Shown piece after piece: positions 1 through 64,000 of a stretch of 64,000 bases of DNA; within the stretch, counting starts at the first letter, position 1, and each line of letters begins with the position of its first letter. Source of the stretch: a virus; IMG/VR virus record IMGVR_UViG_3300042429_001107. One strand, 5' to 3'. Below the pieces are notes generated by a model. That model saw only the letters and a list, made by a program, of their open reading frames with translations, did no database searches and had not been told where the DNA came from. A program made the position numbers and the translations under genes.

Positions 1-1
1 T

Positions 2-1483
2 TTTTTAGAAGATTTCTTAACAGCAGAAGGAAAGGTGGGAAATACCTATTATGTTGTTAATGAGCTAGAGGTAAAAGAGCAAGTGGGTCTTTCTTATATA
101 ACTACATACAATTTTTCTAGCACACAAATAGACGATTTTAACTCTCCTTCTATATTTAGGCCAGTTTTAACTAATCCTTTATCCACATCTTTTGTTGTGA
201 ATTACACTATGAGATTGGTTAATAAAGGAAATCAGAATCAGATCATAAGAAGATCTACATTTTCTTCCTTTGATATAAACAAATACGGAAAAGAAAATAA
301 TGTAATAAATCTTACTACTGGTGCATATGCTCAGAAAGTTTATAATAAAATAATACAAGCACCTAATCTTATTTCTGGTGTGGGAGTTGCTCCTAATGTC
401 ACTCCATTAGAAAAGAAAATACCAGTATTTTATAAAGATAATAATATTTCAGTAACACAGGAAACTATAATTATAGATAAAGACGGTAATGTGATATCAG
501 AAACATCAGGTCCAGACGTAACACAATTATACGGTCAAGGTAAAGCCAAGATTTTAATAGATCCTTTTGATAACTTCTATAAATTCACAGTGTATAATTT
601 AAAAGATGCAACAACTCCAGAGATAATAGATCTTGGTAATTCTTTAACTTATTATATGGTATTTTTAGATTCTAGTGGTCAGAGTGTTAGGGTGGAAAAT
701 ATAAAGAATAAAACATCAATATCTAATCCTTCACAGGGACAGGTTTCATTTAAGGTTGTTGGATCTAATTCTAAAAAAATTCTTGGATTTATTAGTAAAG
801 AATTTTATATAGTTTCTAAGACCCCAGATGGCATAGAAACTAAGCTATATTCTGGATCTTGGCAAAATCAGTCTGAGTTTTTAGCAAGTACTAATACAAT
901 TCAAGTTGCTACTACAACTGGAGTTACTGGAGCTACTACAACCACAACTACAACTGTTTCTTCAACAGGAACAACAGGAACAACGGGAACTTCAACAACT
1001 ACAGGAAATCAAATTAATTCTAAAGTACCAATTACTAAAGTTAACAAAGCTATAAAAGATTATGTTTTGGGAAGTAGCTCTATACTAAGTGTTAAACCCG
1101 CTACACAATTAAATTCTACAGGATCTGGAGTTTCTGTTGGAAAATCATCATTATCCATACAAAGTTCTTTACAATCGGTTAATATAAATATACCAGCTTT
1201 AGCTGATTCAATAGCAGGTAAAGAATCACTAATATTTGGAGCAACAGTGATTGTGTCTGATGTACAAAAAGTAGTTAATTATTATTTTACACCAGGATCC
1301 CCTGGAGCAACATTATTTAAAGGTATAAAACCTAGTCAATTCTTAACTGCAGCTTTACAGATTCACCCTAAATTAGCAAATGGAACTTTTGATCCCACAT
1401 ATGTCAAATATTGTAATGCTTTAGTATTTCCTGTTACTAATGATCCTGAAGCAGCTGCAAATAAAGGTAAGACAAAGAAATAA
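2..1483 (+). CDS. Hypothetical, probably structural protein (5' partial) with a Thr/Gly-rich linker
   Basis: Frame is open from base 2 (FLEDFLTAEGK...), so the GTG at 35 is probably not the true start; T/G-rich segment TTTGVTGATTT; lies next to a tail-tube-like gene. Confidence 0.5.
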   Translation, partial: FLEDFLTAEGKVGNTYYVVNELEVKEQVGLSYITTYNFSSTQIDDFNSPSIFRPVLTNPLSTSFVVNYTMRLVNKGNQNQIIRRSTFSSFDINKYGKENNVINLTTGAYAQKVYNKIIQAPNLISGVGVAPNVTPLEKKIPVFYKDNNISVTQETIIIDKDGNVISETSGPDVTQLYGQGKAKILIDPFDNFYKFTVYNLKDATTPEIIDLGNSLTYYMVFLDSSGQSVRVENIKNKTSISNPSQGQVSFKVVGSNSKKILGFISKEFYIVSKTPDGIETKLYSGSWQNQSEFLASTNTIQVATTTGVTGATTTTTTTVSSTGTTGTTGTSTTTGNQINSKVPITKVNKAIKDYVLGSSSILSVKPATQLNSTGSGVSVGKSSLSIQSSLQSVNINIPALADSIAGKESLIFGATVIVSDVQKVVNYYFTPGSPGATLFKGIKPSQFLTAALQIHPKLANGTFDPTYVKYCNALVFPVTNDPEAAANKGKTKK

Positions 1484-1490
1484 TTAACAA

Positions 1491-2042
1491 ATGATTTTAA
1501 ATGCTAGACAGAATGGTTTCATCTTTAATTTTCCTAAGGGATTTGTAGTTGATAGTGTAATTGATAAGTATTCTAAATATGTTAAGAGAATGCCCATTCC
1601 TTATGACACAGTAAATGACTTTATAAATTCAACTATTCAGCAAGTTAATTTTCCCACACTCAGAACTATAGATACTGTGGAACAAATTAGACCTGGTGGT
1701 TTTAAACAAACTTATAAGAGTGCTACAACTCTACAAAATTTAATACAAAGAGATTTCACTGTCACTTTTAAGTTGGGCGAAGGATTTATAAACTATTGGA
1801 TTTTGTATGAGAACATAATAAAGTTCTTGGATTTCCAAAATCCGGAACAATATCTACAGGACTTTAGATTATTATTACTTGATAATGAGGGAGTTGTTAT
1901 GGCTAGCGTGCTTCTACAACAGCCGGTCTTCACTTCATTATCTGAAATACAATTGAACTACGCTTCAAGTACACCTCAATTTTCTACTTTCTCAATAGGA
2001 TTTAAATGTAATTACGTGGATGTTAAACTTGAAATCGGATAA
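1491..2042 (+). CDS. Tail tube-fold protein (T4 gp3/gp19-like tail completion/tube)
   Basis: 183 aa; pattern IQQVNFP...FTVTF...NYWILYE...LSEIQLNY...TFSIGF resembles the gp3/gp19 family; sits just upstream of a T4-like gp32/primase/uvsY/uvsW block. Confidence 0.5.
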   Translation: MILNARQNGFIFNFPKGFVVDSVIDKYSKYVKRMPIPYDTVNDFINSTIQQVNFPTLRTIDTVEQIRPGGFKQTYKSATTLQNLIQRDFTVTFKLGEGFINYWILYENIIKFLDFQNPEQYLQDFRLLLLDNEGVVMASVLLQQPVFTSLSEIQLNYASSTPQFSTFSIGFKCNYVDVKLEIG

Positions 2043-2718
2043 GAGAATAGTCGGTGTCGATTTTTCGTTGAACTCTCCTGGGTTTTGTATACTAACAAAT
2101 GATAGCTGTAAATGGATAAGTCTTCATAGAACAACTAACATCATAGATAAGATGCTTAAAAAAGAGGGATCTCCTTTTAAAGTTCTCAATGATAATGGGA
2201 GTGTCTCAATAAATATTATTTCCAAGAAAGAATTTACTGGAGAATATCACGAGAAGGAAAGACAGAAGATTTTAAACGCTGTTTATTTTTCTGAAGTTGC
2301 TTTGGATCTTTTATCCCCATATCTCGACGAGAACACTATAGTGGGTATGGAAGGTTTATCTTTTGGATCTAATGGTAATTCACTTATAGATATTTCTATG
2401 ACAACCGCTCTAATTAGAGCTGGTGTAGTTAAGAAAATAAATCCTGATAATTTCTATGTGATCTCTCCGACCACACTTAAGAAATTTGCAGTAAAAGGAA
2501 ATGCTAAGAAAGATGAGCTTTACTGTAAGCTTATAGAAGACAGAATATCTGAGGACAGATTAAAACCACTTTTGAATGTTTTGAAGGAATATAAAGATTT
2601 ATGGATCAAAGGAGCGGGTAAAGTTGAGAACCCTTGTTCTGATATAATTGATGCAACATGGATCTGTTTGTTTATTGAGGATAATTTAGAGAAACTTTTA
2701 TCTGGTAGTAAGATATAA
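2020..2718 (+). CDS. RuvC-like Holliday junction resolvase
   Basis: IVGVDFSLNSPG, EGLSFGS, PTTLKKFA..GNAKKDE and DIIDA motifs of the RNase H fold. Confidence 0.75.
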   Translation: MLNLKSDKRIVGVDFSLNSPGFCILTNDSCKWISLHRTTNIIDKMLKKEGSPFKVLNDNGSVSINIISKKEFTGEYHEKERQKILNAVYFSEVALDLLSPYLDENTIVGMEGLSFGSNGNSLIDISMTTALIRAGVVKKINPDNFYVISPTTLKKFAVKGNAKKDELYCKLIEDRISEDRLKPLLNVLKEYKDLWIKGAGKVENPCSDIIDATWICLFIEDNLEKLLSGSKI

Positions 2719-2756
2719 ATACTAAATAATATAAATTAAAAAAAACTTGAATTATT

Positions 2757-3722
2757 ATGGAAGAAAATTTTGACATCTTTAATCTTGACAATGAATCGTT
2801 TGTTAAGCAGGAAATTAAAACAAAGGACGATGATGAGTTTATTTATAAACCTTATCCCGAATTAGGAAAAGACGGAGTGTATAAATCTTTAATTAGATTC
2901 TTACCTAACATCACAAATCCTAAAAAATCTAAAATTCACCAATATTATGTTTGGTTGAAAGATCCAGTAGACGGAGCAAATCACAAAGCTATTTGTCCAT
3001 CTACGGTAGGAAAAAAATCAATACTTAAAGATCTTTTTTGGAAGCTTAAAAATTCTGCTTCTGCTAAGGATCAGGATTTATCTAAATCATTCTCTAGAAA
3101 AGAAGATTTTTATTCTTTAATTCAAGTAGTTAAAGATGCAAATCGACCAGACTTGGAAGGTAAAATTATGATATTCAAATTCGGTAGAAAGGTTAACGAT
3201 ATGATCGAGCAACAAATCAAACCAGAATTCGGAAATCCTTCAAATCCTTATGACTTATTCGAAGGTAAAAACTTCGGTCTTCAAGTGAGAAAAGTTGGAG
3301 AATGGAACAACTATGATCTTTGTCAATTTGTAGGAGATAAAATGGCTTTAATTATTGATGGAGTATCAGTAGAAAGATCTGAAGAAGGTAGAGAGATGGT
3401 TACAAACTTTCTTAAGACTGGTCCTTTAGATATAGAAAAATATGATTATTCTGATTGGGACGATGAAGAGAATGAAAAAATCATGAGAATTATTAGAAAC
3501 ACAATTCCTGACGGAAGAATGGTTTCTGAGATTATCGGAACTAGTTCAGATTCTAAACCAGTAAGTACAACTGCTTCTGTAGATTCATTCTACGAAGATG
3601 CTAATAGCAGAACATCAACCCAAGAATCTAATGATACAGAGGATGAAGCTCCTGCTAAACCTGCTAAAGCACCAGCTAAAAAATCTGCACCATCTTTGGA
3701 TGATCTTTATAACGATCTATAA
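2757..3722 (+). CDS. Single-stranded DNA-binding protein (T4 gp32-like)
   Basis: LIRFLP, CPST, IFKFGRK, PYDLFEGKNF and WNNYD motifs; acidic C-terminal tail ending LDDLYNDL. Confidence 0.85.
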   Translation: MEENFDIFNLDNESFVKQEIKTKDDDEFIYKPYPELGKDGVYKSLIRFLPNITNPKKSKIHQYYVWLKDPVDGANHKAICPSTVGKKSILKDLFWKLKNSASAKDQDLSKSFSRKEDFYSLIQVVKDANRPDLEGKIMIFKFGRKVNDMIEQQIKPEFGNPSNPYDLFEGKNFGLQVRKVGEWNNYDLCQFVGDKMALIIDGVSVERSEEGREMVTNFLKTGPLDIEKYDYSDWDDEENEKIMRIIRNTIPDGRMVSEIIGTSSDSKPVSTTASVDSFYEDANSRTSTQESNDTEDEAPAKPAKAPAKKSAPSLDDLYNDL

Positions 3723-3735
3723 ATAATGGATTGTT

Positions 3736-4809
3736 ATGGAAACAAAGGATATAAGTGTCCTATCAGTAGATAGGGTTAAAGGAATAGTTAATTCTGCTTT
3801 ACTTAAGTTCTTTGGTAATGATCCTCAAAGATTAAAAATCTATCAAGGGGGCAACAGACTAAACTTCTGTTGCCCTTATTGTGGAGACTCCAAAGACGCT
3901 AAGAAAAAAAGAGGAAATCTTTATGTCGATACATTAACATATAAATGTTATAATGGTGGATGTGCGGTCTTCAAAAATCTAAATCAATTTACTAGAGATT
4001 TTGAAATCAACGGAATGCTTTCCACTGATGAAATTGCAGAGATAGCAGAGATATCTAGAAATTCGACTATAAGGAAAAAAATAAGAAATTCTTTAGATTA
4101 CTTTTTTTCTGAAAATTACAAAGATATACTTGTTGGTAGAGAGGAATTTAAACATGCATTAAATCTTCTAGAAGTGAAAGGAACATACGGAGAGAAATGG
4201 TTAATCGAAAGAAATCATGTACCCGATAATAAATTCCTATGGGATCCTAAAAGAAGGAACTTATATCTCCTGAATCTATCCGGAGATGAAACAAAGATAC
4301 TTGGTCTACAGATTAGGCCTATAGTAAAAAAGAATAGTGGAAGTAAATACTACACTTACAAGCTTAGTGGTATTTACAAAAATCTCCTAAAAGAAACAAA
4401 CCCCGAAATTATATTAAAAGCCGAAGAAGTTGATCCAATATCTAGCGTTTTTGGATTCTCTACTGTGGATCTAGATTCAATGATAACAACTTTTGAAGGT
4501 CCTTTAGATGCTTGGCTTTGTCCTAATGCAATAGCATTATGTTCTATAAATAATCCTTTTCCTTTTGATGTAACAAACAAAAGATGGTTATTAGATAGCG
4601 ATGAGGTTGGGAGACAAAAAGCCAGAGAATTTTTGGAAGCGGGCGAGGAAGTTTTTCTATGGGGAAAATTTATAAAAGAATGTGAATTACCAGAAAGGGA
4701 TAAATGGGATTTAAACGATGTGGTTAATTATGTAAGATCCACAGGAAAGAAGATCAAAAGATTAGATAATTACTTTTCTGTTGATAAATGGGATATTATA
4801 GATATATGA
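3736..4809 (+). CDS. DNA primase (T4 gp61-like)
   Basis: Zn finger CPYCGDS...YKCYNGGC; TOPRIM motifs FEGPLD and LDSD; KWDLND. Confidence 0.85.
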   Translation: METKDISVLSVDRVKGIVNSALLKFFGNDPQRLKIYQGGNRLNFCCPYCGDSKDAKKKRGNLYVDTLTYKCYNGGCAVFKNLNQFTRDFEINGMLSTDEIAEIAEISRNSTIRKKIRNSLDYFFSENYKDILVGREEFKHALNLLEVKGTYGEKWLIERNHVPDNKFLWDPKRRNLYLLNLSGDETKILGLQIRPIVKKNSGSKYYTYKLSGIYKNLLKETNPEIILKAEEVDPISSVFGFSTVDLDSMITTFEGPLDAWLCPNAIALCSINNPFPFDVTNKRWLLDSDEVGRQKAREFLEAGEEVFLWGKFIKECELPERDKWDLNDVVNYVRSTGKKIKRLDNYFSVDKWDIIDI

Positions 4810-4991
4810 AATATAAAAAGAACAACAACAAATTTAAGTTCCCTGTAGATATAAAAGGTGATTTAGATGTTCCCGATTTTGATATATCTGATAATTTTTC
4901 CACAGAGATAGTAAAGAATAAGATAGACTCGGAAGTTAAAGAGATATCAAAAAATAAGAAAAAGAAATGTCAGAGCAACAACCTAATGTAG
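4788..4991 (+). CDS. Small hypothetical protein
   Basis: Fills the gap between primase and uvsY with overlapping ends; true start may be the downstream Met. Confidence 0.4.
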   Translation: MGYYRYMKYKKNNNKFKFPVDIKGDLDVPDFDISDNFSTEIVKNKIDSEVKEISKNKKKKCQSNNLM

Positions 4992-5434
4992 AGAAGAAAG
5001 ATTTCGATAAAGGATTTCAAATAGAAAGAGAAGAATGGACAGAAAAAATTAGAGAACTTTCTATTAGAATGAAAAATATTAGAGAACTTGCAGATGTGCA
5101 GGTAGATCTTTATTATAATAGACAGATATTATTAGAATACTCTGCTAAGTTGGGTCAGGTAATGAGCAAGCTTAATGCTAAATTTAGAAAAGATAAGTCT
5201 AATAGATTAAAATACTATTCTGAAATGTCTCAAGTAAAATATGGGGCTAATGAAAAAACCCCTTTAATAGAAGGGGATCTTTCTGAATTAAAAGAAAGAA
5301 TGGATCTTGTTGATGGACAAATATCTTTCCTTAACGAGACTATGAAAACTGTCGATCACATGCTTTATGGTGTGAAATCAAGAATATCTTTAGAGGAATA
5401 TTTAAGATCAGGAGCGGTTAAAAATAACTATTAA
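4967..5434 (+). CDS. uvsY: Recombination mediator UvsY-like protein
   Basis: 155 aa, all helical, directly upstream of uvsW; adjacent uvsY and uvsW are typical of T4-like phages. Confidence 0.6.
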   Translation: MSEQQPNVEKKDFDKGFQIEREEWTEKIRELSIRMKNIRELADVQVDLYYNRQILLEYSAKLGQVMSKLNAKFRKDKSNRLKYYSEMSQVKYGANEKTPLIEGDLSELKERMDLVDGQISFLNETMKTVDHMLYGVKSRISLEEYLRSGAVKNNY

Positions 5435-5436
5435 TA

Positions 5437-6978
5437 ATGTTAAAATTTGTAGTAAGTGAAGATAGAAATTGGTTAAGTCTTATAGATTACGAAGAGGAAT
5501 TTGAAAGAAAACAGATTGATATATCTTTAACTAGAAAAATACATAATCATTATTTTCATCCATTAGTTAAGAAAAAACATTGGGACGGAGCAATATGCTT
5601 TGTTGATAAAAGGTTACCTATTTGGAGAGTGCCTTCTGGACTTTGGTCTGAGGTATACCAGATATGCGAAAAATATAAAATAGAGGTAGAAATAAACGGA
5701 CTAGAAAGAATCATCGATAATTCTTTTACCTTAGAAAAATACACTGAATGGTGTAATAAATTCTTTAAGGGGGGTGTCGGAGGGGATCCTGAAAAAATGC
5801 CTAGGGATTACCAAATAGAAACAGCATGGAAGATTATAAAATTTAAACTTTCTGTTTCCGAGGTAGCAACAAGTTCTGGTAAGACCCTAATCGCTTTTAT
5901 GGTAATGGCTTATCTTAAGGAGGTTTTAAAGGTGAAAAAATTCCTTATGGTAGTTCCTAACACCAATCTAGTTATACAAGGATCTGAAGATTTTGAAGAA
6001 TATGGTCTAGAGAAATTAGAAGACTGCGAGATACAACAAATTCATGGATCTAATAAGAAAAAGATCTCTGGTGGATTAATGATAGGTACATATCAATCTT
6101 TAGTTAAAATGGATCCTGAATTTTTTGATGATGTGGAAGCTGTATTTGTAGATGAATGTCACCAAGCTCAAAGTGCATCTATTAAAAAGGTAGTTGCATT
6201 ATGTAAAGACTCTAAATGGAGATTTGGGCTATCTGGAACATTAGCTAATAAAAATACTGCAGAGTATTTAACTATACAACAATTTCTTGGACCTTTAATT
6301 ATGGAGATTTCTCCAAAGTTTTTATTTGATAACAAATATGCTACTCCTGTTTCTATTAAGATAGTTAAAATGGATTGGATGGACGAGGAAGTTAAAGAGA
6401 AGCTTGCTACATTAAAAGAAACTAAAAATGAGATGGAGGGTAACGAGCTTTTTAATCTAGAAAGAAAGCTTGTTGTTAATTCTGACAAGAGACTTAATTA
6501 TATTATAAATTTTGTTCTTAAAACATCAAAGAATTCTCTTTTACTTTTTCAATCTGTTGGCGAGGGATATGGTAAAAGAATATATGACGGAATAAGAGAA
6601 GGGTCTAATGATAGAGAGGTTTATTATATAGACGGTGACACTGCTCCTGATAAAAGAGATATTTTCACTAAAAGAATGGAAGAAGGTATTAATAAAGTAA
6701 TGGTTGCTTCTTTTGGCACTATGTCTACTGGTATATCTGTTAAAAATATACACAATATATTTCTTATTGAATCATATAAATCTGAAGTACTGATTAAGCA
6801 GAGTTTAGGTAGGGGGATGAGACTATTTGATGGTAAAGAGAAAGTTAATATTATAGACTTTGTTGATGACTTCTCTTTTGGTGGAAAAGACAACTATTTG
6901 CTTAAACATTCTAAGGAAAGAATTGAAATTTATAAAAAAGAGCAATTTGAATACAAGATATATGAGATCAAAATTTAG
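5437..6978 (+). CDS. uvsW: SF2 DNA helicase UvsW
   Basis: PRDYQ, ATSSGKT (Walker A), DECH, GLSGT and QSLGRGMR motifs. Confidence 0.9.
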   Translation: MLKFVVSEDRNWLSLIDYEEEFERKQIDISLTRKIHNHYFHPLVKKKHWDGAICFVDKRLPIWRVPSGLWSEVYQICEKYKIEVEINGLERIIDNSFTLEKYTEWCNKFFKGGVGGDPEKMPRDYQIETAWKIIKFKLSVSEVATSSGKTLIAFMVMAYLKEVLKVKKFLMVVPNTNLVIQGSEDFEEYGLEKLEDCEIQQIHGSNKKKISGGLMIGTYQSLVKMDPEFFDDVEAVFVDECHQAQSASIKKVVALCKDSKWRFGLSGTLANKNTAEYLTIQQFLGPLIMEISPKFLFDNKYATPVSIKIVKMDWMDEEVKEKLATLKETKNEMEGNELFNLERKLVVNSDKRLNYIINFVLKTSKNSLLLFQSVGEGYGKRIYDGIREGSNDREVYYIDGDTAPDKRDIFTKRMEEGINKVMVASFGTMSTGISVKNIHNIFLIESYKSEVLIKQSLGRGMRLFDGKEKVNIIDFVDDFSFGGKDNYLLKHSKERIEIYKKEQFEYKIYEIKI

Positions 6979-6984
6979 AATTCG

Positions 6985-6992
6985 GATATATA
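6985..6992 (+). promoter_or_regulatory. Putative late promoter GATATATA (representative of about 20 copies)
   Basis: Plus strand at 6985, 12700, 14603, 15931, 20818, 27847, 30584, 33941, 38855, 48824, 62013, 62021; minus strand at 51686, 54758, 57106, 59348, 61920, 63847; AATATATA variants at 10847, 19789 and minus 17860; all lie 4-45 nt upstream of a start. Confidence 0.7.
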
Positions 6993-7012
6993 AAAGAAAT
7001 AATTAAATCTCA

Positions 7013-7612
7013 ATGAGAAACATCAAAGAATATAGAGATTTCTGTATTAATGAATCTGAAGAATTATTCTTTAGCAGACACTTAGGAAATGATGCTAAGA
7101 CATATGGTGATAGGGCTAAAAATCATTATAACCTACCTGAAGATGCTAGTATATTACAAAAAACTCAAAGGTTCTTTGGGTACATCGAAGACAAGCTAAA
7201 CAATATTGCACAAGCAGGACAAGATATAACAAGACAAAATAGAGCTGTTAGAGGCGGGGGTTTAAATACTGGATATGAAATGTTATTCGGTCTTCCGGCT
7301 ATTGTACCAGGAGTACTTAAAAGAGTATTCGGACCTACTAAATATGAGATTTCTAAAAGAGTACCAGCTAAGGATGAAGATGTAGATGTTGAGTTCATGA
7401 GACACACAAATGAGGATTTTGCTAAAAATGAACTACCGAACATTAAAACTGAGCAACAATTAGAAGATAATATCACCGAGCTTTATCAAAAAGCTCAGGT
7501 TAATAAAGGACAGGTACCTGCTCTAGATGATATAGGAATGAATAGAGCTTACCTTTATTATACAAAACAAAAAAATCCTAATCAACCTATATTCCAACCA
7601 AATAACGCATAA
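7013..7612 (+). CDS. Hypothetical protein with capsid-targeting-like leader
   Basis: N-terminus MRNIKEYRDFCINES; GATATATA at 6985. Confidence 0.6.
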   Translation: MRNIKEYRDFCINESEELFFSRHLGNDAKTYGDRAKNHYNLPEDASILQKTQRFFGYIEDKLNNIAQAGQDITRQNRAVRGGGLNTGYEMLFGLPAIVPGVLKRVFGPTKYEISKRVPAKDEDVDVEFMRHTNEDFAKNELPNIKTEQQLEDNITELYQKAQVNKGQVPALDDIGMNRAYLYYTKQKNPNQPIFQPNNA

Positions 7613-7616
7613 AAAA

Positions 7617-8369
7617 ATGAAAAAATTCTCTTTAGTAATAGAAAAGAAAAGACAAGACTTAAAAGAAGCAGAACTTGTAACTGAAAGAAATCAGTATTTA
7701 GATTTCTCTAAGAAGTACAATAAAGAACATGGTGTTTCTGGACCTTTTGATAAAAAATTCAAAGGTGATGAAAAATCACAGGAAGAGTACATGCAAGGTC
7801 TTTCAATGGCTTGGGACGAGTACAAGAAAAAGAAAGGTATTAAACTTAAATCTAATAGCAAAGACTTTGCTTTCAAAAAGAAAATGAATGAGTCTAAATC
7901 TTCTGATATGGCTAAGCAGATGATCGGTGATGGCGGAGATCCTAACTATCATTTTGTTACTATGTGTGACGATTACATGTTTGAGAAAGAAGATGCTATG
8001 ATGAATTATAGTAAAGAGCCAATGTCTGCTCCTTTAAAGATCAAAACCACACCGGATTTTGGAATCTATACATTCGGTCCTTTTATGAATATAGAAGAAT
8101 CAAAAATGTTTGCTGAAAGCATCGAATTAGATGAGATCAACGGACCAAGAATGGTAACTATACAAGACAGAAAAAATGGTGAAGTATTCTCTAAATTCTT
8201 ATCATGTAAAATGCAACCAGTTTGGGACGAGCATATTGAAGAGCATGTAGGAAGCATGGAAGATGAAGAAGACGAAGAAGAGGAAGAAGATCCTAACATG
8301 GAATACACTTATGGTGATGAAGATGAAGGTACTGACGATGTAGTTTACGATGAGGATGAGGAGGAATAA
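7617..8369 (+). CDS. Acidic hypothetical protein, possible prohead core/internal protein
   Basis: MKKFSLVIE leader, several hxE sites and a very acidic C-terminus. Confidence 0.45.
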   Translation: MKKFSLVIEKKRQDLKEAELVTERNQYLDFSKKYNKEHGVSGPFDKKFKGDEKSQEEYMQGLSMAWDEYKKKKGIKLKSNSKDFAFKKKMNESKSSDMAKQMIGDGGDPNYHFVTMCDDYMFEKEDAMMNYSKEPMSAPLKIKTTPDFGIYTFGPFMNIEESKMFAESIELDEINGPRMVTIQDRKNGEVFSKFLSCKMQPVWDEHIEEHVGSMEDEEDEEEEEDPNMEYTYGDEDEGTDDVVYDEDEEE

Positions 8370-8371
8370 AA

Positions 8372-8818
8372 ATGATGAATCAATTACAAAGTCAAGCTCT
8401 ATATCCAGTACTGCAACACTATACTGGTGAAAAGATAACTTCAATATCTGTTCTTGATGATCATAATCTTATTTTTAATACTTTCATTGGTGATGATGGT
8501 TTTGTTAATCAGAACACAGATGGAGATTGGGAAATAATAATAGAAAACAAAATTGTCTATACAATAGAGAAGGATGTTTTTGAGGTTCTTGTAAAACCAA
8601 GTAGAAAAAGTTCATTAGAGAATTACGTTGGTATTCTTAATGATCTTTTTAATGATAAAAAAATAAGCAATAGATCAAGGATATTGGTTTTTAATATCCT
8701 CCTATTTCTAGAAGAATATATAATAAACTCAGACTTTCTTCCAAAGAAGAATTTAAGAGTTGGTCCTTTTAGTATTTTTAATTACAAGGGGAATAAATTT
8801 GTTTACTGTTTAAATTAA
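8372..8818 (+). CDS. Hypothetical protein
   Basis: 148 aa ORF tightly packed in the operon. Confidence 0.5.
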   Translation: MMNQLQSQALYPVLQHYTGEKITSISVLDDHNLIFNTFIGDDGFVNQNTDGDWEIIIENKIVYTIEKDVFEVLVKPSRKSSLENYVGILNDLFNDKKISNRSRILVFNILLFLEEYIINSDFLPKKNLRVGPFSIFNYKGNKFVYCLN

Positions 8819-8821
8819 AAA

Positions 8822-10855
8822 ATGTCTGGAATAAAATATTTAGCCGATATCTACGAAAAAAAAGGAAAGGATTTTATAGAAAAACTTTTCAGCCAGGAAC
8901 TTAGTGTTACTGAGAATCTTGATGGATCATCTTTTTCTTTCGAAAAAGATTTTACTGGTGACAATATTTCTTTTTATAAAAAAGATCAGGAAAATCCTAT
9001 AACTAAAGTTGATAGGATATTAATGAGATACTACGATAAGCCTATAAATTATATAGATTCCCTTCCGGAGTCAGTAAAAGCTGAGATACCAAAAGGATGG
9101 AGATTTGGTATGGCTTATTTTCCTAATACAAAGCCAGTAAGAATTGAATATGAAAGACTTCCAAAAAATCATTTAATTCTAACACATATTCTTGTAAGGG
9201 ACGAATTTGGCGAAACCACAAGAACTATACAGGAGAAAGACGAACTAGATGAATGGGCAGATAAGCTCGGAGTAGAAAAAGCACCTATTATTTTCCAAGG
9301 AAAATTAAACGACGATCAGAAAATGTCTATTATGGATTTTTTATCAACTCCATTAATGGATTTAAAAACACGTTTCAAGACTGAAAGTTTTTCTAAGTAT
9401 CTAATATCTTTATTAAATCCAGAAATAATTAAGACCACTTTAGGTAAGGATTTACAAGGAGAGATAGACTCCTTGGTTTTTAGATTCGAGGAAGATGGTA
9501 AGGAAGATGTTGTTTTAGCTAAAATGGTTGATCCAGTTTTTTATGAAATAACAAGAGATAGAAAAGTTACAAGGTCTTCTTACTTCCCTAGCGACATTTA
9601 TTCTCTTTGTCTAATAGATATTATGAATTTCATATTAGAAAGAGGTGTAGAGAGCTTTAGCGCAGAAGGAACTGAGCCTGAGGAGAGGTATATTAATTTT
9701 GTATTCTCCGTTTTTAAAACTTTTTCGTACGAAGAGGGAGAAAGATATATTGGTGCAGACTTTGATAAACCTGAGTATCTTAAATCTGAAAACTTTGACA
9801 TTAATAAGGAACTAATAGTCGATAAAGATGTTGTTGAGTATTTAGATAAAGATGAAGTTTATTGTGATATCCTCCAAATGGTATTAAATTCATTTAGAAA
9901 ATTCAAAAGAAAACCTCATGGGTTTTTCACTGAGGGTCTAATAGAACAATTCAATCTTCTTGTTGAAGAGATAGCTGATTATATAAATGCTAAAAGAAAA
10001 GATAGGATAGAAGAATCTTTAGGAGTTCCCACATTTGTTTGGTTTAAAAAAACAGGAAGTAGATTTAAAATCACTGACGATGAATCTTTAGAAGATGAAA
10101 TAGATTTAGATTCTATTATAGAAAATACAGTATTTAATGAGTCTGATCTATTATCCGAATCATTAAATGATATCAATGAAAAAGATGACGAATCTATTGA
10201 AGAATTAAAAAAATCCGAAGATGACGCATCTGAGTTCTTTTCATTTAAAGATTTTAAAAAAGTGGTATCAACTCATAAAGAGAAAAAGAAAACAAAAATA
10301 TTAAATGAGGAAAACCAAAAAGTTAATTTAATAATTGGTAAATTCCAGCCATTTAATAACGGACACCTTAAAATGTGTACAAGACTTAAAAAAGAAAATG
10401 ACCTCCCCGTTTTTCTTTGTGTAGTTCATCCAGGAGGAGAAACTTCATCTAAAAAATACCCTTTTTCCGAAGAGGCTATTAAGAAGTCTATAGGATCTTT
10501 AACAGCAGAAAATGATAAATTATTTGCTGGTTATAAAATAGTTCCTACTGATCTTTTAGAAGATGCTATTAAATCTATTGCAGAGAATGTAAATCCTATA
10601 TCAGTTTGTATAGGAGAGAAAGACTTCGAGAATATGGTTTTACAAAGAGACTGGGTTAGAAATAAATACGATCTTAATGGAAATGATATTGAAATATTTA
10701 AAACTCCATATTGGTCTAATAATGAAGAGATAAGATCGTATATACAAAATACAGATTTCCAGAAATTCAAAAATAAAGTACCTAAATCTATTGCTGTTCT
10801 TTTTAATGAGTTTGTAAAGGAAATTCAAGAATCTTCTAATGAAGATAATATATAA
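8822..10855 (+). CDS. Ligase-fold domain (motif I Lys replaced by Asn) fused to a HIGH-type cytidylyltransferase-like domain
   Basis: VTENLDGS where a ligase has TEKxDG; C-terminal IGKFQPFNNGH; acidic linker between the domains. Confidence 0.6.
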   Translation: MSGIKYLADIYEKKGKDFIEKLFSQELSVTENLDGSSFSFEKDFTGDNISFYKKDQENPITKVDRILMRYYDKPINYIDSLPESVKAEIPKGWRFGMAYFPNTKPVRIEYERLPKNHLILTHILVRDEFGETTRTIQEKDELDEWADKLGVEKAPIIFQGKLNDDQKMSIMDFLSTPLMDLKTRFKTESFSKYLISLLNPEIIKTTLGKDLQGEIDSLVFRFEEDGKEDVVLAKMVDPVFYEITRDRKVTRSSYFPSDIYSLCLIDIMNFILERGVESFSAEGTEPEERYINFVFSVFKTFSYEEGERYIGADFDKPEYLKSENFDINKELIVDKDVVEYLDKDEVYCDILQMVLNSFRKFKRKPHGFFTEGLIEQFNLLVEEIADYINAKRKDRIEESLGVPTFVWFKKTGSRFKITDDESLEDEIDLDSIIENTVFNESDLLSESLNDINEKDDESIEELKKSEDDASEFFSFKDFKKVVSTHKEKKKTKILNEENQKVNLIIGKFQPFNNGHLKMCTRLKKENDLPVFLCVVHPGGETSSKKYPFSEEAIKKSIGSLTAENDKLFAGYKIVPTDLLEDAIKSIAENVNPISVCIGEKDFENMVLQRDWVRNKYDLNGNDIEIFKTPYWSNNEEIRSYIQNTDFQKFKNKVPKSIAVLFNEFVKEIQESSNEDNI

Positions 10856-10864
10856 TTAAAAAAA

Positions 10865-11701
10865 ATGAAGAAGATATTAAGCTTTAAAGATTTTTCACTA
10901 TACGAATATCAAAAATTTGACAACTCACTATACAATAAAATTAACGAAGCTACATTTACGGACGAGGTGGAGAAAAGAAAATATGATCCGGTAGCTTTCA
11001 AAAAAATGAGGGCTGCAGTTTTCTTTCTAAACGCACAATATCCTTTCTTTGGAGGTCTTTTGTCTAGATTAATCATTAGAGAAAATAGAGGTATAAAAAC
11101 AATGTGTACTGATGGAGTAAGTATTCACTACAGCCCAGGATTTGTACATGAACATACTGATGATGAAATAATGTGGGTAATAGCCCATGAGGTTTTACAT
11201 TGTGCTTTATTACATTTCCTAAGAATGCCAGGAAAGGATTCTAAAACAGTAAGTATATGGAATTATGCTACAGATTATGCTTTAAATCAGATGCTTACAC
11301 CAGTCGATGAATCAAATCCAGGTAATCCTAAGCCTAGCGAAAAGAGAGGAGACTCTATAGGTAAAATGCCAAAGGGAGCATTATATCCTGGATGTGGAAG
11401 AGTTTCTTACGATAAAGAATTTGTTGGATTATCTGCTGATAGCATTTATGGTATTTTAATTAAAAATGGATTTCAACCAGATCCGGAAGATTCGCAAGCT
11501 GTTAATCCTCCACCACCTCCACCACCACCAGCTCCTCCACAGATACCTGTAGTCGGAGATATTATATTCGACCCAGCTAGTGGTAACTACGGTGTGGTAA
11601 ATAGCGTAGATGAAGATAATGATTCAGTGGATTATGATCCTATACCAAAATCTAAGGTTCCTGAATATATTAGAAAAAAATACGAGCAAGACAATTTATA
11701 A
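10865..11701 (+). CDS. HExxH metallopeptidase-like protein (DUF2201 N-terminal-like), module 1
   Basis: PFFGGLL, TMCTDG, AHEVLH, WNYATDYALN; poly-Pro; leader MKKILSFKDF. Confidence 0.8.
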   Translation: MKKILSFKDFSLYEYQKFDNSLYNKINEATFTDEVEKRKYDPVAFKKMRAAVFFLNAQYPFFGGLLSRLIIRENRGIKTMCTDGVSIHYSPGFVHEHTDDEIMWVIAHEVLHCALLHFLRMPGKDSKTVSIWNYATDYALNQMLTPVDESNPGNPKPSEKRGDSIGKMPKGALYPGCGRVSYDKEFVGLSADSIYGILIKNGFQPDPEDSQAVNPPPPPPPPAPPQIPVVGDIIFDPASGNYGVVNSVDEDNDSVDYDPIPKSKVPEYIRKKYEQDNL

Positions 11702-11710
11702 AATCGTAAT

Positions 11711-12694
11711 ATGAAAACAACAATAACCGGAATAAGAATCCAAGAAATGGATCCACCTGCAGGAACGGGAGGAACAGGACCAACTCCGCCACCACCACCT
11801 ATTGGAGATCCTGAAAACGTTGATAAATGGAAAGAAGATGAGGATGAGAAAAAAAGGGATCAAGATGGAAAACCAGAAGAAGAAGATGATGAGGATACTT
11901 TCGAAAGAGGCTTAACTGGAGGTGGAGGAACTTCTAATGTTGGGGGAGTATTACCAACAGGATCTCTAGGAGATCTTGGTGGAGATTCTGGATTAAATGG
12001 TGAAACATTAGGAGAAGAATGGGAGACATCATTAAAAAGATCAGAAAATGCTGGAAACGTACCTGCTTCTGTTAAAAGAGCATTAGATAAATTAAAAAGA
12101 CCTGTTATTGATTGGAAATCTGAACTTGAGAAATATATTGATGATGCAGTATCAAAAACTAAATATAAATTACCTGCTAGAAGATTTATTGGAGGCGGTG
12201 ATGCTCAATACGGATATAAAAGATATAAAGAGGACTTTGAGAACTTAGTGATTGCTATAGACACATCAGGATCTATAACTAGACCTATGATTGAGCAATT
12301 TCTTTCAGAGACAATGAAAATTACAGAGGATTACGCTCCACAAAAAACAGTAATACTTTATTGTGATACCCAAGTTTATGCCCCAGATATTTTAGAACCA
12401 GGAGATACTCCAGATTTTAATAAGATTGCTGGAGGTGGGGGAACTAATTTTTGGCCTCCTTTTAAATGGGTGGAAAAAAACATACTTGACGTGGGTGAAA
12501 CCCCAACGGTATTTATATACTTCACTGATGGATTTGCAGAATTTCCTAAATCATCCGAATACGGAATAGATGGTTATGATGATAGATGTATTTGGGTATT
12601 CTTATCTTTTAATGGAGAGCCTTTTGGAAACGATCAACCTTTTGGTGAAAGAATAGATATCACACTGGCAAATAAAGAAGTGGAAACTATATAA
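11711..12694 (+). CDS. vWA-like domain protein (DUF2201 C-terminal-like), module 1
   Basis: IDWKSEL, MIDAS IDTSGS, GGGGTNF, YFTDG. Confidence 0.8.
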   Translation: MKTTITGIRIQEMDPPAGTGGTGPTPPPPPIGDPENVDKWKEDEDEKKRDQDGKPEEEDDEDTFERGLTGGGGTSNVGGVLPTGSLGDLGGDSGLNGETLGEEWETSLKRSENAGNVPASVKRALDKLKRPVIDWKSELEKYIDDAVSKTKYKLPARRFIGGGDAQYGYKRYKEDFENLVIAIDTSGSITRPMIEQFLSETMKITEDYAPQKTVILYCDTQVYAPDILEPGDTPDFNKIAGGGGTNFWPPFKWVEKNILDVGETPTVFIYFTDGFAEFPKSSEYGIDGYDDRCIWVFLSFNGEPFGNDQPFGERIDITLANKEVETI

Positions 12695-12732
12695 AAATAG
12701 ATATATAAGAAATAAAATAAGAAATATTAAGG

Positions 12733-14322
12733 ATGAAAAAAATCTATAACTTTAAAGAATTCGTAAATGAATCTTACAATGTAGACGAAGGGGTATTATC
12801 TAATATCGGTAGCAAGATTTCACAATGGGCTAAACAGCTTATGACCGCAGTAAGAAATGGCATTATTAGAATGATCTCATCTGGTCCTAAAAAGGGATTA
12901 CCTGCTTATGTGTTATTTAATTCAGATGAAGGATCTATCTCAGATCAAGTTGAAAAATTCTATCGCGGAACACCTTATTATGATATGAACAATATCAATA
13001 ATCCTTCCGTAGCAAACGAGGCAGTGATTCCTTTGGAATGGGATAGAGAGGATGATGTACCTAATTCACTTCCCGAAGAAATAGAATCAGATATTAGAAG
13101 AAGTCTTAAAGCTTGTTTATCCATTGCAGATCAAATGGATGCCACAACTGATATGGACGAAAAAGCAAGATTACAAAGGGAATTAAGAAAAGTTAAACCA
13201 TATTTTATTTATGGAGCACCTGGTATTGGTAAAACACAAATCATAGCTAAAATATGCGATGAGCTTGGGTTAAACCTATTGAATTGCGATGGATTAAGTG
13301 CAGAACCAGTAGACTTTGCTGGTGTACCTAAAGTGGTAGATATTGAAGCTCCATCAGCAGAAAATCCATTAGGTAGGGGGGTTACAAGATCTAACGTAAG
13401 TGCGGATATTTTACCATATGATAACGGAAAAGGTGGAAAAGGGGGTATCTTATTTATTGATGAATTCAACCGTATGCCTGTTGAAGTACAAAAGATATTC
13501 TTATTATTAGCTCAGCAAAGAAGACTTGGTGTTAATTATGACATGCCTAATAGATGGTATATCGTAGCAGCAGGAAATAGAAAAGTTGATGACCCTAAGG
13601 GTGGTATTGTTGAAATGGGATCTGCATTACAGGATAGATTTGAGATTGTCAATCTTATTACTAATCCAGCATCAATGAGAAAATATGTAGAGACTACTCC
13701 TGGATTATCTGATATATTCCTACCAGAACTTCTTGATTTCTTAGATTTTGATGCTAGTTGGTTCCACATGAATGATCCAACTGCTAAGAAATTAAAATAC
13801 CCTACTCCTAGAGCTTGGGAAGATGCTTCTAGAGCAGTTAGAAGGGTTCTTCAAGAGTATGAACAAAAAGGAATATCAGAAGTGCCTCATAGCGTATTAG
13901 CAAGAGAATTTCAGAAGAACGTAGGTAGAGATGCTGCTGTAATGTTCTTAGATTTCTATAAGATAGCTCAGCAGATCCCAGTTAAAGAATTATCGCTTCC
14001 TTTTACTGATCCTGATAGAGCTCCTATTCCTAGTGAATACCAAGGAAAAACTAAAAAATCAGGTACTACTAATAGAACTGATTATGAGCACGCTTTATTC
14101 ACTGCTGTAATTAGAAAAAGCACGGAATTACCAAAATTAACAAGCACTGAGTCTTGTAACTTTTCAAAATGGTTAAGAAGAGTTAATGCACCAGAGATGG
14201 GAGCAATGGCAATCACATCATTCTTCCAAAAACATCCTCATTTATTAGAAGATTATGCAACTATGGAATGTTTAGGACCATTAGCTGATCAATGGGGAGC
14301 AGAAATTGGAGTTCAATTTTAA
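12733..14322 (+). CDS. MoxR-type AAA+ ATPase, module 1
   Basis: GAPGIGKT, LFIDEFNR, VAAGNR, ALQDRF, PTPRAW. Confidence 0.85.
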   Translation: MKKIYNFKEFVNESYNVDEGVLSNIGSKISQWAKQLMTAVRNGIIRMISSGPKKGLPAYVLFNSDEGSISDQVEKFYRGTPYYDMNNINNPSVANEAVIPLEWDREDDVPNSLPEEIESDIRRSLKACLSIADQMDATTDMDEKARLQRELRKVKPYFIYGAPGIGKTQIIAKICDELGLNLLNCDGLSAEPVDFAGVPKVVDIEAPSAENPLGRGVTRSNVSADILPYDNGKGGKGGILFIDEFNRMPVEVQKIFLLLAQQRRLGVNYDMPNRWYIVAAGNRKVDDPKGGIVEMGSALQDRFEIVNLITNPASMRKYVETTPGLSDIFLPELLDFLDFDASWFHMNDPTAKKLKYPTPRAWEDASRAVRRVLQEYEQKGISEVPHSVLAREFQKNVGRDAAVMFLDFYKIAQQIPVKELSLPFTDPDRAPIPSEYQGKTKKSGTTNRTDYEHALFTAVIRKSTELPKLTSTESCNFSKWLRRVNAPEMGAMAITSFFQKHPHLLEDYATMECLGPLADQWGAEIGVQF

Positions 14323-14325
14323 TAG

Positions 14326-14598
14326 ATGAAAAAATTCAGTGAAATAATGGAAGGTCATACATCAAAGTATGACCTTTCTAATAGTAAGAGATTATTAGAA
14401 GAAGCCATGGAAAAAATAAACATGGTTAGAGAGGAGTTTTCTAAATTAGAAGATGCTGATGTGACTGAGTTAGAAGAGGGATGGAATCTAATAGATAGAT
14501 ACTACGGTAATTTAACCAAGGGACAAATATTCAAAAGAAGAAAGAAAGATCAATACATACCTAATACATCCGCTAAAATTCCGGAGAGAGGTTTTTAA
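14326..14598 (+). CDS. Small hypothetical protein with leader-like N-terminus
   Basis: MKKFSEIME; in operon after the AAA gene. Confidence 0.5.
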   Translation: MKKFSEIMEGHTSKYDLSNSKRLLEEAMEKINMVREEFSKLEDADVTELEEGWNLIDRYYGNLTKGQIFKRRKKDQYIPNTSAKIPERGF

Positions 14599-14614
14599 TT
14601 AAGATATATAGAAT

Positions 14615-15148
14615 ATGAAACACATTAAATTATTTGAAAATTTCTTAAATGAAGATGGATACGGAAGAGACTTCTTTGTAAAAAAGAAAGACGGTAAACT
14701 TTCTCAATATTTTTTTAAGATTGAGGGAGAAGAGGAGGATCTAGGATTTGTAATAAATCTTGGTAAACTATCTAGAAATATCACCATAGAATCTGCAGAG
14801 AATAGTTATGCTGTTCTTTCCGTAGAGCCTATCAGAGAATCTGTGATGGATGATTTTTTAGTGAAAGATTCGGATTTTAAATCAAGAGAAGATGATCAAT
14901 TCACATTGACTAAATCTGAATATATGAGATTCTATAAGATTGTTGGTGAATGTATAAAAGATTACTTACAATCTAATCCTAAGGTTTCTATTATTTATGA
15001 TGAGGTACCTTTAAATCTTGATATGGATTTTGAAGAGTATTCAGATAAAGTTAAATCTCTTATGGATGAATGGAGCTACGGTAAATGGAGCTCACAAGAG
15101 GGAGCAACAAAGAAAACATTAATTTATTCTAGAAGAGACCATGATTAA
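14615..15148 (+). CDS. Hypothetical protein with capsid-targeting-like leader
   Basis: MKHIKLFENFLNE; GATATATA at 14603. Confidence 0.6.
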   Translation: MKHIKLFENFLNEDGYGRDFFVKKKDGKLSQYFFKIEGEEEDLGFVINLGKLSRNITIESAENSYAVLSVEPIRESVMDDFLVKDSDFKSREDDQFTLTKSEYMRFYKIVGECIKDYLQSNPKVSIIYDEVPLNLDMDFEEYSDKVKSLMDEWSYGKWSSQEGATKKTLIYSRRDHD

Positions 15149-15458
15149 TAATATTCTTTCATATGATGAATTTATATTAGAATCTAGGATACCTATAGCT
15201 TGGGCTAAGCCTTCAGTAACAACTACTAAGGTACTTTCATTCATAGGAGAGAAAGAAAAAGTAACCAAGAAAGAACTATTAGAATTCTTAGATAGTATAC
15301 CAGAAGATGCTTCAGGTAAGAAACCCAGTATGTCTTGGGTTAGAAATCAGAAGAAATATATCAAGTATAAAATACAAGAAGAAGATGCTAACCACTTTGA
15401 ATTGACCGCTTTAGGCAAGAGAGTTTTAAAATCTTTCAGGATTAATGAAACAAAATGA
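15141..15458 (+). CDS. Hypothetical protein, possible winged-helix, with leader
   Basis: MINNILSYDEFILES; C-terminal FELTALGKRVL resembles a wHTH wing. Confidence 0.45.
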   Translation: MINNILSYDEFILESRIPIAWAKPSVTTTKVLSFIGEKEKVTKKELLEFLDSIPEDASGKKPSMSWVRNQKKYIKYKIQEEDANHFELTALGKRVLKSFRINETK

Positions 15459-15492
15459 AATAATTAGGATACAATTATTAAAATAAACAATT

Positions 15493-15672
15493 ATGGAAAA
15501 TTACGAAAAAATTAAAGAATTAGTAGAAAGCATGCAAAAAGACATGGAAGCTTTCTATGTAAAAGGTAACAAATCAGCAGGAACACGAGTTCGTACTGCT
15601 TGCCAAGACCTTAAAAAATTGGCTCAAGATCTAAGAGTAAATGTACAAGAAACTAAGAACACTAAAGCTTAA
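15493..15672 (+). CDS. Hc1-like histone H1-type DNA-binding protein (not in ORF track, 59 aa)
   Basis: Translates as MENYEKIKELVESMQKDMEAFYVKGNKSAGTRVRTACQDLKKLAQDLRVNVQETKNTKA; the KGNKxAGTRxR signature is typical of Hc1-like proteins in Bacteroidota. Confidence 0.8.
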   Translation: MENYEKIKELVESMQKDMEAFYVKGNKSAGTRVRTACQDLKKLAQDLRVNVQETKNTKA

Positions 15673-15677
15673 TTAAA

Positions 15678-15908
15678 ATGGGATACTACATTTGTAAAGT
15701 TAGCTTTTTTAGTGGGGAAGTTTCTAAAAGTACAGGAAAAGCGAAAGCTTCTAGGTCTGAAATTTTAGTCGAAGCAGAAACAGTAACACATGCCGAAACT
15801 AGACTTCATGAACATTTAGCTGGAGACAATTCTACTGCTCATTTAGACTTTGAAGTTACTTCTGTTGCTCAATCTAAGATTGAGTCAGTGGTACATCTTA
15901 AAGGCTAA
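15678..15908 (+). CDS. DUF4494-like protein
   Basis: YYICKV...ILVEAETVTHAETR...FEVTSVAQSKIESV matches the Bacteroidota DUF4494 pattern. Confidence 0.6.
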   Translation: MGYYICKVSFFSGEVSKSTGKAKASRSEILVEAETVTHAETRLHEHLAGDNSTAHLDFEVTSVAQSKIESVVHLKG

Positions 15909-15919
15909 AAAACACTTTT

Positions 15920-15956
15920 AACTCCTGATGGATATATAATCTATCAGGGGTTTTTT
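15920..15956 (+). terminator. Intrinsic terminator hairpin overlapping the GATATATA motif
   Basis: AACTCCTGATGGAT-ATATA-ATCTATCAGGGGTT followed by a T-run. Confidence 0.7.
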
Positions 15957-15980
15957 GTATCCTCTGGTTTCAATAATTAT

Positions 15981-16154
15981 ATGAAGAAGAGAAAAACTAC
16001 ATCAGCAGAAACTAGCTCATATCTACCACCAGATTCACCAGTGAAGATACCGGTAGGAGATACGGGTTTTAATATGGTTAAGAAAAACTACAATAGGTTT
16101 ATATGGACTTGGAATGAATATATAGACAAGAAACCTAAAATTACAAAAAGTTAA
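15981..16154 (+). CDS. Small hypothetical protein (not in ORF track, 57 aa)
   Basis: MKKRKTTSAETSSYLPPDSPVKIPVGDTGFNMVKKNYNRFIWTWNEYIDKKPKITKS; follows GATATATA at 15931 and abuts the next gene. Confidence 0.55.
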   Translation: MKKRKTTSAETSSYLPPDSPVKIPVGDTGFNMVKKNYNRFIWTWNEYIDKKPKITKS

Positions 16155-16156
16155 TT

Positions 16157-16495
16157 ATGCCAGCAGTTTCTAAGACACAGCAAAGATTAATGGGACAGGC
16201 TTACGGAGTCAGAAAATTTATGGATACTAACGGTAAAGATGGTATTGATCCCGATAGTATAAAATCTGCTTATAGACAAACTATTGTTGAGCTAGCAAGT
16301 AATATGAAGAAGAAATCTTTAAAGGATTTTGCTTCAACCAAACATAATAAATTACCAGAGGAAGTTGAAGAGGGAGAAATTCCTGCAATATATAATTATC
16401 TTAAACCTGAATCTAATAAACCAGGCAAAAAATCTAAATCTTCCAAGATGTCAAATCTTGCAGATTATAGAGAATTTATATCTAATAAAAAATAA
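16157..16495 (+). CDS. DUF3008-like protein
   Basis: MPAVSKTQQRLMG...MKKKSLKDFASTKHNKLP resembles DUF3008. Confidence 0.55.
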   Translation: MPAVSKTQQRLMGQAYGVRKFMDTNGKDGIDPDSIKSAYRQTIVELASNMKKKSLKDFASTKHNKLPEEVEEGEIPAIYNYLKPESNKPGKKSKSSKMSNLADYREFISNKK

Positions 16496-16498
16496 AAT

Positions 16499-16972
16499 AT
16501 GGAAGAAGTAAACGAAGATTGTGGATGTGGTGGTACAACTGACAACATCAGAAGTTTTAATACTAATAGTACACCTAGATACTCTCAAGATCCTTTAGTT
16601 GGTAGAAGAGTTAGTCTAAGAGACGGTAGAAGTGGATTAGTTGATGATTCGATTAGAAACAATACAGGAGAAGTAATAGGATATGTAATTGAAGGCGATA
16701 GAGGTAACTACAGAGTCTTTAAAGATAAAATAGTTGGTCCAATGGAAGAAAGTGGAGGTGCAATGGCATCTTTATCTAGTACACCAGGAATGGGAGATGT
16801 GATTCCCCCTGGACCAGGAAGAACAGGATCTGGTGATCAATTCCCTTCATTAACTGTGGGAACACCTGCAGCTGGAAAGAAAAAGAAAAAGAAAGATTCT
16901 AATAAGAATCCTCTTGATTCATCTGTGATGGATTATAAAAGCTTTCTTACTAATTCAAAAAAGAATCAATAA
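16499..16972 (+). CDS. Hypothetical protein with SH3/KOW-like domain
   Basis: VGRRVSLRDGRSGLV...GYVIEG...YRVFKDKI. Confidence 0.45.
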   Translation: MEEVNEDCGCGGTTDNIRSFNTNSTPRYSQDPLVGRRVSLRDGRSGLVDDSIRNNTGEVIGYVIEGDRGNYRVFKDKIVGPMEESGGAMASLSSTPGMGDVIPPGPGRTGSGDQFPSLTVGTPAAGKKKKKKDSNKNPLDSSVMDYKSFLTNSKKNQ

Positions 16973-16973
16973 G

Positions 16974-17555
16974 ATGAATCATATACGATCATTTAGAAGT
17001 CTTTTTGAAGGAGTAAGTGCAGTAACAACTAATTGGTATATTGTAGATAACGAAGCTTCTTTTGATAAGATAAAAGGTAATGGATATATGCTTTTTAGCC
17101 AGGTAGGCATAATGACTATCGTTTATGTTAAACCTAAAGTAGAGGAAGAAGCTAGATTGGATTTTTATTTTGATAAAGCAAAATCACCAGATAAGAAAAG
17201 CATTTGTGTTTGTAAGATAATAGCTAATGACGGTAAAGTTAGGAGCTCTAAAAATTTTGATGATGTAACTACAGATAATGTTTGGGACATAACAGCTACG
17301 TTTTTTGATTATTGTGATTTAGAGAAGTCTGAAAAATCAATTAGAGATAAATTCATGATGGGATATTCTAAGACAATAAAGGATATCTTTAAAGGTGATA
17401 CAGAAAGAATACCCGGATCATTTAAAACATATTTGAATTATATGAAAGAATGGGCAAAGAAATCTATAGAGGGTGTTTCTTTAGATAAGAATGAAGATAA
17501 TTACGATTTCCGAGAGATGATTAAAGAATTTATTGCTTTCTTTAAAAAATCATAA
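16974..17555 (+). CDS. Hypothetical protein with leader
   Basis: MNHIRSFRSLFE. Confidence 0.55.
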   Translation: MNHIRSFRSLFEGVSAVTTNWYIVDNEASFDKIKGNGYMLFSQVGIMTIVYVKPKVEEEARLDFYFDKAKSPDKKSICVCKIIANDGKVRSSKNFDDVTTDNVWDITATFFDYCDLEKSEKSIRDKFMMGYSKTIKDIFKGDTERIPGSFKTYLNYMKEWAKKSIEGVSLDKNEDNYDFREMIKEFIAFFKKS

Positions 17556-17855
17556 TTTTTCTTTCTGTCTCAATTGGATAAGATAATTTTCCCAGATTGA
17601 TCCTCCTTCTTTTATACCAGGTTTAGCGCTCTTGTGTAACTTAGCTCTTTGTGACATTATATACGATGCTATAATAGCATCTTTTAATTCTATTTCTTTT
17701 TTATCCAACATTTCTTGTAATCTTCTTATTGATTTTAGAGCTTCGTCCCTATTTGCAAATCTTAATCCTTTAGGATAGCTTTGTCCTGAGTCGAAAGGTT
17801 TAATATCATTTAGATAAATCTGTTCGAATAATTTGAAGGTTAGAATTTTTTTCAC
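17550..17855 (-). CDS. Hypothetical protein with leader
   Basis: MKKILTFKLFE (GTG start); AATATATA on the minus strand at 17860-17867. Confidence 0.55.
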   Translation of the reverse strand: MKKILTFKLFEQIYLNDIKPFDSGQSYPKGLRFANRDEALKSIRRLQEMLDKKEIELKDAIIASYIMSQRAKLHKSAKPGIKEGGSIWENYLIQLRQKEKL

Positions 17856-17909
17856 TTATTATATATTCTAAAATGAAACCTCTTTCAATTATTATTATAA
17901 GATAAGAGT

Positions 17910-19316
17910 ATGATAATCGATATAGAAAATACAGGAGGCGGTTTAACGGTCTCACATTACACCGAAGAAGGTGAAGTTAATATGTTAAAAATCCCAGTAC
18001 CAAAGGCATTACAATTTGTTTGGCAAAAGACACAGGATTACGATAAAGCCAAAGATAAAGAATGGCTTTCTTGGGACGCAAAACCTATTAAGAAAGTTTC
18101 TTCCACAAAATTTGATAAGTATAGAGTAGTAGAAATATTAGAAGCTATAGATCCGGAGATAACTAAACCTTTATGGGATTATCAGACTCCGAAAAAATAC
18201 TTTGTCGATATAGAGGTAGAGATCACAGATAATCGTGCAGATTCATTAGACACTGAGAATGCTAAGAATAGAGTGCTTTCAATAGGAATGGCTTCTTCTC
18301 ACGGAAAGGTACTAGTGATTGGTCTACAAGATATGACACCCGAAAGGATTCTTAAAATTGAAAAAAGAATTAAAGAGCATTTTAAAGACCAGGAAGGAGA
18401 TTGGACATTTAATTATAGGAAGTTTGAAAGTGAATTTGATATGATGTACACATTTCTTTCTAAGTTAGTTCCAAAAATGCCTTTAATTACTGGATGGAAC
18501 TGGTTTGGGTATGACTGGCCTTATTTGATAAACAGAGCTAGGAGATTAGGTATAGATCCTAAAATTGCTTCACCGAGTGGAGTTCTTCTAGGAAAGAATC
18601 AAATACCTATGCATGTACTAATGGTTGACTATCTGGACATTTACAAAAAATGGGATAGGGTAGTTAAGATCAGAGAATCTAATTCTTTAGACTATGTGGC
18701 AACTCAAGCAATTGGTATTAAAAAAATTGCTTATAATGGAACATTAAAAGATTTATATGAATCTGATTTTGATACATTCATATTCTATAATGCTATTGAC
18801 TGTGGTCTTGTTCATTATATTGATAGAAGACTCGATACTCTTTCTACATTCTTTAAAATAGCAGAAGTTAGTAGAGTGGAGATTAATAGAGCACTTTCTC
18901 CTGTATGGACTACAGAAGTACTTATGTTAAGAAAATTCTTAGAAAGAAAAAGAGTTATACTAAGTGAAAGAAAAGAAGAGAACCACGTAAAATTTGAAGG
19001 AGCCTATGTAAAGAAACCAGAGAGAGGAATTTATGAATGGATCGCTTGCTTTGACTTTGCTTCACTGTATCCTAATACTATGATGCAATGGGGAATTTCA
19101 CCAGAGGTTTATATAGGAAAGAATCTAAAAGAAATACCAGAAGGAGCAATTAAGACATCATCAGGAGCAGTATTTTACAGCAAAGAAGGAAAGGAACCTA
19201 TACTTAGAGAAATATTACAAGGATTATACTCGCAAAGGAAAGCAACTAAGAAGAAATATTTTGAATGTGAAAAAGAAATAGAAAAAATTAAAAAAGTAAT
19301 AAAAACAAAACAATAA
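17910..19316 (+). CDS. Family B DNA polymerase, N-terminal subunit (3'-5' exonuclease plus motif A; gp43A-like)
   Basis: ExoI FVDIEV, ExoII GWNWFGYDWPYL, ExoIII YNAID, motif A FDFASLYP; ends in the first fingers helix and lacks motifs B and C. Confidence 0.9.
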   Translation: MIIDIENTGGGLTVSHYTEEGEVNMLKIPVPKALQFVWQKTQDYDKAKDKEWLSWDAKPIKKVSSTKFDKYRVVEILEAIDPEITKPLWDYQTPKKYFVDIEVEITDNRADSLDTENAKNRVLSIGMASSHGKVLVIGLQDMTPERILKIEKRIKEHFKDQEGDWTFNYRKFESEFDMMYTFLSKLVPKMPLITGWNWFGYDWPYLINRARRLGIDPKIASPSGVLLGKNQIPMHVLMVDYLDIYKKWDRVVKIRESNSLDYVATQAIGIKKIAYNGTLKDLYESDFDTFIFYNAIDCGLVHYIDRRLDTLSTFFKIAEVSRVEINRALSPVWTTEVLMLRKFLERKRVILSERKEENHVKFEGAYVKKPERGIYEWIACFDFASLYPNTMMQWGISPEVYIGKNLKEIPEGAIKTSSGAVFYSKEGKEPILREILQGLYSQRKATKKKYFECEKEIEKIKKVIKTKQ

Positions 19317-19325
19317 AAATAAATT

Positions 19326-19790
19326 ATGGCAAATTCAGACAACACATGCGCAGATCTTCCAGTAGAAGATTTTCACACAGGAGCAAACGATACATTCGGT
19401 TTGATCTACGACAAACAAAAAGAATTACAAACTAGATACGGGTTTGATTTTAGCGATTGGACGCTAAAACAAATTGCAGATTTCTGGATGGTAAATAAAC
19501 ACGCAATGAGTGACGAACTAAATGAAATGTTTGACTCATTAGGAGGCGTTAAAGATGGTATTGGATCTGCAGCTTGGAAATACTGGAAAGGAGACAATAA
19601 GAAAGCAGCAGAGATGAAAATCTCAGATTTAACAGAATCCGACAAATTGGAATTATTTTATGAGTGGATTGATGGTTTACATTTCTTTATGAATTTTGCA
19701 ATTTCTATGGGTATGACAAGTAAGGATATTATTAATCTTTATATGGCAAAAAATTCAGAAAATCACGACAGACAGCAAAGAGGTTATTAA
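19326..19790 (+). CDS. Dimeric dUTPase/dCTPase (T4 gp56-like, all-alpha NTP-PPase)
   Basis: ELNEM, WKYWK, EWIDGLHF, KNSENHDRQQRGY. Confidence 0.8.
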   Translation: MANSDNTCADLPVEDFHTGANDTFGLIYDKQKELQTRYGFDFSDWTLKQIADFWMVNKHAMSDELNEMFDSLGGVKDGIGSAAWKYWKGDNKKAAEMKISDLTESDKLELFYEWIDGLHFFMNFAISMGMTSKDIINLYMAKNSENHDRQQRGY

Positions 19791-19813
19791 TATATAAAAG
19801 ACAAAAAACATAA

Positions 19814-20794
19814 ATGGAAAAGTTACTTACGCCGAATCCTAGAAGATTCTCATTATTCCCAGTACAAGAACCAGATATCTGGATGATGTACAAAACTGCA
19901 GAAGCTTCTTTCTGGACAGCAGAAGAGATTGATTTAGCACAAGATATTTCTCATTGGAGAGATAAGCTTAATGATAACGAAAGATATTTTATTAAGAACG
20001 TAATTGCTTTCTTTAATAACTCTGATGGGATAGTTAATGAAAATCTTGCAGCTAACTTTTTCAATCAAGTTCAGTATCCAGAAGCTAGATGCTTTTATGG
20101 ATTTCAATTAGCTATTGAGAATATACACGGGGAGGTTTATTCACTTCTTATAGATTCTTACATATCTGATGAGGAAGAGAAAGAACATCTATTTAATGCT
20201 ATTGATACTGTTCCTGCTGTTAAAAGAAAAGCAGATTGGGCAATGAAATGGATTGATAATGGAACATTCACTGAGAATATGATTGCATTTGCTGCTGTTG
20301 AAGGTATTTTCTTTTCTGGATCTTTCTGTTCTATATACTGGCTAAAGAAAAGAGGACTTATGCCAGGTCTTTGCTTTGCCAATGAATTAATCTCTAGAGA
20401 CGAAGGTCTACATTGTGATTTTGCTTGTTTACTTTACACTAAACACATCGAAAATAAACTTCCAGAGGAAACAGTGAAAGCTATTATTAGTGAAGCTGTA
20501 GAGATCGAGAAGGAGTTTGTTACTTCATCTTTACCTGTTAGATTAATTGGTATGAACGCTGATCTTATGTGCGAGTATATTGAATTTGTAGCAGATAGGC
20601 TTTTAACATCTCTGGGATGTTCTAAAATCTATGATACTAAATGTCCTTTTGATTTTATGATAAATATTGCTTTAGAAAACAAAGGAAATTTCTTCGAGGG
20701 TAGAGTTGGCTCATATCAGAAATCAGGAGTTATGGACAGTACCAAAGATAATGGAAATACAGGAAAAGCTTTTACAATGGATGCGGATTTTTAA
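19814..20794 (+). CDS. nrdB: Ribonucleotide reductase class Ia beta subunit
   Basis: [17 protein letters not shown] (radical Tyr), [16 protein letters not shown]. Confidence 0.95.
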
Positions 20795-20819
20795 TTTCCA
20801 ATAACATAGTAATTATTGA

Positions 20820-23252
<2,433 letters not shown>

Positions 23253-23253
23253 T

Positions 23254-23418
23254 ATGTACGATCACGTATACAGAATAACTGATTACCAAATAGAGGTAGA
23301 TGGCGTAATGGAAAACCGTCAAAGAATTCAATATTGGAATAACGAGGAAGATTATCTGATAGAGGAATATTACGGAGCACCGGGGGAAATACGTTCAGGA
23401 TACACCCAAATTCAATAA
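23254..23418 (+). CDS. Small protein downstream of the fibre, possible fibre chaperone/tip (not in ORF track, 54 aa)
   Basis: MYDHVYRITDYQIEVDGVMENRQRIQYWNNEEDYLIEEYYGAPGEIRSGYTQIQ, starting 1 nt after the fibre stop. Confidence 0.5.
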   Translation: MYDHVYRITDYQIEVDGVMENRQRIQYWNNEEDYLIEEYYGAPGEIRSGYTQIQ

Positions 23419-23513
23419 AAAAAGCGAAATAAATATTATTATTAGTGGAAACTAATGGGTTTATTTTTCTATAATTTTTTACATCAAATAAAATAAATAA
23501 AAATATAAAAATA

Positions 23514-25883
23514 ATGGAAGTAACAAAAAGAGACGGAGCTAAAGAAAGAGTTAAGCTTGATAAAATTTTAAATCGTGTTAAGAAGCAATCTTATGGTTTA
23601 AATATGGATTATATTGAGCCAATGGAAATTGCAAAGAAAGTTATACATGGTTTATATGATGGTATTTCTTCAGTAGAACTTGATACTTTAGCAGCAGAAA
23701 CAGCAGCTGCTTTAACTCCTACTCATCCTGACTATTCTATTTTAGCTTCCAGAATATGTGTTACTTCATTACATAAAAGAACTCCTAAAAGTTTTTCAAG
23801 TGTGATCGATCAGCTTTATAACTATGTTGATCCTAAAACTGGATTAAAAGCCCCAATGATTGCTGATGATGTCTATGATATTATTATGAAGAATTCTAAA
23901 GATATAGATTCTCAAATTATTGCTGATAGGGATTTAGATTATGATTATTTTGGATTTAAGACTTTAGAAAAATCATATCTTTTAAAGATTGACGGTTTAC
24001 CAGCAGAAAGACCACAACAAATGTTAATGAGAGTTGCTATTGGTATACATAAAGAAGATTTAGCTTCTGCTTATAAAACATATGACTTAATGAGTCAAGG
24101 TTACTTCACACATGCTACACCTACTTTATTTAATGCAGGTACTAGAAGACCTCAGCTTTCTTCTTGTTTCTTAGTTTCAATGGATGGGGATTCAATTCAA
24201 GGCATTTATAAAACATTAGCAGACGTAGCTCAGATCTCTAAAAATGCGGGAGGTATTGGTTTACATATACATAATGTAAGAGGCACAGGAGCTTATATTA
24301 GAGGAACAAATGGTACTTCTAATGGAATTATCCCGATGTTAAAAGTATTTAATGAGACTGCAAGATACGTAGATCAAGGCGGAGGAAGAAGAAAAGGTTC
24401 CTTTGCTATTTATTTAGAGCCTTGGCATTGTGATGTTGAAGACTTCTTAAATCTTAGAAAAAATCACGGTAAAGAAGAAATGAGAGCTAGAGATCTTTTC
24501 TTAGCTTTATGGACTCCTGATTTATTTATGCAGAGAGTTAAAGAAGATGGCGAATGGACTTTGTTCTCTCCAGACGAAGCTCCTGGATTAGATGATGTTT
24601 ATGGTGATGACTTTGTTAAGCTTTATACAAAATATGAAGAAGAAGGAAGAGGAAGAAAAACGATCAAAGCACAGGAGCTTTGGTATAAAATAATTGAAGC
24701 ACAGATTGAAACAGGAACTCCTTATATGCTTTATAAGGATGCAGCTAATATCAAATCCAACCAGAAAAATTTAGGGACTATTAAATCTTCAAATCTTTGT
24801 ACGGAGATTATGGAATATTCAGATTCTAAAGAAACTGCAGTTTGTAATTTAGCTTCTATTGCATTACCTAAATTTATTATTCCTGGTAAGAAACCTAAAT
24901 ATGATCTTATTGCTCTTAAGGATATAGCTTACACCGCTACAATCAATCTTAATAGGGTAATTGATGTTAACTATTATCCTACAAAAGAGACTAAGACTTC
25001 TAATATGAAGCACAGGCCAATTGGTATTGGTGTTCAAGGTCTAGCTGATACTTTTGCTATTCTAAAAATACCTTTTGAATCTGATGAAGCTAAAAATTTA
25101 GATAGAGATATTTTTGAAGCAATTTATTACGGAGCTATGTGTGCTTCAGTTGATCTTGCAGAAAAAGAAGGAGCGTATCAAACCTTCAAAGGATCACCAC
25201 TATCTAAAGGATTATTCCAATTTGATCTATGGAATGAATCACCAAGTACAAGATGGGATTGGGAGGAATTAAGAGAAAGAGTTTTAACTCACGGAGCTAG
25301 AAACTCTTTATTGCTTGCACCTATGCCTACTGCTTCTACAAGTCAGATCTTAGGAAACAACGAATGCTTTGAACCATTCACTTCCAATATTTATATCAGA
25401 AAAACATTATCTGGTGAATTCCCAGTAGTTAATAAACATCTTGTTAAAGATCTAGTTAAACTTAATATGTGGGATGACAATCTTAGAGATAAGATCATAA
25501 TCAATAATGGATCAGTTCAGGATATTGCAGAAATACCTGATGAGATTAAGATCATTTATAAAACTGCTTGGGAAATGAGTCAGAAGATCATTATAGATCA
25601 TGCTGCAGCACGAGCACCTTTTATATGTCAAAGTCAAAGTATGAATTTGTTTGTTCAAGATGCCAACTTTGCCAAACTTTCTTCTGCTCATTTTTATGGG
25701 TGGGATAAAGGACTAAAGACTGGTAGTTATTATATAAGAACTAAAGCTGCTACTACAGCTATAAAAGGTCTAGGTATAGATCTTAGTAGAAACCAAGACA
25801 TTCCTAAATCTGAAGATGATAACTACAGTGATTTATCTTGTAGTATAGACAACCCAGAAGATTGTGAAGCTTGTGGATCATAA
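23514..25883 (+). CDS. nrdA: Ribonucleotide reductase class Ia alpha subunit with ATP cone
   Basis: [38 protein letters not shown] and C-terminal CEAC. Confidence 0.95.
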
Positions 25884-25895
25884 GATATAAAAAAA

Positions 25896-26543
25896 ATGAA
25901 TAGACCTAAGAAGCTTAGCAATTTTAAAGAATTCGTAAAAGAATACGGAGATATAGATGGAAAAGAAGATACCAAAAAAACCCCATGTATAATTTTAGCA
26001 GGACCTCCGGGATGTGGTAAGGGAACACAAGCTAGAATTATAGCCAAAGGTATGAGATGGAAACACATTTCAACTGGGGATATATTAAGGGATTCTGATA
26101 ATAAAGAGATCAAGAAGTTAATGAAAACTGGTAATCTTCTTCCTGATGAGATTGTAGGTAAAGAGCTTATAGATTATCTTAAAAAATTAACTAAACATAG
26201 CGATCCTAAGGGATATATTTTTGACGGATATCCTAGAAATCTTCAACAGAAGGCTATATTTGACGAGATTTGTAGAATTAATAATATCTCATTAGAATAT
26301 GTTTTCTTTTTAAATGTCGCAGAGAAGATATTAAGGGAAAGAATAAAAGAAAGAAGTAAATCTTCGGGAAGATCTGATGATAAAAACGAGGAAGCATTCC
26401 AAATTAGAATGGATGAATATAATGAACAGACGTTACCTATGATAGAATCTATGAGAAAAGGAGGAGGATTTTTGGAAATATCAGGGGAAAATAAATTGGA
26501 TGATATTACTAAGCTGATATTTAATAAAATTAATGAAATTTAA
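25896..26543 (+). CDS. adk: Adenylate kinase (short LID) with N-terminal leader extension
   Basis: GPPGCGKGTQ, HISTGDILR, FDGYPRN, RSKSSGRSDD. Confidence 0.9.
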   Translation: MNRPKKLSNFKEFVKEYGDIDGKEDTKKTPCIILAGPPGCGKGTQARIIAKGMRWKHISTGDILRDSDNKEIKKLMKTGNLLPDEIVGKELIDYLKKLTKHSDPKGYIFDGYPRNLQQKAIFDEICRINNISLEYVFFLNVAEKILRERIKERSKSSGRSDDKNEEAFQIRMDEYNEQTLPMIESMRKGGGFLEISGENKLDDITKLIFNKINEI

Positions 26544-26580
26544 TTGCAATTTTATTGTATAATAGTTAAATCTTAAAAAT

Positions 26581-27828
26581 ATGTCAAAATCAAAAACAGA
26601 AGAAATAGTTAAGGCAACTCCTACTATATGTCTTACTATGATCGTTAAGAATGAATCTAAAGTCATAAGGAAATGCATAGATTCAGTTAGAGATTATATT
26701 AGTTATTGGGTTATTGTTGATACTGGATCAACCGATGGAACTCAAGATCTTATTAAAGAAATAATGGCCGAATATGGTATTCCTGGAGAATTACACGAAA
26801 GACCATGGGTAGATTTTGGATATAATAGAACAGAAAATCTTAAACTTGCCAAAGACAAATCTGACTATAGACTTATTATAGATGCTGATGATGTGTTATT
26901 CGTAGAGAACGGAGAAAATCCATTTATTAACCTAACTGAAGACTTCTATAAGATTAAATTAAGATTGGGAAGTCTGGCATATTATAGAACACAAGTAATT
27001 AGAGGAGATCAAGATTGGAAATATATTGGTGTACTTCATGAATATCTTTCTGGACCTGAAGGAATAGATCTAACCGAAGAATTTTTACCCGAAGGTGTTG
27101 AAATGCACGCAGCAGTATCCGGGCATAATAGAGATATCAAAGGGAAAGATAAGTATTACAATGATGCTTTAATATTTGAAAAGGCCATTATAACTACACC
27201 TAAGGAGGAACTTCCTATTGATTTAGAAAGAAGATATGTTTTTTATATGGCTCAAAGTTATAGAGATGCTGGAATGCACGAAAGATCTATAGAAGCTTAT
27301 CAAAGAAGAGTAGATCTAGGTGGATGGGCAGAAGAGGTTTACGTCTCTAAATATTGGATTGCTAGACAGAAACACTCATTAAACAAATCAGACGAGGAGA
27401 TTATTGATGCTTATTTAAAAGCTTGGGAATATAGACCTAATAGACTTGAATCCCTTTATCATTTAATAAAATTCTTAGGAAGTAAAAAAAGATATGCTTT
27501 GGCTTTTGCTCTAGCTGCTGTTGGAATGAAAACAGGATCTTGCTCAGATATTCTTTTCGTTGAAGATGAGATCTGGAAATGGAGAATGCCTGATGAATAT
27601 TCAGTATTGGCTTATTATAATGGAAATGCAGAGGAAGCACACAAAGTAACCACAATAATTATTAATTCCCCTCTATTTGATAAGATTTCTCCTAACGAAC
27701 AAGAAAGAATCAGAAAGAATATGGAATTCTATAGTAAAGCTATTACAAAAGCTACAGAACCTACAGAACCTACAGAACTTATAGAAGCTACAGAAGATGT
27801 AGAAGCTACAGAAGAAGTTAAAAACTAG
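26581..27828 (+). CDS. GT2 glycosyltransferase with C-terminal TPR-like region
   Basis: CLTMIVKNES, VDTGSTDGT, IIDADD, GVLHE, FYMAQSYRD. Confidence 0.85.
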   Translation: MSKSKTEEIVKATPTICLTMIVKNESKVIRKCIDSVRDYISYWVIVDTGSTDGTQDLIKEIMAEYGIPGELHERPWVDFGYNRTENLKLAKDKSDYRLIIDADDVLFVENGENPFINLTEDFYKIKLRLGSLAYYRTQVIRGDQDWKYIGVLHEYLSGPEGIDLTEEFLPEGVEMHAAVSGHNRDIKGKDKYYNDALIFEKAIITTPKEELPIDLERRYVFYMAQSYRDAGMHERSIEAYQRRVDLGGWAEEVYVSKYWIARQKHSLNKSDEEIIDAYLKAWEYRPNRLESLYHLIKFLGSKKRYALAFALAAVGMKTGSCSDILFVEDEIWKWRMPDEYSVLAYYNGNAEEAHKVTTIIINSPLFDKISPNEQERIRKNMEFYSKAITKATEPTEPTELIEATEDVEATEEVKN

Positions 27829-27870
27829 GAATTAGTGAGGACGGAAGATATATAACATAAAAGTTATATC

Positions 27871-28356
27871 ATGAGAATTTTAAAATTTTCCGAATTCCTT
27901 AATGAGCAATCAGTTTATAATACAGGAGTCCCTTTATACAGAGGCACAAGTTTTGAGCCAGAAAGAACTATTAAAAGAAATCAATTAATTTCTGAATTAA
28001 GAAGTCTTTTAACTCAAGTAATGAATGGTACTCTTTCCGAAATATCTTTAGTAGCAGAAATACCTACACAAGGTAAAAATGCTCCACAATATTTGAAAGA
28101 TATTTATTCTGAAATGGGATACAATCCAGGTAAAGATATGGAAGATGAGTACGATGAAGAAAACGACACTTATCTTGGTAACAGAGACAGAACTGGAGAT
28201 GAACCATCTACAAACATATTTGTAGATTCTGAATTTTTAGTTAAAGATGTAGATGAAGCTAGAAATGTTATTATAGCAATTCCTTATTCATTAAAAAAGA
28301 AAAACATCTTAGTTGAACTTACTCCAGAAATGATTGATGAAGCATTCATTAAATAA
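27871..28356 (+). CDS. Hypothetical protein with leader
   Basis: MRILKFSEFLNE; GATATATA at 27847. Confidence 0.6.
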   Translation: MRILKFSEFLNEQSVYNTGVPLYRGTSFEPERTIKRNQLISELRSLLTQVMNGTLSEISLVAEIPTQGKNAPQYLKDIYSEMGYNPGKDMEDEYDEENDTYLGNRDRTGDEPSTNIFVDSEFLVKDVDEARNVIIAIPYSLKKKNILVELTPEMIDEAFIK

Positions 28357-28362
28357 TTAATT

Positions 28363-28722
28363 ATGGAATACGAAGATTTTCATTTAGTAAAAATCGGGGA
28401 CCATACTTTTGTTTTAGAACAATGTAAAGATTTTTCAAAGGGACTTTCTAATAGAGAGCATCTTCTCGAAAATGAGGGGATGCTTTTTAATTTTAAAGAA
28501 TCTGGTCCTAAAAGCTTTCATATGAAAGATTGTTATCTACCTCTTGATATTCTATTCATAAAAGAAGGCAAAATCCAAAAAATTTATCACAATTGTAGTC
28601 CATGCGAAACTGATGAGTGTCAAAAATTTGAACATGATTCCGCAGATACTATTATTGAACTCCTAGGAGGCACATGTGAGAGCAATAATATTAGCGAAGG
28701 ACTAATCTACAGACTGATGTAG
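28363..28722 (+). CDS. DUF192 family protein
   Basis: KGLSNR...EGMLFNF...FHMKD...PLDILFI...IIEL. Confidence 0.75.
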   Translation: MEYEDFHLVKIGDHTFVLEQCKDFSKGLSNREHLLENEGMLFNFKESGPKSFHMKDCYLPLDILFIKEGKIQKIYHNCSPCETDECQKFEHDSADTIIELLGGTCESNNISEGLIYRLM

Positions 28723-28796
28723 GAAACTTTTCCCTCTTTTACTGTTAAAATATATGTTACTAAGGTAAATTGTATTTTATAAAAATTAAATCTTGA

Positions 28797-30584
28797 ATGT
28801 CATCTAACAAAGAAATTAAAGTATTATCAGAGAGGGAGCACATCCTATTAAGACCAACCGTTTATGTTGGGAGCGTTAAACCAACAGACGAGAAAGTACC
28901 AGTGATTCGCGATAGCCGTGTTTTTGTTGAGTCTAAGACCATATCAGTTGGAATGTATAAGTTATTTGATGAGGTATTCTCTAACTCATTAGACGAAGCT
29001 AAACGAATGAATGGCAAGATGAAGAAAATCACTATAGCTATTGATTCTAAAAGCAATTCCGTTTCTGTTAAAGATTCTGGTAATGGATTTTATAAAGGTA
29101 CGGAGATTAATAAGATAAGTGAAAAATCTAATATCGAAACTGCAGTATCACAATTAAGAGCAGGATCAAATTTCGAGAATGATGATGTTGAAGAATCACT
29201 AGTGGGTACTAATGGTATGGGTGTCAGCTTAGTTAATGTACTTTCTAAATATTTCAGTATCGAAACAGTAAATGATAAATTCTATTACTTTCAGGAATGG
29301 AAAAATTACGAGGGTAAAGATCCTAAGGTCTCTAAGAGATCGTCTGATATGAAAACTGGTACTTCAGTTACATTCACACCTCTTTCTGAAACATTTGGAT
29401 ATTCTAAATGGGACAAAGAAGTTCTTTCATCTATACTTATTCTAAAATACGATCTAATCAAAAGAGACCCGATTATAGGTAAACTTGAAATAGAATTATC
29501 TTGGGACGGGGAGTCAATAGATCTATCTCCTGAATTTTTACCACAGGATTCTTTTAAGATTAATACAGAGATAGGTCAGATAACAATATGGGAAAAGTAT
29601 GAAGGATCAGGATCATTAAGCTTTGTTAACTCCGCTCTTTGTTCTGGAATACACCAGAAGATATTTAATGACTTTGTAAACACAAAATTAGAAGACACAT
29701 TAGGTCATCACTTTTACGATTGTCTAATTGTGCTAAATCTTCCACCTAAGTATGTTAAATTCGGAGATCAGAATAAAACTAGATTTGTTACAACAAGGGA
29801 AGAGATTGATAATTTACTGATGAATAAATTTGGAGCTAAGTTACAAGGACTTTTTAAAACCGAACTATTTGAAAGAATAGCAAAGAAAGTTGAAGAGAGA
29901 AAGAATGATGGATACGTAAAAAAACTTAGAGCAGAGAAAAGAAAAGTAAATCTTAAACATTCACACAAGTACTTTCCTGCACAAAAAGCTATTGCAGAAA
30001 ATCTATTTATAGTTGAAGGACTTTCTGCTATGGGATCTATATTACAAAAAAGAAATCCTAAGGAAGATGGAGTTTATGCTCTAAAAGGCAAGATAAAGAA
30101 TTGTAAAAATATTGGGGATCTTTCAGATAACAAAGAGATTCTTGAATTAATGCACATTCTAGGATTAGATCCCAGTTCTAGAAACAACGAAATTATAGGT
30201 TACAAAAGAATAGTTATTGCTACTGACCCAGATCCGGATGGATCGCATATCACATCTTTATTAATAAATCTTTTTTATAAATGGTTTCCTACTGTTATTA
30301 AAAATAAAAGGTTAAGTTCATTAAAAATCCCTCTTGTTTCTGTAGGTGATGGAAAGAAAAGAAAATACTATTGGGACATGGATGATTTTAAAACTGCTAA
30401 GCCCACTGGTAATGTTAGATACTTAAAAGGATTAGGTTCTCTTTCTTTAGAAGATTGGGAATGGGTAATGAATAGAAAAGATTTTGTTGGAATAGATGAA
30501 AATTCAGATAGTAAGGAAAAACTAGAAATGGCATTTGGTGATTCTTCTGAGGCTCGGAAAAAATGGTTATCTAATATTAAATAG
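28797..30584 (+). CDS. Type IIA topoisomerase ATPase/TOPRIM subunit (gp39+60/GyrB-like)
   Basis: EHILLRPTVYVGS, EVFSNSLDE, GTNGMGVSLVN, IVEGLSA, TDPDPDGSHI, YLKGLGS. Confidence 0.9.
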   Translation: MSSNKEIKVLSEREHILLRPTVYVGSVKPTDEKVPVIRDSRVFVESKTISVGMYKLFDEVFSNSLDEAKRMNGKMKKITIAIDSKSNSVSVKDSGNGFYKGTEINKISEKSNIETAVSQLRAGSNFENDDVEESLVGTNGMGVSLVNVLSKYFSIETVNDKFYYFQEWKNYEGKDPKVSKRSSDMKTGTSVTFTPLSETFGYSKWDKEVLSSILILKYDLIKRDPIIGKLEIELSWDGESIDLSPEFLPQDSFKINTEIGQITIWEKYEGSGSLSFVNSALCSGIHQKIFNDFVNTKLEDTLGHHFYDCLIVLNLPPKYVKFGDQNKTRFVTTREEIDNLLMNKFGAKLQGLFKTELFERIAKKVEERKNDGYVKKLRAEKRKVNLKHSHKYFPAQKAIAENLFIVEGLSAMGSILQKRNPKEDGVYALKGKIKNCKNIGDLSDNKEILELMHILGLDPSSRNNEIIGYKRIVIATDPDPDGSHITSLLINLFYKWFPTVIKNKRLSSLKIPLVSVGDGKKRKYYWDMDDFKTAKPTGNVRYLKGLGSLSLEDWEWVMNRKDFVGIDENSDSKEKLEMAFGDSSEARKKWLSNIK

Positions 30585-30596
30585 ATATATACTTTA

Positions 30597-31349
30597 ATGA
30601 TTTTAAGATTAAGCGATTTTGTTAATGAGCAGGATTCGAATATTCCTGATGGAAGCGAGGGAACTCAAGCTCCCGTTAAGAGCTATGCAGGTAAACTAAA
30701 AATAAACTGGGATATGCCAGACCTTGCTGAGGAAATATCTCATTATGACGATAAAGCTAAATTGGAATTCTACCAGCATAATATTACTATTGGTAATAAA
30801 GATATAGGTAAAGTTGCTGCTAGATCCACCAAGTTTTTTAAATATATTAATGAGCCATTTAAAAAAGGACACATGGAAACAATTCCTATTGTTTCTGAGG
30901 ATGGATTTGATGTTAATAGTATTCAGAATTTAATGGCTTATGAGTTTGATAACATCATTGCTGGAGCATATGGTAGATCTTACGGAGATGTTCTAATAAA
31001 AATATCAGATGATCTTAAAAGAAAAGGCACTTTATCATTGCCTGCTCCTATTGTGATTAAATTTATAAATTTTGGAGAGACAAGAACATCTTCAGAATAC
31101 AGCTATTATCTTTTTTCTGGTAATAGGATAGCTAACTTAGCATTACAATATAATATTCCACTAAGAGCTTTAGTATTAGATTTAGTTCCTTCAAGAAGAG
31201 ACGTTAGAGAATTTGCACAAAAATCAGGTGCTACTACAGATCCGGTTAAATTCAAAAAGCTTCTTAGAAGAGAAACTGGTAAAGAAACTCTTGACGATCT
31301 TAATGCTAGAGAAAGATTTAAAATTATACAATCTCTTAAAGATTTCTAA
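30597..31349 (+). CDS. Hypothetical protein with leader, possible ParB/Srx-like domain
   Basis: MILRLSDFVNE; APIVIK...YYLFSGNR; GATATATA at 30584. Confidence 0.45.
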   Translation: MILRLSDFVNEQDSNIPDGSEGTQAPVKSYAGKLKINWDMPDLAEEISHYDDKAKLEFYQHNITIGNKDIGKVAARSTKFFKYINEPFKKGHMETIPIVSEDGFDVNSIQNLMAYEFDNIIAGAYGRSYGDVLIKISDDLKRKGTLSLPAPIVIKFINFGETRTSSEYSYYLFSGNRIANLALQYNIPLRALVLDLVPSRRDVREFAQKSGATTDPVKFKKLLRRETGKETLDDLNARERFKIIQSLKDF

Positions 31350-31412
31350 TTCATTTAGAAAAAACTCCGGAATCATCTGAGCCCCTATTTAATTTCTAGA
31401 TATATTTGTAGT

Positions 31413-32336
31413 ATGGTATACAAAAATAATATGGGATATTGTTGTATATGCCTTTCTTTAGATAAGGAAGGTGTTACTACAAATAGAGGAATGGTTAAAA
31501 AAACATTTCTTAGAGAAGGATTAAAGTATGTTTCTGAGCTAGCTTTAAAAAACACTAGCGATTTAATTCGTATAATCAAATTCAATTCTGATAATTCAAT
31601 AAAAATGTATAGAATAAGTTCTGATATGTTTCCTTGGATGTCTGAATATGAAATAGACGATCTTCCTGATATAAAAGAGATATTAAATAACCTAGAGGAA
31701 GCTGGTAGAATAGCAAAAGAAGCTGGACAAAGACTTAGCTTCCATCCATCACATTTTTGTGTGATTGCTTCACTAAATCCTGAGGTTGTTACAAAATCTG
31801 TAAAAGAGCTTAGACAGCATGCAGAAATTATGGACAAAATGGGATTAGAAAGAAGCTATAAATATCCTATAAATATACACATCAATACAACTAAGCCATC
31901 CAAAGAAGAATCTGCTGAAAGATTCATAAAAGAATATAATAAATTACCAGATACTGTTAAATCTAGATTAGTACTCGAGAATGATGACAAAAAAAGTCAA
32001 TTCACACCAACGGATCTTTACACCTTGATATATAAAAGAATAGGAGTACCTATTACTTATGATTATTTACATCATAAATGTAATCCGGACGAATTATCTG
32101 AAATGGAAGCTTTGGAACTTTGTATATCTACTTGGCCAGAAAATATACCAGCTCTAACTCACTTTTCGGATTCGAGAAAGCTTTTTGAAGATTCTAGTGT
32201 TAAAGATGTAGCACACTCCGATTGGATATGGAGTAAAATAGAAACTTATGGGAAAGTTTTTGATATAGAATTAGAAGTAAAGATGAAAGATCTTGCTCTA
32301 TTAAAATATTTAGATAAATGGAAGAATCAGATTTAA
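31413..32336 (+). CDS. uvsE: UV damage endonuclease
   Basis: GYCCI, YRISS, RLSFHPSHF, LENDD, DYLHH, THFS, AHSD, EVKMKD. Confidence 0.9.
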   Translation: MVYKNNMGYCCICLSLDKEGVTTNRGMVKKTFLREGLKYVSELALKNTSDLIRIIKFNSDNSIKMYRISSDMFPWMSEYEIDDLPDIKEILNNLEEAGRIAKEAGQRLSFHPSHFCVIASLNPEVVTKSVKELRQHAEIMDKMGLERSYKYPINIHINTTKPSKEESAERFIKEYNKLPDTVKSRLVLENDDKKSQFTPTDLYTLIYKRIGVPITYDYLHHKCNPDELSEMEALELCISTWPENIPALTHFSDSRKLFEDSSVKDVAHSDWIWSKIETYGKVFDIELEVKMKDLALLKYLDKWKNQI

Positions 32337-32524
32337 CAAACAAAAAATGGATCCCAGAGAATGAGCTTTATTTATTAAGTGTATCTGAAGGGATAATAGA
32401 AAATTATCCTAATATAGATCTTGAAAAAGAACTGAATGATGCAGGATACATTATTGAAGATTTAATACAGCCAGATAGAATTAAAATCTTCATGGAAAGA
32501 CTCCAGGAAAAATATCCAGATTAA
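32318..32524 (+). CDS. Small hypothetical protein
   Basis: 68 aa ORF overlapping the end of uvsE. Confidence 0.45.
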   Translation: MEESDLTNKKWIPENELYLLSVSEGIIENYPNIDLEKELNDAGYIIEDLIQPDRIKIFMERLQEKYPD

Positions 32525-32555
32525 TGGTATTTATTATTGGGATTAAAAAATAGAG

Positions 32556-33614
32556 ATGGAGAATTATTACAATATATTAGGTGTACAAGAAAATTCTGAT
32601 CAGAACTCGATAAAAAAAGCTTATCGTGAGATGGCTAAAAAATATCACCCGGATAAAAACAAAGAACCCAACGCTGAAGAAAAATTTAAAAAAATAACCG
32701 AGGCATACGAAAATATTGGTGATCCAGCTAAAAGACAGGAATACGATAGGAAAAGAAGCTTTCAGAATCCTTTCTCTAGCGGATTTGATGATTTTAGTAG
32801 ATTTAACACCAATTGGAATCACACAGATCCTTTTGCTGACCATTATTCTCATGGTAGGGGATTTACACCGGAAGCTCCTAAAGGTACTTCATTAAATATA
32901 ACACTTAAATTAGATTTACAAGATATACTTAAAGGTGTTGATAAGAGGATAAAAATCAAGAGAGATAAAAAATGTAATCCCTGTTCAGGAACTGGTTCGG
33001 AAAATGGTGCTTCTTTCCAGACATGTGGTACATGTAAAGGATCGGGATTTATAACAGTAAATAGAATAAATGGATTTGTTCAGATGAATTCAGTTAGCAC
33101 TTGCGGTTCATGTGGAGGTGTAGGTAAGGTAGTACTTGAAGTTTGTTTATATTGTTTAGGTAATGGACTAAAATCAGAGGAAGATATTATAGATGTCAAC
33201 ATACCTGCTGGAGCATCAGATGGTATGCAATTTGTTGTTTCTGGTAAAGGTAACGAGGGTAAAGGTAACGGTAAAAGCGGGGATCTTTATGTTAAGATTA
33301 AAGAAATACCTAATACTGAATTTATTAGAAAAGGAGTTGATCTTATCACTAGTAAACAAATAACTTTTATAGAAGCAATATTAGGAACTAATATAGATGT
33401 GGAAATGCCTGATGGAGAGAGTGTTAAAACAGTAGTATCTCCAGGAACTGTACCTGGTACAGTTCTAAGTTTTGCTCAGAAAGGAATTCCTGTTTTAGGA
33501 TATGGTGGTATTGGTAATTTTCTTGTTGAATTAAATATAAAAATCCCAGAAAATCTTACGGACGATCAGAAAAAATTCTTAGAAGAATTAAGACAAAACG
33601 AAATATTTAATTGA
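32556..33614 (+). CDS. dnaJ: DnaJ chaperone
   Basis: J-domain with HPD, four CxxCxGxG repeats, C-terminal domain with GDLYV. Confidence 0.95.
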   Translation: MENYYNILGVQENSDQNSIKKAYREMAKKYHPDKNKEPNAEEKFKKITEAYENIGDPAKRQEYDRKRSFQNPFSSGFDDFSRFNTNWNHTDPFADHYSHGRGFTPEAPKGTSLNITLKLDLQDILKGVDKRIKIKRDKKCNPCSGTGSENGASFQTCGTCKGSGFITVNRINGFVQMNSVSTCGSCGGVGKVVLEVCLYCLGNGLKSEEDIIDVNIPAGASDGMQFVVSGKGNEGKGNGKSGDLYVKIKEIPNTEFIRKGVDLITSKQITFIEAILGTNIDVEMPDGESVKTVVSPGTVPGTVLSFAQKGIPVLGYGGIGNFLVELNIKIPENLTDDQKKFLEELRQNEIFN

Positions 33615-33937
33615 TTATGACTTTTATATTTTATATACTTGGTGTTTGGGGACTTACACATATTCTAGTAGCTTCTAAAATTCTTGAGGGATTTAGAAAT
33701 TGGTTATTAATAAACTCCCCTTTCTTTGGCGATATGCTTAATTGCTATCAATGTACTTCATTCTGGGCATCAATGATTTTATACTTCTTTTTTGATAATT
33801 TAAGGCTAGAAACTATAGATTTTATTATAAAAGGTTATAGAATAAGCCCCGATTTTTTATTGTATTCTTTTATTGGGTCTGGTATAGTTTCTTTTATTGC
33901 TGTCATATTATCTCTATTGATAAAAAGATCCAAATAA
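33611..33937 (+). CDS. Membrane protein, DUF1360-like
   Basis: Hydrophobic helices and LNCYQCTSFW. Confidence 0.55.
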   Translation: MIMTFIFYILGVWGLTHILVASKILEGFRNWLLINSPFFGDMLNCYQCTSFWASMILYFFFDNLRLETIDFIIKGYRISPDFLLYSFIGSGIVSFIAVILSLLIKRSK

Positions 33938-33952
33938 TTGGATATATAGATT

Positions 33953-35446
33953 ATGGACAAAAAATTATTTACGTTTAAACAATTTATAAACGAGCAAGAC
34001 GATGCAATACCATCGAGTGCAACTGGATCACCAGATACAGGAAAACCTGAGACTGAAAGAGAAGCAAAATCCAGAATTGCAACGGGTATAATCAAAGGTC
34101 TATTTGGTGAAAATGTTGGACTTACTGGAGGTGTGGATTCTTTTATAGACCAAACCAAGGAAGTTAAAGAATCTTTACCGTATAGAGGATGTGGTGCTAG
34201 CGAGCCTTATAAATTAGAGAAAAATCCTCTTTCTGTAATGACTATTAAAATACTTCTTAATTATCTTCAGGAAAAAAAAGTGGGAGATTATAGTAGAATT
34301 ATAACAGAATTGAATGAGAAAAGAGCAGTAATAATAGGAATAAGAAATAAGCTTGAAATAAAGAAGGAGACATCAAATCAGGATAGATTCACGGATGCTC
34401 TTTATTTTATTCCTGGTAATGCTAAAGATGGATCTGATGTTGTGAGTGCCACTGGACCTACCGGACCTACTGGATCTACTGGACCTGCACCAGTTAAAGA
34501 AACACCTGTTAAAGATAAATCTGTATTTGATAGAATAAAGGACAAAAAGAATGAATCTATGGAAGATAGATTAAATTCTATTAACTACGTGATTGAATCT
34601 GGTGTTTTTACTTTCGAAGAATATTATTCATTGAACGAAGAAAAGAATCAAATATTATCAATTCTAAACGAGGACGATGACGACAATCCAAGTAGTTGGT
34701 TTGCCCCTGGTGCTTTTAAAAGAAGAATTGAAAAGGCTAAAAAAGATGCAGAGGATGCTAAAAACAAAAATAATCCTACGGGACCAATTGTACCAACTGG
34801 ACCAACTGGACCAACTGGACCAATACCACCAGCAAGTCTTGGAGATAAAATAACTCCATATCAAATAACAACTGTACCTAGTTTAGCATACTACGGAAAG
34901 AAACCAATGAATCCTAAAGGTGTTGGTGTTAAACTTCCAGGAGATACCCTATACATTCTTAAAGAAAGCTCCTTAGGTAGTGGCAATAAATATAAAATGA
35001 TGGTAGAGGGTGAACCAATTAAAGTTGGAAGATACCCTATCGGAGTAACTAAATTTGAAAGTTACAAACCAGCTGAGGTTTACACTGAATCTTGTGGAAT
35101 GCAAATACACAGGTCGTCTACGAAAGGTGTTGGTATTTGTGTGGGACCTTGGTCAGCAGGATGTCAAGTATTTGCTGACAATCAAGAATGGCAGGATTTC
35201 ATATCTAAAGCTGAGAAAGAACAGATGAATGCTACTAAATTTTATTACGCATTAATACAATTAGATGATATTCCAAAAGAGGTTATGGACGATGCAATGA
35301 AAGGCCTTGTTTATCAAGGATCTGTAGATCTTGCTTCAACAAACCCTACTGGAAGTACTGGAAGTACTGGAACTACCGGATCTACGGGAACTACAGGAGC
35401 TAATAAAAAAGCAAGAGTACTTACTAACTTCGATAATATCTCTTAA
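33953..35446 (+). CDS. Leader-bearing protein with putative L,D-transpeptidase-like (YkuD-like) catalytic motif
   Basis: MDKKLFTFKQFINE; IIGIRN...DRFTD, ITTVPS, GMQIH...WSAGCQV (H...SxGC); GPT linkers; GATATATA at 33941. Confidence 0.5.
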   Translation: MDKKLFTFKQFINEQDDAIPSSATGSPDTGKPETEREAKSRIATGIIKGLFGENVGLTGGVDSFIDQTKEVKESLPYRGCGASEPYKLEKNPLSVMTIKILLNYLQEKKVGDYSRIITELNEKRAVIIGIRNKLEIKKETSNQDRFTDALYFIPGNAKDGSDVVSATGPTGPTGSTGPAPVKETPVKDKSVFDRIKDKKNESMEDRLNSINYVIESGVFTFEEYYSLNEEKNQILSILNEDDDDNPSSWFAPGAFKRRIEKAKKDAEDAKNKNNPTGPIVPTGPTGPTGPIPPASLGDKITPYQITTVPSLAYYGKKPMNPKGVGVKLPGDTLYILKESSLGSGNKYKMMVEGEPIKVGRYPIGVTKFESYKPAEVYTESCGMQIHRSSTKGVGICVGPWSAGCQVFADNQEWQDFISKAEKEQMNATKFYYALIQLDDIPKEVMDDAMKGLVYQGSVDLASTNPTGSTGSTGTTGSTGTTGANKKARVLTNFDNIS

Positions 35447-35495
35447 TAGAAACTTTATTCTATTCCACTGATAAAATAATAAAATAATTTATTTA

Positions 35496-36905
35496 GTGGA
35501 GAATAGAATAACGATCTCGGATCAAATCAATGTTGACTATAGAAAGTATGCCTTGTATGTTATACAGAGTAGAGGTATACCTAATTTTTATGATGCTTTA
35601 ACTCCTGTTCAGAGACTAATTCTACAGAATTCTCCCAGTATTTTTAAGAAGACTGTTGGTGTAATTGGTGAGGTTTTTAGTACTGGCCTTTATCATCATG
35701 GGGATTCTTCAATGGCTCAGGCCATATCAAAATTAGCTAGACCATTTTCGTGTGCAGAACAGATACTATTAGGTGATGGATTCTTCGGAACCCCTGTTAA
35801 TCCTTCACCATCTGCTCCAAGATATACGCAAGTAAAAATTTCTAGTAAGTACAAAGAAATAATTGAAAAGTATAAAGATCTAAATGTACCTAATGAAGAA
35901 GGCGGGTATGATTGGATACATGTTGATTACCCTATTGGTTTATCAACTCACATTGTAGGTATTGCAGTAGGATATAAATCTAATATATTACCAAGAAAAC
36001 CTGATGATGTTGTTGCATATTTAGAAGGCAACAGAACAAAGAAGCTAAAGCCTTATTTTAAAGGATTTAAAGGAAATGTATCTAAAATGGATGGACTTAA
36101 ATCCTCATGGCTTATTGAAGGAGACGTTGAGATCGACTTAGCTACAAGGACTTTTAAAATCAATTCAATATCTCCATTACAAAGATATGAATCATTTTTT
36201 ATAAGACTCAATTCTTTATTAGAAAGAAAAGGCCTAAATTATAAAATGGATAATTTTTCCACTGATAATGTTAAGATAAGTATCAAATTCAGATGTACAG
36301 ATCAGGAATTTAAAGATATGTCAGTCCTTTTAGCAAAAGAAACTAAGCAAATTGTCACAGAAAATATTGTATTTGTTAGAGATGGAAATGTTTTAGAGTA
36401 TGATTTTATAGAGGATTACTTAGATGAATTTATTTTACAGAAAGAAAAAACAATACTTAAAAGATATGAAAGAGATCTTGTGTATCTTAATGATGAACTA
36501 GAATATCTTGAAGCAAAATTAAAATTCCTATTGTTCATGTCTGATAAGAAAAGGGCATCTGACGAAGTTATGGGATTTTTATCTAAGTATAGAAGAGAAA
36601 TATCAAGGAGATTAGAATCAATATCATTGATTAAATTGAATAAGGAGGAAATTATTAAGACTTCTGTGGAAATTAATTCAATAAAGGATGATATAAAGAA
36701 TAAGAATCAAGAGATTAAAGATCAGAAAATTAAACTTAAATTAGCTGAAAAATTAAATTCGACTTTATCTAAAAAGAGTTCTAAAGCAACTTCATTACTA
36801 GGAGAAGTTAAGGAGGAATTTCACGAAGGTATAAGATTTTTTGATCCTGAAGATGATATAGAAGAACAAGAAGAAGAAACAAAATTAAATATAGAAAATG
36901 ACTAA
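35496..36905 (+). CDS. Type IIA topoisomerase breakage-reunion subunit (gp52/GyrA-like)
   Basis: RGIPNFYDALTPVQR, YHHGDSS, GDGFFG, SAPRYT (catalytic Tyr). Confidence 0.9.
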   Translation: MENRITISDQINVDYRKYALYVIQSRGIPNFYDALTPVQRLILQNSPSIFKKTVGVIGEVFSTGLYHHGDSSMAQAISKLARPFSCAEQILLGDGFFGTPVNPSPSAPRYTQVKISSKYKEIIEKYKDLNVPNEEGGYDWIHVDYPIGLSTHIVGIAVGYKSNILPRKPDDVVAYLEGNRTKKLKPYFKGFKGNVSKMDGLKSSWLIEGDVEIDLATRTFKINSISPLQRYESFFIRLNSLLERKGLNYKMDNFSTDNVKISIKFRCTDQEFKDMSVLLAKETKQIVTENIVFVRDGNVLEYDFIEDYLDEFILQKEKTILKRYERDLVYLNDELEYLEAKLKFLLFMSDKKRASDEVMGFLSKYRREISRRLESISLIKLNKEEIIKTSVEINSIKDDIKNKNQEIKDQKIKLKLAEKLNSTLSKKSSKATSLLGEVKEEFHEGIRFFDPEDDIEEQEEETKLNIEND

Positions 36906-37665
36906 GAAAAATCAAATTTGGAATTTTAGAATCTCTAACCCTAATAATTTTATTGCTTTCCTTAAGAAGCTAAAACTTGTAGACAAGAGTGTACCTTTAG
37001 AAATTGAGGGAAGTAATTTATTTGCAAAAGTTAGAACACCTGATAAATCAGTAATTAAATTTGTAAGTGTAGATGTTAACGATATTCTTGAAGGCGATTT
37101 TCCTTCCACAAGATTAAAGATCGGAATTCTGGAAATAGGTAAATTGATTGATGTTTTTAAATACTTTGGACCAGAGGAAGAACTAAATCTTATAATAGAT
37201 TCACAAGAATATGAAGGCGGATTAATAGCTACTGGTCTTAAATTCTCGTCTTCTTCATTAAACATTTTTATTAAATGTGCAGATATTAGTTTACTTGCAT
37301 ATATTGATGATAATATACAAAGACAGATTCATTCCACCGAAGGATCGGAAGTTAATTTTGAAATCACAAGAGAGAACTTCCAAAAGGTAGCTTCTTTAAC
37401 TGGAATAGAAACGAACTCTGAAGAACTTCTTAATTTTGATATTGAAGAAAATGGGGTTATCATTAGAGGAAATTCATTCCAATATAATTTAATTAAAGGT
37501 AGAACTGCAAACGGATTTGAAAGTCCTAGCGTATATACAATCTATAAAAATCAATTCTCTTATATCGACCAAGAAGCATCAGAGATTCACTTTCACGAAA
37601 ATAGAATCTTAGTAAAGTCAATTGAGTCAGATTCAATAATTGCAATAGGTTTAGTAGAGGTATAA
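36898..37665 (+). CDS. Sliding clamp (gp45/PCNA-like)
   Basis: 255 aa alternating alpha/beta two-domain pattern, directly upstream of the PolB C-terminal subunit. Confidence 0.55.
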   Translation: MTKKNQIWNFRISNPNNFIAFLKKLKLVDKSVPLEIEGSNLFAKVRTPDKSVIKFVSVDVNDILEGDFPSTRLKIGILEIGKLIDVFKYFGPEEELNLIIDSQEYEGGLIATGLKFSSSSLNIFIKCADISLLAYIDDNIQRQIHSTEGSEVNFEITRENFQKVASLTGIETNSEELLNFDIEENGVIIRGNSFQYNLIKGRTANGFESPSVYTIYKNQFSYIDQEASEIHFHENRILVKSIESDSIIAIGLVEV

Positions 37666-37666
37666 T

Positions 37667-38842
37667 ATGGAAGAAATAGATTACATGTCAATGAGCTTAG
37701 AAGAGCTCAATCAAAAACTTTCGGAGTATCAAAAAAAATCTTCGGATTTCTATAATACTGAACAAGGTATTAAGCTAACACTTAACAGTATATACGGAGC
37801 GACTGGGAATCAGTATTTTGCTTTGTTCAATACAGATGTTGCAGAGAGTGTTACATTACAAGGCCAGGACATTTGGAAATTTGCTGAGAAGATAATAAAC
37901 AGGTATTTCAATGATATGTGGCATCTTGATACGGAGCTTCACGAAAAAATGGGAGTTCGTAATGTCAGAAAAATAACATTAGACTTTATTATATACGGAG
38001 ATACAGATTCCAATTATATCAATCTAGGAGCTGTTATGGATTCTTGTGAATTTGATTCAGATCTAGAACCATTTGAATTTGTAAAAAGACTTAATGAATT
38101 TAGACTTAAAGAATACATTAAGAAATGCTATGACATCTATTCTGAAAAATGGGGCACAGATAACTATCAGGATTTTGAGCTAGAGAGTTTATCATATGCT
38201 GGTATATTCTTGGGTAAAAAGAAATATGTATTACATATAGCTTGGCAGGATCCTAATAAGGATTTATTTCCTAGGCTTTCTAAAGTTAAATCGACTGGTA
38301 TCGAATTAGCTCAAGGTGGTACTGCTCCTTTCGCTAGAGAGAAACTTACGTTCTTATTACAGCATATTTTCGAGAAAGGTAAAGCTTTTGATATTAGAGA
38401 ATTTGTAAAGATCCTTAAGAATATAAAATCGGAATTTAAGGTACAAAGCCCAGATCAAATATCTGTAGGAACTTCTGTTAATAATATAGAGAAATTCATT
38501 GTAAACGACACAACAAAATTCGAAGTTGCAAAAGGATGTCCAATGCACGTAAGAGCAGCAGGATATCACAACTATCTTCTTAATAATTCCAAGCATAAAG
38601 TTAAATACAGCTTAATCAGATCATCTGAGAAGATTAAGTACTATTATGTTAAGGTAAACAACGAGAGAGAGAATAATGTATTTGGATATCTTAACGGAGC
38701 TTATCCCTATGAGCTAGCTCCCCCCGTAGATTTTGACGAACAATTCAATCGAGTAATTTTAGATCCAATAAATAGATTCATTGAAGCTATGGGATACTCT
38801 CCTTTATCACCCAACCTACTTCTTGTAAGAGCTTTGTTTTAA
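37667..38842 (+). CDS. Family B DNA polymerase, C-terminal subunit (motifs B and C, thumb; gp43B-like)
   Basis: QGIKLTLNSIYG (motif B), YGDTDS (motif C), KKKY, KSTGIE, CPMHVRAA. Confidence 0.9.
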   Translation: MEEIDYMSMSLEELNQKLSEYQKKSSDFYNTEQGIKLTLNSIYGATGNQYFALFNTDVAESVTLQGQDIWKFAEKIINRYFNDMWHLDTELHEKMGVRNVRKITLDFIIYGDTDSNYINLGAVMDSCEFDSDLEPFEFVKRLNEFRLKEYIKKCYDIYSEKWGTDNYQDFELESLSYAGIFLGKKKYVLHIAWQDPNKDLFPRLSKVKSTGIELAQGGTAPFAREKLTFLLQHIFEKGKAFDIREFVKILKNIKSEFKVQSPDQISVGTSVNNIEKFIVNDTTKFEVAKGCPMHVRAAGYHNYLLNNSKHKVKYSLIRSSEKIKYYYVKVNNERENNVFGYLNGAYPYELAPPVDFDEQFNRVILDPINRFIEAMGYSPLSPNLLLVRALF

Positions 38843-38882
38843 TTTATTTTTTTGGATATATAAAAGGATCTAAAAAAATTAA

Positions 38883-40382
38883 ATGAAAAATAGTAGAATA
38901 AAAAACTTCAATGATTTTGTTAATGAATCTTACAATCCGGAGCTTAACGAAGGTTTCTTTTCCAGTATAGCTAATCTTATAAAAAAAGTTGGTGGCTGGG
39001 CAGGAGAAATGATCAAAGCAATAGGACAGGGTTTAATTAAACCAATACCTTCTGGACCAATGAAAGGTATGCCTGTAGCAATGTTATTCTTACCTGAAAA
39101 TGGGCCTATCTATCAGCAAATGTTGAAATATCAGCAAGGGATTAATCCTATAATGGAAGCAAGAATACCTTTAGAATACACAGGTGAAGACCAGAGTGTT
39201 AGAAACATTTCAGCTGAGCAATTAAAGAATGACGTAGTTAAATTATATAGGAGTAAAGACAGAGGGGGAAGAGCTAAACCCATCTTTATTTATGGAGCAC
39301 CTGGTATTGGTAAGACTGAAATAGTCGGACAAGCAGCAGATGAGCTTGGTGTACCTGTTATGAAGTTGGATCTTCAATTTATGAATCCGGAAGATTTCTT
39401 AGGAATACCTAGTAGACATGATATAACTCCTGTTGAGGTCGAAGACGGTAAAGTTACTAATTTTGGTAAAGGATTCACTAGAGCAAATCCCCCTGCATTA
39501 TTACCACCAGATAATGGTAAAGATAATAGAGGTGGTATCATATTTATGGATGAGATGAACAGAGCTAATAAAGCAGTTCTAAACTCTATCATGCAATTCG
39601 TACAAAAAGGAGAAGTTGGGCCTTACAAATTACCAGACAAATGGGTTATTGTTGCAGCGGGTAACAGACCAGAAGAAGCGGAAGGCGTAGCAGATTTTGA
39701 CTTTGCACTTGCTGACCGTTTCACTATTAAGAACTATGTTCCTACAATTGAAGGATATGCTTCATGGGCAGATAAGAACGAAAAAATTCTGCCTGAACTT
39801 GTAACATTCTTAACATTTAATCAGGAGTATTTCCACAATTTAGATGCTGATAAAAAATCATTAAACTACCCAACACCTAGATCCTGGACAGATGGAGCTT
39901 TAATTCTTCATGATGAGATAACAGATCAAAGAGTTAATACTTGGAGAGATATACCTAGAGAAGAAATTCTTAACATTTTCTATGATCAAGTTGGGCCTCA
40001 AGCAGCTGGTAAATTTGTTGCTTATCTTGATATACTTAGAAAAGTTAGTGATACAGAGATGGATAATATGATTAACAATCCTGCATCTGCTAAGATGGTT
40101 GCTGAAGCACAAGCACCAGGAGGTAAAAGTATCCTTTATGGGCTTATTGAAATGGTGATGAAAAGAGTAGATTCTTATTCTCCGCAAAGTCTTTATAATG
40201 TAATGGAGTACTTTAATAGATATAACGAATTAGAACCTCTTAGCTGGCTGTATAAAGATATTCTAGTAAGATACCCAGATTTTAGATTTGGAGGTTCATC
40301 ATCTACACCAGAAGATGAATTAAAACACAAAGCAGCTTTACTAGTAACTGGAGGAGCTAAAAGTAAAGGACTTCAACAATGA
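38883..40382 (+). CDS. MoxR-type AAA+ ATPase, module 2
   Basis: GAPGIGKT, FMDEMNR, VAAGNR, ALADRF, PTPRSW; leader IKNFNDFVNES; GATATATA at 38855. Confidence 0.85.
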   Translation: MKNSRIKNFNDFVNESYNPELNEGFFSSIANLIKKVGGWAGEMIKAIGQGLIKPIPSGPMKGMPVAMLFLPENGPIYQQMLKYQQGINPIMEARIPLEYTGEDQSVRNISAEQLKNDVVKLYRSKDRGGRAKPIFIYGAPGIGKTEIVGQAADELGVPVMKLDLQFMNPEDFLGIPSRHDITPVEVEDGKVTNFGKGFTRANPPALLPPDNGKDNRGGIIFMDEMNRANKAVLNSIMQFVQKGEVGPYKLPDKWVIVAAGNRPEEAEGVADFDFALADRFTIKNYVPTIEGYASWADKNEKILPELVTFLTFNQEYFHNLDADKKSLNYPTPRSWTDGALILHDEITDQRVNTWRDIPREEILNIFYDQVGPQAAGKFVAYLDILRKVSDTEMDNMINNPASAKMVAEAQAPGGKSILYGLIEMVMKRVDSYSPQSLYNVMEYFNRYNELEPLSWLYKDILVRYPDFRFGGSSSTPEDELKHKAALLVTGGAKSKGLQQ

Positions 40383-41311
40383 TAAGAAAATTAAACGAGA
40401 ATAAATATAAAACTGGCAAGATAATTACTAGTTTTTCTAATTATGTAAGGTTTATAAATGAATCCTATTCTTTTGATCCTGAAGAGGTTAATAGGAAAAT
40501 TAAAAGAGTAATTCTATGGATAAACATCAATCAAGGATTCTACGGTGAATTACTAAGCCACGTAAATATATTCGGATCATCTAATATTGATCCTAAGACT
40601 ATGTGCACAAACGGTAGGGATATTATATTCCATCCCGAATTTGTAATGAATCAGACAGAAGCAGCATTAAGGTTTGTTCTATGTCACGAAATTCTTCATT
40701 GTATAGGAGATCATGGTAAAAGAAGAGAAAATAGGAATCCCCAAGGATGGAATATAGCTTGCGATTATGCTATAAATCCTCTACTCCAGGGAGAGACAGG
40801 ATTCGAATGGCCAGTATCAGAGGACGGATCTAGAGCAGGTTTATATGATGCTAGATTTGAAGGAATGAGAGCGGAAGATATTTATCAACAATTAGAAGAT
40901 GAAGGTGCTCTTAATAAACTTATTAATGATCCTAATGTTAAAAAACAAACAGATACTGGTAGGGTAGAAGACGAGGATAAAGAACAACCAGAGCCTGACT
41001 CTGATCTGGTTATACAAGAAGGTGATTTCCCTCAAGAGGATGAACCTGGAGATGAGCCTGGTGATGAGCCCGGAGATGAACCTGGTGATGAACCTGGAGA
41101 ACCTGGTGACGAGCCTGGAGAACCTGGTGACGAGCCTGGAGAACCTGGTGATGAGCCTGGAGAACCTGGTGATGAGCCTGGAGAACCTGGTGATGAGCCT
41201 GGAGATAATAAAAAACAATTACCTAGAGTTGGACAGAAAGTTATAACAAAAGAAGGAAAAGAAGGAACTATAACCAAAGTTTATCCTAATGGGGATATAG
41301 AAATTAGTTAA
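40379..41311 (+). CDS. HExxH metallopeptidase-like protein (DUF2201 N-terminal-like), module 2
   Basis: FYGELL, TMCTNG, CHEILH, WNIACDYAIN. Confidence 0.8.
   Translation: MIRKLNENKYKTGKIITSFSNYVRFINESYSFDPEEVNRKIKRVILWININQGFYGELLSHVNIFGSSNIDPKTMCTNGRDIIFHPEFVMNQTEAALRFVLCHEILHCIGDHGKRRENRNPQGWNIACDYAINPLLQGETGFEWPVSEDGSRAGLYDARFEGMRAEDIYQQLEDEGALNKLINDPNVKKQTDTGRVEDEDKEQPEPDSDLVIQEGDFPQEDEPGDEPGDEPGDEPGDEPGEPGDEPGEPGDEPGEPGDEPGEPGDEPGEPGDEPGDNKKQLPRVGQKVITKEGKEGTITKVYPNGDIEIS
41039..41203 (+). repeat. DEPG / GDEPGEP tandem repeats (12- and 21-bp units) in the peptidase linker
   Basis: GATGAGCCTGGA and GGTGAYGAGCCTGGAGAACCT repeats. Confidence 0.9.
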
Positions 41312-41316
41312 ATTAT

Positions 41317-42264
41317 ATGTTAATTAAAGACGGGGATTATTCAGTAATATCTGATAATAAGAATAAAGATAATACACCTGAGACAGGGAATACAACTAAT
41401 ACAGGGAAACCAGAAGGCGGTGATCCTAATTTTGAAGATACTCCTAAAAAAATGGAAGACATACCTACAGTTGGTAGTGAATCACCTGGGGTAAAAACAT
41501 TTAGGGATTTTGATACAACTGGTTCTTCTACACAAAAAGCAAAAGAGGTAAAAGCAGATAAGCCAAGTAAGATATTTAAAGGAGATTTAAAGACACCAAA
41601 TTGGGCTGATATATCTAATCAGGCTTTAAGTAGATCTAAGCTATCTGACAAAGCTAAAAGACTGGTAAGGGCTTTAAAAACTAGTGAACCTCTAGTTAAT
41701 TGGAAAAAAGAATTAAAGAAATTCTTTGATAATACATTCAAATCTAGCGAATGGGTTTTACCTAATAAAAGATTCCTTGCTGGCGGTGATATGATATACG
41801 GTCGTAAAGAAACTGGAGAAGACACTTTAAAAACAATTGTTGCTGCTGTAGATACTTCAGGTTCGATTTCGAAAGAACAGGTTAAAGCATTTGTTAATGA
41901 GATAATGTATCTATGTAAAACATTTGATGCTGACAAGACTATAATTATATACTGTAGTGATGATATTGATAATGTTGATATAGTTAAAAAAGGGGGTCAG
42001 CCAGATCTCACTAAAATAGCTTCTACTGGGGGTAATGATAAAGGATTTATTCCGCCATTCCAATGGGTCGAGAAGAATAAAATAAAGCCATCAATATTTA
42101 TTTACCTAACAGATACAGGAGGAGAAATGCCAGATCCTTATAAATATGGAATAAGTAAATATAGAAAGAAAGTATTATGGTTTATATGCTCTCCAGAAAT
42201 GTACAATCCTCCTTCATTTGGAAAAATACTTTTTGCACCAGTTGGTTCTATAAGACCTAAATAA
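41317..42264 (+). CDS. vWA-like domain protein (DUF2201 C-terminal-like), module 2
   Basis: VNWKKEL, PNKRF, VDTSGS, YLTDTGG. Confidence 0.8.
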   Translation: MLIKDGDYSVISDNKNKDNTPETGNTTNTGKPEGGDPNFEDTPKKMEDIPTVGSESPGVKTFRDFDTTGSSTQKAKEVKADKPSKIFKGDLKTPNWADISNQALSRSKLSDKAKRLVRALKTSEPLVNWKKELKKFFDNTFKSSEWVLPNKRFLAGGDMIYGRKETGEDTLKTIVAAVDTSGSISKEQVKAFVNEIMYLCKTFDADKTIIIYCSDDIDNVDIVKKGGQPDLTKIASTGGNDKGFIPPFQWVEKNKIKPSIFIYLTDTGGEMPDPYKYGISKYRKKVLWFICSPEMYNPPSFGKILFAPVGSIRPK

Positions 42265-42279
42265 TAAGAAATTAAAGAA

Positions 42280-43149
42280 ATGAAAAGAATTAAATCTTTT
42301 AAGTTATTCGAATCATATTCTATAGGAATATTTGGAGTTAATGAAGTTGATACTGATGACGAATATATTAATGCTTATGCTTCGGCAAGATCAGGAATGA
42401 TCAAATCTAATTTTTATAAGGACTTTAAAAATTGGTTAGTTTATAAAGCTTATGAGAGAATATTAATGGATAATGAAGGAGAATCATATAATGATCCCAC
42501 GTCAATAATAAAATCCGAGGATTCTAAAATACAATCTCTCGTAAAATACCCTATGAATTATTCTGACGACGGATTTGATTACGAAAAATCTATTAAGGAA
42601 ATGGGGGTTACAGATAACATTAATGATGTAATAACTAGATTAGCTAGAGAATTAAAAATATGTGAACCTGCTAAAAATCCAAATCTACCTCAAGTAAATA
42701 AAGCGGTTTCGGTTATTATCGATGGAGACATTAATGAAGTATTAGATAACATATTTTGGCCAGGTAATATGCCTAATATTAAAGAATTAAAATATTTAGA
42801 TCTTTTTGGAGATGAAAGAAGAGAAAATTTTGGGATCAATAATTCACTAAGAGAATCATTAGAGAGAACATGTAATAAATATGCTTCTATGGAGAGGGAT
42901 ATAAATTCATTGGGTAAAAAATTCATGAATCTTTTAAAAGAGATTGGTGAAAGCCAAATAGAATCTTTAAGAGTATTAGAATTTCCTCAGGTTGTTACTG
43001 AAGCTATAGTGGAATATTTTAGTAAAGCTGAAGATTCATTTAAAGTTGCTGATGAGGTAAGAAAAGGAAGTGAGCATATATACAATAAGATAAAATCCTT
43101 ATTACCTAATATTGATACTGCAGCAGATCTAGGAGATCTAGGATTCTAA
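42280..43149 (+). CDS. Hypothetical protein with leader
   Basis: MKRIKSFKLFES; ends TAADLGDLGF. Confidence 0.55.
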   Translation: MKRIKSFKLFESYSIGIFGVNEVDTDDEYINAYASARSGMIKSNFYKDFKNWLVYKAYERILMDNEGESYNDPTSIIKSEDSKIQSLVKYPMNYSDDGFDYEKSIKEMGVTDNINDVITRLARELKICEPAKNPNLPQVNKAVSVIIDGDINEVLDNIFWPGNMPNIKELKYLDLFGDERRENFGINNSLRESLERTCNKYASMERDINSLGKKFMNLLKEIGESQIESLRVLEFPQVVTEAIVEYFSKAEDSFKVADEVRKGSEHIYNKIKSLLPNIDTAADLGDLGF

Positions 43150-43170
43150 AAAATAAAATAAAATAAAAAT

Positions 43171-43608
43171 ATGACTTTTGGCGAATATAAAGAAAACGGA
43201 ATGGAAGGTACAGAAGAAGATTCTCAGCTTCAAGGAATTAAACAATTAGGTTCTTCATTAGATGAGCATTTTGTAAACCTATTGCTTTTCCAAGCACAAC
43301 TTAAAATTATGCACTGGGGTACAGAATCTTATTCACAGCATAATGCTTATGGTATGACTTATGATTCTATATCTGATGGATTAGACACATTAGTAGAATC
43401 TTATCAAGGATATCACGGAAGAATAGATTTTGGTAATAGCTGCGAGTTCATAAGCTTCTCTGATGTGGAACCTAATTCATGGTTAAAAACCATGATGGAA
43501 TGTTTAACTACATTAAGAGAAAATGTTAAAGAATCTGATTTACAAAATCTGATAGATGAACTTATAGCAGGTGTTTCTAAATTGATGTATTTATTAACTT
43601 TGAAGTAA
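43171..43608 (+). CDS. Ferritin/Dps-like four-helix protein (DUF5856-like)
   Basis: MHWGTESYSQH...DTLVESYQG...YLLTLK. Confidence 0.7.
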   Translation: MTFGEYKENGMEGTEEDSQLQGIKQLGSSLDEHFVNLLLFQAQLKIMHWGTESYSQHNAYGMTYDSISDGLDTLVESYQGYHGRIDFGNSCEFISFSDVEPNSWLKTMMECLTTLRENVKESDLQNLIDELIAGVSKLMYLLTLK

Positions 43609-43622
43609 TCATTTCTTTTAAC

Positions 43623-44543
43623 ATGAGAATAATGAATTTTTCACAATTTTTAAACGAGAACTCAGAAGGTGGATATTCTTCTTTTGAAGCTTTACCTAAA
43701 CCTCTCAAAGATTTTTTTATTGACGGGGTTGGAAAAAACATACTATCTAAAGTAGTCGGACTTAAAAACTTTTCAATAGAACTTCAAGGATCAGAGATAT
43801 ATTTCGTTATTAACGGTAATAAAATACTAGTTCCGTTTGTTAATTATGTTTATGATCAAGTTGTGCCTAATACTAAATCATTAACAAATGAACCAATCAT
43901 TTATAATTTTTATAATAGTTTAGGAATGGATTTAGATAATTCTAGCTACAGATTCTATAAACATGATATAAATGGTTTATCTAGATTATTCTATCCTATA
44001 TTTACCAAACTTAGAGATATTATAAAAGATGATAGACCACTTCTAAATCCTTTTAATGATATTGATCTAAAAAACAACCGTCTTATACAATTATTAGATA
44101 AATTAGGTGCTTATATTGATACTAGTGATCAAAGGAAAAAGAAAGGGATTTTAAGATTCTCATTAAAAGATTTTGGTTATGGACTTATCATACAACCTAA
44201 TGGTTATATGAGAATTGATTACGGTGATAAAACACCAATTCTTACAACTAAGATGGAAATAACAGCACCTGCTTATACTGAGGATGATCTCAATTTAAAA
44301 TTATCATATTTAGTTGTTTATCTTATGAAAGATATACTTAAAAAATATAATGTTCCAGTAAAAACTATAAACTTGCTGGCTAAATTCTACGGAGATAGTG
44401 ATCTTAACGAATATGATAACCTAATAAAAGAAATATCTTTAAACTATCCAGGAGCAACTTCTCTTCTTCCTGATCCTAACTCGGTACTAAATCCTAGCGT
44501 AAAGAAAGGATCTAGTATGCTAAGAAGATTTGGAGTTATCTAA
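43623..44543 (+). CDS. Hypothetical protein with leader and C-terminal KGxxMLRRFG motif
   Basis: MRIMNFSQFLNE ... KGSSMLRRFGVI. Confidence 0.6.
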   Translation: MRIMNFSQFLNENSEGGYSSFEALPKPLKDFFIDGVGKNILSKVVGLKNFSIELQGSEIYFVINGNKILVPFVNYVYDQVVPNTKSLTNEPIIYNFYNSLGMDLDNSSYRFYKHDINGLSRLFYPIFTKLRDIIKDDRPLLNPFNDIDLKNNRLIQLLDKLGAYIDTSDQRKKKGILRFSLKDFGYGLIIQPNGYMRIDYGDKTPILTTKMEITAPAYTEDDLNLKLSYLVVYLMKDILKKYNVPVKTINLLAKFYGDSDLNEYDNLIKEISLNYPGATSLLPDPNSVLNPSVKKGSSMLRRFGVI

Positions 44544-44603
44544 ATATTGAAACTTAATTTCCCTTGTTAAATATAAAGTTAAACCAATAATCTTTATATT
44601 ATT

Positions 44604-44960
44604 ATGTCATTCCACAAAAGATTTTATACTTGGGAGAGAATAAAAGATAAAACTAGCTCCAATTTTAACGAATTTGATATGTGGCTTTATAAGCCGGATG
44701 CACATATTCTGCAAGACACTGAATCCTCCGATTTTTTTGGTGCCTATTTTGCTTTACCTAACGATTTAAAAGAGAATCTTTATGAATCTTTGAAAGTTGA
44801 AGAGGAAAGTTTCCTTAAAGATCTTATTAAATGTATTAAAGTTGTACATGAGAATAAGAACGGTGAAAATCACGACGAAGCAATACAAAATTATAGGTCT
44901 TTATTCGTATCTAAGTGGGATACTAAGGCATTGAAATACCAAAATCTAATAGAAAAATAA
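44604..44960 (+). CDS. Hypothetical protein
   Basis: ORF behind GAAACT-N17-TATAAA. Confidence 0.5.
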   Translation: MSFHKRFYTWERIKDKTSSNFNEFDMWLYKPDAHILQDTESSDFFGAYFALPNDLKENLYESLKVEEESFLKDLIKCIKVVHENKNGENHDEAIQNYRSLFVSKWDTKALKYQNLIEK

Positions 44961-44961
44961 A

Positions 44962-45234
44962 ATGGATAATAATCAAGTAAAAGTTGATCTGACAGAAACA
45001 CCTTGGATTAAGTGTGAAGATGGAAATATGATGTGGGAAACATCTATGCTATTTAAAAGGATATCACCTCTTCTGAGTCCTTCAGGAAAAGAAGAGCTTG
45101 TTCCCGCAGAACTTGTCACGTGTAAAAAATGCGGAAAGGTTCCTAGATTCTTTTTTGATATGGCTAAAGGCATTCCAGACGAACTAAAATCAACATGTCA
45201 TCTTAAATCATCTCTTAATGCTTCGGTATATTAA
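44962..45234 (+). CDS. Small Zn-ribbon-like protein
   Basis: IKCED...ISPLLSPSG...CKKCG. Confidence 0.5.
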   Translation: MDNNQVKVDLTETPWIKCEDGNMMWETSMLFKRISPLLSPSGKEELVPAELVTCKKCGKVPRFFFDMAKGIPDELKSTCHLKSSLNASVY

Positions 45235-45248
45235 AGAATAATTTAGGA

Positions 45249-45285
45249 AATCATTTTTTTAATCTAGACTTTTCTATTATCTTTG
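45249..45285 (+). promoter_or_regulatory. Putative early promoter AATCAT(T)n-N-TAnnTTT(G/A) (representative)
   Basis: AATCAT starts 29 nt before TAnnTTTR at 45249, 49313, 51767, 55208, 57129, 57220 and minus 63051; 30 nt at 31371. Confidence 0.7.
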
Positions 45286-45307
45286 TTTAAATTCTAAAAC
45301 TAAAGAA

Positions 45308-45625
45308 ATGGAAAAAGCACAGATTAAATCGAAAATTTCGGAGATTATTTTAAAAGGCGGGAAGGTATTATTATTCCTCTTTATCTTTACCCTTGGTTAC
45401 GTTGTTTGCGATATTTACCATAGAGCTAAAAAAGAGCCAGGCGTAACTTCAGTAGCAAAGGTAACTAAAACGATTGGGAAAGTGTCCGTTGCTATTAATG
45501 AAAGGAATGAATTAATGATCATAGATCGAACTAACGGAAATTATGAGATCTATCAGGATTCTGTTGGAAGGTGTATATTTAATCTTTATGCCAATAGCAT
45601 CCAGTCTAAATACGAAGGGCAATGA
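45308..45625 (+). CDS. Membrane-anchored hypothetical protein
   Basis: One TM segment; overlaps the transglycosylase gene (ATGA). Confidence 0.5.
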   Translation: MEKAQIKSKISEIILKGGKVLLFLFIFTLGYVVCDIYHRAKKEPGVTSVAKVTKTIGKVSVAINERNELMIIDRTNGNYEIYQDSVGRCIFNLYANSIQSKYEGQ

Positions 45626-46149
45626 AATCCGCAGCTTTAATTATTAAGCTTGGTATATTTGGCATTTTAACTGTGCCATTTAGGCTTTATTTCGAGCCTA
45701 GCGAGACTAAATATGAAAAGCAAGAGGTAAACATGGGGAGCGTCGATATCGACGCTCCTACACCTCTTAAAATGTTTAATGCCATAGAGAAATATTCTGC
45801 TATTTATAAGATACCTCTTAAATATGCACTAGGTGTAGCTTATGCAGAAACTAGATACTCCGGTCCTTTTCATTGGAAATATAATCCCCAACAAACATCA
45901 TGTGCAGGAGCACTTGGTCCTATGCAAATAATGCCGAGTACCGCAAATTCAATATGGAATAAGAACATACCGAGAGCAGAATTAATTTCTGATATAGATC
46001 TAAATGTCGAGACCTCTATGAAGCTTCTAAGAAAGCTTTATGATAGGTATAAAAATTGGAAGATCGTATTCGGATGTTATAATACAGGAAGGCCTTGTGT
46101 TAATGATTACGCAGAAAGAGTTTATAATTTTAATCCAAATATAAGATGA
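45622..46149 (+). CDS. Lytic transglycosylase (SLT domain) with N-terminal signal/anchor
   Basis: VAYAETRY (catalytic Glu), GALGPMQIMPSTA, CYNTG. Confidence 0.8.
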   Translation: MKSAALIIKLGIFGILTVPFRLYFEPSETKYEKQEVNMGSVDIDAPTPLKMFNAIEKYSAIYKIPLKYALGVAYAETRYSGPFHWKYNPQQTSCAGALGPMQIMPSTANSIWNKNIPRAELISDIDLNVETSMKLLRKLYDRYKNWKIVFGCYNTGRPCVNDYAERVYNFNPNIR

Positions 46150-46841
46150 TCTATTGCTCAATTGATTTAGAGACAACTGGACTTAAACCAGAAAGCCACC
46201 AGATATTAACTTTCTCTGGTATATTAGAAGATACTTCTAAAGTTCTTCCTTTTGAAGAAATACCTAAATTTAATATCTACATATTAAGAGATGGTATAAC
46301 AGGAAGTCCTTTTGCAATAAATATGAATTCAGAAATCATAGAACGTATTGCAACATATCTTAATACTAGGGATACAGATGCTAGAATGATACAACGTCAA
46401 ATAGTTGATGGCGTATTTCTTTATGAGTATGAGGTTACTTTCTATTTTTATTTATGGTGCTTAGTACACCAAGAAGAGAGATCTGATTTAGAACATCTTT
46501 TACATTCAGAAGAATGGGGATCTAGAAAGAACCCTTTAATATCAGTGATCTCCGAAATTAGATACACAAATTCTAAAATAGGATGCAATGCAGCAGGAAA
46601 GAATTTCTCTAGCTTCGATAAAAGATTCCTAGATAAGATTGATAAGCTATATGACTTTGTTTATTTTAGACAAAGAGTATTGGATCCTAGCGCTCTTTAT
46701 ATAGATTGGGATAACGATAAGACATCACCAGATCTTAGTACATGTAAGAGAAGAGCTGGTCTAGATGATTTTGTCTCTCACGATTCTATTGATGATGCTT
46801 GGGACGTTGTTGAATTATTTAGAAAACATTATAAGAAATGA
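46146..46841 (+). CDS. DEDD (DnaQ-like) 3'-5' exonuclease
   Basis: IDLETTGL, GKNFSSFD, HDSIDDA. Confidence 0.8.
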   Translation: MIYCSIDLETTGLKPESHQILTFSGILEDTSKVLPFEEIPKFNIYILRDGITGSPFAINMNSEIIERIATYLNTRDTDARMIQRQIVDGVFLYEYEVTFYFYLWCLVHQEERSDLEHLLHSEEWGSRKNPLISVISEIRYTNSKIGCNAAGKNFSSFDKRFLDKIDKLYDFVYFRQRVLDPSALYIDWDNDKTSPDLSTCKRRAGLDDFVSHDSIDDAWDVVELFRKHYKK

Positions 46842-47005
46842 AAAAGACAGCATTAGAATTTTTAGAAAGTATTGATGTTGAGAAGTTGGCTGAAGAATTT
46901 GCTAAGAATCATTCAATATATCCAACAGCACAAGATGATACTGAGTATGGATTTAAACACGGATTCCAAAAAGCAATTGAATTAATTAAACAACAAGAAC
47001 AATGA
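46838..47005 (+). CDS. Micro-ORF, 55 aa (not in ORF track)
   Basis: MKKTALEFLESIDVEKLAEEF...FQKAIELIKQQEQ; ATGA overlaps at both ends. Confidence 0.55.
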   Translation: MKKTALEFLESIDVEKLAEEFAKNHSIYPTAQDDTEYGFKHGFQKAIELIKQQEQ

Positions 47006-47139
47006 TAAAAGAACAAGCCAAAAGATTAAAGACTGACCATTGGCACAAGAAGTTAAGAAGATGGTGGAAGTTCAAGCGTTGGTTGTGGATGTGTAAAACA
47101 CGAATCATTATTAATTATTTTAAACAACAAGAACGATGA
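47002..47139 (+). CDS. Micro-ORF, 45 aa, cationic and Trp-rich (not in ORF track)
   Basis: MIKEQAKRLKTDHWHKKLRRWWKFKRWLWMCKTRIIINYFKQQER; ATGA overlaps. Confidence 0.5.
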   Translation: MIKEQAKRLKTDHWHKKLRRWWKFKRWLWMCKTRIIINYFKQQER

Positions 47140-47258
47140 AGATAATTAGCCTTTACCCAAGCAATGATGTGTACCAAGTAGTAAATGAAGATGAAACAAC
47201 AGTATGGTTTCAAGGTAGCAAAGATGATTGTATAAAATATTTATTAGTGAACAATTAA
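47136..47258 (+). CDS. Micro-ORF, 40 aa (not in ORF track)
   Basis: MKIISLYPSNDVYQVVNEDETTVWFQGSKDDCIKYLLVNN; ATGA overlap. Confidence 0.5.
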   Translation: MKIISLYPSNDVYQVVNEDETTVWFQGSKDDCIKYLLVNN

Positions 47259-47271
47259 ATCAGAATAAGAA

Positions 47272-47526
47272 ATGAAATTTTTAAAAATATTTATTGTCAT
47301 ATTTTTGATAACAGGAACTATAAATATAATTTATCTAATTTATTTAGACAGAAAAGATCCTCCATGTAACTGTTTAGTCACAGCTAAAAATGGTGAAAAA
47401 ATCAGAGCAAAAAGAGTGAATTGGTATAATTCAGGTTTTGCTGATATTAAAAAATGTAACGGCGAGAATTTAATTTTACGAAGCAATACAATACTCAAAG
47501 TTGAATCATTAAAAGTGATAAAATGA
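47272..47526 (+). CDS. Small membrane-anchored protein
   Basis: N-terminal hydrophobic helix. Confidence 0.5.
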   Translation: MKFLKIFIVIFLITGTINIIYLIYLDRKDPPCNCLVTAKNGEKIRAKRVNWYNSGFADIKKCNGENLILRSNTILKVESLKVIK

Positions 47527-47948
47527 TAATGGAAAAAACACTTTATATAGTTAGAGGAGTACCTGGATCAGGTAAATCAACATTTGCTAAGAAATTAGTA
47601 GAACACGATTTCTTAGTTTGTGAAGCAGACAAATATTTTGTTGATAAAGAGACTGGAGAATATAAATTTGATTTATCTAAGATTAAAGAAGCTCATAAAT
47701 TCTGTCAAGATCTCGTGGAAACTTACATGAAGGATTCATTAGTTAATGATCAATTCTACAGAGAGATTGCTGTTTCAAATACATTCACTCAAGAATGGGA
47801 AATGGAACACTATACGGAATTAGCAAAAAAATACGGGTACGCTGTGTTTACATTAATTGTTGAAAATAGACACGGAGGTAAAAACATTCACAACGCTCCT
47901 GATGAGATCATAGAAAAAATGAAACAAAGATTTGAGATTAAACTATAA
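47523..47948 (+). CDS. P-loop kinase (AAA_33 / polynucleotide kinase-like)
   Basis: RGVPGSGKST, CEADKYF, VSNTF, IHNAP. Confidence 0.8.
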   Translation: MIMEKTLYIVRGVPGSGKSTFAKKLVEHDFLVCEADKYFVDKETGEYKFDLSKIKEAHKFCQDLVETYMKDSLVNDQFYREIAVSNTFTQEWEMEHYTELAKKYGYAVFTLIVENRHGGKNIHNAPDEIIEKMKQRFEIKL

Positions 47949-47953
47949 AAAAT

Positions 47954-48466
47954 ATGAAATATATTGTAGTAGATGTGGAATCTGATGGACCTCTTCAAGG
48001 AATAAACTCAATGGTTTGCTTTGGTGCTGTTATTGTTGAAGAGGGTTTAGAAAGAACTTTCTACGGTAAATTAAAACCAGTATCTAGCGAATACAATCCA
48101 GAATCTTTAGCTATCAGCGGATTTAGCAGGGAAGAACACGAACAATTTGACGATCCAAAAGAAGTTATGGAAGCTTTCGCAAAATGGATATCAGATAATA
48201 TTGAAGGTAGCCCAATATTAATTTCCGATAATAACGGATATGATGCACCTTGGATTAATTGGTACTTTCATCGCTATCTTGGAAGCAATCCTTTCGGGTG
48301 GACTTCCAGAAGAATAGGAGATATCTATTGCGGGTTTAAGAATGATCTTAGAGCCAGTTGGAAACAACTCAGAGAGACTAAGCACACTCACAATCCAGTG
48401 GATGATGCTAAGGGTAATGCAGAGGCATTATTAGCAATGAAAAAAATGGGATTAAAATTAAAATAA
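47954..48466 (+). CDS. DEDD 3'-5' exo(ribo)nuclease
   Basis: VDVESDGP, DNNGYD, HNPVDDA. Confidence 0.75.
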   Translation: MKYIVVDVESDGPLQGINSMVCFGAVIVEEGLERTFYGKLKPVSSEYNPESLAISGFSREEHEQFDDPKEVMEAFAKWISDNIEGSPILISDNNGYDAPWINWYFHRYLGSNPFGWTSRRIGDIYCGFKNDLRASWKQLRETKHTHNPVDDAKGNAEALLAMKKMGLKLK

Positions 48467-48477
48467 AAAATAAAATT

Positions 48478-48771
48478 ATGGAAAAATTTGGTAAATTTTG
48501 CTTTGGAGTATTGTCAATTATTACAAGATCATTACTTAGTGGCTACGCTTTTATGAAATTGTGGGGATGGTTTATTGTGTATACTTTTCATGTGAATCCA
48601 ATTAACTTAATTCAATCTATCGGACTTGTATTCTTTTGGGGGTATTTAAAACCGAAAAAGAAAGATGAAGATGGATTCACTTGGGAAAAATTTATAAAGG
48701 AGTTTGTTGAAGACCTTTTATTAGTTGTCGTTGTTTTAGGGTTAGGGTATTTAATCACCTTGTTTCAGTAG
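48478..48771 (+). CDS. Membrane protein
   Basis: Three hydrophobic segments. Confidence 0.55.
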   Translation: MEKFGKFCFGVLSIITRSLLSGYAFMKLWGWFIVYTFHVNPINLIQSIGLVFFWGYLKPKKKDEDGFTWEKFIKEFVEDLLLVVVVLGLGYLITLFQ

Positions 48772-48804
48772 TATTCTGATCCCCTTATAAGTATTTATCT
48801 TTTT

Positions 48805-48833
48805 GAAACTAATAAAAGATTCTGATATATAAT
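48805..48833 (+). promoter_or_regulatory. Putative middle promoter GAAACT-N17-TATAAT (representative)
   Basis: Same spacing at 2691, 17875, 26535, 28723, 35449, 44549, 48805, 52920 and 54787; N16 at 23448 and 15457. Confidence 0.7.
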
Positions 48834-48841
48834 AGAGTAAT

Positions 48842-49296
48842 GGGCCTGTTTTTGGATTTGACAGGCGGAGGTAGTTCTTTGAAATGCAGGCCGTGTTAGA
48901 TGGAAACACGATAATAACCTATCAACGCTATAAACGGCAAAACGATTAACACCGAGGATATGATGAGTATCCTCACTTCTATTACAGCACCAGTTGTTGT
49001 AGCAGAAGAGGCTGAGTTGCTATTAGCAGCTTAACCACTGAGTCGCACTTACTCAGTAAAAGAAATGTGCTGGTGGAGTTGACCTATCCTTAAGGTCGGC
49101 CTTGAAAACCGGGTTAATACCTGGAATTCTTTGACTGAGCATTAAGTCACAAAAAGAAATGCAAACCATTGGTTGTTAGGTTAACGATGGTGAAGAACTA
49201 ACCAACTATTTTGACACTTTAGAAAAAGTGTCTAAGCCTGTGAATGAGTTTCTTGAGCATTCGATCTGGACCCGGGTTCGAACCCCGGCAGGTCCA
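48842..49296 (+). ncRNA. ssrA: tmRNA
   Basis: 5' GGGCCTG pairs with 3' CAGGTCC-A giving a G3:U pair; GGATTTGACAGG D-loop-like region; T-arm CCGGGTTCGAACCCCGG; internal ORF 48936-49034 ends LLLAA-stop; CCA is not encoded. Confidence 0.92.
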
Positions 49297-49301
49297 CTCA
49301 T

Positions 49302-49339
49302 AAAAATCCCCGAATCATTTTTTTGTTTTGGGGATTTTT
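49302..49339 (+). terminator. Hairpin terminator after tmRNA, overlapping an AATCATTTTT promoter element
   Basis: AAAAATCCCCGAA...TTTGGGGATTTTT. Confidence 0.65.
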
Positions 49340-49390
49340 CTTATTTTTACATCATGGATATTTCTCAAAAACGATTAAAAATTTCTAGAC

Positions 49391-49750
49391 ATGGAAGAAT
49401 TTAATAGAGAAGAAGGTAAAACTTATGTTGTACACTTTAAAAAGTACAATCACGACATTTATATAGGAAGACCCAGCAAATGGAATAATCCATATACTCA
49501 CAAGGATCTGGATAAGACACAAGCTAAATTCCAAGTGGATTCAAGGAAGGAAGCAATAGAGAGATACGAAAGACACCTAAATGAGAGTGGATTAATAAAA
49601 GAAATCGAAGAATTAAGGGGTAAAGTTTTAGGATGCTGGTGCTGTAATAAGCCCGCAGATGGATCTGAAAAGAATTTCCTTTGTCATGGTCAAGTCATAG
49701 CAAAATATCTTAATAGCGGACTTAAAAACAAACAAAAACAATTGATATAA
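49391..49750 (+). CDS. DUF4326 family protein
   Basis: VVH...IYIGRPSKWNNPY...ELRGKVLGCWC...CHGQVI. Confidence 0.8.
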   Translation: MEEFNREEGKTYVVHFKKYNHDIYIGRPSKWNNPYTHKDLDKTQAKFQVDSRKEAIERYERHLNESGLIKEIEELRGKVLGCWCCNKPADGSEKNFLCHGQVIAKYLNSGLKNKQKQLI

Positions 49751-49992
49751 TGAGTAGATACGTAATAGACTTAGAAGAGAATAAAGAATTTGTTTATGGA
49801 TTTGACCATGCGCTTGGTTACTTCTATGAATTATGGGATCATGATTTAGGAGAAGAAGATCACGAAAAGCTGGTTGAAGATCGATCTTACTTTCTTAACA
49901 AGTTAAGTAAGGGAGATATGATAGAAGCTATGGTAAAATATAATGCAATAAAAGAGCATTTAGAAAGAGTGGCTATGGATTTACCTTTCTGA
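49750..49992 (+). CDS. Hypothetical protein
   Basis: 80 aa; YGFDHALGYF. Confidence 0.5.
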   Translation: MSRYVIDLEENKEFVYGFDHALGYFYELWDHDLGEEDHEKLVEDRSYFLNKLSKGDMIEAMVKYNAIKEHLERVAMDLPF

Positions 49993-50391
49993 TTAGATTT
50001 CTTTTATTTCGTAAGAGAATTCAGTAGTTCCTGATGCTTCGTATTCAAAAAATTCTTTTATTGAATTGCATAATATATCTATAATCCCTTTTGCGGATAT
50101 ATCTTCGTCTTTTAAAATAGGTCTTAAGTTTAAATTCAAATCTGCATATGATTTAACCTTATATAAAAAATCTGGATTATCCATAAGATCGTATCCATCT
50201 TTGCACATCATACCGATAAGACCGTTAATTACCTCGATTAAATCATCCTCATCTACAACGTAATGCCCATTTTGGTACCAATTTTCAGATAATATATTGC
50301 TAAGAATTTCAGTTCTAGTATCCCCCTCTATTTCTAATGTGAATATTAAAGATCCTTCGATGCTCTCTATAAAGTTTGCCTCGTATTTCAT
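49993..50391 (-). CDS. Acidic hypothetical protein
   Basis: Third gene of a minus-strand operon. Confidence 0.5.
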   Translation of the reverse strand: MKYEANFIESIEGSLIFTLEIEGDTRTEILSNILSENWYQNGHYVVDEDDLIEVINGLIGMMCKDGYDLMDNPDFLYKVKSYADLNLNLRPILKDEDISAKGIIDILCNSIKEFFEYEASGTTEFSYEIKEI

Positions 50392-50394
50392 TAG

Positions 50395-59374: not shown

Positions 59375-61432
59375 TTAGCTAGCTAAAAATGCGTCAAACG
59401 AAGTCAAATAGTTAAATCCTGATTCATTCTTTTTCCATCCCTCCTTAGGAGCATTTAACTTAACCGCTTTATCTGCTTGAAATTCGCCTCTTGCTTTTTT
59501 GTTTGGTCCTGAGATCACCGTGTATTTCCCATCATTGAATAATGTCACTGTGCCTGCTGCTTCTTTTGATTGGTAAGTGTATGTTGCTTTACCACTAGGA
59601 CTTTGTCCCCAAGTGCCTTTCAATTTAGAAACTGCGGGGAATTTCTTTGTGAATTCTCCTTGAGATTTTTTCAATTTGTCTAATAGTTTTTCTGAACCTC
59701 CCCCTGCTTTAACTAGAGTTGCTGTACCAGTTACTCCTATTTTCTTTATTGCTTCTTTATCTTTAGCAGTTATATCAACTTTTATAGGCGCGATTATAGG
59801 ACCAGATTGTTTTTTAATTCCCGGTGATGGTGATTTTAATTTAGGGTTACCTGCTATTTTTTTAGATATTTCAACGTTTCTTTTGCCTAGCGAAATCATC
59901 CATCCAGTAACAGGTTTAACTTTAGGCTTAATATATTGATCAATAAATCTCTGTGCACATGATGACATAGGCTTAACAGCACCGGAAAGAGCACTTGATA
60001 TTATACCTCCTACAAATGATTTTCCATAATTCTTTTTGAAATTATCTATTCCTTTAGTAATTTTACCTGGTATTTCCATAAGTCCATTGATAGCTTTACC
60101 AACTAGTCCTATACCGGCTACAACGGAATCGTAAATCCACCCAAAACATGATTTACCTAAATAAACTAAGAAGTTAATAAGTAATTCACCAAATCCCCAA
60201 GCTCCTCCTTGTGATTCGTTTATTGTTTCATCCCATTCTTCTTGGTATTCTTCGTGATCTAATACTGCTTCTTTTCCTTTGTCTAATGCTGCATCTGCTC
60301 CTTTAGCTATTAATTTACCACCACCTTTAACAAGTTCACCAGCTTTCTCCATAAATGGTGCTTTCTCACAAAGTGTTGAGAAGAATTCGCCCATCCATTC
60401 TGAACATCCTATTACTTTACCAACTCCTGTACCTGCTATAGTAGCACCAAAAGCCACTTTATTAAATTTAGTAGCCCAAGTAAGAATACTCGATTTAAGA
60501 GAAATACCTAGCATTCCTGCCCCTGGAACTGCATCTGCAAATCCAGTGACACAATCTTTAATACCTAATATTAGCCCAACTGACCCAAGTACTATTTTAG
60601 CTCCGCCTTTTATTATATTTTTAACTTTATCAGCAGCTCCTACCTCTTTCATCGATGCAGAGATATTTTGTACCGCCTCGTAAATAGTTATTGCTCCTGC
60701 TATTGTAGTAAGAACCCCAGCTGCTGCCGTACCCCAAGCAGGAACAAAAGCAACTATACTTGATACAATTTGTAACGCTATACCCATTGCAGTAAGCGGA
60801 TTTTCTTTAATAAATGTAACAACGGCAGAAACTATTTTTTTACTGAATTCCCATACTGCTTTAGCTCCTGATGATAGAGCATCCCATGCTTGTACAACTT
60901 TCTTACCAACATAAGCTGCTGCTGCTTTAACAGGTTCAACTACATATTTTTTAACTGCATTTCCCACAGCTTTAACCGATTTTTTAACAAAATTACCAAC
61001 TGAGCTAACTATATCCCAAAATCCTTCAAGAATTAATTCAGATTGATTCATTAAGCTTTCTAATGTTGATTCTTTAACTATGTGAAGTCTATTATTTTTA
61101 AAAAGAACCACGTGTCCTTCTTCTATATTTTGGCCGCTCAAGAAAAATATTTCACCTTTAGAGTTAAACCAATCCTGATTGTGCTCGTATAGTACTCCTA
61201 GCTCGTATGTATAATAAGCTTGTTCAAGAAGCAAATTGTTTTCTTCTTCTGAGCTATTCTCATTTAAAGAGACTCCGAAGAAGTTTTTAAATTCTGAAAA
61301 ATCCCATGCTGCCATACAGTTTTCCCTAAGAGATGACATTTGATTTATTTTTGCTTCCAATAATCCATCGGAGTCAAAATTATATGATTCATCCACTTTA
61401 GTAAAATCGTCAAATAGTGATAAGTATCTCAT
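59375..61432 (-). CDS. Leader-bearing protein with amphipathic and hydrophobic helices, possible ejected membrane protein
   Basis: MRYLSLFDDF; many hxE sites; hydrophobic hairpin AMGIALQIVSSIVAFVPAWGTAAAGVLTTIAGAITI. Confidence 0.55.
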   Translation of the reverse strand: MRYLSLFDDFTKVDESYNFDSDGLLEAKINQMSSLRENCMAAWDFSEFKNFFGVSLNENSSEEENNLLLEQAYYTYELGVLYEHNQDWFNSKGEIFFLSGQNIEEGHVVLFKNNRLHIVKESTLESLMNQSELILEGFWDIVSSVGNFVKKSVKAVGNAVKKYVVEPVKAAAAYVGKKVVQAWDALSSGAKAVWEFSKKIVSAVVTFIKENPLTAMGIALQIVSSIVAFVPAWGTAAAGVLTTIAGAITIYEAVQNISASMKEVGAADKVKNIIKGGAKIVLGSVGLILGIKDCVTGFADAVPGAGMLGISLKSSILTWATKFNKVAFGATIAGTGVGKVIGCSEWMGEFFSTLCEKAPFMEKAGELVKGGGKLIAKGADAALDKGKEAVLDHEEYQEEWDETINESQGGAWGFGELLINFLVYLGKSCFGWIYDSVVAGIGLVGKAINGLMEIPGKITKGIDNFKKNYGKSFVGGIISSALSGAVKPMSSCAQRFIDQYIKPKVKPVTGWMISLGKRNVEISKKIAGNPKLKSPSPGIKKQSGPIIAPIKVDITAKDKEAIKKIGVTGTATLVKAGGGSEKLLDKLKKSQGEFTKKFPAVSKLKGTWGQSPSGKATYTYQSKEAAGTVTLFNDGKYTVISGPNKKARGEFQADKAVKLNAPKEGWKKNESGFNYLTSFDAFLAS

Positions 61433-61442
61433 TTTATGTTTT

Positions 61443-61742
61443 TTAGTTGTTATTATCGTCTGATATTAGGCCATTCTCTGTGTCGTGTGATAATTCAAAT
61501 GAGGATTTTAAGAAACCGTATACCTCTTCGACGTCATCTTTAGATGTTGCAATATGATCTAATGCCCATCCGTGACCATCTGTAAGTGTTGAATCCACCA
61601 TTGAATGATCCATTGCTAGAATCTCTTCGCACATTCTTTTAATATTAGATATGTTTGCAAAGAACATGTAATTTTCAGCCTCATCATGATTTTCTGAGAT
61701 TGATTTTTTGAATTGTGTAAATCTTTTAATAGAAGGTGTCAT
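61443..61742 (-). CDS. Hypothetical protein with leader
   Basis: MTPSIKRFTQF..ISE; NYMFF...WALDHIATSKDDVEEV. Confidence 0.55.
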   Translation of the reverse strand: MTPSIKRFTQFKKSISENHDEAENYMFFANISNIKRMCEEILAMDHSMVDSTLTDGHGWALDHIATSKDDVEEVYGFLKSSFELSHDTENGLISDDNNN

Positions 61743-61743
61743 A

Positions 61744-61902
61744 TTATCTGTTGCTTATTTTAAAGTTCATTAATGATAATGAAAATCTTCTTGCTGACCA
61801 ATCAAGGTCTAAATAGAAAACAGTTACTGCTCCTATTCTTATGTTTATTTGGATCTTATCCCATTGCTTGAATTTAGATCCCCATGTGTGTTTAAACTTC
61901 AT
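61744..61902 (-). CDS. Small hypothetical protein
   Basis: Start moved to 61902 (MKFKHTW) because GATATATA lies at 61920-61927. Confidence 0.45.
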   Translation of the reverse strand: MKFKHTWGSKFKQWDKIQINIRIGAVTVFYLDLDWSARRFSLSLMNFKISNR

Positions 61903-62047
61903 AATCTTATTGTTTCTTTTATATATCTCATTTCTTATAAGATACATATTGACCCATTCTTTAAACAGAATATGGAAAATTATTTATCCAATTAAATAAA
62001 TACAATACTATAGATATATAGATATATAAAACAAAAAATATAGCAGA

Positions 62048-62590
62048 ATGAAAAATCTTACAGTATACGAAACTTATTTAAATTCCGGTAGAGTTAACGA
62101 ACAAGCTCTTAAAAAAAATACTAAAACATTAATCAGAGACATTGCAGCACAAAACGGTGTTGATTCAGAAGAACTATTAATGATGGTTCAATCAGATCTT
62201 GAAGAAGATGGTGTTATGGAAAATAAAATTAACGAATGGATAGGTGGTGAATCTATTGCTACTATGGCTGATTTCTTTGTTATTTTACCTAGTGTTATTG
62301 CAGGATTAGTTACTCTTGCTTTAGGAGGTACAAGATTAGAAGGATGGGCACAAAATAAAAGATGGATTAAAGCTGAAGCAGAGCAAAGAGTTAAGGAAAT
62401 GATCAAAAAAGATGGAACTTTAATTGATAGACAAGCAGAATTAATCACTAAGGTTACTGAAGAACTTAAAAATGATCCAGCAGTTCAAGCTAAACTTAGT
62501 AAAGCTAAATGGGAAGGTGGATTAGATCACCCTTCTATCAAAAAAGATAGATCTACTTATAAGACTCACATCTTCGGAGGAGGTTATTAA
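62048..62590 (+). CDS. Leader-bearing single-TM protein
   Basis: MKNLTVYETYLN..VNE; TM FFVILPSVIAGLVTLALGG; tandem GATATATA at 62013 and 62021. Confidence 0.55.
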   Translation: MKNLTVYETYLNSGRVNEQALKKNTKTLIRDIAAQNGVDSEELLMMVQSDLEEDGVMENKINEWIGGESIATMADFFVILPSVIAGLVTLALGGTRLEGWAQNKRWIKAEAEQRVKEMIKKDGTLIDRQAELITKVTEELKNDPAVQAKLSKAKWEGGLDHPSIKKDRSTYKTHIFGGGY

Positions 62591-62607
62591 TATAAATTAA
62601 ACCCAAT

Positions 62608-62640
62608 AAAAAAGGCCTTTAATTATTTAAAGGCCTTTTT
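62608..62640. terminator. Bidirectional intrinsic terminator
   Basis: AAAAAAGGCCTTTAA-TTAT-TTAAAGGCCTTTTT between convergent genes. Confidence 0.85.
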
Positions 62641-62655
62641 AGTGATAAAATGGTT

Positions 62656-62991
62656 TTATTCTGATAATCTTTTCTCGTATTTTTCGGCTAATTTAGCGTA
62701 TCTAGTGAAGTCTCGGAGGTTTAAGTAAAGTAAAATACTTAAAGGCACATTTATTAACATTAGATAGTAAATAAACCATGTTTCTTGTACGCCAAAGTAA
62801 CAAAGTGCAGAGCAAATATAGGAGAATGCAGCAAAAAATATGTTTCTTCCCATGTTTTTGCTGAAGTATTCTTTCGATTGTTTGAATTCATTGATCATTT
62901 CTCTTTTTTTGAAGATATCTAATGAATCGAAATGCTCATCAAGAGATACTTCTGGCTTGATTGAGTTTATAATATTTGCTTCTTTTTTCAT
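62656..62991 (-). CDS. Two-TM membrane protein
   Basis: Two hydrophobic helices; AATCAT-class promoter upstream. Confidence 0.55.
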   Translation of the reverse strand: MKKEANIINSIKPEVSLDEHFDSLDIFKKREMINEFKQSKEYFSKNMGRNIFFAAFSYICSALCYFGVQETWFIYYLMLINVPLSILLYLNLRDFTRYAKLAEKYEKRLSE

Positions 62992-63065
62992 GACTTTATA
63001 TTTTGTTTATAAAGTAAATATAGATAATTCTAATTGTATAAAAAAATGATTCCTAGATTTTCACC

Positions 63066-63842
63066 TTAAGAGTTCCTATTATTATAATTTTTTTCGTAAT
63101 CTTTAAGAACATTTGGATTTGATTTAAGATAAGCTATTTCTTTATTTGTTTTTGTCTTCAATTCATTAGATAATGTTTTAAGCTTCGAAGAAAGAGATTG
63201 TGTAAATCCTGGAGTTTTTCTGTATGTTGAAAAGTAATCTATAAATCCTAATAACTTTGCTGGGTGATCCTTAGGATCTGATGATATACTTGGATCATTT
63301 ATTTTCCTAGTTAATATAAAAGTGCCATATCCTTCTCTACCACCATCTATCGGATTTGTGTTTCCTTCTATTCCAGTCCATGTTTTATTTGTTTTATCTA
63401 CCGATAGTACTATACCAGTATGACCTTTACCTGGATATGTGCCTTTTGATTTGTCCCTAGATAAATAACAAAATACCATCCCCGGTAAAATTAAATCTAA
63501 ATTTAGACCTGATTTATATTCTATTTTTTTTGCTCCTGTTTTCTCCCAATGTAATTTTACACTAGCAGAATTTGATATTTTATTTTTAATGTCTGAAGAG
63601 AATTGAGTTTTAGATAAAACGCCATGAATGAATCCTGCACACCAAGGATCTCCTGGCTTTGCGTTAACTCCTTTTAATAGCGATTCAACTTTAGTGCCTT
63701 TATTACTTCCTCTAGGAGCTTCTTCAGAATCAGCTGATTTAATAGCAGAATAAAAACTATTAACAATGGAATTTGTTACTTCTTTCTTTTCTGCCTTTTC
63801 GCTTTCAGTTATGTACTCAATAAATGATAAAATACTAATCAT
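63066..63842 (-). CDS. CHAP-domain peptidoglycan hydrolase with leader
   Basis: PWCAGFI, GHTGIV, IEGNT; MISILSFIEYITES; GATATATA on the minus strand at 63847-63854. Confidence 0.8.
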   Translation of the reverse strand: MISILSFIEYITESEKAEKKEVTNSIVNSFYSAIKSADSEEAPRGSNKGTKVESLLKGVNAKPGDPWCAGFIHGVLSKTQFSSDIKNKISNSASVKLHWEKTGAKKIEYKSGLNLDLILPGMVFCYLSRDKSKGTYPGKGHTGIVLSVDKTNKTWTGIEGNTNPIDGGREGYGTFILTRKINDPSISSDPKDHPAKLLGFIDYFSTYRKTPGFTQSLSSKLKTLSNELKTKTNKEIAYLKSNPNVLKDYEKNYNNRNS

Positions 63843-63845
63843 GGT

Positions 63846-64000
63846 TTATATATCTCTAACTAGCCTCACACAAAGTCTTTGTGTTTTAGGTATACCTCCA
63901 TACCTTGGTCCATTAAAATAATAGGCATATTGATTATAAGTGTGTTGATCATATTCAATAATATCACTAGTCCAATAAGCATCTCTAGAAAAATTTAATA
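63846..64000 (-). CDS. Partial gene: C-type-lectin-fold (DUF1566/Lcl-like) C-terminus
   Basis: ...DAYWTSDIIEYDQHTYNQYAYYFNGPRYGGIPKTQRLCVRLVRDI-stop; runs off the window end. Confidence 0.55.
   Translation of the reverse strand, partial: LNFSRDAYWTSDIIEYDQHTYNQYAYYFNGPRYGGIPKTQRLCVRLVRDI

Follow-up and report, generated by a model that had tools for sequence, protein, structure and literature searches.

We found that a set of proteins of an uncultured lake phage (genome ~250-290 kb) shares a 12-residue N-terminal peptide that matches the load-then-clip signal of phage T4. It is carried by 23 proteins, belonging to 19 unrelated families, in the window (the whole stretch of 64,000 nucleotides that was analysed) and by at least 40 proteins genome-wide. 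Since this leader matches the T4 capsid-loading signal, the phage probably fills its capsid with protein cargo of unusual amount and variety. We consider it rather likely that the shared N-terminus is a T4-type capsid-targeting sequence and maturation propeptide, made late in infection and cleaved by an S77 protease, and that the cargo is probably ejected together with the DNA; capsid loading, leader cleavage and ejection or injection are steps that we infer from sequence. Megablast of the window against GenBank phages gave zero matches, and no published description of such a leader system was found in the literature. The clade, made up of freshwater and huge phages, is widespread and comprises at least 538 IMG/VR stretches. 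The phage belongs to a lineage of Bacteroidota type, and its capsid protein is nearest to those of Lak megaphages and huge phage LR756500.1.

A sequence-only reading of this DNA had quoted 20 such N-termini with coordinates, all of which were located there, and three further, weaker leaders were added (62048+, 51662- and 54752-). These genes, their upstream copies of the 8-mer GATATATA and three leaderless landmarks are the following:

7013..7612, + strand: leader protein of 199 aa, MRNIKEYRDFCINES, not assigned to a Pfam family; GATATATA at 6985-6992
10865..11701, + strand: leader protein, putative metallopeptidase (DUF2201_N), MKKILSFKDFSLYE, opening triad 1; AATATATA variant upstream
11711..12694, + strand: leaderless VWA-like DUF2201 member of triad 1
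12733..14322, + strand: leader protein, AAA_5/MoxR-like ATPase, MKKIYNFKEFVNES; GATATATA at 12700-12707
14615..15148, + strand: leader protein, 177 aa, MKHIKLFENFLNED; GATATATA at 14603-14610
15141..15458, + strand: leader protein, 105 aa, MINNILSYDEFILES, co-transcribed with 14615
16974..17555, + strand: leader-like protein, 193 aa, MNHIRSFRSLFEG, short variant
17550..17855, - strand: leader-like protein, 101 aa, GTG start, VKKILTFKLFEQ; AATATATA variant upstream
20818..20825, + strand: GATATATA late-type promoter preceding a leaderless collagen-repeat protein (20847-23252)
25896..26543, + strand: leader protein, adenylate kinase; GATATAAA variant upstream
27871..28356, + strand: leader protein, 161 aa, MRILKFSEFLNEQ; GATATATA at 27847-27854
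30597..31349, + strand: leader protein of 250 aa, MILRLSDFVNEQ and then a low-complexity linker; GATATATA at 30584-30591
33953..35446, + strand: leader protein of 497 aa, MDKKLFTFKQFINEQ and then a linker; GATATATA at 33941-33948
38883..40382, + strand: leader protein, AAA_5/MoxR-like ATPase, IKNFNDFVNES, first gene of triad 2, paralogue of 12733; GATATATA at 38855-38862
40379..41311, + strand: leader protein, DUF2201_N metallopeptidase, FSNYVRFINES ending at residue 29, paralogue of 10865
41317..42264, + strand: leaderless VWA-like DUF2201 member of triad 2
42280..43149, + strand: leader-like protein, 289 aa, MKRIKSFKLFES
43623..44543, + strand: leader protein, 306 aa, MRIMNFSQFLNEN
51018..51662, - strand: protein of 214 aa with a weak leader, MSIKNYEGFKKIQE, distantly paralogous to 43623; GATATATA at 51686-51693
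53931..54752, - strand: weak leader without Glu, MKKRKKKRIDSFKNWLL; GATATATA at 54758-54765
55816..57081, - strand: leader protein, 421 aa, HVFSFNEFVNEA, C-terminal region weakly OmpA-like; GATATATA at 57106-57113
57795..59327, - strand: leader protein of 510 aa, HVFSFDEFVFEA, with an OmpA peptidoglycan-binding domain; GATATATA at 59348-59355
59375..61432, - strand: leader-like protein, 685 aa, MRYLSLFDDFTKVDES, last in an operon behind GATATATA at 61920-61927
61443..61742, - strand: leader-like protein, 99 aa, PSIKRFTQFKKSISE
62048..62590, + strand: protein of 180 aa with a weak leader, MKNLTVYETYLNSGRVNE; GATATATA twice, in overlapping copies, at 62013-62028
63066..63842, - strand: leader protein, 258 aa, MISILSFIEYITES, weak CHAP match; GATATATA at 63847-63854

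The start of 53931..54752 is probably Met6 of the longest open reading frame, because GATATATA lies inside the first codons of the longer frame. That the proteins are unrelated was borne out by BLAST (E<1e-3) after removal of their first 30 residues, which left the 19 families. Four of these hold a pair of paralogues: the MoxR ATPases, the DUF2201_N peptidases, the OmpA-like proteins, and 43623 with 51018. In the adenylate kinase at 25896 the ADK domain does not begin until residue 34, which makes the leader an extra piece at the N-terminus. It speaks against capsid loading that adenylate kinase and MoxR/VWA modules would be unusual as capsid cargo; MoxR/VWA modules are not known to be virion proteins in N4-like phages. 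CHAP is a cell-wall amidase/peptidase domain, and one leader protein of the relative G001 contains a Tad3-family anti-Thoeris domain (E=5e-21). A ferritin-like protein, which the sequence-only reading had counted among the payload, is absent from the window, and the ferritin-domain protein of G001 has a weak leader only. Pfam searches with the uncharacterised cargo mostly gave no matches, and a single ESM Atlas look-up yielded nothing usable.

The leader consensus, M-K-x-I-x-x-F-x-[ED]-F-[VIL]-N-E-[SQ], is found at the extreme N-terminus of otherwise unrelated bodies, and in a MAFFT alignment of 42 G001 leader proteins the consensus MKxIxxFxxFxNE was the sole common feature. Simple patterns matched 21-25 of the 161 N-termini compared to 3-7 expected from internal positions or shuffles, and an ungapped 11-column matrix built from the leaders retrieved 19 of the 161 N-termini of the contig where less than one was expected. 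The motif is enriched at N-termini, and chance or composition as its source was ruled out by the internal-position and shuffle controls. Of 38 strict matches, 35 have the final Glu of the motif within residues 11-18, and the strict leaders (~19 per genome) carry V/I/L-x-E. The leader was sought and found absent in DNA polymerase B, both RNR subunits, both topoisomerase II subunits, DnaJ, UvdE and a helicase, in agreement with what had been claimed for replication, RNR, topoisomerase, dnaJ and uvsE genes, and equally in tail and baseplate proteins.

In T4, the capsid targeting sequence (CTS) MKTYQEFIAE is present on IPI, IPII, IPIII and Alt and is removed by the prohead protease gp21 (Mullaney and Black 1996; PMC9026906, PMC8442874); mutagenesis showed that its residues 4 and 7 govern targeting and residues 8 and 10 processing (PMC9026906), the latter two being the hydrophobic P3 and the Glu P1 of the gp21 rule L/I-x-E. 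The four most informative columns of the leader (F, F, V/I/L and E) align without gaps to CTS residues 4, 7, 8 and 10, and the top two, both F/Y (3.2 and 4.0 log-odds units), fall on Y4 and F7. The matrix trained on the phage leaders places T4 gp61.1 (MKTFKEFIKE), IPIII and IPII at ranks 1-3 of 217 T4 ORF N-termini, and gives a score of 8.5 to the gp23 site FGSFLTE (residues 59-65); gp23 is reported to be cleaved by gp21 at this position, after a propeptide of 65 residues (PMC5694885). IPI, Alt and gp24 were not recovered by this matrix among the 217 T4 ORFs. The likeness to the T4 CTS covers an extreme N-terminal peptide of 10-17 residues, aromatics at both targeting positions and, in the strict leaders, hydrophobic P3 and Glu P1 at the processing positions, next to unrelated, fast-evolving bodies, predicted late expression, a gp23-type capsid protein and, judged by the syntenic relatives, an S77 protease. 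Unlike in T4, where only a handful of proteins is tagged, there are 23 in the window and at least 40 per genome; the predicted cargo includes large enzymes of up to 685 aa, whereas T4 cargo consists mostly of small basic proteins; and the protease, as read from the relatives' genes, is fused to a repeat scaffold that bears the leader motif itself. The idea of one portable T4-type tag survives all computational tests run, with the restriction that the h-x-E site is lacking or shifted in about one third of the relaxed leader set (e.g. MKHIKLFEQF... and the G001 adenylate kinase, which has lost the Glu).

The contig begins inside a Gp23-family capsid gene (92.5% identity to G001), and because it is cut there, the S77 protease that was sought in its 149 kb was not found. 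In all four syntenic relatives tested (G001-G004) a Peptidase_S77 gene lies directly upstream of the capsid gene, with the S77 domain situated within an ORF of 680-710 aa. The proteases of these relatives score 36.5-42.8 bits against Pfam PF03420 (cut-off 27) and match a PHROG head maturation protease at 2.3e-37; D72-H73-P74 and S128-S129-R130 are invariant in 34 homologues, and a phmmer comparison with the T4 gp21 structure 5JBL covers both motifs at a weak E=0.098. The C-terminal half of the protein carries ~14 tandem 14-residue repeats, I-S-Y-S-E-Y-L-A-E-N-L-D-K-N (core YSEYLAE), which have the same aromatic-x-x-aromatic-h-x-E core as the leaders. Only 19 of 65,231 internal G001 7-mers score 9 or more, and 10 of these 19 are located in the protease-scaffold repeats. 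In an AlphaFold2 model of the fusion, whose confidence is low (mean pLDDT 54), the repeats look like one long helix, which is no more than a hint. The capsid protein contains a conserved HSLNE|SAGAYN (L-N-E|S near residue 43), with the same h-N-E-S ending as the leaders. Leaders are also borne by genes flanking the protease and capsid genes in G001 and G002; an 863-aa leader protein adjoining the protease was considered as portal and ruled out by a portal family search. Across ~60 divergent IMG/VR loci the scaffold repeats always end in Glu, and leader-bearing genes adjoin the scaffold gene in most of those loci that have several neighbouring genes. Co-variation of leader and repeat over these loci was uninformative as a test, because both are invariant. 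Of the cultured relatives, Tenacibaculum phage PTm1 has a protease-scaffold fusion with different repeats and no leader in the 25 kb around its capsid gene, and Flavobacterium phage MaF61 has none in the 42 kb around its capsid gene; with no leader in these regions, both were rejected as proteomic proxies. Lak megaphage does not use this leader and has another recurrent N-terminal motif.

The 8-mer GATATATA occurs 19 times in the window compared to 6.7 +/- 2.4 times in shuffles, of which 0 out of 100 reach 19, and over the whole contig 21 of 30 copies are oriented with a gene and precede its start codon by 12-35 nt. Its association with leader genes has an odds ratio of 4 (p=0.0013) in the own contig and 9.2 (p=4e-11) in G001. 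The association that the sequence-only reading had pointed to was thereby upheld, and its cargo regulon was not: genes for tail, baseplate and collagen-like fibre proteins that have no leader are preceded by GATATATA just as often, the 8-mer also precedes the protease-scaffold gene, and the copy at 20818..20825, before the leaderless collagen-repeat gene, means that the promoter is not leader-specific. Judged by this placement, GATATATA is a putative general late promoter. Upstream of it there is no conservation and no -35 element. A gp55-like sigma ORF was found in G002 only (E=3e-6), the corresponding region being missing from G000 and G001.

Taken as a mechanism, leader genes would be transcribed late from the T4-like, -10-only promoter GATATATA, after which the two leader aromatics would dock the new protein onto a prohead core made up mostly of the C-terminal half of the protease-scaffold fusion with its tandem repeats. 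Once the gp23-type capsid shell had closed round this core, the S77 (gp21-type) domain would cut after Glu in h-x-E, reducing the scaffold to short peptides, trimming the capsid protein at L-N-E|S and freeing the cargo from its leader inside the head, from where it would probably be ejected with the DNA. The predicted cargo comprises two MoxR ATPase/metallopeptidase/VWA sets, adenylate kinase, OmpA-like and CHAP-like proteins and many uncharacterised proteins, with Tad3 in a close relative. Leaders without a clear h-x-E may be targeted but left unclipped, being loaded like the T4 CTS Glu10Asp mutant. We put forward more tentatively, as plausible though short of probable, that the 14-residue repeats are a multivalent docking rack with which proteins carrying a single core co-assemble, to be freed by the adjoining protease, and that the clade in this way injects at least 40 proteins before gene expression. 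Such a rack would make cargo loading self-contained and evolvable, and would allow Tad3 and whole MoxR/VWA/peptidase machines to be injected. If the tag works as it does in T4, the match between leader and scaffold repeat would also provide a concrete, testable answer to an open question in T4, namely the binding partner of the CTS.

Several other explanations of the leader have to be weighed. It could be an amphipathic helix that sends late proteins to the membrane, to a phage compartment or to a DnaJ/host DnaK chaperone, its likeness to the CTS being convergent. The i, i+3, i+6/7 spacing of hydrophobic residues is indeed generic, the phage encodes a complete DnaJ, several cargo proteins are cytoplasmic-type enzymes and the cleavage Glu is missing in many leaders; we nevertheless hold this unlikely, as it accounts neither for the ~14 core repeats in the protease-scaffold, nor for the h-N-E-S shared with the capsid propeptide junction, the matrix picking T4 IPII, IPIII and the gp23 site, or the leaders on genes flanking protease and capsid. 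The evidence for targeting and cleavage would serve equally well if the leader proteins were accessories of prohead-core assembly or scaffolding, degraded or expelled at maturation like T4 gp22, gp67 and gp68 and no payload at all, and T4 core proteins are mostly destroyed rather than retained (PMC5694885). However, unlike scaffold proteins, the leader proteins have as bodies large folded enzymes and domains that bind the cell wall, internal core matches are few (9 in the G001 proteome outside the scaffold), and Tad3, CHAP and OmpA domains would make sense only once delivered, which makes such a role quite improbable in our view.

A cassette acting at the DNA or RNA level (promoter, start and first codons), which would aid translation or gene shuffling with the peptide being incidental, appears highly improbable. 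T4-type phages do shuffle genes via conserved regulatory cassettes, leader and promoter co-occur, and the promoter-ATG distance of 12-35 nt is very short. Yet synonymous codons at the conserved leader positions follow genome usage (TTT 72% vs 72%; GAA 68% vs 74%), so selection acts on the peptide, and nucleotide-level conservation was largely refuted by this comparison. Leader substitutions are moreover conservative in amino acid (F/Y/L, I/V/L) while the residues in between vary freely, tail late genes have the promoter without the leader, and some leader genes, several in number, are not directly preceded by a promoter.

Among known systems, the jumbo phages phiKZ, 201phi2-1 and SPN3US also bring a large mass of ejected protein, with ~50 head proteins of which many are cut after Glu by a gp21-related protease (gp175/gp245 process head and ejection proteins; PMC5694885, PMC7411985, PMC10052503), and their propeptides are inferred to direct proteins into the prohead. 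Those propeptides are mostly long (many 79-160 or more residues), have no common sequence and end in S/A/G-x-E, whereas the tag described here is short and uniform, ends in a T4-like h-x-E and belongs to a different lineage. If the tag acts as in T4, this clade uses one short, portable address label to pack a much wider range of proteins than any T4-type phage characterised so far. Dozens of uncharacterised proteins could then be read as first-wave effectors that arrive with the DNA (anti-defence, cell wall, takeover), and injected proteins could be predicted by sequence in jumbo and huge phages known from hundreds of uncultured genomes. As a pair, tag and scaffold might also become a protein-packaging tool for Bacteroidota phages. 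Encapsulin cargo-loading peptides and microcompartment encapsulation peptides are likewise short, often amphipathic helices that load unrelated enzymes into a shell, and encapsulin shells have the HK97 fold, as do phage capsids. Unlike what is proposed for the leader, they attach directly to the shell protein, stay on the cargo without protease cleavage and do not serve delivery to another cell, and we regard the likeness as an analogy only. The leader proteins themselves diverge faster (median 66% vs 74% identity, p=0.02), and strain-specific proteins are commoner among them; both traits fit a cargo role.

The contig from which the window derives (148,938 bp, linear, ~32% G+C, 54% complete according to CheckV) contributes its bases 83,916-147,915 to it, carries myovirus-type baseplate genes upstream of it, and encodes an RNR large subunit whose nearest relatives are found in Tenacibaculum and Cellulophaga phages. 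Using its sheath-like protein as query, 46 related IMG/VR loci were found, including two near-complete relatives:

G001, 248 kb, sheath identity 87%, syntenic gene for gene with the window's contig (G000)
G002, 245 kb, sheath identity 60%

All 20 leader-bearing N-termini listed by the sequence-only reading were confirmed at their positions, and three weaker ones were added (62048+, 51662- and 54752-). After removal of the first 30 residues, these 23 proteins represent 19 families unrelated by BLAST. Simple patterns match 21-25 of the 161 ORF N-termini where 3-7 are expected, and an 11-column matrix matches 19 where internal segments and shuffled N-termini predict fewer than one. The leader is a real and strongly non-random feature. 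Nearly all strict matches have their terminal Glu at residues 11-18, and MKxIxxFxxFxNE is the sole common feature in an alignment of 42 G001 leader proteins. Since codon choice at the conserved leader residues follows genome-wide usage, the constraint acts at the peptide level rather than the DNA level. As claimed, the leader is absent from DNA polymerase B, both RNR subunits, both topoisomerase II subunits, DnaJ and UvdE; neither did we find it on a helicase or on any tail or baseplate protein. About one third of the leaders miss a clear h-x-E (hydrophobic-any-Glu) putative cleavage site, and these may be loaded uncut or signify something else.

In T4, suppressor mutagenesis of the capsid targeting sequence (CTS) assigned targeting to residues 4 and 7 and processing to residues 8 and 10, with Asp at position 10 blocking cleavage while targeting is kept (review PMC9026906). 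These four residues align without gaps with the four most conserved leader columns. When the matrix, trained only on the present phage, was run over the first 135 kb of T4 (217 ORFs), gp61.1 (MKTFKEFIKE) ranked first, IPIII second and IPII third; IPI, Alt and gp24 were not recovered. Within the T4 capsid protein gp23, from which gp21 cuts a propeptide of 65 residues (PMC5694885), the same matrix selects FGSFLTE at residues 59-65, the reported cleavage position. The top-ranking gp61.1 is an unannotated 54-aa protein starting MKTFKEFIKED (NC_000866 18966-19130, minus strand) and, as the best of the 217 N-termini, above IPII and IPIII, may be an unrecognised CTS-bearing protein.

The contig starts within a Gp23-family capsid gene. 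In the four syntenic relatives (G001-G004), the capsid gene is immediately preceded by one that matches Peptidase_S77, the family of gp21-type prohead proteases, above the Pfam cut-off and is assigned by PHROG to the head maturation proteases. The protease makes up the N-terminal third of a protein of 680-710 residues, the remainder of which consists of ~14 tandem repeats of 14 residues (I-S-Y-S-E-Y-L-A-E-N-L-D-K-N), modelled by AlphaFold2 as a long helix at low confidence. In spacing and chemistry the repeat core Y-S-E-Y-L-A-E matches both the leader core F-x-E-F-V-N-E and the T4 CTS Y-Q-E-F-I-A-E, and just 19 of 65,231 internal 7-mers of the G001 proteome reach a leader-core score of at least 9, 10 of them in this protease-scaffold protein. 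The fusion is widespread, relatives being encoded in at least 538 IMG/VR stretches; in ~60 such loci at 40-100% identity the repeats are always Glu-terminated, and in most of those with several neighbouring genes the scaffold gene is accompanied by leader-bearing ones. Near residue 43, a conserved HSLNE|SAGAYN in the capsid protein of G001-G004 shares the h-N-E-S ending of the leaders, and the neighbours of the protease and capsid genes bear either the leader or a second form, G-Y-N-P-[IV]-[FY]-E-S. This second N-terminal peptide of head-module proteins ([YL]-x-G-Y-N-P-[IVL]-[FY]-E-[SQ]-[LM]) also ends in h-aromatic-E-S, and its carriers, one of them an 841-863-aa protein encoded immediately 5' of the protease, are located at:

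G000 3013-3546
G001 15653-18244 and 24290-24820
G002 159315-161840 and 167780-170143

The head machinery, the motif-bearing scaffold fusion, the T4 determinants and cross-validation, the capsid junction and the head-module location make a capsid-targeting propeptide the most likely identity of the leader. A greatly expanded T4-type tag system coupled to a repeat scaffold is the best explanation, one that seems to us reasonably probable, if less than firm. Among known systems, the T4 CTS with gp21 comes closest. The giant phages phiKZ, 201phi2-1 and SPN3US likewise have many processed head proteins, but their propeptides are mostly long and without common sequence, unlike the shared leader described here. 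No leader was seen in the regions around the capsid genes of the nearest cultured phages, Tenacibaculum phage PTm1 and Flavobacterium phage MaF61; it is present in the huge phage LR756500.1. The 21 papers found to contain the phrase "capsid targeting sequence" all deal with T4, P1, P22, SPN3US or vaccine vectors, and describe neither a uniform CTS on dozens of proteins nor a scaffold of CTS-like repeats. Near the capsid gene of Prevotella phage Lak-A1, four proteins share an N-terminal K-x-L-[ILY]-E-[SN]-[LM]-F-D-D-x-D-D, possibly the equivalent, in Lak phages, of a head-targeting tag. With TAG read as a sense codon, their ORFs lie within MK250016.1 25000-74000 at:

9241, plus strand
34060, minus strand
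42971, minus strand
46102, plus strand

The putative cargo includes two paralogous three-gene sets, each encoding a MoxR-type AAA ATPase, a DUF2201_N metallopeptidase and a VWA-like DUF2201 protein, in unlike gene order:

window 10865-14322, first MoxR triad
window 38883-42264, second MoxR triad

In each triad only the VWA protein lacks the leader, and what is usually one DUF2201 protein is split into a leader-bearing peptidase gene and a leaderless VWA-like gene. The window also encodes a leader-bearing adenylate kinase whose ADK domain begins at residue 34, so that its leader is an add-on. Further leader proteins of the window are two of OmpA-like type, one with a weak CHAP match and ~12 with no family match. 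ATP-dependent machines and a nucleotide kinase would be unusual contents for a capsid. Beyond the end of the window's contig, G001 encodes many further leader proteins, among them a 261-aa protein (leader MKRIKDFKGFINEQ, 151569-152354) that contains a Tad3 domain, known from type I Thoeris inhibitors (E=4.7e-21), and has no counterpart at the syntenic site in G000; a ferritin-domain protein in G001 has only a weak leader. Leader proteins diverge faster between G000 and G001 (median identity 66% vs 74% for other proteins, p=0.02), and an orthologue is missing for 12 of 40, compared to 19 of 112 others. This pattern fits host-interaction cargo, comparable to the variable T4 internal proteins.

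The 8-mer GATATATA, proposed as the promoter of a cargo regulon, has 19 copies in the window (6.7 +/- 2.4 in dinucleotide shuffles), and 21 of its 30 contig copies lie 12-35 nt 5' of a start codon in gene orientation, followed by an A-rich stretch and without conservation upstream. Most leader genes or their operons do follow it (about 20 of 23, variants and operons counted). Its cargo specificity did not hold, as about as many leaderless as leader genes carry it (16 vs 16 in G000). Leaderless genes that follow it are the protease-scaffold gene, tail and baseplate genes, an HNH-like gene and a collagen-repeat gene. Because leaderless genes share the motif and G002 encodes a gp55-like sigma factor (E=3e-6), we read it as a general late promoter of T4 type. 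Two minus-strand copies lie inside the 5' end of the longest ORF (54758-54765 in ORF 53931-54767; 61920-61927 in ORF 61744-61947), and translation probably begins at internal Met codons, 54752 and 61902, matching the G001 orthologues; the former start was moved to Met6 because the motif falls within the opening codons of the longer ORF and Met6 is where the G001 orthologue begins. The collagen-triple-helix repeat protein (801 aa, window 20847-23252, plus strand; Pfam Collagen, 1.8e-73) has no counterpart in G001, and its gene lies behind GATATATA in a 41% G+C stretch between the RNR small and large subunit genes.

The family B DNA polymerase ORF (window 17910-19316, plus strand) is just 468 aa long and, besides the exonuclease domain, spans the initial third of the polymerase domain (profile positions 16-147 of 453), so that the enzyme may be split or interrupted. 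In G002, a 1119-aa ORF (145612-148452) contains two tandem full-length Portal_T4 matches (E=7.5e-67 and 2.7e-64), and might represent either a portal gene that was duplicated or fused or an artefact of assembly.
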